From Nemertoderma westbladi (Eukaryota; Animalia; Xenacoelomorpha): DNA of 64,000 nucleotides. Below are positions 1 through 64,000 of the stretch, one piece after another; position 1 is the stretch's first letter, and each line of letters starts with the position of its first letter. Made by a program: the position numbers and the translations under genes. The notes under the pieces are model-generated. The model made no database searches and was not told the DNA's origin. It worked only from the letters and a program-made list of their open reading frames with translations. The stretch spans positions 1 through 64,000 of the forward strand of contig JAUCBJ010000941.1 of the NCBI GenBank assembly GCA_032718475.1, given 5' to 3'.

Positions 1-3000
1 GTTAGTGAACATGTCTGCTATCTGAATGAGTTAACGAACATGTCTGCTATCTGAATGAGTTAGTGAACATGTCTGCTATCTGAATGAGTTAACGAACATG
101 TCTGCTATCTGAATGAGATAACGAATATGTCTGCTATCTGAATGAGTTAGTGAACATGTCTGCAATCTGAATGAGTTAACGAACATGTCCGCTATCTGAA
201 TGAGTTAGTGAACATGTCTGCTATCTGAATGAGTTAACGAACATGTCTGCTATCTGAATGAGTTAGTGATCATGTCTGCTATCTAAATGAGTTGACGAAC
301 ATGTCTGCTATCTAAATGAGTTAACGAACATGTCTGCTATCTGAATGAGATAGTGAACATATCTGCTATCTGAATGAGTTAACGAACATGTCTGCTATCT
401 GAATGAGTTAACGAACATGTCTGCTATCTGAATGAGTTAACGAACATGTCTGCTATCTAAATGAGTTAACGAACATGTCTGCTATCTGAATGAGTTAACG
501 AACACGTCTGCTATCTGAATGAGTTAGTGAACATGTCTGCTATCTGAATGAGTTAACGAACATGTCTGCTATCTGAATGAGTTAACGAACATGTCTGCTA
601 TCTGAATGAGTTAACGAACATGTCTGCTATCTGAATGAGTTAACGAACATGTCTGCTATCTGAATGAGTTAGTGAACATGTCTGCTATCTGAATGAGTTA
701 ACGAACATGTCTGCTATCTGAATGAGTTAGTGAACATGTCTGCTATCTGAATGAGTTAACGAACATGTCTGCTATCAGAATGAGTTAACGAACATGTCTG
801 CAATCTGAATGAGTTAACGAATATGTCTGCTATCTGAATGAGATAACGAACATGTCTGCTATCTGAATGAGTTAGTGAACATGTCTGCTATCTGAATGAG
901 TTAACGAACATGTCTGCTATCTGAATGAGTTAACGAACATGTCTGCTATCTGAATGAGATAGCGAATATGTCTGCTATCTGAATGAGTTAGTGAACATGT
1001 CTGCTATCTGAATGAGTTAACGAACATGTCTGCTATCTGAATGAGTTAGTGAACATGTCTGCTATCTGAATGAGTTAACGAACATGTCTGCTATCTGAAT
1101 GAGTTAGTGAATATGTCTGCTATCTGAATGAGTTAACGAACATGTCTGCTATCTCAATGAGTTAGTGAACATGTTGGATATCTGAATGAGTTAACGAACA
1201 TGTCTGCTATCTGAATGAGTTAGTGAACATGTCTGCTATCTGAATGAGTTAACGAACATGTCTGCTATCTGAACGAGTTAGTGAACATGTCTGCTATCTA
1301 AATGAGTTAACGAACATGTCTGCTATCTAAATGAGTTAACGAACATGTCTACTATATGAATGAGTTAGTGAACATGTCTGCTATCTGAATGAGTTAGTGA
1401 ACATATCTGCTATCTGAATGAGTTAACGAACATGTCTGCTATCTGAATGAGTTAACGAACATGTCTGCTATCTAAATGAGTTAGTGAACATGTCTGCTAT
1501 CTAAATGAGTTAACGAACATGTCTGCTATCTGAATGAGTTAACGAACATGTCTGCTATCTGAATGAGTTAACGAACATGTCTGCTATCTGAATGAGTTAG
1601 TGAACATGTCTGCTATCTGAATGAGTTAACGAACATGTCTGCTATCTGAATGAGTTAGTGAACATGTCTGCTATCTGAATGAGTTAACGAACATGTCTGC
1701 TATCAGAATGAGTTAACGAACATGTCTGCTATCTGAATGAGTTAACGAATATGTCTGCTATCTGAATGAGATAACGAACATGTCTGCTATCTGAATGAGT
1801 TAGTGAACATGTCTGCTATCTGAATGAGTTAACGAACATGTCTGCTATCTGAATGAGTTAACGAACATGTCTGCTATCTGAATGAGATAGCGAATATGTC
1901 TGCTATCTGAATGAGTTAGTGAACATGTCTGCTATCTGAATGAGTTAACGAACATGTCTGCTATCTGAATGAGTTAGTGAACATGTCTGCTATCTGAATG
2001 AGTTAACGAACATGTCTGCTATCTGAATGAGTTAGTGAATATGTCTGCTATCTGAATGAGTTAACGAACATGTCTGCTATCTCAATGAGTTAGTGAACAT
2101 GTCTGCAATCTGAATGAGTTAACGAACATGTCCGCTATCTGAATGAGTTAGTGAACATGTCTGCTATCTGAATGAGTTAACGAACATGTCTGCTATCTGA
2201 ATGAGTTAGTGATCATGTCTGCTATCTGAATGAGTTAACGAACATGTCTGCTATCTGAATGAGTTAACGAACATGTCTGCTATCTGGATGAGTTAGTGAT
2301 CATGTCTGCTATCTGAATGAGTTAACGAACATGTCTGCTATCTGAATGAGTTAACGAACATGTCTGCTATCTAAATGAGTTAACGAACATGTCTGCTATC
2401 TGAATGAGTTAGTGAACATGTCTGCTATCTGAATGAGTTAGTGAACATGTCTGCTATCTGAATGAGTTAGTGAACATGTCTGCTATCTGAATGAGTTAAC
2501 GAACATGTCTGCTATCTGAATGAGTTAACGAACATGTCTGCTATCTGAATGAGTTAACGAACATGTCTGCTATCTGAAGAGTTAACGAACATGTCTGCTA
2601 TCTGAATGAGTTAGTGAACATGTCTGCTATCTGAATGAGTTAACGAACATGTCAGCTATCTGAATGAGTTAGTGAACATGTCTGCTATCTGAATGAGTTA
2701 ACGAACATGTCTGCTATCTGAATGAGTTAACGAACATGTCTGCATCTGAATGAGTTAACGAATATGTCTGCTATCTGAATGAGATAACGAACATGTCTGC
2801 TATCTGAATGAGTTAACGAACATGTCTGCTATCTGAATGAGTTAACGAACATGTCTGCTATCTGAATGAGTTAACGAACATGTCTGCTATCTGAATGAGA
2901 TAACGAATATGTCTGCTATCTGAATGAGTTAGTGAACATGTCTGCTATCTGAATGAGTTAACGAACATGTCTGCTATCTGAAAGAGTTAGTGAACATGTC

Positions 3001-6000
3001 TGCTATCTGAATGAGTTAACGAACATGTCTGCTATCTGAATGAGTTAGTGAACATGTCTGCTATCTGAATGAGTTAACGAACATGTCTGCTATCTGAATG
3101 AGTTAGTGAACATGTCGGATATCAGAATGAGTTAACAAACATGTCTGCTATCTGAATGAGTTAGTGAACATGTCTGCTATCCGAATGAGTTAACGAACAT
3201 GTCTGCTATCTGAACGAGTTAGTGAACATGTCTGCTATCTAAATGAGTTGACGAACATGTCTGCTATCTAAATGAGTTAACGAACATGTCTGCTATCTGA
3301 ATGAGTTAGTGAACATATCTGCTATCTGAATGAGTTAACGAACATGTCTGCTATCTGAATGAGTTAGTGAACATGTCTGCTATCTAAATGAGTTAGTGAA
3401 CATGTCTGCTATCTGAATGAGTTAACGAACATGTCTGCTATCTGAATGAGTTAGTGAACATGTCTGCTATCTGAATGAGTTAACGAACATGTCTGCTATC
3501 TGAATGAGATAACGAATATGTCTGCTATCTGAATGAGTTAGTGAACATGTCTGCAATCTGAATGAGTTAACGAACATGTCCGCTATCTGAATGAGTTAGT
3601 GAACATGTCTGCTATCTGAATGAGTTAACGAACATGTCTGCTATCTGAATGAGTTAGTGATCATGTCTGCTATCTAAATGAGTTGACGAACATGTCTGCT
3701 ATCTAAATGAGTTAACGAACATGTCTGCTATCTGAATGAGATAGTGAACATATCTGCTATCTGAATGAGTTAACGAACATGTCTGCTATCTGAATGAGTT
3801 AACGAACATGTCTGCTATCTGAATGAGTTAACGAACATGTCTGCTATCTAAATGAGTTAACGAACATGTCTGCTATCTGAATGAGTTAACGAACACGTCT
3901 GCTATCTGAATGAGTTAGTGAACATGTCTGCTATCTGAATGAGTTAACGAACATGTCTGCTATCTGAATCAGTTAACGAACATGTCTGCTATCTGAATGA
4001 GTTAACGAACATGTCTGCTATCTGAATGAGTTAACGAACATGTCTGCTATCTGAATGAGTTAGTGAACATGTCTGCTATCTGAATGAGTTAACGAACATG
4101 TCTGCTATCTGAATGAGTTAGCGAACATGTCTGCTATCTGAATGAGTTAACGAACATGTCTGCTATCTGAATGAGTTAACGAACATGTCTGCTATCTGAA
4201 TGAGTTAACGAACATGTCTGCTATCTGAATGAGTTAACGAACATGTCTGCTATCTGAATGAGTTAGTGAACATGTCTGCTATCTGAATGAGTTAACGAAC
4301 ATGTCTGCTATCTGAATGAGTTAACGAACATGTCTGCTATCTGAATGAGTTAGTGAACATGTCTGCTATCTGAATGAGTTAACGAACATGTCTGCTATCT
4401 GAATGAGTTAGCGAACATGTCTGCTATCTGAATGAGTTAACGAACATGTCTGCTATCTGAATGAGTTAGTGAACATGTCTGCTATCTGAATGAGTTAACG
4501 AACATGTCTGCTATCTGAATGAGTTAGTGAACATGTCTGCTATCTGAATGAGTTAACGAACATGTCTGCTATCTGAATGAGTTAGTGAACATGTCTGCTA
4601 TCTGAATGAGTTAACGAACATGTCTGCTATCTGAATGAGTTAACGAACATGTCTGCTATCTGAATGAGTTAGTGAACATGTCTGCTATCTGAATGAGTTA
4701 ACGAACATGTCTGCTATCTGAATGAGTTAGTGAACATGTCTGCTATCTGAATGAGTTAACGAACATGTCTGCTATCTGAATGAGTTAGTGAACATGTCTG
4801 CTATCTGAATGAGTTAGTGAACATGTCTGCTATCTGAATGAGTTAACGAACATGTCTGCTATCTGAATGAGTTAACGAACATGTCTGCTATCTGAATGAG
4901 TTAGTGAACATGTCTGCTATCTGAATGAGTTAACGAACATGTCTGCTATCTGAATGAGTTAACGAACATGTCTGCTATCTGAATGAGTTAACGAACATGT
5001 CTGCTATCTGAATGAGTTAGTGAACATGTCTGCTATCTGAATGAGTTAACGAACATGTCTGCTATCTGAATGAGTTAACGAACATGTCTGCTATCTGAAT
5101 GAGTTAGCGAACATGTCTGCTATCTGAATGAGTTAACGAACATGTCTGCTATCTGAATGAGTTAGTGAACATGTCTGCTATCTGAATGAGTTAACGAACA
5201 TGTCTGCTATCTGAATGAGTTAGTGAACATGTCTGCTATCTGAATGAGTTAGTGAACATGTCTGCTATCTGAATGAGTTAACGAACATGTCTGCTATCTG
5301 AATGAGTTAGTGAACATGTCTGCTATCTGAATGAGTTAACGAACATGTCTGCTATCTGAATGAGTTAACGAACATGTCTGCTATCTGAATGAGTTAGTGA
5401 ACATGTCTGCTATCTGAATGAGTTAACGAACATGTCTGCTATCTGAATGAGTTAGTGAACATGTCTGCTATCTGAATGAGTTAACGAACATGTCTGCTAT
5501 CTGAATGAGTTAGTGAACATGTCTGCTATCTGAATGAGTTAACGAACATGTCTGCTATCTGAATGAGTTAACGAACATGTCTGCTATCTGAATGAGTTAA
5601 CGAACATGTCTGCTATCTGAATGAGTTAACGAACATGTCTGCTATCTAAATGAGTTAACGAACATGTCTGCTATCTAAATGAGTTAACGAACATGTCTGC
5701 TATCTGAATGAGTTAGTGAACATGTCTGCTATCTGAATGAGTTAGTGAACATGTCTGCTATCTGAATGAGTTAACGAACATGTCTGCTATCTGAATGAGT
5801 TAACGAACATGTCTGCTATCTGAATGAGTTAACGAACATGTCTGCTATCTGAATGAGTTAACGAACATGTCTGCTATCTGAATGAGTTAGTGAACATGTC
5901 TGCTATCTGAATGAGTTAACGAACATGTCTGCTATCTGAATGAGTTAGTGAACATGTCTGCTATCTGAATGAGTTAACGAACATGTCTGCTATCTGAATG

Positions 6001-6325
6001 AGTTAACGAACATGTCTGCATCTGAATGAGTTAACGAATATGTCTGCTATCTGAATGAGATAACGAACATGTCTGCTATCTGAATGAGTTAGTGAACATG
6101 TCTGCTATCTGAATGAGTTAACGAACATGTCTGCTATCTGAATGAGTTAACGAACATGTCTGCTATCTGAATGAGATAGCGAATATGTCTGCTATCTGAA
6201 TGAGTTAGTGAACATGTCTGCTATCTGAATGAGTTAACGAACATGTCTGCTATCTGAATGAGTTAGTGAACATGTCTGCTATCTGAATGAGTTAACGAAC
6301 ATGTCTGCTATCTGAATGAGTTAGT
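1..6325. repeat. 29-bp satellite (GTTAACGAACATGTCTGCTATCTGAATGA), about 218 copies, runs off the left edge
   Basis: Uninterrupted 29-bp period with two main variants (TTAACG vs TTAGTG). Rare variants recur at offsets of 928 bp (32 units) and 3391 bp (~117 units). Confidence 0.98.
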
Positions 6326-6629
6326 AGGTCGGCTTTTTTATTCAGACTGCGATAATTTTATGGTGCCAAAAATATAACGTCTTTTTTGTACATATATCCT
6401 GCATCTATGTATTATTTCAAATTTACAGGTTAGTTTATAATTCTGAGGTGCAAAATAAGCCGTTTTGCTTTTAAGAAACAGAGTGCAGTAAAGGACTGGG
6501 AAACGGATCAGAACAGTGAAATTTTAGGTTTTCCTTTTGTAGGATGTAGAAGCGTTTTTGTTTGTCACTTCTAAAGTAAATTCTTGATTGTTATAGAAAG
6601 GCAGATATAAAATACATAGTATATTGTTA

Positions 6630-6985
6630 ATTGTGGAAGATCACCCATTGTAGAGAACAAGCATTCATTTAGGTACTGTAATAGAGTGGAAGTGTTTACT
6701 GTGGAAGAGCACCCATTTTGGAGAACAAGCATTCCTTTAGGTAACAGAGTGGAAGGGTTTACTGTGGAAGATCACCCATGGTGGTGAACAGGCATTCCTT
6801 TAGGAAACAGAGTGGAAGGTTTTACTGTGGAAGATCAACCATGGTGGTGAACAGGCATTCCTTTAGGAAACAGAGTGGAAGGGTTTACTTTGGAAGATCA
6901 GTCATGGTGGTGAATAGGCATTCCTTTGGGAAACAGAGTGGAAGGATTTACTGTGGAAGATCGTCCTTGACGGCGTACAGGCATT
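6630..6985. repeat. 63-bp tandem repeat, about 5-6 degenerate copies
   Basis: Repeated TTTACTGTGGAAGATCACCCATGGTGGTGAACAGGCATTCCTTTAGGAAACAGAGTGGAAGG; ORF 6778-7005 shows the 21-aa period. Confidence 0.9.
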
Positions 6986-7194
6986 CCCTAGCTTACTGCC
7001 CCTAAATGTTACTAAGTAGGCCTATGAGAAAGTTGGAGGAAAGTATCCTGTATATAATGACAGGGGCGATAAAGACTCGGGGGCTATAAAGTTCCAGGGG
7101 CGATAAGGTTCCAGGGCAGGCCCGTATCGTGCGGGGGTCTTTGGGGGCACTTTGGCGGTAGGTCTTGCAGCCGTAATCAAAAATTTTAGAAAAA

Positions 7195-7343
7195 AATAAC
7201 GAAATGAAAAACGAATTTAAAATGTATGAAACAAAACGAAAATTTCATAGGATTGATAAAAAACGAAAACGAAACTAAATTTTTGAAAACAAAACAAAAC
7301 GAAACTGAAATTACTTTTGTTTCGTTTCGTTATAACATCCCTG
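7195..7343 (-). mobile_element. Possible hAT-like non-autonomous element end with AAACGAAA subterminal repeats
   Basis: Cluster of AAACGAAA motifs ending in TTTCGTTTCGTTATAACATCCCTG (CAGGG terminus on minus strand). No partner end found. Confidence 0.35.
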
Positions 7344-8490
7344 ATTACTTGTATGCATACTGAACTGTACTGCCGTCATGGGTGCAATTATGATTTAAAT
7401 CTTTAGATTTTAATCTTTTTTCAAGATTAAGTGCCAGTTTTAACATTTTGATGACTTCCAAATTGTCTGATAGGCTGTCTATTCTATTTTGACGGACAAT
7501 CACACGGTCAGAAACGACGTGGCCAAATTTGACGTCGGAAATGAAGTCACCGACCAAGAAACCGAAGTGTCCATGTGAATACAGCGCCTGAACCACTTAC
7601 ACAATAGTGTTTGGTGACGCAGGTTCGAATACCACTAAAGATTGTAGAAATTTCGCAATGTAGTATAGTAGTATTAGTTAACCTTCTAAGACGTTTTCAG
7701 ATTTTGTCTTAGTTGACCTCAATTCATAGCTCTGTCGTACAATGTGAAAAAACCGCAAGTCACAAAAAGTCATTTCGATTAAAACGCAAATTATTGTTTG
7801 CCTTCAGATTGTTTGTTGAAAATGTCCGTAAATTACTAATTTTTTATAACCCTAAGCAATTGGGGGTGGAAAATATTTCTACGTGATTATTTTTCGCTTT
7901 CCATTAATATTTTGACTTCAGGGTTATTTTTTGTACTTACGGTGTTTTTGCATTATACAATAAAACCTGTATGTAAATACATTCGATATCGATACAATGC
8001 AAAAACAAATGTCACAAATGACAAAACACCGCAAGTCTGTCAGTTCAAAAATCTTGGGAACGTGGAAATATTATGAAATAAAAAAAACTGCCCGATTTGT
8101 CGAAGTTTATTAAATTACCTGTCATATGAAGCGAAAATTACAAAAAACGGTTAAATGACAGATGAGTAGTGTTTTTCGCATGAAAAAATTTCATTCCGAG
8201 TTAATGTTCGGTAGAATCTTAAAATTTTAGAAATTATTAAATTTTAAATTTATTTAGAAATTTTAATGTTCGGTAGAGAATCTAATCTGTTTGACTATAT
8301 TGGTCAGCGTCTGGCTGGACTTACATTTTGACGGTCCGACCGGCAGACATGGAGAGACAGTGATAACTCGAAATTTTATTAGGCGGTGATTTCACCACTA
8401 ACCTCCTACACAATTTCCCGAAAAGTAAAGAAATATTTAATTATAGAGAAATAGATCAGTGCTGTCAATAGATCAGTGAATTCTGAATAA

Positions 8491-8748
8491 GGCGGGGTAG
8501 CTCAGTTGGTTGAGCGCCGGGCCTGCAATCTATTGGTTGTAGGTTCAGCCCCGCCAGGGTCCACTCAGCCTTTCATCCACTGGGGTCGATAAAATGAGTA
8601 CCAGTTAAATAACTGGGAGCAAATCTTGTGATAGGAGTAGCGCCCACCCCTACCCTCGGGTAGAAGCTATCGAAAGAGGAGCCTTCGGGTCGCATCCGGC
8701 TTCGAAAAATGTTACCGCTAAAAGGATAACCCTAATTAAAAATTAAAA
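8491..8748 (+). mobile_element. tRNA-derived SINE (tRNA-Cys-like head) with a conserved-type core
   Basis: Box A TAGCTCAGTTGG, CTGCAAT anticodon-like loop, box B GGTTCAGCCC, then CTCAGCCTTTCATCC...GGTCGATAAAATGAGTACCAG, which resembles a widespread metazoan SINE core. AT-rich tail; no complete acceptor stem. Confidence 0.75.
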
Positions 8749-8972
8749 TGTAGTCACGTTTACTTGGGGTTTATCTTAATGCAATTGCAATGTCTGTTCA
8801 CTAGACGGCAGGTTGTTCCGTAGCACAAAGCCATATGATGATAAAACAACGCACTTGGTGAAATTTCAATTTTGAATTTCGCGCCTTTTCTGCTAATAGT
8901 AAAAAACCGCAAGTCAAAAGAAACATATTTCAATAAAACCGTTGTGACTGTCCTTTTTAAATTGGATATCTC

Positions 8973-9105
8973 GAGAACTAGAGTAGATACGGTGTTCTTG
9001 ATTATACCTACCGTTAGAGAACTAGAGTAGATACGGTGTTCTTGATTATACCTACCGTTAGAGAACTAGAGTAGATACGGTGTTCTTGATTATACCTACC
9101 ATTAG
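8973..9105. repeat. 44-bp tandem triplication
   Basis: GAGAACTAGAGTAGATACGGTGTTCTTGATTATACCTACCGTTA at 8973, 9017 and 9061. Confidence 0.95.
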
Positions 9106-9662
9106 ATAGAGCGCATTTTTTAGACCCAGAAAAGTGAAAAAGTTAATTTTGGAAAATGCGACTTACTGTCTTTTTTTTCATTGAGTTGTGATATAAAACG
9201 GTAGGTTTTTTTTCATTGCACGGCAGAGCTCCAGTGTTCACTGGTTACTTATAAAGTAATGTTAACAACTATATATTCGAGTCTCACATTCAATGAAAGG
9301 CAAATCTCTAAAATGTATTACTGATTTGTGAGATTGATAGCTTTTGGCAACTATTTTCTAAAATGAGGAACCACCAGAAACTGAATCAGGCAGGCTACCT
9401 GGCTACCTAAAACATATATCTCCAATTAAAAGATGGAGAAAAGAGACTGCTAGTTAAAGAAACACGTAGTCCTCCAGCTGCCACTGCTGCATCCTTTGTG
9501 CATTCAATTCGTTCCTTTAAAATAAACAACGGCGTAATCTAGAACAACTTTATATTTCCAGTACTCGTCTTACAGAAACATAAAATACATATAGTTAATA
9601 AGATAATTCATACAAGCCGCATAATAATTTAGTACAATAATAATAGCAATCAAGGATTATAG

Positions 9663-9867
9663 TTATTCAATGTTGTATACCACAGTCCAAGACTCAAGGT
9701 AGGCTTTAACTAGCATCCACGCTGACACTATGATTGTTATGATAACGAAGATAGTCATAAATAATCTGTCTAAAACCTTGGCGACGAGTTCCCAGTCATT
9801 CTTAATATCAGCTGAGACTTCGTGAGCTTGTGCGATAGATATTAACTGTTTGAGAGATCCTTGTATT
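9663..9867 (-). CDS. CTLD-nAChR gene, exon 13 (last): MA helix, M4 and stop
   Basis: Acceptor ttgttttag; phase 2; reads IQGSLKQLISIAQAHEVSADIKNDWELVAKVLDRLFMTIFVIITIIVSAWMLVKAYLESWTVVYNIE* with the nAChR DWxxVAxVxDR motif. Confidence 0.93.
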
Positions 9868-10186
9868 CTAAAACAATAAATTCAATTAATTATCCCTGGT
9901 TATTTATTTTTTATAGTTACAAGATTATTAATTAGATAAAAAGGAAACAGTCATATTCATACATTTGGCGATTTGGGCAGTGTATAGCTTTATTAAGGGG
10001 GGGTAGTCGAATTTGGGCCAAAACATTGAAATTTTTAAGTATTCTCTGAATTTTATGGTGATTCCTAATCAAAAACAGTTTTCCATATCTTGTATCGTTC
10101 ACGAGATATCATGTGTGAAGTATGTGTTGTGTAAGTCTCTAATGTCGCGACATAATATAAATCGCTATATCGTATTTTCCCGTGAA

Positions 10187-10759
10187 TGATTTTTTAGCGA
10201 ACAACTAAATTATAGTCACTTAATGGATTCTGCAATGAGTACTGTAGAATGTCAAGACTTGCTATATGCACTAAAACAGGGGTTTTGGGATTCAAAAATA
10301 ACCTCTAAAATATCTTAAGGTTGACACAGAAATGGATTACTTACCAAATTTTTACTTCGGTCATTTTTCTTTCGTTGAAACTTTAAATATTATAATTAGT
10401 ATGTGTAGGAAAGCTAGAAGTAACCTATTAATGTAATTTAATTACTGTAACTATGGAATATAGTATATATTTAGGGAGTGGTGTTAGAGCCAATCTCATT
10501 AAGATGATTTAACATTATATGCTCTTATATAGAGTATACTGCAAGTATTCTTTAAGTTGAAAGATTCAATGTTCAACGAAAGAAAAATGATGAAGTAAAA
10601 ATTTACCAAGAAAATCATATTTTGTGTCAACCTTAAGATATTTTAGAGGTTATTTTTGAATCAAAAAACCCCTGTTTTAGTGCATATAGCAAGTCTTGAC
10701 ATTCTACTCATTGCAGAATCCATTAAGTGACTATAATTTAGTTGTTCGCTAAAGAATCA
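10187..10759. mobile_element. MITE/foldback element with ~190-bp inverted arms
   Basis: 10187-10379 is a near-perfect reverse complement of 10573-10759 (e.g. TAGCGAACAACTAAATTATAGTCACTTAATGGATTCTGCAATGAGTA vs TACTCATTGCAGAATCCATTAAGTGACTATAATTTAGTTGTTCGCTA). Confidence 0.88.
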
Positions 10760-10988
10760 AAGCGCGATATTTCTGTCTCGCACTAAATCGCATTTTCTGG
10801 GAAACAACATTTTACCCGATCAGGGATTTTAAAAATCCTATTTCTAATTCTGAGAAGGTAGTTATGATTCATTTTGAAGATAATTCATGTGAGAACTATT
10901 TGAATATTTTTATTTATGTTTCATTGAAAAGTTTTCATGCTATGATACTTTGAATGAGAAATGGACTATATTTCTATCAATAGGCCTA

Positions 10989-12143
10989 TGTAAAGGCTTT
11001 TGCGTAATTAGCCGGTTATTTTCCCCGTAAAGTACTCTGTAGTTGGTTTACCAGGCATAAAAGGCCGTGTCCTTACTGTATTGTTGTTTTAGAGGACATA
11101 AAAGTAATTTCTTCTGTATGTGTACTTTAGCGGACATAATCCGCAATTTTATGACCCAATAAGCCGGATCCTCTTGAAACAGTGTAGCTACCATGACGAC
11201 GGCTAACAGCTGATATTGCCACGTAGAACATCTCTTTGTTCTTTGTTCTCTCTTTGATCGGTCGACCAATCAGAGCGTTTTTTGCCTCTGTGTTGGAGAT
11301 TTTATATAGAAACTAGGGAAGTGAGTCAGTATGTGATTTTTCCACAGCCTACAACACCGGCGTGGAACCTCCGTGTTTCAGTCTTTAGCATCAACATTAG
11401 TAGGCTTAATTATAGAACGTATATCCGTTATCTATCCTATCCTATCCTTAATATCTCACATAATCATTCATAACTTAACATTACTGCTTTGCTGTCGGTT
11501 ATTCATTATATTTGTTGATGAAATATTATATTTGGAATACTGATAAACAATCAGACACCCCAATCTTCTTGATATACTAAAGGTTAGAGAGACCGGATAC
11601 ATATAACGATTGCGACTTACATTAAGTGGTTTGAAGTGAATCTAATGCTATTTTATAGGCCCTACACGTATTGTCTGTTGTTCTCCTTATATGTGACTAA
11701 AATTAGTGAAGGTCGGCAGATTAGTGTGCAGCATTGTGCAGTATTGTGTATGATTGTGATTGATAACGAAGCATCTCCTAAAGAATGCGCCATATACGTG
11801 AATCTATAGCCATCCCGTTGTGTCTGGTTTAAGTCATAACTCTGTTTATATATTTAGAGCGCCACGTCCTAAAGGAACTGTTAATATTTCCCGAAAGTGA
11901 ATAATATTTGTCAGAGATTATATATATTAAGATCAGTCGAATAATACAGTAGGCCTATCCCGCAATACGATTAGGCTTCCGAATCCAGTCTCCCGGGTAT
12001 ATCCAGCGGGTGAATGATCGCGCATAGACTGGTTTCGGCTAATGTAGTGCATCAAATACTTGTCGTAGGCTAAAGACTATCTATTATCTAGAAGACATCC
12101 TAATTTGGCAGGTTAAACTGCTAAAGGTCTGAAAGCGCGAACA
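10989..12143 (+). repeat. 5' LTR
   Basis: TGTAAAGGC...GCGCGAACA; 8 substitutions vs the 3' LTR by manual comparison (11100, 11119, 11156, 11667, 11686, 11775, 11881, 12059). Confidence 0.97.
11266..11330 (+). promoter_or_regulatory. Putative LTR Pol II promoter (CCAAT, TATA, Inr)
   Basis: CCAAT at 11266, TATATAGAAA at 11303, TCAGT initiator at 11326-11330 about 25 nt after TATA; duplicated in the 3' LTR. Confidence 0.55.
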
Positions 12144-12154
12144 ATAACGGATAT
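12144..12154 (+). other. Non-canonical primer-binding position, complementary to LTR 11421-11431
   Basis: ATAACGGATAT follows the LTR directly with no TGG; it is the exact reverse complement of ATATCCGTTAT at 11421-11431. Confidence 0.6.
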
Positions 12155-12476
12155 CAAGTTCGGATTGCAGGGTAGGCAATAAATACAGTTTAATATTGTT
12201 CTGGTAAGAACAATAACGGATATAGCTTCTGTATTGCAGTAGGCAATAAAGCTGAAGTACCGGCAACCGGTACCCAGTAGGCCTGACTACCTAACCACCC
12301 GGACCGGTACCTACCGGTACCTGGTACAGGTATAGCAGTATTATTCGATTTGATAATTATATACCGGTAGGCCTTAATATTGAATCAGGGAGGGCCCGCC
12401 CTGGTTTTTTATTAAGATTTTACTTATTTCTGTCAAGTTTTATTTATTTGTAGGCCAATATTGAGCAAGAGCATCT

Positions 12477-12980
12477 GTCTGATAAAGTGCTAGTTAGGAA
12501 CGTAGGGGCTTCAAGTGCTGTGAGGTAAACCCCCTTTGAAAGAATAAGTCGTACTACTAGGTTAGAACGCATACTAACTAATCATTTCGGAGTCTGCATA
12601 TACTGTAGTTTATTTAGGCTTGATAGTAGTCTGCCAGCGTTTGGTCTGTACTTTGTTTGTGTAGTCTATACGGGTAGCGTAATATTTCTTACTTAGATAA
12701 TTTGAGGGCTGGATTTTGTCTGGCTGTTGTTAGGTCTTGAGAGATTTCGGTGTGTGTAGAGTGTATGTCCGATAAAGTGCCAGTTGGGAACGTAGGGGCT
12801 TCCAGTGCTGTGAGGTAAACCCCCTCTGAAAGAATAAGTCATACTACTAGGTTAGAACGCATACTAACTAACCATTTCGGAGTCTGCATATACCGTAGTT
12901 TGTTTGGGCTTGATAGTAGTCTGTCAGTATTTGGTCTGCATTTTGTTTAAGTAGTCTGTACGCGTAGCGTAATATTTATT
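12477..12980. repeat. 290-bp-period tandem duplication in the long 5' leader of the BEL element
   Basis: GATAAAGTGC...AACGTAGGGGCTTC...GGTAAACCCCCT...GGAGTCTGCATATAC at 12481 and 12771. Confidence 0.9.
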
Positions 12981-14317
12981 ATTCAGAGTTTATGCGATTA
13001 TTCGCAACATTCATATCCCCAAGTTTATTCCTACAGTAATTGTGCTTGTTATACATACCGTTACAGTTAAACTAACCCCGGTACTACATCAGGGCTGCTC
13101 GGCGTAGGTAAAGACTGGAGATTTTATGCTTTGGTCACTCCAGCAGATACCGTGGTTCTTTTAGCTGTTCAAGTATTTTTAACTACTGATTATTTGTTGT
13201 ATAAGTACTTGTACCTAATTTAGGGTTTGGTGTACAGTGCTTTCCGAAGGTGATTAGTGTGTAGGCAGTATATTTGTGTTGTAAAGTGGTTAATAGGCAC
13301 GTTGGTTCTGGTAGACCGCGGTAATTAACTTCTGGGTAGGAACACTCCGTGATACATAACGTAGTACTTATAGCGCCACGGCTATAAGTCGTCAGACGGT
13401 GGTATTTTCCTATCTGGACAACGCAGTATATTTACTACTACTTATTATTTTCAAATACCGTAGTACTCTGTCCGTTGTAATAACCAGATATTCTAACCCT
13501 TTGTTAGGCTGGTTAGTAGACTTCTTGTAAAATTACCCTAAAAATTCGTACTAGTAAATTTTTGTGTTTATTTAGAGATTGTAATCTCACCCCGAATTGT
13601 ACGTAATTTGTAGTATTAAGTAACTTAGGTAAATTAGAATTATTTGTTTTAGTGTCCAACAAGTAGCACTCCACTGAGAGCGCACAGCTTCTGTGTAGTG
13701 ACTCCCCCCAGAAATAATAACATTTATTTCAAATATTGACAAAAACCCATTTTAACGGGTATATATATTATAAATCAACTTAAATGATTTATAAAATAGT
13801 AGGCCTGCCATACAACAATTAGGTCTCAATATCAGTTGGACTACTGCTTAAATAACGGTAATAAAGTAAGTTAAAGTAACCAAGTAACCCTTAAAATTCA
13901 GAAATTCAATTATTCTAAAATAATTGACATACCGGTATTTACAATAGGCCTATTATATTTAATTCTATAAATTTTAGGCTGAAATTATACCGGTATTCTG
14001 TAATTAATTCTAGTTAATAATTATACTTATATATACTATAAGTGTAAACTGCATACCGGTATTCACGATAGGCCTATTATATATTTATATATACTTGTGC
14101 TGAAAGTACATACCAGTATTCTGTGACAAATCTAGTCTGTGACAATACTTATATATATATATACTATAAGCATACCGGTATTCTAACATATTATATATAT
14201 ATTACGCCATACTGAGTAGCAGTATCAGTAATTAATTACTAGGCTAACAGTGATACTGAATTACTAGGCTTGCTTAAACTGTAATATAGCAGTAGGCATT
14301 CAACTGTACAAACCAAC

Positions 14318-17300
14318 ATGTCTGACACAAAGCAAAACCTGTCAGACAGTCTCCTAGATACAACCATATGTGACCCAGACAGGAGTGTGGAACGTGTAGG
14401 ACCGAAGTTCAACTCACCTCCTACTGTAAGAAAGATCATCCCTCCTGTAGTAATATCAGACCCTAGGCTAGTCCAACATCGTAGGTCTATCATAGGCACT
14501 CGAGCTCAGGTCAAGTGGGACCAAGAAGCAGCGGAACAGCAACAACCCGCGAGCCAAGAACTTATTTCTCAACGGCCCGACAGCTCCAGTAGTGAGGATA
14601 CTGTAGAGCTGACACCCGAGCGCGGAGCAAAGATGACGGATGCGGTTTATTCGGATCCCCTTCTCATCCTTCCTGCAGCCGTACTCACTAGGTTATTGAT
14701 TGCGGTGGAAGAACACCAGATCGATTGGGCGAGAAATAAGCGATAGATAAGCTAAAGATAGTTATGCGGGATACACAAGGGAAGAACTGAAGTCTATTGT
14801 CGAGTCGCAATGGAACTTCCCCGGACCCGGACTCCCGTTTGATTTATCAGAAGCTGCCTGGGAAGACATACACAGGATGGGAGTAACCAAGGAAACCATC
14901 GATCCAGCTGTTTGGAAGAGGTCCTCAGCCGGATACGCACAGGGATTCTTCAGCTCTATGGAGCGATTAAAAGAACAACTGTTTCAACAACCCCAAGGAC
15001 CTCAAGAGCAGGGACATCTGCTTTATCAAGTTAGAGAAAGAATTCTACGAATCAGGCTAATCTTATCGGCCTTTGAGGAGGCTTCTAAAAGAAGACAAGA
15101 CACGTCGTTGCAAGTTGCCGTAAAGACTTGGTTTCAACGGGTGAGTCTCCAGGTTCAAGGAACGGCTCAGTGGAAAGTTCAACTGGATGAGCGCTCAACC
15201 CATGGAGAATCAACAGACGCTACTTTTTCCCAAGTGGAAAGTGAAGCGACGGCAGAGAAACCGCATAAGAGGGATGCCATTGACATCTATCTGTCAGACT
15301 ATCAACGTTTTTTAGGTGATGAAGAGTTGAGGAGAAGGCTAGATGGACTTAGCCCTAATAGTGAAGGAACCCAGCGTGTATTGGACGCCATCGATGTGGA
15401 TATGAGAGCTGCGAACCAAGCTAAATTTGATGAACAACTCCGCATCACTAGAGTCCAAGAAGAACAAGTGAAGAAAAAACGTATAGAAGACAGAAAGGCA
15501 GCGGCAGTGGCAGCAGCAGTGGCAGCTGCAGAAGCAGAAAGAAAAGCGGCAGTAGCAGCGGCAGAGGCAGAGGCAGAAAGAAAAGCGGCAGCGGCAGAAG
15601 CGGAAAGAAAGGCGGCAGTGGCAGCGGCAGAAGCGGAAAGAAAGGCGGCAGTGGCAGCGGCCGAAGCGGAAAGAGAAGCGGCAGAGGCAGTGGCAGAAGC
15701 AGAACGGAGAGCGGCTGAAGAAACCACCCAATTAGAATTGGAAAACATTCAGGAGAATCAAGACTGCATAAATAAACAGTTAACAGCTAGTAATATGCAG
15801 ATGATGAATCGATCTACTCCCAAAAGACAGGGATATACATCATCTGAGGAAGGCGATACCACCGATACTGAAGGCAAAGGAAATAGATCTCGTCTAAGCA
15901 GACATAGAAGAACATCCCACCGTCAGAAATTGCCTGATTTGCCTCCAGCTGTTAGAAGGCAACTAAATAACACAAACTTAGGTAGTACAGAACCCACAGA
16001 CCAAATAATTAAAATAGAAAGACTCCCTACTATAGTAGATGAGCCTGAAATAATTCGGCCTGTTCCCGAAGCCACCCTTTCGGTGGTATAGACACCTGAA
16101 CTCCCTGAACCTACCTCTAAATTCCCTCTGCACAGCACTAAGCTACCTGTGCCCAGCAGAACAGCCCATGAGACAATCTATGTCCTGGACTCCGAGCGAA
16201 ATATTAATGATTTGTCGCCCGTTGTCCCTCGTCCGCCCGCTACAACGTTGGCGGCTCCCGCTTCGGCGGTCGAGTGGGTGGATGAGAGACGACGGGGGAT
16301 GGATCTCCTGCTCGGGCAGATGCAGGAGACTGTTCAGCAATTCAAGGGCACAGTAAGGGAAAGTAGGTTAGAGTTGCAAGAAGTGCAGCAAAGTATCGCT
16401 CTAGAACGCGATAAATTAGTAAATACACAAAAGGGTATACCACCACCCCCTGTAACAATGTGTCAACCTGTTAGGTCTGAAGTATCTCATGCGCAAGGTG
16501 TGGAGCCTACACGCATATATACTGCTAGCGAAGTAGAAACTCCTATAGTGAACCCTATTAAGGGTAATTATAGACCTGTTGATAATGATATTCCCTATAG
16601 ACCTGATCATAATCCGAGAAATTTATATACCGATAACTCGATATTAAATAACACGATGGCCCAAGAAAGTTTTACGCGTCAAATGGCTAGAACCGAAGCC
16701 CGGCAAGCGGTAAAGGTGGGAGAGATCGTCAAGTTCAATGGAGATGAGATGAAATGGTTACCTTTTAATGAATATTATAAAGATAACATACAGAACTCTG
16801 TACTATCTAACGGAGAGAAACTTAGATTCCTCATCGAGTGCTTGGAAGGACCTCCCAAGTTAATGGCGTTAAAGTTTATTAGACATCCAGATGGATTAAG
16901 ACAAGTTTGGGATACACTAAACATCAGGTATGGTAATAGGACTAACATAGCTAGGTATTTGTATGCGAAATTAATGGCGCCCCGAAAGTTTCTTAGCAGC
17001 GGGATTATAGAGTTTTCCGACGAGATTCAGGAAATCTGTAGACAACTAGATTGGTTAGGTAAGTCTCATGAATACCAGAATTCTATGGTTGTAGGAGCCT
17101 TAGCATCAACTTTGCCAAAGGGTGGAGTAGGTACTCGCTGGGACCAAAGAGTTCTATATTTGATGGACCAACAACATAGAGATCCAACCATGACGGACCT
17201 TCTGTCATTCTTAAACAGAGAGGTAAGATTACAACTCCTAAAACAGTCTCGAGAGAAGACACCGGAAAATAAGGTAAGTGAGAAACCCGTTTCTAGGAGA

Positions 17301-19281
17301 AAGGTAACACCAGTGTGTTATACAGACGACGGCGAAAGCCAGGCCTCTCAAGAGGAGAACAACGGGAAAGACACCGAAAGATCTTACTATGTCAACAAAG
17401 CGCCTAAGGACGTAAGTAAATTTAAGTCTCGAACTAGTGACAGGAGAGAACAGGTAACAAAAACTCCTCCTACGTCTCCTAAGAGAATTCATGGAAGAAA
17501 GCCTGAGGAAAGAACGAGTGTGCACAACACTACCCAAGGTAAAGTAAGTATCATCAAACCAAAATGTGCATTGTGCGACGGGCCCCACCATTTAAGTGTG
17601 TGTGAAGAATTCTTAAAGAAATCCCTAAAAGATAGACGCGATGTCATGTGGGATAAGCGGTTGTGTTATAATTGTCTCAGACAAGGACACCAACGGCAAA
17701 CCTGTTACTCCGACGCAAGGTGTGCTAAGTGTGGCGCGAAACATCATATCTTATTGCATACCGAATTCGAAAGAAACAGCCCGAGTCAGGTAAGTGAGTC
17801 CGAACTACATGTCCAATTCAGTGATGTGAACGACACTGATCACAGTACTGAGATGGAAGGATTCTACACGGATGAATTCTCCGACGAAAACGAATCCTGT
17901 TATCTAATAAACACCGCAGTGTATCGAGCACTTACGTATGAGACTGAAACCGATAGTGAGCTCCCCCTAACTATTCCTGACCGACAACCATCTTGGAAAG
18001 CGCCAACTTCCAATGTAGGAATCCGGGAATTTCCCGTAGTGCAGTTGAGAGTCCATGGGTTAAAAAAGAGCTATATAGTGAACGCCCTCCTTGACTCCGG
18101 CAGCACAGGAACATTCATCGACAAAGAACTAGCCGAAGACATCTTTGCTGGACAACCCAAGTTCCGAACTAAGTTGAACCTTTCAGGAATTATGCAGGTT
18201 TGGAAATCTACAGTAGCTACAGACTACTATGTAGGCACGTTGTCCACCCCCCAGGATGAACTAGGAGAACACAGTATAAGGTCAGTAAAAATGGTGGCGA
18301 TAAAGAACTTCGCTACCAGCCAAGTGGAACCTTATAACTGAGATGAAGACGATTTCACCCAGCAGCATGAGATACCTAGATTCAACACCGACTACCCAGG
18401 GGTACAGATACTCATCGGCCAAAATGCGCATGAGGCGCTTGAGACATTAGAGACACGGCCTGCTCGACCGCAACCATTGCAAACCTATGCGGGAAGAACA
18501 AGAGTAGGTTGGTACTTCACTGGACCTTCCTGTAGGACACTCATGGAAAGGCTACCCAAAGATCAGGTCCATCAAGTGAGTGAATGGGAAGAAGACATCA
18601 GTGAGGGAGAGACAACCACAACTGAGGGAACACCATACTCCTCAGATAATGACGATATTAACTCTAATGTAGATCAATGGAGACATTGCCTTGGGACGAT
18701 TAATCCAGCCGACATCGCTTCCAGAGGAGCAACTCCTCAAGAACTGATAGATACTCCAGACTGGTTAGGTGGACCCGACTTCCTAAGTAAAGAAGAGGAT
18801 GAATGGCCTCCTCATCTCACCATGGCTGAGATTAGACAAGCCAAGGGAGCGGAGAAAGTCAAACCTAAAACCCGGACGAGTAAATCAAAGTTATTTAAAC
18901 CCGCGATTGATCTGTCTGTACTACACGTTTCAGTGGACGATGCTGTGAATCTAAACTCCCCCGCCACAAATAACTCTGACTGTGGAAATCAGAGAAAGAG
19001 ACTGGAAATCTGGAACACCAGACGTCTCGCAGGGACTCTCACCTCTCCTGCAGGGAGCGATAAACCACTATAGCTCCTGGAATCGGCTTTGTAAGGCCGT
19101 CACAAATCTATCGTCACTATTCCAGGACGAAGAGGAAACCTGGAATTGTATTCGAAACACAACAACTCAATCGCCCAGTTGGTCGTTTGTGTTTACTGGA
19201 AAGAGACCGAGAACTGTCCGGAAACTATGGAAGGCAAGATACTCTTCCCACGACCACCTCCCTAATCCAACAAACATCTAG
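14318..19281 (+). pseudogene. Disrupted BEL/Pao gag-pro plus RNase H remnant; RT and integrase deleted
   Basis: ORFs 14877, 16149 and 18477 share one frame, split by single stops (TAG 16089, TGA 18339). Motifs: DUF1759-like KFNGDEMKWLPF...EKLRFLIECLEG...LNIRYG; knuckles CALCDGPHHLSVC, CYNCLRQGHQRQTC, CAKCGAKHHILLH; protease LLDSGS...ILIG...TRVGW; RNase H C-terminus WRHCLGTINPADIASRG...WLGGPDFL...WP; post-RH YSSWNRL. The link to ORF 14318 needs a frameshift near 14745 (inference). Confidence 0.92.
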
Positions 19282-20436
19282 GGACTCCCCAACGTAACAG
19301 CGTCTGGAGTGGGTGTGTGACTATATTATTTTATATTCGTTTTTTATTATTCTTATATTTAGGTATGTATTATTATGTAATTTTATAATAATCGTTTTCT
19401 TTAATTTTATTTAGTAGAATGTTATTTTAGTGGTTATTTAGTAGATTAGTGCAAAATATATTCGTGTTTATTACTTAATTACTTATATTATATATTTAGT
19501 GCAACGGCGAGAAATAATTCTTTTTCTCTTTCCTTACTGTCCGTATCATATTATAAATGCGTGACTACAGTAAGATGAAATATCCGTACTTATTAAAGTA
19601 CAAAATAAAGCTCCTACTATATTCAAGTATTATTGGTAAGTAGAGTATTAGGAATGCAAAATTCAGATCCTCGTGTCTCAGCTAAACCAAGCTCTGGGTA
19701 GACCTTGGAAACGACTTGCCTCTTCTCACTGACATTGCTTCTTGCAATATTGCTCTCATACCGTATATTAAATAATACATATAGTAGCGTGATGTCCTTT
19801 TAACAGTAGCGTATAACGCAAAATAAATCTGTTAAACCCTTTGACCATCTGCAATTCTAGTCGATTAAGATATCGTGGCACCCACCGATATACTTGAAAG
19901 ACAAAATTATAGAATCAGTGGTTAACGTCCCCAGACAAGTTCTGGAATAAACTGGTGCCCATCCTAAATATTAATTATTAATATTTACAAAATCTGTCAA
20001 ATACCAGATCCTTTAAAATTCTAGTCGATTAAGATATCGTAGCACTTACCGATACTCTTAAAAGGACAAAATTCCTAGAATCAAGGATCCCAGTCCCCAG
20101 ACACGTTCTGGAATAAAATTGTGTCTATTTTAATATTAAATAATAAAATTTACGGGAATAAATTTAAATTCATATATTTCAATGAATTTAATAAATTGTC
20201 ATTTTATACAATTTATAACATTCCCAAAATTCCATTAATTAATAGATCATGGGAGCGGATATTCACTCTATTAAGTGTATTTGTGTGCGAGAATCTCCAA
20301 TATATAGTCAATAGCCGATAAAATTCAGAAAATCATATATAGAGAGGATATTGACAATTAAAGAATTACTATTAAATAGCATCCCAGATCTGTATGCATG
20401 AGAATTACCCTAATTCTACCGCTAGCTTTCCATAAT

Positions 20437-20450
20437 GTCACCATGGCAAC
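20437..20450. promoter_or_regulatory. RFX X-box-like motif upstream of the extra 3' ORF
   Basis: GTCACCATGGCAAC fits the X-box consensus GTHNYYATRRNAAC; function untested. Confidence 0.35.
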
Positions 20451-20938
20451 AACCACGCTAGAATTAGAAGTGAGTTAAAGAACAATAGAAGGCTTGCCCC
20501 ATTGAATAGCATAGGGAATAAATAGCGCACTGCTAGTATCCAAGGATACATAATAAATACAGTGACATTCTGGAAGGTACTGACTAACGGACAAATGGCC
20601 CGAATGTGTGCAGTTTATGGCAGTTGTGTTGAATTTGTGCGTTTGTAGGTGAATGTTACTACTAAGGTGTGTTTACAGTAGCGAGTCGCAATTGTGAAAG
20701 TAGCCCTAACTCTCCAGAAAGAACCTGAAGTATATCTAAGCCTTTGGGACGGACGGTGGAGTGACTTGTGCTGGTTGTTGTGGTCGTTGTGCAGCTACGA
20801 CGTTGGCGATAGGCACCTCGACGAAAGTACACCAGCGCTGAGGATCTCGCACTGTCCGGGTGCAGAGAGGGGTAGGCAGCGACGCCCGCTAGCCTAAATA
20901 TAAACTCATTATAATATTGATAAACTCATATAGCACAT

Positions 20939-22450
20939 ATGACTGAGTTGATAGAAGATGATCTTGGTATCAGGGAGCGATATACTCTACCTTTACAAGC
21001 GTTTGTTGATAGCTTGATACGCGGCGACGCTGGTCCAACTACTACGGAGGACGATGGTCGTTATATCGAACCGCCAATGTCCCAGGAACAACTTACGCGT
21101 GAATTGGACTATCGAAAATTCACTGCTCGCTATACGCATCGTAATGGTACGCATATGGACTTCTTAACTACTGGTCATCCTATCGACCTACACGATACGA
21201 ACGATATAGACACCAAAAGGGAAATGGTTTTATTTAAATATCATACCCAACGGAAGCGGAACGATAAACTGAGACTCGAACACGAAAATTCTATTCGAAA
21301 CCGACTCGAAAGTGCAGATGTTGAAGAGCCGGATAAACGCAGCGACTTCACCAAATACTGGGAATTCTTGAGAGAAACCTATCTCGATATTACCAGTCAA
21401 CAGAATCTAGAAACTTGATATCCTCAAGGTATACATCATGACCGCAGGGTAGAACTCAAACGGCTCTATTCCACTAGGATGTATCTTACCGCCGATCGAC
21501 CGCTACCTGTTGTACCGGATAGCTTCGAACAGATGGAGGAATATTGTAAGCTGGAGAAAGATCACTCGCGTTGACGTGCGTCTTTGGTATTATTGCGAGG
21601 AATGCCCTAGACCCAACCAACAAATGGAAAGACCTAAACATCCGCGGAGACGTTGCACTAAACACGGTTTTACTCGCTATACTGGCGGGAGTTTCGAGTG
21701 AAATTTGTTTGACGTATCACCTACGCTCGTTCGACTCAGACGATCCTTAAATAAACCAATGATCAGAGTTTCGGAATACTCGATCAGACCTCATCATTCC
21801 CTAGTGAGACCTCAGACTCTTGATCCTATTAGTATGACGGATCCTCCCGAGCTGTACTCACTACTCAAAGATCTAGTGTTACCTGAACAATTAGTCGGTG
21901 GCACCCCGGTGGTGGGCTTCCTAGATATTAGCCCATCCTACCTAGTCGGATTGGGACGCGGACATTTAATATCGCCGTTTAACCCTTACCATCGTCCCGG
22001 CTTAACACGATATAACCTGTCACCAGAGTGGCGGAGAGCGTTGTACCAAATGAGTTAGACGCTATTCTACACAGATCAGAAAAGGAACTTACGCTTGTTC
22101 AGATAAACGTAAATTGCATTAGCAGGTCCAAGTGGTAAACAAAGTAACTTTATCTCAGTTCGATCGGGAAATCCAGAATCTCTAAGAAGTTATCGAACTT
22201 GGACGACCCTATTCTCTGCGAGAGTTTTTGGATGAACGTATCCAGCTACGAGCGGAGGAAAATCAGCTCGAGGAGAAGCATATCGAAACGGCGGATACCC
22301 CGACCATAATCCTACATCTTCTGATGCAATCATATTGCACCCTTCACCCAGGAGTTATGGCCCTCCTAGTAAAGTGGCTCCCCCCAAAGAGAAAAGGACT
22401 CTTGTTAGCCTCAAAAACTGCGTAAACGCCGTCCTCGTAAGAAAGACTAA
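20939..22450 (+). pseudogene. Degraded additional ORF of unknown function in the env position of the BEL element
   Basis: Coding-like block with ORF pieces 20939-21418, 21510-21701 and 21705-22058 (the last two in one frame across a TGA). Contains CEEC...H...C..H and, in one frame, a basic end KLRKRRPRKKD*. No signal peptide or TM helix seen. Confidence 0.6.
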
Positions 22451-22520
22451 CTGTTTAGAGTATTTTTATATTTTAGAAACTGTGATTTGTTATATTTTAT
22501 AGACTTAAATCCCATTTTCT

Positions 22521-22528
22521 GGGAGCGG
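22521..22528 (+). other. Polypurine tract
   Basis: GGGAGCGG directly before the TGT of the 3' LTR. Confidence 0.7.
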
Positions 22529-23683
22529 TGTAAAGGCTTTTGCGTAATTAGCCGGTTATTTTCCCCGTAAAGTACTCTGTAGTTGGTTTACCAGGCATAA
22601 AAGGCCGTGTCCTTACTGTATTGTTGTTTTAGAGGACATGAAAGTAATTTCTTCTGTAGGTGTACTTTAGCGGACATAATCCGCAATTTTATGACGCAAT
22701 AAGCCGGATCCTCTTGAAACAGTGTAGCTACCATGACGACGGCTAACAGCTGATATTGCCACGTAGAACATCTCTTTGTTCTTTGTTCTCTCTTTGATCG
22801 GTCGACCAATCAGAGCGTTTTTTGCCTCTGTGTTGGAGATTTTATATAGAAACTAGGGAAGTGAGTCAGTATGTGATTTTTCCACAGCCTACAACACCGG
22901 CGTGGAACCTCCGTGTTTCAGTCTTTAGCATCAACATTAGTAGGCTTAATTATAGAACGTATATCCGTTATCTATCCTATCCTATCCTTAATATCTCACA
23001 TAATCATTCATAACTTAACATTACTGCTTTGCTGTCGGTTATTCATTATATTTGTTGATGAAATATTATATTTGGAATACTGATAAACAATCAGACACCC
23101 CAATCTTCTTGATATACTAAAGGTTAGAGAGACCGGATACATATAACGATTGCGACTTACATTAAGTGGTTTGAAGTGAATCTAATGCTATTTTATAGGC
23201 CCTACATGTATTGTCTGTTGTTCTCTTTATATGTGACTAAAATTAGTGAAGGTCGGCAGATTAGTGTGCAGCATTGTGCAGTATTGTGTATGATTGTGAT
23301 TGATAACGAAGCATATCCTAAAGAATGCGCCATATACGTGAATCTATAGCCATCCCGTTGTGTCTGGTTTAAGTCATAACTCTGTTTATATATTTAGAGC
23401 GCCACGTCCTAAAGGAACTGGTAATATTTCCCGAAAGTGAATAATATTTGTCAGAGATTATATATATTAAGATCAGTCGAATAATACAGTAGGCCTATCC
23501 CGCAATACGATTAGGCTTCCGAATCCAGTCTCCCGGGTATATCCAGCGGGTGAATGATCGCGCATAGACTGGTTTCGGCTAATGTAGTGCATCAAATATT
23601 TGTCGTAGGCTAAAGACTATCTATTATCTAGAAGACATCCTAATTTGGCAGGTTAAACTGCTAAAGGTCTGAAAGCGCGAACA
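22529..23683 (+). repeat. 3' LTR
   Basis: Copy of 10989-12143, followed by TSD GCCTA. Confidence 0.97.
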
Positions 23684-24166
23684 GCCTAATTTTTCAATAC
23701 CTTTCCCCATAACTTGTTAAGTAGTTCACATATAACCAAGAAAAACATTCAAACAATGAACAGACACCTATGTGAGACCCTGGCAAAGTTTGGTCGATAT
23801 TAATTTTGGCCTTCTCCAGAAATAGGATTTTCAATTTTTTTTTAATACGTGTGGCTTATGGTCTGGACTGCACAGAAATCAAATTTCAACATGATTTCTG
23901 AACTTTTTGGCCCAAGATATATCATATATATATCAAATATATGTATTTGGATCCTTCATAGCTATTTTGGTTCTCCTGTAATGACAATTTAAACTCTGAT
24001 AAAGTTTGGGCTACCCCCCCCCCCCCCCCTCCTTATGGTTTATTAAGCTTTAAAAAATAGTACATTATTATTGTAATATAGTAAATAATAGACTTACAGT
24101 TGTAGCCCATACTTAGGAATCTATTACAATATGTATAATTAGTATATATACTATTACAATGCTTAC

Positions 24167-24375
24167 TCTGCTAAGATCTTGTTTGACGGTAAGTCTTCAA
24201 TCTCACGTAAACTCCCGGGTATATCCAAAAATTGCGGGCTGTTTCGGTGGTTGTTTTTGCGGCCTCCTTGCTCTGGGCTGGTGTCCGCCCGCATTCTCAT
24301 ACTAAAGCTATTATTACGCGCAGATCTCTTTGCCTCTCTGGCAAACGATTCTCTATGGGTGCCCGCAACAGTAGT
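24167..24375 (-). CDS. CTLD-nAChR gene, exon 12: M3-M4 intracellular loop
   Basis: tctttcag acceptor and GTAAGC donor; open frame TTVAGTHRESFAREAKRSARNNSFSMR...LPSNKILA(E); phase 0 to 2 joins exons 11 and 13 exactly. Confidence 0.88.
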
Positions 24376-24633
24376 CTGAAAGACATTATATGTACAGTAA
24401 CAATGTAAGCCTAGATAATATAATCAATACATGCTATGTTTTTAACACTTTCGCGGTCACTGACGGTTTATACGCGCCAGATAGTTGAGCTGAGCTGTAG
24501 TCAATCGCATAGAGGATGTATGTGGGGCGAGTCAGGGGGGGGGGGGGGGGGGGGGGGGGTCAGTGTGTGTGTGTCGGAAGCCAATATATAACTAGCCATA
24601 GTATAATAATTATAATATATATATAATAATATT

Positions 24634-26617
24634 GGCTCATTCCAAAGTAAAGTACGGGACATTCGTACACAATTTTGAACTTTGATTGCCTGTACAATGT
24701 TATCCACAGCACATATGTGCATAAAATTGTGCTTGGATTGAACTTTCGAATATCAGCTTTGATTTCGCGAAGCTTATGGCGGGACTTAGTCACTTTTGAG
24801 AAAACACCAGCTTGTCCAATTAAGGTAAAGTACGGATTCGTACGAAATGGTTTTTTTTATTTTATGATTTCAATTCTAAAGTTTAGCGAATTGTGCGCAG
24901 GTACGGTGTTGAGTTGATGTTTAGGATAAAGCTGTATTATTAAGCTTAAATAAAAATATAAATATCAGACGAATTGCTACATTGCTAATTTTTTACAGTG
25001 TGGTGTGTGTGGTAAAGTATGGGACATTGCTAGGTAAAGTACGGGACCTGTACGAATTTTATGGTCAAAATGGTCTCTTACAATTAACATGACAGTAATT
25101 TCTGGATAATTAGTGATAATAAAGTGCAACTAAGTATTTCCAACCAAGATATGGATGCAAAATGTGGGGCGACCCCCAAATTGACCCGAAGTCTTAGCAT
25201 ATGGGTGCCCTTGAGGAGTTGTATGTCATCTGTCTAATTTTTCATCGCTAATATTGTATAACTCTTGTCATTTATAGATGAAATTAAACCAAACCTGGTA
25301 CGTATGAAGTCTGTCAAAAGTTTGGAAAGAATCTGAGGTTTAATGAATCAAAGGTCACATATCAGACAGTTTCCGATAGTTTCAAAATTTTGATAAAAAC
25401 CGAAATAAGTCCGCCAATTATTGATGAAATATAACCAAACTTGGTACACATGTAGTCTGTGAAAAGTTTAGAAATTCTTTCCATTTTTCTGAAAATGTAT
25501 CAATTACTGTACTTACCGATCTTCTTATCTGCTAAAAAACTACATTTTTTGAAATTTGTTGTTGCAAAGATTAGTTAACTGAGGAATGATTCTTAGTTCA
25601 AATACATACTTCTATGCTTCCCCCTACTATCACCCTAAAGCATTATAACACTCCTGCCCTCCAGGTTTCATATATTACAGTACATTAATAGAGTGCACTA
25701 AAATGTAATCGCCATTATAATGGTAAAGTATGGGACAATTTTCAATTGGCCGTCATGATGTTTCTAGGGAGTAGATTATGAAACTACAGGTAATTGTTTC
25801 TTAAGATGACGCAACACAAACGAGCTTTGCATTCCACTGGGTGATTGGGCTTAGTTAGACTACTTCTCTGTGTATAAATTAAAAATTTCACTATTTTTTG
25901 GTAAAGTATGGGACTTTACATGCATAATCCCAAAGATTTCTTGACTGAGGAATGATTCTCAGTTCAAATATAGACTCATATTCTTACGGCCTACTATGAC
26001 CTTAGAGTATTATATCACTCATGGCTTCACATATTAGATTAATACAGTGCACTAATATAATCGCCATTTTAATGGTAAAGTATGGGACAATTTTCAATTG
26101 GCCGCCATGAAAATTCTGAGGGAGTGAAGATGAAACTAATTGTTTTATACGATGACGCAACACAAACGTACTTTGCATTCCACTGGGTGATTAGGCTGAG
26201 TTACATCTCTGTGAATAAACTAAAAATTTCACTATTTTAGGTAAAGTATGGGACATCACATGATTAACTTTATCGATTTCATTACAAAGGAATGAAACAC
26301 TGGTGAAATTAAATGAAACCAAAAAAATTCGAAAATGGGTTTGTTTTTGATTTGGTACATGCTCAGAAATGTTAATTTATTGGTCATAGGAAGTGCCTAC
26401 AGGAAACGAAACTTTTGCACACTTTTATTCACATTTTGTGCAGAGCAGGTGCATAATTTGTAATTCGACTATTTTTGAGAAACCACCTGTGTTGATACAA
26501 TTTTTAGCACTGAATTCATAAAGTACGATAAATTTCGACCTAAAATAAGTATAAATTAAAAGCTAGATCTAATTTTTCGAAATTAGTGGGGAGGTTGACC
26601 TTTTCATGGAATGAGCC
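24634..26617. mobile_element. Non-autonomous DNA transposon with 11-bp TIRs and repeated GTAAAGTA(C/T)GGGAC motifs
   Basis: GGCTCATTCCA at 24634-24644 vs TGGAATGAGCC at 26607-26617; about 8 copies of the motif; internal duplication of ~350 bp (about 25577 vs 25943). Confidence 0.65.
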
Positions 26618-26859
26618 TATTATGAAATATTTCATCAATTCGCTTTCACTCCATCGTGTTAATATTCCCACGAGAGCAGGATTCGGAATATGTACAGTGT
26701 ACAGTGTACACACCATCCCTGTTAGTACAACTATAATAGGAACTACTATAACGAACAAACGTTGTATAACAATTATTATTATGAATATTATTACAAACCA
26801 AATTGACATGACACCAAATCCAGGGGTAACAACCACACTACAGGGGGCTAATGACGGTG

Positions 26860-27600
26860 AAATCCCGGTGAAATAATATTTTCTCGGCGAAATAACATTG
26901 ACATTACCATTAACTGTTTTTTTGCGCAATAGGGGTTATTTGGGGTTCTGGTTTCGATGGAATATATACGGGTTGCACCAGGCGTATCAAACTTGTATTT
27001 TTCGGTGCTGTGTGTAAAATTTGGTGCCAGCATGAAATTTTTAAAATCCATTCAATAGATTAAATTGCTTGTGACAACTTATTTCCTGCGTTTTAGAGGT
27101 TTATGGCGGTTCTGAATACAATGGAATAAATAATTATCTAACGAGACATCTTAAACCTGTATTTTTCGGAAGTGGGTGCAAAATTTGGCGCTAGCACCAA
27201 ATTTTGAAAACCATCAAATATATCAATTGATTGTGTAACCGTTTCTTGCGTTACAAGGGTTTGTAAGGGTTCTGAATTCAATGGTATATGTAAAAATTGC
27301 ATAAGAGTATTCAAACTTGTATTTTTCGCCGGTGGGTGAAAATTGTTGTAACAGCGGCACCAAAATTTTGAAAATAAGAAAATTTTCAAGAAAATTCAGT
27401 AGATAGTATCATCTTGTTTCTTGCGTTATACGGGTTTGTGGGGGTCCTGAATCCGATGGAATCAATAAAAACTACACTGGACATCTCAAACTTGTACTTT
27501 TTGGTTATCGGTACGAAATTTGGTGCTAGCACCAAAATTTGCCATATTACGCCGAAAAATACAAGTAGCAATGATCTGGCAAATTAGGAATGTATTCCAT
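26860..27600. repeat. Degenerate ~160-175-bp tandem repeat, probably TE-derived
   Basis: AAACTTGTATTTTTCG...AAATTTGGTGCTAGCACCAAATTT-like blocks near 26990, 27153, 27313 and 27488. Confidence 0.55.
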
Positions 27601-28372
27601 TAGAATCAGCGCCGCAGAAAACCTATAAATGTGAATTTATAGCATCGTATAAGTGAATTAAAAATTTTGTGTACAAACCGAAAAGTGCTGGTTTACTTTT
27701 TTTTTTTACTAGATTTTACTACTTTTACTCTATTTATTTTTCTACTAGGATTTACTAGAGTTTCTAAATTACCTGTCGAATATATAAACTGGTCATTCAC
27801 GGTGGTGAATTTATCTCAATTTTATAACAAAACACCAACGCTTGCGATCTGGGATAATATAATAATTATTTACTAGTTATAATTAGTATATGGTCAATGG
27901 GCAGGGCATAACGTGTACTATATTATATAAATTAAGTGTTTAGTGAGGCTGAACCCAACCAAATGCAAATATTCTGGGAAAAAAGTAGTCAGTCAGTTCA
28001 GCATATAGATACTCATAAAATTATAGCTCTGCTTTAGACTCTATCATATTCATAATATGAATGAATATGATACAAACTATGAAAACATTAATTGTATTGT
28101 ATTCCATTACATTTGCTTATGTTTAAATTTGTTTGAATTTAAAAGAAAATTTAAATTGATGTTTTTTTTTTTAATTTACATTAATTGTAAATTTTGTCAA
28201 CAATTAGTTGAAATCAATAGCCGGCCAAAAAAATGAAATCCGGCCGGAGCCGGAACCGGATTTTTTTTTCACAAAATTCGTAAAACCCCTAGTTTTTGCC
28301 AATAGCAGCCCTCCCCTTAATATCTGCTGTACCAAATATTCCCGTCCAACATATTAAATACTAATAACTTAC

Positions 28373-28569
28373 AGCGTAGTTATCTTCCTCGTCTCCCTCT
28401 ATAACGGCTTCCTGAACACAGAAGATTTGCCCAAGGAAGTGGAGGACAAAACGTTTCAGCCATAATGGGACCGGAGTGTCGTACTGGCCTCTATAGTGAA
28501 TGTCGAGAACCACAACAGTGAGGACAGTAGACATGGTAATAAGTACAATTACTGCGAAATAGTACTGAG
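28373..28569 (-). CDS. CTLD-nAChR gene, exon 11: M3 and MX helix
   Basis: atttcag / GTAAGT; (A)QYYFAVIVLITMSTVLTVVVLDIHYRGQYDTPVPLWLKRFVLHFLGQIFCV...; phase 1 to 0. Confidence 0.95.
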
Positions 28570-28786
28570 CTGAAATATAATAAAACGACTGCAGTTAATG
28601 GGATACAAAGTCAACTTGAGATAGAAGGGTAAGGCTATTTTTATTTTAATCGGCTATTCTGCATATATTATGAAAATACAAATATCTGTCTGTATGAGCT
28701 AACAGAAAGATTTACAATATGAAAATACTCAACTAGTCCGTATTGTAATCTACGATGCACAAATATAAAAGGAAAGTCCAACTAAC

Positions 28787-28883
28787 CCAAATATGGAACA
28801 GATTCGGATGTGGAAGGCATCTTATCAGCAACCATAAGCAGAAACACAGTTAGTGCTAACAGCACCGTTAGTTGCATTCCGAT
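28787..28883 (-). CDS. CTLD-nAChR gene, exon 10: pore-lining M2 and M2-M3 linker
   Basis: actgtag / GTTAGT; IGMQLTVLLALTVFLLMVADKMPSTSESVPYL; phase 0 to 1. Confidence 0.95.
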
Positions 28884-29042
28884 CTACAGTAAATCCCGAG
28901 AAAAACAGAACGTTGAATTAAGTGAAAACATACCAGCAGCTCTGGTTGAAAACCAGAAATAAATAGAATACTCTAATACAATCCTCGTTACGTTCGGTTG
29001 GCAATATAAACAAATAAAAATATAAACGGATGATGTCGGATG

Positions 29043-30345
29043 ACATCTACGGCCACATCTACAGCCACATCTACGGCTACATCTACGGCCACATCTACGG
29101 CCACATCTACGGCCACATCTACGGCTACATATACGGCCACATCTACGGCTACATCTACGGCCACATCTACGGCCACATCTACGGCCGCATCTACGGCCAC
29201 ATCTACGGCTACATCTACGGCTACATCTACGGCCACATCTACGGCCACATCTACGGCCACATCTACGGCTACATCTACGGCCACATCTACGGCCACATCT
29301 ACGGCCACATCTACGGCCACATCTACGGCCACATCTACGGCCACATCTACGGCTACATCTACGGCTACATCTACGGCTACATCTACGGCCACATCTACGG
29401 CCACATCTACGGCCACATCTACGGCCACGTCTACGGCCACATCTACGGCCACATCTACGGCCACATCTACGGCTACATCTACGGGCATATCTACGGCCAC
29501 ATCTACGGCCACATCTTCGGCTACATCTACGGCTACATCTACGGCCACATCTACGGCCACATCTACGGCCACATCTACGGCCACATCTACGGCCACATCT
29601 ACGGCTACATCTACGGCCACATCTATGGCCACATCTACGCCTCATCTACGGCCACATCTACGGCTACATCTACGGCCACATCTACGGCCACATCTACGGC
29701 TACATCTACGGGTACGGCCACATCTACGGCTACATCTACGGCCACATCTACGGCTACATCTACGGGCACATCTACGGCCACATATACGGCCACATCTACG
29801 GCTACATCTACGGCTACATCTACGGCCACATCTACGGCCACATCTACGGCTACATCTACGGCCACATCTACGGCCACATCTACAGCCACATCTACGGCCA
29901 CATCTACAGGCACATCTACAGCCACATCTACGGCCACATATACAGCCACATCTACGGCCACATATACGGCCACATCTACGGCCACATATACGGCCACATC
30001 TACGGCTACATCTACGGCCACATCTACGGCCACATCTACGGCTACATCTAAGGCCACATCTACGGCCACATCTACGGCTACATCTACGGCCATATCTACG
30101 GCCACATCTACGGCCACATCTACGACCACATCTACGGCTACATCTACGGCCACATCTACGGCCACATCTACAGCCACATCTACGGCCACATCTACAGCCA
30201 CATCTACGGCTACATCTACGGCCATATCTACGGCTACATCTACGGCCACATCTACGGCCACATCAACGGCCACATCTACGGCCACATCTACGGCCACATC
30301 TACGACCACATCTATGGCCACATCTATGGCCACATCTATGGCCAT
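29043..30345. repeat. 12-bp minisatellite (ACATCTACGGCC) in intron 9
   Basis: About 108 copies; produces the ATST, YGHI and VAVD ORF artefacts. Confidence 0.97.
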
Positions 30346-30436
30346 GCTGTCCCTATCGAAAATTGGAACCGTTCTAGTTGTAAGCGATGCTTTGTATTTA
30401 TAATTTAAATTAAATACGAATAGGCCTAATACTAAC

Positions 30437-30613
30437 CTTCTCCCCACTGTCTGCTGGTAGATAGAATCCGATAAGAGCAAGGAATGTGATGAGGATACAA
30501 GGGAGGATGATGTTGAAGAAATAATAGGTAGACCGGCGCCGGATCTGCATAACGAAGTTCACCTCGGGATAAGGATTAACGCAACAGTCGTAGTTCCGAT
30601 CTATAAGACTCGA
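30437..30613 (-). CDS. CTLD-nAChR gene, exon 9: loop C (YxCC), M1 and GEK
   Basis: tttttttag / GTTAGT; [59 protein letters not shown]. Vicinal cysteines define an alpha-type subunit. Confidence 0.96.
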
Positions 30614-30621
30614 CTAAAAAA

Positions 30622-33600
30622 ACAATGGATCCCAGGGTATAGCCTTCTATACACAATGGATCCCAAGGTATAGCCTCCTATACACAATGGATCCCAGGGT
30701 ACCGCCTCCTATACACAATGGATCCCAGGGTATTGCCTTCTATACACAATGGATCCCAGGGTATCGCATTCTATACACAATGGATCCCAGGGTATCGCAT
30801 CCTATACACAATGGATCCCAGGGTATCGCCTCCTATACACAATGGATACCAGGATATTGCATCCTATACACAATGGATCCCAGGGTATCGCATCCTATAC
30901 ACAATGGATCCCAGGGTATCGCCTCCTATACACAATGGATCCCAGGGTATCGTATCCTATACACAATGGATCCCAGAGTATCGCATCCTATACACAATGG
31001 ATCCCAGGGTATCGCATCCTATACACAATGGATCCCAGGGTATCGCATCCTATACACAATGGATCCCAGGGTATCGCCTCCTATACACAATGGATCCCAG
31101 GGTAGATCTCCTATACACAATGGATCCCAGGGTATCGCATCCTATACACAATGGATCCCAGGGTATCGCCTCCTATACACAATGGATCCCAGGGTATCGC
31201 CTCCTATACACAATGGATCCCAGGGTATCGCATCCTATACACAATGGATCCCAGGGTATCGCCTCCTATACACAATGGTTCCCAGGGTATCGTATCCTAT
31301 ACATAATGGATCCAGGGTATCGTATCCTATGCACAATGGATCCCAGGGTATCGCATCCTATACACAATGGATCCCAGGGTATCGCCTCCTATACACAATG
31401 GTTCCCAGGGTATCGTATCCTATACATAATGGATCCCAGGGCCAGAGTATCGTCTCCTATACACAATGGATCCCAGGGTATCGCCTCTTAACACAATGGA
31501 TCCCAGGGTATCGCACCCTATACACAATGGATCCCAGGGTATCACATCCTATACACAATGGATCCCAGGGTATCGCATCCTATACACAATGGATCCCAGG
31601 GTATCGCCTCCTATACACAATGGTTCCCAGGGTATCGCCTCCTATACACAATGGTTCCCAGGGTATCGTATCCTATACATAATGGATCCCAGGGCCAGAG
31701 TATCGTCTCCTATACACAATGGATCCCAGGGTATCGCCTCCTATACACAATGGATCCCAGGGTATCGCCTCCTATACACAATGGTTCCCAGGGTATCGTA
31801 TCCTATACATAATGGATCCCAGGGCCAGAGTATCGTCTCCTATACACAATGGATCCCAGGGTATCGCCTCTTAACACAATGGATCCCAGGGTATCGCACC
31901 CTATACACAATGGATCCCAGGGTATCACATCCTATACATAATGGATCCAGGGTACCGTATCCTATACACAAGGGATCCCAGGGTACCGCTTCCTATACAC
32001 AATGGATACCAGGGTATCGCATCCTATACAGAATGGATCCCAGGGTATCGCATCCTATACACAATGGATCCCAGGGTATCGAATCATATACACCATGGAT
32101 CCCAGGGTATCGCATCCTAAACACAATGGATCCCAGGGTATCGCCTCCTATACACAATGGATCCCAGGGTATCGCATCCTATACACAATAGATCCCAGGG
32201 TATCGCCTCCTATACACAATGGATCCCATAGTATCGCATCCTATACACAATGGATCCCAGGGTACCGCCTCCTATACACAATGGATCCCATGGTATCGCA
32301 TCCTATACACAATGGATCCCAAGGTATAGCCTCCTATACACAATGGATCCCAGGGTATCGCATCCTATACACAATGGATCCCAAAGGCATCGCATCCTAT
32401 ACACCATGGATCCGAGGGTACCGCATCCTATACACCATGGATCCCAGGGTACCGCCTCCTATACACAATGGATCCCAGGGTATCGCATCCTATACACAAT
32501 GGATCCCAGGGTATCGAATCATATACACCATGGATCCCAGGGTATCGCATCCTATACACAATGGATCCCAGGGTATCGCATCCTATACACAATGGATCCC
32601 AGGGTATCGAATCATATACACCATGGATCCCAGGGTATCGCATCCTAAACACAATGGATCCCAGGGTATCGCCTCCTATACACAATGGATCCCAGGGTAT
32701 CGCATCCTATACACAATAGATCCCAGGGTATCGCCTCCTATACACAATGGATCCCATAGTATCGCCCCTATACACAATGGATCCCAGGGTATCGCCTCCT
32801 ATACACAATGGATCCCAGGGTATCGCATCCTATACACAATGGATCCCAAGGTATAGCCTCCTATACACAATGGATCCCAGGGTATCGCATCCTATACACA
32901 ATGGATCCCAAAGGCATCGCATCCTATACACCATGGATCCGAGGGTACCGCATCCTATACACCATGGATCCCAGGGTACCGCCTCCTATACACAATGGAT
33001 CCCAGGGTATCGCATCCTATACACAATGGATCCCAGGGTATCGCATCCTATACACAATGGATCCCAGGGTAGATCTCCTATACACAATGGATCCCAGGGT
33101 ATCGCCTCCTATACACAATGGATCCCAGGGTAACGCATCCTATACACCATGGATCCCAGGGTACCGCTTCCTATACACAATGGATCCCAGGGTATCGCAT
33201 CCTATACACAATGGATCCCAGGGTATCGCATCCTATACACAATGGATCCCAGGGTATCGCATCATATACACAATGGATCCCAGGGTAACGCATCCTATAC
33301 ACAATGGATCCCAGGGTAACGCATCCTATACACCATGGATCCCAGGATACCGCTTCCTATACACAATGGATCCCAGGGTATCGCATCCTATACACAATGG
33401 ATCCCAGGGTATCGCCCCCTATACACCATGGATCCCATAGTATCGCATCATATACACCATGGATCCCAGGGTATCGCATCCTAAACACAATGGATCCCAG
33501 GGTATCGCCTCCTATACACAATGGATCCCAGGGTATCGCATCCTATACACAATAGATCCCAGGGTATCGCCTCCTATACACAATGGATCCCAGGGTATCG

Positions 33601-35630
33601 CCTCCTATACACAATGGATCCCAGGGTATCGCATCCTATACACAATGGATCCCAAGGTATAGCCTCCTATACACAATGGATCCCAGGGTATCGCATCCTA
33701 TACACAATGGATACCAAATGCATCGCATCCTATACACCATGGATCCCAGGGTATCGCATCCTAAACACAATGGATCCCAGGGTATCGCCTCCTATACACA
33801 ATGGATCCCAGGGTAGATCTCCTATACACAATGGATCCCAGGGTATCGTATCCTATACACAAAGGATCCCAGGGTATCGTATCCTATACACAATGGATCC
33901 CAGGGTACCGCCTCCTATACACAATGGATCCCAGGGTATCGCCTCTTATACACAATGGATCCCAGGGTATCGCATCCTATACACACTGGACCCCAGGGTA
34001 TCGCATCCTATACACAATGGATCCCAGGGTACAGCCTCCTATACACAATGGATCCAAAGGTATCGCATCCTATACACAATGGATCCTAGGGTACCGCCTC
34101 CTATACACAATGGATCCCAGGGTATCGCCTCCTATACACAATGGATCCCAGGGTATTGCATCCTATACACAATGGACCCCAGGGTATCGCATCCTATACA
34201 CAATGGATCCCAGGGTACCGCCTCCTATACACAATGAATCCCAGGGTATCGCTTCCTATACACAATGGATCCCAGGGTATCGCCCCCTATACACCATGGA
34301 TCCCATAGTATCGCATCCTATACACAATGGATCCCAGGGTACCGCCTCCTATACACAATGGATCCCAGGGTATCGCATCCTATACACAATGGATCCCAGG
34401 GTAGATCTCCTATACACAATGGATCCCAGGGTATCGCCTCCTATACACAATGGATCCCAGGGTATCGCCTCCTCTTACACAATGGATCCCAGGGTATCGC
34501 ATCCTATAAACAATGGATCCCAAGGTATAGCCTCCTATACACAATGGATCCCAGGGTATCGCATCCTATAAACAATGGATCCCAAGGTATAGCCTCATAT
34601 ACACAATGGATCCCAGGGTATCGCATCCTATACACAATGGATCCCAAGGTATTGCATCCTATACACAATGGATCCCAGGGAATCGCATCCTATACACAAT
34701 GGATCCCAGGGTACCGCCTCCTATACACAATGGATCCCAGGGTATCGCATCCTATACACAATGGATCCCAGGGTATCGCCTCCTATACACAATGGATCCC
34801 AGGGTATCGCATCCTATACACAATGGATCCCAGGGTACAGCCTCCTATACACAATGGACCCCAGGGTATCGCCTCCTATACACAATGGATCCCAGGGTAT
34901 CGCATCCTATACACAATGGATCCCAGGGTATCGCCTCCTATACACAATTGATCCCAGGGTATCGCATCCTATACACAATGGATCCCTGGGTATCGCCTCC
35001 TATACACAATGGATCCCAAGGTATCGCATCCTATAAACAATGGATCCCAGGGAATCGCATCCTATACACAATGGATCCCAGGGTAGATCTCCTCTACACA
35101 ATGGATCCCAGGGTATCGCATCCTATACACAATGGATCCCAAGGTATCGCATCCTATACACAATGGATCCCAGGGTATCGCATCCTATACACAATGGATC
35201 CCATAGTATCGCATCCTATACACAATGGATCCCAGGGTACCGCCTCCTATACACAATGGATCCCAGGGTAACGCATCCTATACACCATGGATCCCAGGGT
35301 ATCGCATCCTATACACAATGGATCCCATAGTATCGCATCCTATACACAATGGATCCCAGGGTACCGCCTCCTATACACAATGGATCCCAGGGTAAATCTC
35401 CTGTACACAATGGATCCAGGGTAGATATCTCCTATACACAATGGATCCAGGGTAGATATATCCTATACACAATGGATCCAGGGTAGATATATCCTATACA
35501 CAATGGATCCAGGGTAGATATATCCTATACACAATGGATCCCTGGGTAGATATCTCCTATACACAATGGATCCCAGGGTAGATCTCCTATACACAATGGA
35601 TCCCAGGGTAGATCTCCTATACACAATGAA
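30622..35630. repeat. 31-bp satellite (CACAATGGATCCCAGGGTATCGCATCCTATA) filling most of intron 8
   Basis: About 160 copies, most with a GGATCC site; source of the many MDPRVSHPIHNGSQG ORFs. Confidence 0.98.
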
Positions 35631-35854
35631 TCTAGTAGTAGGCCTTGATCTGAAATATGTTAGAAATTAACTAAACTAAAAGCTTCGATTATTTAGTTTA
35701 AAAATCAACAAAAGCCGTTGTGAGTTTACCGGAAGTTGGTTGGTATAATTTTTATCTTCCTGGGAAATTAGCAATCACGTCATCCCTAAATATGGTGAAA
35801 AACAACGAAAAAACAAGATTACAACATATTATTGCCTCACGTTTTCTGACTTAC

Positions 35855-36113
35855 ATTGAAAAATTCAAGATCCCACTCCCCATTTGGCACGTAGAGTTCT
35901 GTATCTCCCTCTAACACCTCGAAATCAATACCAGTTTTATCGAAATCCCACGAGGTCATTGTAATAGCACAGTGTTGTACATCGAATGGGAAGTGGAGTG
36001 TGTTCACTTTACATGAAGTCCTGATGACATCCGGTCGCATCCATGATAGTGTTCCGTCGTACGTCGCCCAGATTCGAGTTGGCCAAATTTCTGGAATCTC
36101 GAAAGGCGCTGCC
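35855..36113 (-). CDS. CTLD-nAChR gene, exon 8: loop E, Cys-loop, loop B, loop F
   Basis: tactcag / GTAAGT; AAPFEIPEIWPTRIWATYDGTLSWMRPDVIRTSCKVNTLHFPFDVQHCAITMTSWDFD...NGEWDLEFFN, with the C-x13-C Cys-loop and FPFD. Confidence 0.96.
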
Positions 36114-36762
36114 CTGAGTAATTAATAAACTTATTATTTATTATTTCTTATTTATTTATTTCCTCCAAAATTATAAAATAAAAATAACGCACAATACCCT
36201 ACAAAATAAACATTTACATACAACAATAATAAACATTTACTTATGATTCTCAAATTTTTCGCTTAAACAAAAACGTATAAACAATAAAAAACGTTAAAAT
36301 AATCACAAACTAAAAATAAATAATATATCTATTTATTAGATGGAAAACAAACAATTTGCGACTTTTCCCGTTGATCTCGAGACATAATTTATCAAGCGAA
36401 TGTCTGCGATCGATGTCAATTCTCTGAGTCTTAAGGGAAATAAAGGGAAATTGTTTTACATCAAATACGTAATTTTATTCATAAAAGTACAAAATTTTCG
36501 TTCACTGAACTCCATCCCCTCGACTCGTTTATTCTGAATAATATATATATATATTATCTCAAATATCAATAAGAAATATTTATATTGATCGTTTGTAATC
36601 AATAAATATTTAGCTTCAACAAACAATACACAAACTGGACGGATTATTTTGTCTTGCTATATTGGTGGTTGTGTCCTTCCCTTCCTGCGCTCTTTAGCGG
36701 GATAGCAAGGCACTTCTTGTAATAATAAATCAATTTTATATTATTAAATTGAAATTACTTAC

Positions 36763-36872
36763 GAGTTAATAATGATAATATCAGGCCTCCAAACATTGTT
36801 AGGCGGAAGAAGTACGGCAGTTATTCCACCATGTTTCAAAGGGTTCCATGATAAATATGGATCTCTCCATTT
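36763..36872 (-). CDS. CTLD-nAChR gene, exon 7 (110 bp): loop A
   Basis: atatgtag / GTAAGT; KWRDPYLSWNPLKHGGITAVLLPPNNVWRPDIIIINS; 110 bp is the conserved size of this nAChR exon. Confidence 0.95.
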
Positions 36873-38085
36873 CTACATATTAAATATAATAATATAACAA
36901 CTACTTACTATTAATTAATCAACTTTTCGTAATTTACATACACCCAGTAGTAGGTAGTAGGTATAGTCTTAGCAAATCATGTTTTGAGCCTGTTTCAAAA
37001 TTCGATTTGGTAACGTATGAAAAATTAGCAACTTTGGACAGCATTAGCTCAAACAGATGTGGCTTTAAATCAAACAAAGTTTGTGATAGGACATAGCTGG
37101 GAGTGTCGGCTTTCCACAAAGTGAAACATTTGATTATATGCATATAGGCATTCTCATTTGCTTGAGCTTAGAATGCAAAGTATCGCATGGAACGCAGAAA
37201 AATGGCTTATCAATAAAACCTCTAACTCTACCGTTAAACTTATTTTAACCAAGACAAGTAGCTGTGCTAATCACCGGTACAACAGTCACACCATAGATCG
37301 ATTTACACTATACAGTATGCACTACTGTACTAACTCGGTACAGTACACAACAACTAATTAGAACATTAATTATTGTTTTTTGCTACGATTGGTTTTATAT
37401 TTTCATATTGCACTTTGTTAATAGCACAATTGTATAACACAGGTAGCTTCAATCCTCTCAAAATTATTAAATTTAGAATCCTGTTAAAAATTTATTTAAT
37501 TTAAAATGTTGACCTTAAAAACAGTAGAATCTCGATGTAACAAATGTTACAAGATGTTTTAATTTGTTAATAAATTTAGTAACGTATGGAAAAACGTTAG
37601 GTATGGAAAATAACTTTGAACTCCAATAAATCTGCTGGCATCCAGAATGACGGACTGATATTTTATACAGTTGTGGACCATGACATAAATTACAACTTTT
37701 GAAGGTTACAAAGCCTTCCCTTTCCATTTACCACTTCTGTGATAAAGATTCGAAGTCAAAGTAACGTATGGAAGTAACGTATGGACTGAAAATTGGACAA
37801 GCCATTGCATTATTGAAATGTACATCAGAGTTTGGAACATTTGTGTTTTGGACTTGGTATCTGGTATCATGCCATAATACATTCTTACTTTGGATTAGAT
37901 ACAAGGACTACTTCTGTTAATAGTTTTTTCAATGTTGTTTGTAATTCTTGAAATTCTATGAAATTTTTTCCCTAATACAGCTGCTCAGCTTATTACTGTT
38001 AATTATCAGCTTAGATAAACAATCACTAATGGTTTCCCACACTTTAATCTATTATCTACAGTACAACATTCTATCATAAAAAATA

Positions 38086-39214
38086 AACAGTGTCGGCGTA
38101 CCCAGCAACTTAGCGCCCCCCAGATATCACGGTTAGCCACACATAGTGCCGGCGTACCCAGCAACATACCGGACCCACATCTCGCGGTCCGCCACACACA
38201 GTGTCGGCGGACTCAGCAACATAGCGCCCCAGATCTCGCGGTCAGCCACACACAGTGCCGGCGGACCCAGCAACATAGCGCCCCCAGATCTCGCGGTCAG
38301 CCACGGCGGACCCAGCAACATAGCGCCCCAGATCTAACGGTCAGCCACACACAGTGTCGGCGGACCCAGCAACATAGCGCCCCAGATCTCGCGGTCAGCC
38401 ACACACAGTGCCGGCGGACCCAGCAACATAGCGCCCCCAAATCTCGCGGTCAGCCACGGCGGACCCAGCAACATAGCGCCCCAGATCTCGCGGTCAGCCA
38501 CACACAGTGCCGGCGGACCCAGCAACATAGCGCCCCCAGATCTCGCGGTCAGCCACGGCGGACCCAGCAACATAGCGCCCCAGATCTAACGGTCAGCCAC
38601 ACACAGTGTCGGCGGACCCAGCAACATAGCGCCCCCAGATCTCGCGGTCCGCCATACATAGTGCCGGCGTACCCAGCAATATAGCGGCCCTAGATCTCAC
38701 GGTCAGCCACACACAGTGCCGGCGGACCCAGCAATATAGCGACCCCAGATCTCGCGGCCAGCCACACACAGTGTCGGCGGACCCAGCAACATAGCGCCCC
38801 CAGATCTCGCGGTCCGCCATACATAGTGCCGGCGTACCCAGCAACTTAGCGCCCCCCAGATCTCGCGGTAAGCCACACACAGTGTCGGCGTACCCTGCAA
38901 CATAGCGACCCCAGATCTCACGGTCAGCCACACACAGTGCCGGCGGACCCAGCAACATAGCGCCCCCAGATCTCGCGGTCCGCCATACATAGTGCCGGCG
39001 TACCCAGCAACTTAGCGCCCCCCAGATCTCACGGTTAGCCACACACAGTGCCGGCGTACCCAGCAACTTAGCGCCCCCCAGATCTCACGGTCAGCCACAC
39101 ACAGTGCCGGCGGACCCAGCAACATAGCGCCCCCAGATCTCACGGTCAGCCACACACAGTGCCGGTGGACCCAGCAACATAGCGATCCCAGATCCCACGG
39201 TCAGCCACACAGTG
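38086..39214. repeat. GC-rich ~55-bp minisatellite (with ~42-bp variants) in intron 6
   Basis: CACACAGTGCCGGCGGACCCAGCAACATAGCGCCCCCAGATCTCGCGGTCAGCCA, about 21 copies. Confidence 0.95.
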
Positions 39215-40860
39215 TAACACTCGACGATATAACACTTCATTGCTTATGTGTGAATCATAAACAAAGTTGTTCACCCTGCGCAGCATCCTGGTGTATGTAA
39301 CATCCAGAGACAGGGTGTCTTCAAGCAGTTTGAGCCCCGCATACTGCCTTAGAGCAGCACATTTCCCACCGCTGCACGGAAAAGGCGCACCCTTAAAGTG
39401 CTCTTCCTGCATATCACAGCTCTTCCAGATCCTGCATAGTTGGTGGATGGCAGACCAGGCTTTCCGGCGATCAGGCTTTGAGATCTTGACCAGACCTCCG
39501 AACTCATAATCCAAGGTGGCAGAAAGTTATTCACAGGACTAACCAGTCCATTCAGCGATTGAATGTTATTAAGATTAATTTTCTGGTGGTCTGAGTCCAA
39601 ATGTTTACTGTCAGATTCCTCTACGGTAGATAACAGCTTCTGTGCTCCTTCCAGTGCCTCTGTCAGTAGACCAACGTCATAAGAAGAGTCACGATCGGTT
39701 AGGTGTTCTGATGGAGACACACGACAACGACTACCTGATTTAAAGGATTACCTATATTTCAACCCCATCAGCAATATTAATATCGAGGGTTCATTGCACT
39801 TTAGAACCAGACTTCAAAAGAACCATATCGAGAGATGTCCGCAGCACATTCATGACGTACTTGAGATACGAACCGCCTAACCGCTGCAGACCTCCGAAAT
39901 TTAGTGGGCCATATATATTTATCTTAGTTAAAATCCCTAAAACAGTAGGTCTAGCGTGGCGAAAGTACTTGGCCATAACTATAATTATGTCCTCTTTCAG
40001 ATGAGGCAAATAAAATTAATTAGTTCCAGCAGTTTTCGAATTATGGGGAGTTCATGGCACCCATTTCAGCACCTTCCGGAAATGAAAAAATATACACAAA
40101 ATGCGCGTGAAGACTTTGGTAATAACCATTATGATTTTTTGGTGTGTTGAATTGATTTCATTATTAATAATCAAAGGTGAGATTAGAAGTCAAAACACCG
40201 ACTTAAAATAGACAGTAGACACTAGGTTATTATTAATAATGAATTATTCAACACAACAAAAATCATATGATTATATCAAAGTCTTTAAAGGAAGGGGTAC
40301 TTTTTTCAATTCCAAAAGGCGCTGATATTGGTGCTAGGAACTCCTCATATCTCGAAAACTGCTGGAGCTATTCAATTTTTATTTGCCTCATCTGAAAGAG
40401 GAGATAATTCTAGTTATGGCCAAGTACTTTCGACGCGCTAGACCTACTGTTTTAGGGACTCTAACTAAGATAAATAACTGGAACACTAAATTTAGGAGCT
40501 GTACAGCGGCTTGGCGGGTCGTATGTAGGTCATGACACATAGTCCACCACAATATTGAAGAGGAAGTGGTCTAATGTCTCCTTGAAGGACCCCAGCGAAC
40601 CTCAAATGGGTCTGTGTCTCCATCGGTGATGGATACAAAGGTCGTGGAACCGTCATAAACAGATCTGATTGCATTAGTGATCTCATTGGGAATCCCATAT
40701 GCCAAAAGAATTTGGAACATGCGTGGGAGTTCACAGAACGAAGGCTTTGAAGAAGTCCTGAAATAAGTCCTCTTTCTTTGTAGACACTTCTTCAATAATC
40801 CTTGGATGGCATCAACGGCACCTTTACCTTTTCGAAACCCATTCTGAATCCCACGGAACA
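39215..40860 (-). mobile_element. Degraded non-LTR retrotransposon (RTE-like) RT fragment, interrupted by a MITE
   Basis: QNGFRKG, ILLAYGIP, GVLQGD, VVDYV|LRTSLD, AQKLLSTVE, AWSAIHQL, LKVRLFRAAV-like and YTRMLR in RT order, with frameshifts. Confidence 0.85.
39850..40535. mobile_element. 686-bp near-palindromic MITE with TCATGA termini and 5-bp TSD (CACAT)
   Basis: CACAT at 39845-39849 and 40536-40540; arms are reverse-complementary over ~300 bp; removing it restores the LINE frame DYVLRTSLD. Confidence 0.88.
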
Positions 40861-41193
40861 CATTAATTGATAAATTTAATTTATTTTTTCTCACGAGAAT
40901 AATAAACTAAAATCACGAACAATGCTTAAATTATATATTCAACAAAAATCAAATTAATTGTATATTCACAAAAAGGGATTGAAGCCAGTGATCTTCATTT
41001 TAACTTCGGAACTATATTATTCGCTAGCATTATTTGCCTGAGCTGTTTTGTTCTTGTTAATTCTTTATAGAGCTACAACTTTTATTGATTAATATGGTCG
41101 GGGCCGGGCGAACTCAACACTAACTAATTATAACACATCAATAATATTATATTAGGTACATAAGATTAATTAAGATCAAATTGCCAAACGAAC

Positions 41194-41238
41194 CTGTCTA
41201 AAGAAAACAACTGTTGTAATAATTTGTTGAGCTTCGTC
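41194..41238 (-). CDS. CTLD-nAChR gene, exon 6 (45 bp): loop D
   Basis: aattacag / GTTCGT; DEAQQIITTVVFFRQ, matching the conserved 45-bp DEKNQVLTTNIWLQM exon. Confidence 0.92.
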
Positions 41239-41619
41239 CTGTAATTGCAAAAAAATATCATTTAATTTGGAAATAAATAAATATAATTAGTAGACACTAT
41301 ACAATAATTCACAGTGTTAGTATAAAAAAATTTAATAAATAAATAAATAAAATAAATTAATCTTCCCGATTCTTTATTAAGGGTAGACAGAGAGTTTTGC
41401 GCGGGAAAGTTCAAACTTTGAAGGCAAATAATAATTATCGCCTACAATTATTGTGGCTAATTGTGTCTTTCGTGAAATTAAGATTATCCCTGGTGGTCGC
41501 TACAGGGCGAAGTAATATGTCAAGCCTTTTAGAAGACCACAAGGTCGAGGTGGGAGTGGGTCTGTACCCCCCCCCCCCCCCCCCACCCCCAACTTTAAAT
41601 CAGTAAAAATTTGACTTAC

Positions 41620-41765
41620 CATTTCCAGAACTCTCCTCAGGGCCAACTGTATTTGAACCAATACCGGCCCCGTACCGGTTATTGTGGGTTTCATAAGGTA
41701 TGAGTAAGTAGACTCATCCAACAGCATGTTGGTTAATCTTGTATACGCGGCCAGTTTAGATAAAC
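41620..41765 (-). CDS. CTLD-nAChR gene, exon 5: N-terminal helix and beta1 of the ligand-binding domain
   Basis: ttgattag / GTAAGT; (G)LSKLAAYTRLTNMLLDESTYSYLMKPTITGTGPVLVQIQLALRRVLEM; phase 1 to 0. Confidence 0.9.
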
Positions 41766-41821
41766 CTAATCAAATCAATTGCGAATAGCGAATAAATAGG
41801 GCCTAAGGCAATAAATTGTGG

Positions 41822-41903
41822 TGCGAGGCAGCCACGTACTAATCGAAGCGGTGGCCTCACGATGCGAGGCAGCCACGTACTAATCGAAGCGCTGGCCTCA
41901 CGA
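41822..41903. repeat. 41-bp direct duplication
   Basis: TGCGAGGCAGCCACGTACTAATCGAAGCG(G/C)TGGCCTCACGA twice. Confidence 0.9.
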
Positions 41904-42189
41904 TAAAAAAGCAGCTATTTTACCTGCCGAAAACGAACTGATTAATTTTCCTATCGAGCTTCTGCCATCAAGGTTAATTACACATCAAGAAAAGGAAATT
42001 TACCTATTTTTCGTGAAGGACAAGGCACAATCATAATCTTAAAATGTAATTCATTGACTTCCCCCCTCTAGAAATCACTGCATCTCAAAGTCTAAGTGAA
42101 ATCTACAGTGTTTACGAGTTCCGCGTCTCCCAGTACCGACCATTGATCGAACGGGCCGATTTCCATTTCGGCTCGGCTCGGCTCTACAT

Positions 42190-42600
42190 TATCCCGCCAT
42201 CCGGGTTGCCGCATTTCTCACGACTCGTCTCCATATGGGCAGCTATCCATGAGGTAGAATGCGCGGCTAGATGCACGGCTCGCTTCAGGTATAGTTTACG
42301 ATAAGATATAATCAATACTTTGTTGGCAGGAGTACGGTCTGATAAAGCTGTCCCGTGTAGTGTCACTATTGTTCCACTCCCATCGGGACAAAAGGTTAAG
42401 TCTTGAATTCTTAAATACTAAAGTTTCATGCCCGGTACTATGTACCTCACGTTGTCTTGGATGTCTGTTTGATTGTTACGATAAGTTCCATTGGGGAGTA
42501 AGACCCGCCACCTGCGCTCAAGTTCGACCGCGAATGTCACCAGGAGAGATAGGTTCCAGGAGAAATAGGCCTCGTAACAGAAAGGATCAGGTTTGTAAAG
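42190..42600 (-). mobile_element. Possible degraded DIRS-type tyrosine recombinase fragment in intron 4
   Basis: GC-rich island with SWNLSLLV, LIISYRK and AHSTSW, resembling the DIRS YR motifs SWDLSLVL, LFVSY and AHSTR..SWA; heavily eroded. Confidence 0.4.
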
Positions 42601-43179
42601 TTGCATGACACAGAGGAAGCGTTCACGCAACCAAACTAACAAACGAAAGTTAACAGGTTAGTAAAGGACCAATTACCAAAGGATCTAAATGACGCGTTAC
42701 CATTTAAAGCTGCAGTGGGACCTAATGCGAAAGGTAGGTAGGTTATTTTTAGTAAAAATGGATTAAATTTTTATAATTTCTAGGGAAATGTGATGATTAC
42801 ATGTAATGGATGCAAAATTAATAGTAGTTATTATTTTAAGTGGAAATACAATTAAACATAAATAGTGGAGAATAAACTATTCCAAAATAAATATATTCGA
42901 CTAATTTTCTGATTTGAAATGGAACAATAAATAATTCTGTTTACGAGTTCCTGGTTACGAATCTGAGTGACCAGTTACATATTGTTGTAGACAAAATACG
43001 TTTTAAATATTTATTTTCTCCTAAATCTTTTCATTTTCCTACATTTTAGAACTTTCTAAAATAATAATTTTGTTTATTAATATATAATTTCAATCATGAA
43101 GTGAAAAATTAGCGCCACAATATGATGGTTATATACACTTATTCAGTTAAAATTATAATTATATTTTTAATTGACAAAC

Positions 43180-43321
43180 CTTTATATTTGCAGACGTATG
43201 AATTATTTGTGTCGTCAGAACAATCTGAGTATCCCATTATTACTGGCGGGTTTTGAGATATATCTAAATCCTGTTGACATCCTTCGAATTGGCCAAGTCT
43301 ACTCCAAGAAAACTTTGAATC
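43180..43321 (-). CDS. CTLD-nAChR gene, exon 4: C-terminal part of the C-type lectin domain
   Basis: tttttctag / AAG|GTTTGT; DSKFSWSRLGQFEGCQQDLDISQNPPVIMGYSDCSDDTNNSYVCKYK with three CTLD cysteines and terminal YVCK; phase 0 to 1. Confidence 0.88.
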
Positions 43322-43728
43322 CTAGAAAAATATAAAATAATTGTAAACCCAGCGACAGTGTTGAGAGTTTGATAAACCATGTTGCAACGCAGACGAGAAC
43401 ACCGCAAAGATAAAACTCGGAAAAAATGTTATAATCCCATACATTTCTAAAGGGGTCATTTTTTCCGTCAGGACAAAAAGGGTAACCTTAAGGGGGGTGG
43501 GGGGTGGTGGGGTGGTGGTGGTATACCACTAAAACTAAACTAAAGGTAAACTTAATTAAAAGTAAACTAATTTATTTCTTGTATTTTGTTGATTATTTAT
43601 AAGTTGCAACTTAAAAACAAAAGAAGGAAAATATTTAAAAAATTAAAAAACATTTTGAGGACGACATTGCTTACTCATATGGTTCGATTGTAATAATATA
43701 CAGGTACTAATATTCCCCTGATACTTAC

Positions 43729-43811
43729 CATTGTGGTTCCATCAGACCAAGTGTTTCTGTTTTTTAGAATATTCACCCAAATCTTTGATAATCCTTTGCT
43801 CTCCAATAATT
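43729..43811 (-). CDS. CTLD-nAChR gene, exon 3: CTLD middle
   Basis: tttttttag / GTAAGT; (E)LLESKGLSKIWVNILKNRNTWSDGTTM, with WIGL-equivalent WVNI and WSDGT; phase 1 to 0. Confidence 0.88.
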
Positions 43812-44059
43812 CTAAAAAAATAACGAAAATTTTAAATTTGTAAGGTGCGGGTGCGGTTGGGTATCATAACATAACAGAACTTAACGCAAACCTCTTGAAC
43901 TAATTAAAAACTATAATGGAATGGGATGTGGGCTTTCCAGCTGTATAATAATTTGTAAGTATATACAATTAATTTACTAAATGTACTCTTATAAATTTAT
44001 TATAATAGAAAATAATTAATTACCATGAATGAACACGCTTAAAATGCCATCTTTTACAT

Positions 44060-44668
44060 ACTTGTGTGTAACGTAGCACTTTACAGTGTGATGATCCGAG
44101 TGGCTTTGTTACACGAACGAACGTTAGTGAGTGAGTGAAAATAAAGCCACGAGGATCTGAACACTGTAAAAGTACTTTGCAACAAGTATGTATGTAGTTT
44201 TATTCCAAAATTATAACATTACGAAATGATTGTATATATATTATAAGTGATAGAAACTGCACAAATTAAATTAGTTGCTGTATAAATAAATGTAAAAATG
44301 ACATAAATTATGTTATAAATAAGTTAGCTTATACTTTATTTGGAGCCATGTTATAATGATATAGCTAGGCCCTACTGGTTATTAATAGCTATACCGCCTA
44401 CCGGTAGGTATTGCAGTAGCCCTATCTGGCTGTCAGGCAAATTTCCACCTATTGTTTACGTGGTAACCCATATCGACATTAAGTAATGTCCCCTTAGTAG
44501 ACATTACTTAACGCCGCCAATGGTTTCCACGTAAACAATAACACCAATACAATACTAATTGGACAGGCCAATACAATGCTGCAATGTCCTCTAAAGTTGT
44601 AAAGTGCTAAATAACAACTCGCTGTTAATACTAACGGCGATGAGTAATGTTACAATTTTGGAATAAAA
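44060..44668. mobile_element. Adjacent and nested inverted-repeat element(s) in intron 2
   Basis: Hairpin 44060-44186 (CACTTTACAGTGT...GTGGCTTT / AAAGCCAC...ACACTGTAAAAGT); outer pair TTTTATTCCAAAATT 44198 / AATTTTGGAATAAAA 44654; inner pair ATTGTTTACGTGG 44451 / CCACGTAAACAAT 44527. Confidence 0.7.
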
Positions 44669-44735
44669 TATATTTATTAATAATAAGATAACAAAAACAG
44701 ACAGGACAAAAACAATGAACGTAGGACTGGCCCAC

Positions 44736-44894
44736 CTTTAATAAAGTCAGCCTCCCCTTGCTCTTCATTATTGATAGTAAGCAAACTCGCATCGTAAAGT
44801 TCACAAGCCGATGCGGCCCCTGTGTATGTTAAGGCGGATTCAAATAGTTTGTAACAGTAGCCCTCGTAAAGTTGCCAACCCTCCAGACATTCAA
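44736..44894 (-). CDS. CTLD-nAChR gene, exon 2: N-terminal part of a long-form CTLD
   Basis: tacctgcag / AAG|GTGGGC; ECLEGWQLYEGYCYKLFESALTYTGAASACELYDASLLTINNEEQGEADFIK, the classic C-x2-GW-x6-CY...A...C...L.TI...E...FI pattern; phase 1 to 1. Confidence 0.92.
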
Positions 44895-46132
44895 CTGCAG
44901 GTAAACAATTATTGTTAACAATAAATATAAGTACTAGTCTTAAAAAATAATGATTTATTCGGCCATTAAGCCAGGGATTACAAACAAAATTAGTCTCACG
45001 ACTAATTTCCAGCCAAAATGTATCAGGTACTCATTTAGCTACCATTTAAAGATGTAATGCAGAGATGCGGCGGCTGCGACCTGGCTGGTTCCTTTATAGC
45101 ATTCGTGCCGAAACGAAAACTACCCAGCCCCCCACCCCCCCCCCCATGCGGGGACCGAACTCAGAAGATATTCGAACCGATTAAAATCCTAAATTTATTT
45201 TCGATAGTGTAGTTTAGTTTAATAACGTAGGAGAAACAAAGCTAGATACATGATGCGTTAATTTTACAATCTTGATACGCATGGCAGATGTTATTTTGTG
45301 ATTTCCAATCACAACTAATAGAATACGCACTGTTATAAGACTTAAAGTTCCCTGAAAATTATAAGAGATTTTGAAGATATCCGATAATTTGTATATTCCG
45401 TGCCGAGTTCAAGTTTGAGTGCGAATATTGTAGCGGGGCATAAAGTGGGTTCATACACTGATCTTATCCTGACCTTATGATATCATACAATTCAACCATT
45501 CGTTAAACTATACAATAGTTGGAAAAAGGTTTGTAAATTAATTTGAAATTCGGTCGGTATCAGATAGGGTATATTTCGAAAACTATTCTCAAAACTTTGT
45601 GGTCGCAAACGAGCCCCCCCCCTCACCCCCCGGGGGGGGGGGGGGGGGGGGGGGGGGGAATTGCGCGCATTCCACACATCCGAAAATTCAGTGTTGCTTC
45701 TGGAGCCTGTACTCTGTACTCTGTAGTCTCACAAAGCTGTACTCTGTGAGTTATAAAGGCATATAAAAGGATAAATAAACAGTTCTGCCCTGCCCTTCAT
45801 GCCATACCCACCATTAAAGCGGAAAATTTGAATTCATCAAAGAACAAACAAGTTTCTGAATGTTGTTTTTCTAAATAGCTATTGTATATGAACGAAATTC
45901 AAAACAGATCACTCGCACTCAATAATTAATTTGAATAATTAATTAATATTGACTTAAATTAAATATAAAATACTCAAGAACATTATTCCTACATCATTAT
46001 ATTTTTCTTAAAATTGCATTGCATAAAATTTACAGATAGGGGGGGGGGGGGGGGGGGGGGACTTTCGACGCAAGCAAAATTAATCCCTCTCCAGGGCAAT
46101 TCTAAGCAAATATTAATTGTTTACTCCCAAAA

Positions 46133-46296
46133 GTAAAGGTGTAACCTGTTCTATTGACTTTAGTTTATTGCTTTGGTTAGAATAATGTGCCAGGTGCCAC
46201 TGTAACCTGCTCCTTTCCCAAAATTGATAATTTAAAATTGAGGCAGGACAATAATTCGCCGAGATTAGATTTGCTACCAGTTACCCTCCTGTCTCA
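46133..46296 (+). repeat. Dispersed repeat, second copy at about 54350-54485
   Basis: GTAACCTGTTCTATTG...TTAGTTTATTG...CTGTAACCTGCTCCTTTCCC...ATTGAGGC is shared by both sites. Confidence 0.8.
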
Positions 46297-46403
46297 AAAA
46301 TTAAGACGCAATTTTCCTAATGTTATTGTGAAAAGTGTAGGTTTTTGAATAATATTGAATAATATAAGCTATTCAGTATTTTTGTGTAATAAGTTTCACT
46401 TAC

Positions 46404-46512
46404 CTAATGGTCTGTTATCTATTGCCTCAAACTTTTCAAGCTCCTCATTAGTATACTCACAAACAGCAATAAGTGCTGATGAAAACAACAAAATATATCC
46501 AAAAAATAACAT
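46404..46512 (-). CDS. CTLD-nAChR gene, exon 1: signal peptide
   Basis: MLFFGYILLFSSALIAVCEYTNEELEKFEAIDNRPL, then AG|GTAAGT (phase 1). An alternative phase-1 donor GTGAGT lies at 46460. Start codon is tentative because the frame stays open upstream. Confidence 0.75.
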
Positions 46513-47059
46513 AATAAAATATTTAAAAATAGTTTTATATACGTAAATTGAGAATAAAACCGAAATATTTGTACCAATGTAGTTACAGTTCTTGGTAGAG
46601 GCTAACAGCTGATGGAAGTGAGTCGGAAATTACTTAATTCCTGTTGGTTGATAGCAGGGAGCACTTACTTACTCAGTACCCTGTCTGTACTCAGTACTGT
46701 TGTAGTTAATTTTACTCCGTGAAGGATTAAGGGGTGGGTGGGGGGAGATGGGTGTCATTCGTTATGTATGTGCTTTCATATATTATATTTTTTAATCAAC
46801 ACAAACAGTTGTGTGGGAAATCAAGCGAATGGTCGAGAACCCATAACGCACAATCTCCCAAAACAGAGGGGATCAACCCCACCAATATCTAAGCCAAGGG
46901 TTTTTGGAAAAAATATAAATATACATACATCAAAAAGCCACGTATAGAATTAGAAAAGACATGTAGACACTAGTCAGTAGTGGCGTAAATAGGATTTGCG
47001 ATGGGGGTGGGCAAACACAAAAATAAATTTTTTAAAACACCAATAATTGGAGTGTGTGT

Positions 47060-47350
47060 GCAAAGGTATAGCACATGAAGACAGAAGACAATGATAGGTG
47101 CGTAAACGTATAGCACATGAAGACAGAAGACAATGATAGGTGCGCAAACGTATAGCACATGAAGACAGAAGACAATGATAGGTGCGCAAAGGTATAGCAC
47201 ATGAAGACAGAAGACAATGATAGGTGCGCAAACGTATAGCACATGAAGACAGAAGACAATGATAGGTGCGCAAACGTATAGCACATGAAGACAGAAGACA
47301 ATGATAGGTGCGCAAACGTATAGCACATGAAGACAGAAGACAATGATAGG
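47060..47350. repeat. 42-bp tandem repeat, about 7 copies
   Basis: GTATAGCACATGAAGACAGAAGACAATGATAGGTGCGCAAAC. Confidence 0.95.
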
Positions 47351-48094
47351 AGGACATTATAGCGTATGAAGGTACGGCTATATATAGTGGAATGCGGCTC
47401 AAGAGATCGAAATTAAAATTTATACAACATTTATACTGAAACAAATTTATACTGGATATATTATTACATTTTTATATTACAGTAGTACTCAATTTATAAT
47501 TTTTAATATTTTTAATTTTTAATTAATTTATTTATTATTTCTAATTTTTAATTAATTTATTTATTATTTTTATTTATTTTTTTGGTATTTTTGTGACGTG
47601 CCTCCGGTTGCGGTATACCTAATAAAGCCGTTGCCCCTCACGCATCCCCTGGTTACGCACTGATTAGGAAGGTTGTATTATTTTTAAACGAATCTTTCTA
47701 AAGATCAGCACGATAATCCGATGTATACAAGTTATTTTGTACCATCCACCAGCATTTTATCGATTTATGAAATTGTTAAGATCGATCCCCAAAGTGTATT
47801 GTTCGGTAAGTAGGGCGCTACCCAGGGAAGTCAGTCACAGATGGCTGGATTTATTAGTACGAGAGCAAAACTGGAAGCCCACATTACAATACATTGCAAT
47901 ACACACTAAGTTTTATATTGCTAAAGCCATGTTCTGTAAACAACTAGCGCACTGTTGAGTATGACAGCCCCACCAGAAAGCGAGCGGTAAATGAGCTTGG
48001 TAACTGGTACGGCCACTGTGAACGCAGGTAATTGAGCGGTAAGTCGGTAGTATTTTGACTGCAGCGCCAGTATACCCCTAATTATCATCAGTTT

Positions 48095-48240
48095 TCTTTT
48101 GGTACAGCTATTCAAATTCGGCAATGACGTCCTCCAGGTGGGATCGAACTGGTGACCTCCGGGTTGGAAGTCTGACGCTCTAACCATTCCGCTAGGGGCT
48201 CAGGTAATAGGTAGACCTGGAAATACTACCTGATACCTCG
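48095..48240 (-). mobile_element. tRNA-derived SINE-like repeat, copy 1
   Basis: Minus strand TAGCGGAATGGTTAGAGCGTCAGACTTCCAACCCGGAGGTCACCAGTTCGATCCC (boxes A and B); homologous to 48405-48540 and 49411-49615. Confidence 0.75.
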
Positions 48241-48248
48241 TATGTCCG

Positions 48249-48396
48249 CAATTAACCTCCTCGTGGCCTCCCATCTGTCAATACCATCATCTTAATGATG
48301 ATGGTATCCAATGGTATCATCTTAATGATGATGGTATTCCATACCCTCATCTTAATGATGGCATTGACAGATGAGAGGCGAGGAGGACGTAAATTG
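48249..48396. mobile_element. Small hairpin MITE with three internal CATCTTAATGATG near-palindromes
   Basis: CCTCCTCGTGGCCTCCCATCTGTCAAT vs ATTGACAGATGAGAGGCGAGGAGG. Confidence 0.7.
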
Positions 48397-48404
48397 AATG
48401 GCTT

Positions 48405-48540
48405 GACGGAATGGTTAGACTTCCAACACTAGAGGTCACAAGTTCGATCCCACCTGGATGTCATTGCCGACTTTGTAAAGCTGTGCCCAACGAAAGGGAT
48501 AATAATATGAAACCACTCATTCACACAAAACACCAGAATA
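48405..48540 (+). mobile_element. tRNA-derived SINE-like repeat, copy 2 (partial)
   Basis: GGAATGGTTAGACTTCCAACACTAGAGGTCACAAGTTCGATCCCACCTGGATGTCATTGCCGAC. Confidence 0.7.
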
Positions 48541-48929
48541 GCAATAATTATGATTACTATACATCCAAATACCCTTTGTCCTTATTGGCGGCCATTAAGG
48601 ACACTTAATAAAGACCTCAATATACAGGGTGAAAACTTTATCGTCAACTGGAGTTACTGTGAAGAAATCAAAAAATCGATTTGTCATTTAAAGTCATCAG
48701 AAGCTAAATTGCAAACTTTGTATTTTAATCGGATTGGACATAAATTGTGTGTCCTGAATATAGATGGCCACTGAAGCTGTTATCTATTTGGAGTATAAAT
48801 AAACAGGGCATTAGCATTTAGCCTCCTGTTTAAGGTTTTTTAGTGGATGTAATACAAATTTCTAAAAAGTTGCCCTACCCCCACCCAACATTATCTACCC
48901 CCAATCGGTGGTAGTAAAAATAACGGAAA

Positions 48930-49400
48930 CCACCAATACACTGTGATGCACCTCGACTTTGCTGATGATCTGGGTTTAATGTTGGAAACATTGGTTGTGT
49001 ACATTAACATGGAAAGACAACTCAGCAACCTAGAACATGCAGCATCCAATGTTTGTATATTTGTAAATGCCACGAAGACCAAAATGTTAACTGTAAACTT
49101 GTTTCCCCCAGTCATTGACGGTTAGTGTGTTCAGTCGTTGGCCTGAGTTGAGTAGAAGGAGACTTTTACTGGAAGGAGACTTTTGCTACATAGGCTCTGG
49201 GATACAAGAATCAGCTAAAGAATATGCAAGGCGGGGTTGCATTGAATAAACTATCAAGGGGTTTGGATTCACCTGGAAACAAACCTGATCTGGAAGTAAA
49301 TTTATTCCGGGTAGCAGTAGAGCCTGTGCTGCTGCTATACTGTAGTAGTCATCTTACTGCAGAATACACCGATACCTTGACGGCCAGGTACAGTAGGATT
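48930..49400 (+). mobile_element. Degraded RTE-like LINE RT fragment
   Basis: HLDFADDLGL, VNATKTK, ALNKL and LFRVAVEPVLL motifs; same type as 39215-40860. Confidence 0.75.
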
Positions 49401-49410
49401 GAGCGGACAC

Positions 49411-49615
49411 ACGAGGTATCAGGTAGTATTTCCAGGTCTATCTTTTACCTGAGCCGCTAGCTGAATGGTTAGAGCGTCAGACTTCCAACCCGGAGGTCAC
49501 CAGTTCAATCTCACCTGGACGTCATTACCGACTTTGCAAAGGTGTGCCCAACGAAAGTTAAATAGGCCCAGTAAAAGTTATAATAATATTAAACCACTCA
49601 TTCACCCATAACACC
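49411..49615 (+). mobile_element. tRNA-derived SINE-like repeat, copy 3
   Basis: TAGCTGAATGGTTAGAGCGTCAGACTTCCAACCCGGAGGTCACCAGTTCAATC; shares ~40 bp of 5' flank with copy 1. Confidence 0.75.
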
Positions 49616-49808
49616 AATAATAAATTATAAAAAATATACCGGTCGCATTTCTCTATGGGTGTAACTATCCTACCTAAATTAGTAATTAGAGTGCATAATT
49701 AATCATTGTGGCCATGATGGTTCATGGTTAATATACACTACCCCTTCATTGTAGCGAGTGGTATGGTTAAAGAGGGCCAAGTACGGTAGGATTTAAAATT
49801 AAACATTA

Positions 49809-52800
49809 GACACTCACTGGTCGCCTGGAAGACACGCATGGGTCGCCTGGAAGACACTCACTGGACGTCTGGAAAACACTCACTGGTCGTCTGGAAGACA
49901 CTCACTGGACGTCTGGAAAACACTCACTGGTCGTCTGGAAGACACTCACTGGACGTCTGGAAAACACTCACTGGTCGTCTGGAAAACACTCACTGGACGT
50001 CTGGAAAACACTCACTGGTCGTCTGGAATACACTCACTGGTCGTCTGGAAGACACTCACTGGACGTCTGGAAAACACTCACTGGTCGTCTGGAAGACACT
50101 CACTGGACGTCTGGAAAACACTCACTGGTCGTCTGGAATACACTCACTGGTCGTCTGGAAGACACTCACTGGGCGTCTCGAAAATACTCACTGGTCGTCT
50201 GGAAGACACGCACTGGTCGTCTGGAACACACTCACTGGACGTCTGGAAGACACTCACTGGTCGTCTGGAAGACACTCACTGGTCGTCTGGAAGACACTCA
50301 TTGGTCGCTTGGAAGACACTCACTGGTCGTCTGGAAGACACTCACTGGACGTCAGGAAGATACTCCACTCACTGGTCGTCTGGAAGATACGACACTCACT
50401 GGTCGCCTGGAAGACACTCACTGGTCGTCTGGAAGACACTCACTGGTCGCCTGGAAGACACTCACTGGACGTCTGGAAGACACTCACTGGTCGCCTGGAA
50501 GACAGTCACTGGTCGTCTGGAAGACACTCACTGGTCGTCTGGAAGACACGCACTGGTCGTCTGTAACACACTCACGGGACGTCTGGAAGACACTCATTGG
50601 TCGTCTGGAAAATACTCACTGGTCGCCTGGAAGACACTCATTGGTCGCCTGGAAGACACTCACTGGTCGTCTGGAAGACACTCACTGGACGTCAGGAAGA
50701 CACTACACACACTGGTCGTCTGGAAGATACGACACTCACTGGTCGCCTGGAAGACACTCACTGGTCGCCTGGAAGACACTCACTGGTCGCCTGGAAGACA
50801 CTCACTGGACGTCTGGAAGACACTCACTGGTCGTCTGGAAGACACTCACTGGTCGTCTGGAAGACACACACTAGTCGTCTGGAAGACACTCACTGGTCGT
50901 CTGGAAAACACTCACTGGTCGCCTGGAAGACACTCACTGGTCGCCTGGAAGACACTCACTGGTCGCCTGGAAGACACTCACTGGACGTCTGGAAGACACT
51001 CACTGGTCGTCTGGAAGACACTCACTGGTCGTCTGGAAGACACACACTAGTCGTCTGGAAGACACTCACTGGTCGTCTGGAAGACACTCACTGGACGTCT
51101 GGAAAACACTCACTGGTCGTCTGGAAGACACTCACTGGACGTCTGGAAAACACTCACTGGTCGTCTGGAATACACTCACTGGTCGTCTGGAAGACACTCA
51201 CTGGACGTCTGGAAAACACTCACTGGTCGTCTGGAATACACTCACTGGTCGTCTGGAAGTCACTCACTGGACGTCTGGAAAACACTCACTGGTCGCCTGG
51301 AAGACACTCACTGGACGTCTGGAAAACACTCACTGGTCGTCTGGAAGACACGCACTGGTCGCCTGGAAGACACTCACTGGTCGTCTGGAATACATTCACT
51401 GGTCGTCTGGAAGAAACTCACTGGACGTTTCGAAAACACTCACTGGTCGTCTGGAAGACACTCACTGGTCGTCTGGAAGACACTCACTGGACGTCAGGAA
51501 GACACTACACTCACTGGCTGTCTGGAAGATACGACACTCACTGGTCGCCTGGAAGACACTCACTGGTCGCCTGGAAGAAACTCACTGGTCGCCTGGAAGA
51601 CACTCACTGGTCGCCTGGAAGACACTCACTGGACGTCTGGAAGACACTCACTGGTCGCCTGGAAGACACTCACTGGTCGTCTGGAAGACACTCACTGGTC
51701 GTCTGGAAGACACACACTAGTCGTCTGGAAGACACTCACTGGTCGTCTGGAAGACACTCACTGGACGTCTGGAAAACACTCACTGGTCGTCAGGAAGACA
51801 CTCACTGGACGTCTGGAAAACACTCACTGGTCGTCTGGAATACACTCACTGGTCGTCTGGAAGACACTCACTGGACGTCTGGAAAACACTCACTGGTCGT
51901 CTGGAATACACTCACTGGTCGTCTGGAAGACACTCACTGGACGTCTGGAAAACACTCACTGGTCGTCTGGAAGACACTCACTGGACGTCTGGAAAACACT
52001 CACTGGTCGTCTGGAAGACACGCACTGGTCGCCTGGAAGACACTCACTGGTCGTCTGGAATACATTCACTGGTCGTCTGGAAGAAACTCACTGGACGTCT
52101 CGAAAACACTCACTGGTCGTCTGGAAGACACGCACTGGTCGTCTGGAACACATTCACTGGACGTCTGGAAGACACTCACTGGTCGTCTGGAAGACACTCA
52201 CTGGTCGTCTGGAAGACACACATTGGTCGCCTGGAAAACACTCACTGGTCGTCTGGAAGACACTCATTGGTCGTCTGGAAGACACGCACTGGTCGTCTGG
52301 AAAACACTCACTGGACGTCTGGAAGACACTCACTGGTCGTCTGGAAAACACTCACTGGTCGTCTGGAAGACACTCATTGGTCGCCTGGAAGACACTCACT
52401 GGTCGTCTGGAAGACACTCACTTGACGTCAGGAAGATACTACACTCACTGGTCGTCTGGAAGATACGACACTCACTGGTCGCCTGGAAGACACTCACTGG
52501 TCGCCTGGAATACACTCACTGGTCGCCTGGAAGACACTCACTGGTCGCCTGGAAGACACTCACTGGACGTCTGGAAGAACTCACTGGTCGCCTGGAAGAC
52601 ACTCACTGGTCGTCTGGAAGACACTCACTGGTCGTCTGGAAGACACACACTAGTCGTCTGGAAGACACTCACTGGTCGTCTGGAAGATACGACACTCACT
52701 GGTCGTCTGGAAGACACTCACTGGACATCTGGAAGACACTCACTGGTCGTCTGGAAGATACGACACTCACTGGTCGTCTGGAAGACACTCACTGGTCGCC

Positions 52801-53360
52801 TGGAAGACACTCACTGGTCGTCTGGAAGACACTCACTGGTCGTCTGGAAGACACTCACTGGACGTCTGGAAAACACTCACTGGTCGCCTGGAAAACAAGC
52901 ACTGGTCGCCTGGAAGACACTCACTGGTCGTCTGGAATACACTCACTGGTCGTCTTGAAGACACTCACTGGACGTCTGGAAAACACTCACTGGTCGTCTG
53001 GAAGACACGCACTGGTCGTCTGGAAGACACTCACTGGTCGTCTGGAAGACACTCAGTGGTCGCCTGGAAGAAACTCACGGGTCGTCTGGAAGACACACAC
53101 TAGTCGTCTGGAAGACACTCACTGGTCCTCTGGAATACACTCACTGGTCGTCTGGAAGACACTCACTGGACGTCTGGAAGACACTCACTGGTCGTCTGGA
53201 AGATACGATACTCACTGGTCGTCTGGAAGACACTCACTGGGCGTCTGTTAGACTCGACACTACTTGGTCGTCTGGAAGACACTCACTAGTCGTCTGGAAG
53301 AGACTCATTTGTCGTCTGGAAGACACTCACTATGGTCGTCTGTTAGACACTCACTGGTCT
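49809..53360. repeat. 22-bp satellite (ACACTCACTGGTCGTCTGGAAG), about 160 copies
   Basis: 22-bp period; ORFs show a 22-aa period (3 units). Confidence 0.97.
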
Positions 53361-53829
53361 TAATAATGCAGAAAATGGCTGATCGCAAACTGTGGCGGTG
53401 TTGCGTTGATGAAATAAAATATATGTAAATAAATATTAAATAATAGCGAAAATGTGAATAGGCAGTCATATGTAATAACATGGTAATACCAATTATAAAG
53501 ACTAAGAAATACAACAGTTATCTATAAAGGAGCGAAGTAACTCATTCAAGGCTCTACTTAATTGCTTATTAGTCGTAATCCGGCGAATGGTGGCATATGT
53601 GTAGATGAGTGACACTTTAGTGCAATAAGTAATAACCCTAACAACCAAAACTTGGCTTCAACTTCTACTTAAGTATATTACCTAAAACCAACAATAACAT
53701 AAAAACTAACCCTACATTATAGATCAATATATTACAACGCATACTAGATGTATATAATAAAACAACGACGATAGGGAAAATTTTAATAACATAACTAACG
53801 ATGTTTAAGTTAGGCTACTGAAACAGATA

Positions 53830-55095
53830 GAAATGAAATGCATAATATACTGTGGATATACCCACAAAAGGGGCGTCAGGTTTTGCCAAGCATTTGGTAA
53901 ACAATGTTACAGTTGTTGTGGACGTATCGTAATCACACAGCTCAGGTTTGTATTGCAAGGTGTAATCCACAAATTCGCCGAAATCTCAAGCCTAAGTGAG
54001 ATGAAGAAATTGAAGATGACTTCAATTGCGATACATTATTCATCGATAGAGTTGACATTAGACCAATGGAGGATCAATATGACTGGTAAGATAATGTGTT
54101 AATGGGTTCAACTTAACATTTAAACTCGATCCAGATGCGCAATGTAACGTGATGTCACTACAAACATATATGGACATAAAAGGAAATTTAACGCGACTCA
54201 ACAAATCAAAAAGCATATTTAAGGGATTCACCAATCATGCCAGTGCGACCAATAGGTTTCATAACACTACCTTCTTTAATAAGAAATAGTGAATATCCCA
54301 TTCAATAATAAAATTCAAAAATCATAAATCATAATATCCCATTCAAAAATAAAACTGTAACCTGTTCTATTGTGCTTAGTTTATTGTTTTGGTTAAAATA
54401 ACGTGCAACTGTAACCTGCTCCTTTCCCTAAATTGAGAATTTAACATTGAGGCGGGATTTGCGTCCAGTTTCCCCCCTGTCTCAGAACCACTTCTCCCTC
54501 ATGCGATACCAGATCAAGCTTGGCAAAAGATTGGTAGTGACTTCATGGAGTTTGAAGGTAAGTAAGTAATGGTTATTTGTTGCTGATTATTACAGCAACT
54601 GGATTGAAATGATTAGTATGGGGGAAAAAACACATGCAGCTGCTCTTATCCATGAACTGAAGTCCTTATTTGCTATTCACGGAATACGAGAGGAAATTGT
54701 TTCAGATAATGGTCCTCCATTTGATTCATTTGAATATTCTAACTTCGCAAGCGATGATGGAATCTTCCTTAATAGAGTTAGTTCGAAACATCCAAGAAGT
54801 AATGCCTGAGTTGAAACGGCAGTTGATATTGCAAAGAATATTCTACGAAAGAATACAGATTGGCGCTCAGCACTAATGGAGTACAGGGCTATGCCATTAT
54901 CTGGAATACATAAGTCTCCCGGTGAATTAATGTTTGGAAGACTTACCCGCACGAAAATTCCAAGTTCTAGTACATTGTTAACACCAAAGACCAGTCGCCA
55001 CGATCGCGATCTTCAGTTAAATAATAAAATTAGACAGAAACACTACAACGATCAATCAGCGGGACCAAATTTATCTCAATTATATCGAACGACCA
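53830..55095 (+). mobile_element. Degraded Ty3/Gypsy (Mag-like) element: gag knuckle, protease and integrase; RT absent
   Basis: YCGYTH...CQAFGKQCYSC knuckles; FKLDPDAQCNVM protease near 54119; integrase WQKIGSDF, DYYS, HGIREEIVSDNGPPF, PRSNA*VETAV, SPGELMFGR. Confidence 0.88.
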
Positions 55096-58000
55096 ATCTA
55101 CCATGAACACTGAGAAGGACACAACAGTACCTCTGAACGACCACTCTACCAGGACCACTGAGAAGGACACAACAGTACCTCTGAACGACCACTCTACCAG
55201 GACCACTGAGAAGGACACAACAGTACCTCTGAACGACCACTCTACCAGGACCACTGAGAAGGACCTAACAATACCTCTGAACGACCACTCTACCATGACC
55301 ACTGAGAAGGACACAACAGTACCTCTGAACGACCACTCTACCAGGACCACTGAGAAGGACACAACAGTACCTCTGAACGACCACTCTACCAGGACCACTG
55401 AGAAGGACACAACAGTACCTCTGAACGACCACTCTACCAGGACCACTGAGAAGGACACAACAGTACCTCTGAACGACCACTCTACCAGGACCACTGAGAA
55501 GGACCTAACAATACCTCTGAACGACCACTCTACCATGACCACTGATCAGGACACAACAGTACCTCTGAGCGACCACTCTACCAGGACCACTGAGAAGGAC
55601 CTAACAATACCTCTGAACGACCACTCTACCATGACCACTGACCAAGTCACAACCGTACCTATGAACTACCACTCTACCATGACCACTGAGAAGGACACAA
55701 CAGTACCTCTGAACGACCACTCTACCAGGACCACTGAGAAGGACCTAACAATACCTCTGAACGACCACTCTACCATGACCACTGAGAAGGACACAACAGT
55801 ACCTCTGAACGACCACTCTACCAGAACCACTGAGAAGGACACAACAGTACCTCTGAACGACCACTCTACCAGGACCACTGAGAAGGACACAACAGTACCT
55901 CTGAACGACCACTCTACCAGGACCACTGAGAAGGACCTAACAATACCTCTGAACGACCACTCTACCATGACCACTGAGAAGGACACAACAGTACCTCTGA
56001 ACGACCACTCTACCAGAACCACTGAGAAGGACACAACAGTACCTCTGAACGACCACTCTACCAGGACCACTGAGAAGGACACAACCGTACCTATGAACTA
56101 CCACTCTACCAGGACCACTGAGAAGGACACAACAGTACCTCTGAACGACCACTCTACCAGGACCACTGAGAAAGACACAACAGTACCTCTGAACGACCAC
56201 TCTACCAGGACCACTGAGAAGGACACAACAGTACCTCTGAACGACCACTCTACCAGGACCACTGAGAAGGACACAACAGTACCTCTGAACGACCACTCTA
56301 CCAGGACCACTGAGAAGGACACAACAGTACCTCTGAACGACCACTCTACCATGACCACTGAGAAGGACACAACAGTACCTCTGAACGACCACTCTACCAG
56401 GACCACTGAGAAGGACACAACAGTACCTCTGAACGACCACTCTACCATGACCACTGAGAAGGACACAACAGTACCTCTGAACGACCACTCTACCAGAACC
56501 ACTGAGAAGGACACAACAGTACCTCTGAACGACCACTCTACCATGACCACTGAGAAGGACACAACAGTACCTCTGAACGACCACTCTACCAGAACCACTG
56601 AGAAGGACACAACAGCACCTCTGAACGACCACTCTACCAGGACCACTGAGAAGGACACAACAGTACCTCTGAACGACCACTCTACCAGGACCACTGAGAA
56701 GGACACAACAGTACCTCTGAACGACCACTCTACCATGACCACTGAGAAGGACACAACAGTACCTCTGAACGACCACTCTACCATGACCACTGAGAAGGAC
56801 ACAACAGTACCTCTGAACGACCACTCTACCAGAACCACTGAGAAGGACACAACAGTACCTCTGTACGACCACTCTACCAGGACCACTGAGAAGGACACAA
56901 CAGTACCTCTGAACGACCACTCTACCAGAACCACTGAGAAGGACACAACAGTACCTCTGAACGACCACTCTACCAGGACCACTGAGAAGGACACAACAGT
57001 ACCTCTGAACGACCACTCTACCAGGACCACTGAGAAGGACACAACAGTACCTCTGAACGACCACTCTACCAGGACCACTGAGAAGGACACAACAGTACCT
57101 CTGAACGACCACTCTACCAGGACCACTGAGAAGGACCTAACAATACCTCTGAACGACCACTCTACCATGACCACTGACCAGGACACAACAGTACCTCTGA
57201 GCGACCACTCTACCAGGACCACTGAGAAGGACCTAACAATACCTCTGAACGACCACTCTACCATGACCACTGACCAGGACACAACAGTACCTCTGAGCGA
57301 CCACTCTACCAGGACCACTGAGAAGGACCTAACAATACCTCTGAACGACCACTCTACCATGACCACTGAGAAGGACACAACAGTACCTCTGAACGACCAC
57401 TCTACCAGAACCACTGAGAAGGACACAACAGTACCTCTGAACGACCACTCTACCAGGACCACTGAGAAGGACACAACCGTACCTATGAACTACCACTCTA
57501 CCAGAACCACTGAGAAGGACACAACAGTACCTCTGAACGACCACTCTACCAGGACCACTGAGAAGGACACAACAGTACCTCTGAACGACCACTCTACCAG
57601 GACCACTGAGAAGGACACAACAGTACCTCTGAACGACCACTCTACCAGGACCACTGAGAAGGACACAACAGTACCTCTGAACGACCACTCTACCAGGACC
57701 ACTGAGAAGGACCTAACAATACCTCTGAACGACCACTCTACCATGACCACTGACCAGGACACAACAGTACCTCTGAGCGACCACTCTACCAGGACCACTG
57801 AGAAGGACCTAACAATACCTCTGAACGACCACTCTACCATGACCACTGACCAAGTCACAACCGTACCTATGAACTACCACTCTACCATGACCACTGAGAA
57901 GGACACAACAGTACCTCTCAACGACCACTCTACCAGGACCACTGAGAAGGACCTAACAATACCTCTGAACGACCACTCTACCATGACCACTGAGAAGGAC

Positions 58001-61000
58001 ACAACAGTACCTCTGAACGACCACTCTACCAGGACCACTGAGAAGGACCTAACAATACCTCTGAACGACCACTCTACCATGACCACTGACCAGGACACAA
58101 CCGTACCTATGAACGATCACTCTACCATGACCACTGACCAGGACACAACCGTACCTATGAACGACCACTGACCAGGACACAACAGCACCTCTGAACGACC
58201 ACTCTACCATGACCACTGACCAGGACACAACCGTACCTATGAACGACCACTGACCAGGACACAACAGCACCTCTGAACGACCACTCTACCATGACCACTG
58301 ACCAGGACACAACCGTACCTATGAACGACCACTGACCAAGACACAACCGTACTTATGAACTACCACTCTACCATGACCACTGACCAGGACACAACCGTAC
58401 CTCTGAACGACCACTGACCAAGACACAACCGTACCTATGAACGACCACTCTACCATGACCACTGACCAGGACACAACCGTACCTATGAACGACCACTCTA
58501 CCATGACCACTGACCAAGACACAACCGTACCTATGAGCTACCACTCTACCATGACCACTGACCAGGACACAACCGTACCTCTGAACTACCACTCTACCAT
58601 GACCACTGACCAGGACACAACCGTACCTATGAACGACCACTCTACCATGACCACTGACCAAGACACAACCGTACCTATGAACTACCACTCTACCTTGACC
58701 ACTGACCAGGACACAACCGTACCTCTGAACGACCACTCTACCATGACCACTGACCAAGACACAACCGTACCTATGAACTACCACTCTACCATGACCACTG
58801 ACCAAGACACAACCGTACCTCTGAACGACCACTCTACCATGACCACTGACCAGGACACAACCGTACCTATGAACGACCACTGACCAGGACACAACAGCAC
58901 CTCTGAACGACCACTCTACCATGACCACTGACCAGGACACAACCATACCTATGAACGACCACTGACCAAGACACAACCGTACCTATGAACTACCACTCTA
59001 CCATGACCACTGACCAGGACACAACCGTACCTCTGAACGACCACTGACCAAGACACAACCGTACCTATGAACGACCACTCTACCATGACCACTGACCAGG
59101 ACACAACCGTACCTATGAACGACCACTCTACCATGACCACTGACCAAGACACAACCGTACCTATGAACTACCACTCTACCATGACCACTGACCAGGACAC
59201 AACCGTACCTCTGAACTACCACTCTACCATGACCACTGACCAGGACACAACCGTACCTATGAACGACCACTCTACCATGACCACTGACCAAGACACAACC
59301 GTACCTATGAACTACCACTCTACCTTGACCACTGACCAGGACACAACCGTACCTCTGAACGACCACTCTACCATGACCACTGACCAAGACACAACCGTAC
59401 CTATGAACTACCACTCTACCATGACCACTGACCAGGACACAACCGTACCTCTGAACTACCACTCTACCATGACCACTGACCAGGACACAACCGTACCTAT
59501 GAACGACCACTCTACCATGACCACTGACCAAGACACAACCGTACCTATGAACTACCACTCTACCTTGACCACTGACCAGGACACAACCGTACCTCTGAAC
59601 GACCACTCTACCATGACCACTGACCAGGACACAACCGTACCTATGAACGACCACTCTACCATGACCACTGACCAAGACACAACCGTACCTATGAACTACC
59701 ACTCTACCTTGACCACTGACCAGGACACAACCGTACCTCTGAACGACCACTCTACCATGACCACTGACCAAGACACAACCGTACCTATGAACTACCACTC
59801 TACCATGACCACTGACCAAGACACAACCGTACCTATGAACGACCACTGACCAGGATACAACCGTACCTCTGAACGACCACTCTACCATGACCACTGACCA
59901 GGACACAACCGTACCTATGAACGACCACTCTACCATGACCACTGACCAAGACACAACCGTACCTATGAACTACCACTCTACCTTGACCACTGACCAGGAC
60001 ACAACCGTACCTCTGAACGACCACTCTACCATGACCACTGACCAAGACACAACCGTACCTATGAACTACCACTCTACCTTGACCACTGACCAGGACACAA
60101 CCGTACCTCTGAACGACCACTCTACCATGACCACTGACCAAGACACAACCGTACCTATGAACTACCACTCTACCATGACCACTGACCAAGACACAACCGT
60201 ACCTATGAACGACCACTGACCAGGATACAACCGTACCTCTGAACGACCACTCTACCATGACCACTGACCAGGACACAACCGTACCTATGAACGACCACTC
60301 TACCATGACCACTGACCAAGACACAACCGTACCTATGAACTACCACTCTACCTTGACCACTGACCAGGACACAACCGTACCTCTGAACGACCACTCTACC
60401 ATGACCACTGACCAAGACACAACCGTACCTATGAACTACCACTCTACCTTGACCACTGACCAGGACACAACCGTACCTCTGAACGACCACTCTACCATGA
60501 CCACTGACCAAGACACAACCGTACCTATGAACTACCACTCTACCATGACCACTGACCAAGACACAACCGTACCTATGAACGACCACTGACCAGGATACAA
60601 CCGTACCTCTGAACGACCACTCTACCATGACCACTGACCAGGACACAACCGTACCTATGAACGACCACTCTACCATGACCACTGACCAAGACACAACCGT
60701 ACCTATGAACTACCACTCTACCTTGACCACTGACCAGGACACAACCGTACCTCTGAACGACCACTCTACCATGACCACTGACCAAGACACAACCGTACCT
60801 ATGAACGACCACTCTACCATGACCACTGACCAAGACACAACCGTACCTATGAACTACCACTCTACCTTGACCACTGACCAGGACACAACCGTACCTCTGA
60901 ACGACCACTCTACCATGACCACTGACCAAGACACAACCGTACCTATGAACTACCACTCTACCATGACCACTGACCAAGACACAACCGTACCTATGAACGA

Positions 61001-61093
61001 CCACTGACCAGGATACAACCGTACCTCTGAACGACCACTCTACCATGACCACTGACCAAGACACAACCGTACCTCTGAACGACCACTCTACCA
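55096..61093. repeat. 48-bp satellite inside the Gypsy pol tail, about 125 copies, with a variant gradient and higher-order units
   Basis: ACCACTGAGAAGGACACAACAGTACCTCTGAACGACCACTCTACCAGG on the left, shifting to GACCA(G/A)GACACAACCGTACCTATG on the right; 630-bp and 370-bp higher-order periods. Confidence 0.97.
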
Positions 61094-61168
61094 ATACAAC
61101 TAATACATCAGGAGGAGCGGCATTACGAAGTACTGAAAGAATTCGATTACAAGGTGAAAAGGAGTCTT

Positions 61169-61463
61169 GAAGAAAGGAGGATGTAACATTAGTATTCATT
61201 CTTAATGAAAGTTATATAGTTAACTGAGCTACATCACTAACTATATTATTAATTGAACTATTAGTTGCGTACCGTGATCGGTTTGACCTTTATATTAATT
61301 AGTAGTGTTAGACCTAGAGTTATGAGGTGGAGGGGGACTAGTGTGTACAAGAGTACAGTAAGAGAGCTAATTGTATTGCATTATCTATTGAGCTTATTAT
61401 ACAGAATAGATTGCAAACTCATTTTTTAACACTATATAAAAAAAATACTGCAAATTTATTACA
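61169..61463 (+). mobile_element. Gypsy PPT and probable 3' LTR
   Basis: GAAGAAAGGAGGA purine tract, then TGTAACA at 61182. The end TTACA at 61463 is tentative and no matching 5' LTR was found. Confidence 0.55.
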
Positions 61464-61859
61464 GAATATTCATTAATGATGGGTGTGGGGACGTTAACAC
61501 GTATTTATATTTGTAATGGAATATTAATAAATATAAATAATAGCCTAACTTAACAATTCGATTCTAATTAAACGATTCCTAAATTTAAATAAACTAACTT
61601 GGTGATGTTTAAGGAATAACAGCTTTCTTATAAGTATAAAAATAGTGCAAATATTATTTGGCAGTCTATTCAATGTTGATATAAATTCTAAGAGGATGGG
61701 CGGAGGGCGGAGACAATGGCGGTTGGCTGGTTCAATACGTCTAATATAATCATATGAATACAGTTTGGCATGGCTGCCCAATTGGATTAGTCAGAATATT
61801 AAGTATATGGCAACACACCAGCAGCGGTATTGCAGCAGTATGTAGTTCATTATGTGTAG

Positions 61860-61943
61860 GTAGAGACATGTAAGGGGGAACCGATACGTAGAGACATGTA
61901 AGGGGGAACCGATACGTAGAGACTTGCAAGGGGGAACCGATAA
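61860..61943. repeat. 28-bp tandem triplication
   Basis: GTAGAGACATGTAAGGGGGAACCGATAC three times. Confidence 0.9.
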
Positions 61944-62797
61944 GTTAACATTATTTAATTAATGGTTTGTTGGGTTGAGTGGAAAATACGGAAGCCCACA
62001 AGTGCCAGTCAACTTTACACATAAAATCTGATTTTTTATGTGTGTGTAGTTGGCACATGTGTGTAGTTGGCACGTGTGTGTAGTTGGCATATGTGTGTAG
62101 TTGGCATGTGTGTGTAGTTGGCATGTGTAGTTGGCATGTGTGTGTAGTTGGCACGTGTGTGTAGTTGGCATATGTGTGTAGTTGGCATGTGTGTGTAGTT
62201 GGCATGTGTAGTTGGCATGTGTGTGTAGTTGGCATGTGTGTGTAGTTGGCACGTGTGTTGTTGGCATGTGTGTAGTTGGCATATGTGTGTATTTGGCATG
62301 TGTGTGTAGTTGGCATGTGTAGTTGGCATATGTGTGTAGTTGGCACGTGTGTGTAGTTGGCATGTGTGTGTAGTTGGCATATGTGTAGTTGGCATGTGTG
62401 TGTAGTTGGCATGAGATTCGATTGCTTAGCAACCATCTTCAAGGTTGCTTAGCAACCCATTTATTAGCTAGTATCAGTACAACAGTAGAGTGTAGCAGGC
62501 CTACTGTAGTAGTGTCAGTGCCCGTTCACCTTTGCTACTTAGCTCATAGGCCGCCGTCGTTGTCGGTAGCCCCCATACCTGATGCGGTATCTGATTATTT
62601 TACAACTACTGGTGTAGCAGAAAATTACCACCCCCCTAAAAATTCACCCCCGGTTAGAATTCACTAGGGTACGGTATTTTAACCGGGGGTGAAACTAGGC
62701 TTACTCTGGGTGATTTTTTAGTGAAATTTAACCCCCCTCAGTGTATTCTTACCCCCATATTTTAAATTTCAATATTACATGAAAATATATTTTATTA

Positions 62798-63112
62798 TTA
62801 TATGAAAAAACATATATTGTTAGGGTTATTGTTAGAAATGACGACTTTTAGCCACAAAATATAGCGCGACCAACCATCAATAGCACCGTGGATTGGAAAT
62901 CCATAAGGTTTAAGTTTATCATGTCCATCCACGTGCCAAACTGAATTAGGTCCGATATTGAAGTACTGGCGGCGCTGAAGTCGATGACGACGCCGGAGTT
63001 CGGTTGCCTCAGGACAAAGTGTACGTAATATAAAGGCTACTGTTGATCGGGGAACATGAATGCCCATAAGTTTAATTGATGCCAGACACTCCGATATCCC
63101 GCACGAGGTCAC
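62798..63112 (-). pseudogene. IS3EU-like / rve integrase-core transposase fragment
   Basis: RRRHRLQRRQYFNIGPNSVWHVDGHDKLKPYGFPIHGAIDGWSRYILWLKV..SNNNP, truncated before the second catalytic Asp. Confidence 0.8.
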
Positions 63113-63489
63113 GCAATTGACGACAGAGTGTTCGTCTACTTGAAATTATTATGCCATGATTATTTGACAAAATATTTAGTAATTCTCGGTGAGTGTGGCC
63201 TTCTTTGTAGTAATGTGTTATAATATAGTATATATCCTACCGTAATAAATATATAGATACACTCTATGGCCCTTCGCGCAGTACGTGAGTTACATGAAAT
63301 AAATGTACAGTATTGTCACTTCGCGTAGGTAGTGAGGATTAGGAGAGTAGTAGGACTGGGATATACATGCTGATATGGTAAATTGACACACATCCAGCCT
63401 TGTGCAGCAGACTAGAAAATAAAGCAGGCTTATATCGTATTCAAAGTAATATTGAAATTTAAAATATGGGGGTAAGAATATACTGAGGG

Positions 63490-63765
63490 GGGTTGACGAC
63501 AGCAGGCAATCATCCCAGGCATGAAAATCGATCAATTTGCTTACTGGGCGGAAAAGCCAACCAACCACCAAGGTTAAGGCTGAATCACCAGCCGATCGCC
63601 TCAATGGTTGGAAAGCCCACTTTGAAAAGCTCCTCAATAATGACAGGGTATTGCCTGATAACTTTATAGAAGTAAAAGTGTCTGAGTCTGTACTCCCAGA
63701 TATTCCCATTGGCGATATATCCTTTGCAGAAGTGAAGGCTGCTGCAATTTTGTTGACAAGCCGGC
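63490..63765 (+). mobile_element. LINE fragment (endonuclease-RT linker region)
   Basis: INLLTGRKS...RLNGWKAHFEKLLN...ISFAEVKAA. Confidence 0.65.
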
Positions 63766-64000
63766 ACAGCATTCTTAAAAATGCAGCTGCAATGCAGCAT
63801 GCCGATCCTAGTATTAGTACGTCGGCGGCCTATGAGCTAAGTAGCAAAGGTGAACGGACACTGACACTACTACAGTAGGCCTGCTACACTCTACTGTTGT
63901 ACTGATACTAGCTAATAAACCTTGAAGATGGTTGCTAAGCAATCGAATCTCATGCCAACTACACACACATGCCAACTACACATATGCCAACTACACACAT

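Follow-up and report, generated by a model that had tools for sequence, protein, structure and literature searches.

Genomic sequence from Nemertoderma westbladi places exons of a C-type lectin-like domain (CTLD) directly upstream of those of a nicotinic acetylcholine receptor (nAChR) subunit, which raises the question of whether the two are made as one protein or belong to separate transcripts. We examined this locus in a window of 64 kb, the whole stretch of DNA that was analyzed.

Gene model

The gene lies on the minus strand, running in 13 exons from 46512 to 9663, and the joined exons (1,938 nt) translate to 645 amino acids and a stop. The first-pass annotation had described 13 GT-AG exons forming a stop-free 645-aa reading frame, with a signal peptide, a six-cysteine CTLD, and a Cys-loop subunit in succession. 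This description held up throughout: all 12 introns are GT-AG with compatible phases, the joined frame contains no internal stop, and the three parts are recognizable from domain matches and cysteine spacing. Exon 1 (46404..46512; 109 nt coding, ending in phase 1) encodes the signal peptide and an acidic spacer, amino acids 1 to 36. Intron lengths range from 217 to 14,299 nt, and intron 4 (41766..43179; 1,414 nt), the fusion junction between the CTLD and channel exons, is close to the median. No second nAChR and no duplicated CTLD exon was found within the 64-kb window.

Intron 12 houses a BEL/Pao-type LTR retroelement (10989..23683, plus strand), antisense to the channel and outside the protein, with LTRs that are 99.3% identical. 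Satellites fill introns 8 and 9, and exon 9 is flanked by two satellite arrays 300 nt apart.

The C-type lectin-like domain

Exons 2 to 4 would together encode a long-form CTLD with six cysteines, the evidence being clear for exon 2 and weak for exon 4. Exon 2 (44736..44894; 159 nt) supplies the N-terminal half with C39, C50, and C67. A PDB search with this exon gave 132 matches at E ≤ 10, with single-domain matches down to E 1.8e-8, led by DEC-205, the PLA2 receptor, the mannose receptor, and snake C-type lectin-like chains, with aggrecan also matched. Lectin_C was the assignment for 21 of 30 Atlas matches (top score, 0.95), and a Pfam scan of the single exon gave a weak Lectin_C match (E 0.073) below the cut-off. 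Exon 3 (43729..43811; 83 nt) forms the middle of the domain and has a divergent motif of the WIGL type. Exon 4 (43180..43321; 142 nt, ending in phase 1) supplies the C-terminal half with C132, C151, and C161. It gave no PDB matches, and its Atlas search ranked CTLD clusters third and sixth with a recognition value of 2027, below the 2300 mark, so that exon 4 is assigned to the CTLD mainly because of its cysteine spacing.

The six-cysteine pattern of the long-form CTLD is shared with the mannose receptor family and the lecticans, and the exon sizes of 159/83/142 nt resemble those of the lectican CTLD exons, 159/83/145. Unlike in those proteins, the CTLD is here attached to a channel and lacks the canonical calcium-site motifs. 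Calcium site 2 of sugar-binding C-type lectins is marked by EPN/QPD and WND motifs, and neither is present in amino acids 37 to 164. With these canonical calcium and sugar motifs absent, the domain would not be classed as a calcium-dependent sugar-binding C-type lectin. The EPN motif of C-type lectins is also described in PMC514892.

The channel: class, agonist pocket, and pore

The remaining exons encode a Neur_chan_LBD region followed by four transmembrane helices (Neur_chan_memb), which identifies a Cys-loop pentameric ligand-gated ion channel (pLGIC). Exon 5 (41620..41765; 146 nt, starting in phase 1) carries the initial helix and strands of the ligand-binding domain, exon 6 (41194..41238; 45 nt) loop D, exon 7 (36763..36872; 110 nt) loop A, and exon 8 (35855..36113; 259 nt) the Cys-loop, C299 to C313 with P307, and loop B. 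Loop C, the pre-M1 Arg, M1, and the Glu at -1' fall in exon 9 (30437..30613; 177 nt), M2 in exon 10 (28787..28883; 97 nt), M3 and the beginning of the intracellular loop in exon 11 (28373..28569; 197 nt), and the MA helix, M4, and stop in exon 13 (9663..9867; 205 nt coding). Exon 12 (24167..24375; 209 nt) continues the intracellular loop; it was accepted from its splice sites and phase, has no family match, and is the least secure exon of the model. The Pfam scan was run exon by exon on 12 exons, exon 6 being too short. Neur_chan_LBD was matched by exons 7 (E 2.4e-9) and 8 (E 1.7e-13) and weakly, at its start, by exon 5 (E 0.27); Neur_chan_memb was matched by exons 9, 10, 11, and 13 (E 3e-7 to 1e-4); exons 1, 3, 4, and 12 had no Pfam match when scanned singly.

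The Cys-loop has 13 residues with the conserved Pro, and C299, P307, C313, the loop-A Trp (W256), and the pre-M1 Arg (R377) are each invariant in 53 of 53 homologs. The nearest solved relatives are alpha7 and beta2, and the vicinal cysteines C361-C362 of loop C, the mark of an alpha subunit, align with those of alpha7. Pocket residues that have been kept are Trp320 in loop B and Y359, C361-C362, and Y366 in loop C. The full aromatic agonist box of loops A, B, C, and D is not present: loop A has Ile263 where 30 of 34 vicinal-Cys homologs have Tyr, and loop D has Phe225 where 27 of the 34 have Trp. None of these 34 comparable homologs has lost both. Given this incomplete box, we use alpha-type as a name for the subunit and do not assume gating by acetylcholine; with its loop-A Tyr lost, the subunit could alternatively be an accessory one without agonist binding. 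The M2 region is of the cation type, with Glu at -1', Leu at 9', a hydrophobic 13' residue (Val), Asp at 20', and no Pro at -2', and from Glu -1', Leu 9', Val 13', and Asp 20' the channel is predicted to be cation selective.

The pocket changes, together with the young LTR element in intron 12 and the satellites in introns 8 and 9, might point to a gene that has recently been disabled or is decaying. We regard this as very unlikely, since 645 codons run without a stop or frameshift, the splice sites are all canonical, and the structural residues are retained.

Relatives of the channel

A search of 1.84 billion proteins with exon 8 gave 2,101 matches at E ≤ 0.001, of which the best 150 were examined. 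These 150 included no close ortholog, a local profile search found a CTLD in none of them, and a Pfam scan of 34 longer matches found no CTLD. The best whole-channel match among the 150 showed 34% identity over 453 aa (E 4e-93). Named invertebrate matches came from Antedon, Ptychodera, Saccoglossus, Lingula, Acropora, Mya, and Branchiostoma ("alpha-10-like"). The gene shares with invertebrate alpha7/alpha9/alpha10-like subunits the Cys-loop, the loop-C vicinal cysteines, four transmembrane helices, and a cation-type M2; it differs from them in the added CTLD and in the change of both the loop-A Tyr and the loop-D Trp. A quick tree was built from the model and the 58 of the 150 matches that covered most of the channel, and it placed the model in an open group of 38 rows, among nAChR-like rows, on a branch of length 1.28.

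Wider searches for the fused architecture were also negative. Word-indexed protein searches confirmed 0 of 13 candidates for exon 8 against longer proteins and 0 of 1 for exon 2, and two metagenome scans gave 0 of 103 and 0 of 595 confirmed pattern matches. A profile of nine homologs and seven channel exons, run over proteins of 906 to 2,585 aa, retained 4 of 6,793 candidates, all with PF02931/PF02932 only.

The junction between exons 4 and 5

The mature binding domain starts with exon 5, which opens in phase 1, so an upstream signal-peptide exon is needed. Of 452 candidates running from an ATG to a phase-1 donor ahead of exon 5, three passed the thresholds, and exon 1 was the best of them, with a hydrophobicity of 2.52, a donor score of 6.6, and an in-frame stop upstream; the remaining pair falls in a single AT-rich stretch at 53.4 kb. 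Two scans found no signal-peptide exon in intron 4, in agreement with the earlier claim that none separates the CTLD from the channel, and a candidate scan found none that was convincing in 46513 to 64000. An open stretch of intron 4 starting at 42606 was considered as a first exon for the channel and rejected for its late hydrophobic run and poor donor. An in-phase exon-1 donor at 46461 was likewise rejected as the primary site, with a score of 0.0 against 6.6.

These results bear on a reading in which exons 1 to 4 are a small secreted lectin gene beside an nAChR gene, or nested in its first intron, with the channel's own first exon elsewhere. Annotated nAChR fusions with unrelated neighbors do exist (the matches include one with PLA2, one with a retroelement protease, and one with DUF4419), some of them probably model errors, and a first exon may lie past the end of the window, 17.5 kb upstream of exon 1. 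Against two genes stand the outcome of the signal-peptide scans and the coincidence needed for the two parts to share a strand, agree in phase, and have a donor placed on the domain boundary. The 1.4-kb intron 4 is also small for a 3' UTR, a promoter, and a first exon, which counts for fusion, and we consider two genes improbable.

The exon-4 donor lies three codons past the last CTLD cysteine and ranks 19th among 287 GT sites in 41000 to 46403. Its score of 1.60, under the scoring matrix used, is the lowest of the 12, with the next lowest at 1.64 and 1.79 and the donors serving exons 10 and 12 scoring similarly. Exon 4 has a G+C fraction of 0.37 and the 45 nt that follow it 0.16, a drop also seen after most other exons. 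Read-through into intron 4 meets a clean stop after 13 codons, followed 60 and 125 nt later by poly(A)-like AATAAA signals at 43078 and 43015. Exons 1, 2, and 4 all finish in phase 1, so exon skipping stays in frame; splicing of exon 1 to exon 5 would yield a plain receptor, and intron-4 read-through would yield a secreted lectin. The locus might thus make several products, the main mRNAs encoding a plain nAChR and/or a secreted CTLD with the fusion minor or absent, as the in-frame phases, the weakest donor, and the read-through stop with its AATAAA signals would allow. However, the read-through tail at 16% G+C looks like intron, the similarly scoring donors of exons 10 and 12 must be used, and AATAAA is frequent in this AT-rich DNA. 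We think this outcome unlikely, though less so than two genes. The fused reading is the best supported, and on genomic sequence alone the exon 4-to-5 join is probably spliced in vivo.

Comparison with known lectin-channel and N-terminal-domain systems

The first-pass annotation had suggested that this architecture might be undescribed, which stands in a narrow sense only. Polinski et al. reported in 2021 that the American lobster has 66 Cys-loop channels with CLECT, pentaxin, and LDLa domains, called pentaxin-lectin-LGIC or "chimeric neuroimmune" receptors (PMC8221624). According to the accessible parts of that report, these proteins cluster apart from 24 lobster nAChRs, are said to occur solely in lobster and its crustacean relatives, and are expressed in the antennules and brain; a coupling of pattern recognition to gating is proposed, with no function assigned (PMC8221624). 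In them, as in the N. westbladi gene, one chain combines a C-type lectin domain with PF02931 and PF02932. This gene differs, going by those published descriptions, in having one CTLD and a vicinal-Cys nAChR channel. The earlier proviso that an existing family would remove the novelty thus applies by half: the lobster family is described and expressed but, in the parts of the report seen, is not functionally characterized, and it has extra domains and stands apart from nAChRs (PMC8221624). New relative to the first-pass annotation are the missing sugar-binding motifs, the eroded agonist pocket, and exon phases compatible with an isoform without the CTLD. No report that joins a CTLD to a subunit of the nAChR type was found in the literature covered, which took in few subscription journals and was surveyed mostly by title.

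No pentaxin or LDLa Pfam match was found in 110 of 116 minus-strand open stretches of at least 30 aa from 41600 upward, a scan that left out satellite arrays and that short exons could escape. The best matches of the channel are nAChRs, in a comparison whose tree was made without any lobster chimera. Since the gene has a single CTLD, joined to a true alpha-nAChR, the fusion is probably independent of that of the lobster family.

A folded accessory domain before the binding domain is also found in DeCLIC and other prokaryotic pLGICs (PMC12664993; bioRxiv 2025.02.27.640520; PMC549065). Those domains are jelly-roll or periplasmic-binding folds and the channels lack the Cys-loop disulfide, in contrast to this gene. 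The DeCLIC domain is reported there to modulate gating, not to trigger it (PMC12664993), and reviews from 2025 to 2026 still treat N-terminal accessory domains of pentameric channels as a prokaryotic feature.

Proposed origin and function

The CTLD exons are flanked by two phase-1 introns, and such a phase 1-1 cassette is as expected from exon shuffling. The first three introns are common to all vertebrate nAChR genes (PMC6354393). A nicotinic receptor gene likely gained a three-exon lectin cassette by insertion within its first intron, and the product would be a signal peptide, a CTLD, and an alpha-type nicotinic subunit in one frame. A pentamer could then display up to five CTLDs on its apex, about eight residues separating the last CTLD cysteine from the binding domain's first helix. 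The cation pore is predicted to be opened by a small amine at the weakened agonist site, possibly a low-affinity agonist or an amine other than acetylcholine. The CTLD would likely bind protein, not sugar, and serve as a tethered cap that positions the channel or tunes it; it would presumably have a protein partner. As a whole, the best explanation we can offer is that insertion of a lectin cassette gave an amine-gated cation channel its own tethered cap for binding protein, and we hold it tentatively, at slightly less than even confidence.

The same fused protein might instead use the CTLD as its primary sensor, with a microbial, prey, or surface ligand on five caps opening the pore while the agonist site decays. 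The short link between the CTLD and the first helix, the joint loss of two pocket aromatics, and the long branch would fit such a sensor, as would the lobster family, for which the same role is proposed alongside expression in antennules and brain (PMC8221624). But loops B and C keep all their marks, and direct gating by an N-terminal domain is unreported in the pLGIC literature as far as it was accessible. The CTLD also lacks EPN/QPD and WND. A CTLD sensor is in our estimate rather unlikely, as is the fuller version in which this is a second, independent lectin-capped pentameric channel, arisen outside crustaceans on a true alpha-type nicotinic subunit, with the cap replacing a decaying acetylcholine pocket as the sensor and contact with a surface, microbe, or partner protein opening the cation pore directly. 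If that were true, exon skipping would let one gene alternate between a plain and a capped receptor.

The literature yielded a single animal example, the lobster family, whose members add three kinds of domain (PMC8221624), and a single CTLD on a recognizable alpha7/alpha9-like subunit is the simplest version of a lectin-capped channel. Being simple, and expressible with or without the cassette, it makes testable whether a fused recognition domain gates or places an animal Cys-loop channel. If the fusion is borne out, it would represent a convergent recruitment of the lectin fold to the pentameric channel family through exon shuffling.

Gene structure and genomic setting

The coding sequence reads as 13 exons on the minus strand, from 46512 to 9663. 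All 12 introns are GT-AG, and the joined exons (1938 nt) translate to 645 residues plus a stop, with zero internal stops. The first-pass annotation had described such a gene, and its description was accurate; the gene model is real and intact. Hydropathy marks a hydrophobic stretch at the N terminus and four membrane helices, at residues ~379-408, 409-435, 441-468, and 605-637.

The surrounding DNA is animal and repeat-rich. Intron 12 holds a BEL/Pao-type LTR retroelement (10989-23683, plus strand), antisense to the channel, with two 1155-nt LTRs that are 99.3% identical and a 5-bp target-site repeat; it is a recent insertion. Gag (DUF1759) and protease matches lie at 16092-18338 in frames interrupted by stops, and the four open reading frames scanned gave no reverse transcriptase or integrase match. 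An imperfect palindrome of ~700 bp in intron 6 (39850-40535; 78% self-complementary) resembles a miniature inverted-repeat transposon, and smaller inverted repeats lie at 10187-10759, 44450-44540, and 48093-49616. An integrase-core fragment (62801-63236, minus strand; rva_4, E 7.6e-12) is a probable transposon remnant; a faint match to Clr5 lies immediately upstream of it. Long satellite arrays at 1-6323, 29043-30344, 30622-35628, 38087-39211, 49808-53359, and 55087-61093, with units of 29, 12, 31, 55, 22, and 48 bp, occupy roughly one third of the window, and exon 9 (30613-30437) survives in a ~280-nt gap between two of them. With the frame open throughout, a gene in decay is highly improbable.

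Domain identity

In a single-exon Pfam scan of 12 exons, six gave good matches to the two channel domains, exon 5 resembled the binding domain and exon 2 Lectin_C at weak scores, and the remaining four had no family match. The best solved-structure matches of the channel exons were human alpha7 and beta2. Exon 2 (44894-44736) is the first half of a C-type lectin-like domain (CTLD) by PDB search and Atlas; exon 4 (43321-43180) is divergent, with weak Atlas support and no matches in a PDB search. The six cysteines fit the long-form CTLD pattern. This domain lacks the EPN/QPD and WND motifs by which C-type lectins bind sugar with calcium, so it may be called lectin-like in fold but not a lectin. 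The EPN motif also appears in PMC514892.

One gene or two

Exon 5 (41765-41620) opens with the first helix of the binding domain, in phase 1 and without a signal peptide. Farther upstream on the minus strand, 3 of 452 ATG-to-phase-1-donor candidates for a signal-peptide exon exceeded simple thresholds of hydrophobicity and donor score, the latter from an approximate donor matrix. The best was exon 1 (46512-46404), the other two shared one AT-rich stretch near 53.4 kb, and none of the three fell inside intron 4 (41766-43179), which bears out the earlier claim that no other signal-peptide exon separates the CTLD from the channel. Intron 4, at 1414 nt, is close to the gene's median intron; its donor lies three codons past the last CTLD cysteine and ranks 19th among 287 local GT sites, and G+C falls to 16% directly after it. 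Phase-1 introns bound the CTLD exons on both sides, as in a shuffled cassette. In vertebrate nAChR genes, the first intron is in phase 1 and follows the signal peptide. The first three introns are common to all vertebrate nAChR genes (PMC6354393).

Several observations count against a fused transcript. Exon 4 has the poorest donor score in the gene's set of 12, read-through of intron 4 would run 13 codons to a stop that is followed by AATAAA at 60 and 125 nt, a splice from exon 1 to exon 5 would stay in frame, and a first exon of the channel could sit beyond the window. Mixed or alternative isoforms in which the fusion is scarce are conceivable though unlikely, and two separate genes are quite improbable. 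Judged from splice sites and phases, a fused CTLD-channel transcript from one gene is likely.

The flanks of the exon-4 donor (43174-43186) and exon-5 acceptor (41758-41770), both on the minus strand, are alike, and read-through and splicing yield identical next three residues; this is possibly a trace of the intron's origin, or chance.

Relatives

Exon 8 (36113-35855), searched against 1.84 billion protein representatives, gave 2101 matches. Among the best 150 of these, the closest whole-channel match was 34% identical over 453 residues, none carried a CTLD, and none was a close orthologue. Ten of the 150 carry names and are mostly "alpha-10-like" subunits of crinoid, acorn worms, brachiopod, coral, clam, and amphioxus, at an identity too low to indicate the phylum of the host. 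In a quick tree of 58 matches plus the model, the model has a long branch and falls into an open group of alpha7/9/10-like rows. Three word-indexed protein searches and two metagenome scans yielded nothing more. One match from Auanema, P0050 (CAI4228193.1), carries a secreted phospholipase A2 domain (E 3.9e-15) after its signal peptide and ahead of the binding domain; it is either a second N-terminal fusion or a gene-model error.

Ligand pocket and pore

We compared residues across 53 aligned homologues, 34 of them with vicinal cysteines. The binding domain keeps the Cys-loop, loop-B Trp, and loop-C Tyr, Cys-Cys, and Tyr; the pore region keeps the pre-M1 Arg, Glu -1', Leu 9', Val 13', and an acidic 20' residue. 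By these marks the model is an alpha-type subunit with a putative cation pore. Loop A has Ile in place of the Tyr kept in 30 of the 34 vicinal-Cys homologues, and loop D has Phe in place of the Trp kept in 27; one of the two is missing in 11 of the 34, and both in none. Such pocket erosion is common across expanded invertebrate nAChR sets: in the oyster, the principal site is complete in 13 of 33 alpha subunits (PMC6896357), and among five nAChR-like subunits of a sea cucumber, one responded to low and one to high acetylcholine, while three gave no response (PMC10120082). In M2 (28787-28883, minus strand), the model has Gln 4' and Met 3', which some nematode subunits among the matches (P0050) share; alpha7 has Gly and Leu there.

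Described chimeras and possible function

Cephalopod chemotactile receptors are divergent nAChR-like chemosensors. The genome paper of the American lobster (PMC8221624) describes 66 Cys-loop channels that carry CLECT, pentaxin, and LDLa domains and form a cluster separate from the animal's 24 nAChRs. Some of these channels are expressed in brain and antennules, and searches reportedly did not detect the family in Drosophila, many lophotrochozoans, cnidarians, or vertebrates; CTLD-only members may occur in the paper's table S9. The present gene, by contrast, has a vicinal-Cys nAChR channel, and a scan of 110 out of 116 upstream and intronic open stretches gave no pentaxin or LDLa match, so it is probably a fusion independent of the lobster family. 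Elsewhere, a 14-species survey lists 41 nAChR models "with other functional domains"; dynamin and GAIN are the ones it names, and lectin is not among them (PMC6896357, Table 1). Animal architecture is called stereotypic, with extra domains shown at genome level only (PMC549065, PMC4795631); and N-terminal domains are handled as a prokaryotic trait (PMC12664993, bioRxiv 2025.02.27.640520). Passages of PMC13286009 and PMC13228809 mention no such fusion. The earlier suggestion that the architecture might be undescribed stands insofar as the literature searched contained no report of an nAChR-type subunit with a fused CTLD, but not for CTLD-bearing Cys-loop chimeras, which are published for the lobster.

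PMC8221624 already proposes a link from recognition to gating for the lobster chimeras. Here, where the loop-B and loop-C marks of the agonist pocket are kept, a CTLD that gates the channel directly is improbable. We tentatively prefer a cation-channel subunit that would assemble into pentamers and open to a small amine, its affinity reduced or its specificity altered. Up to five CTLDs would stand on the apex of the pentamer, each on a linker some eight residues long, and bind a protein partner, thereby anchoring or tuning the channel. Chimeric Cys-loop receptors of this general kind are described already, uncharacterised, so the gene is not categorically new; what it probably carries is a CTLD-nAChR fusion.
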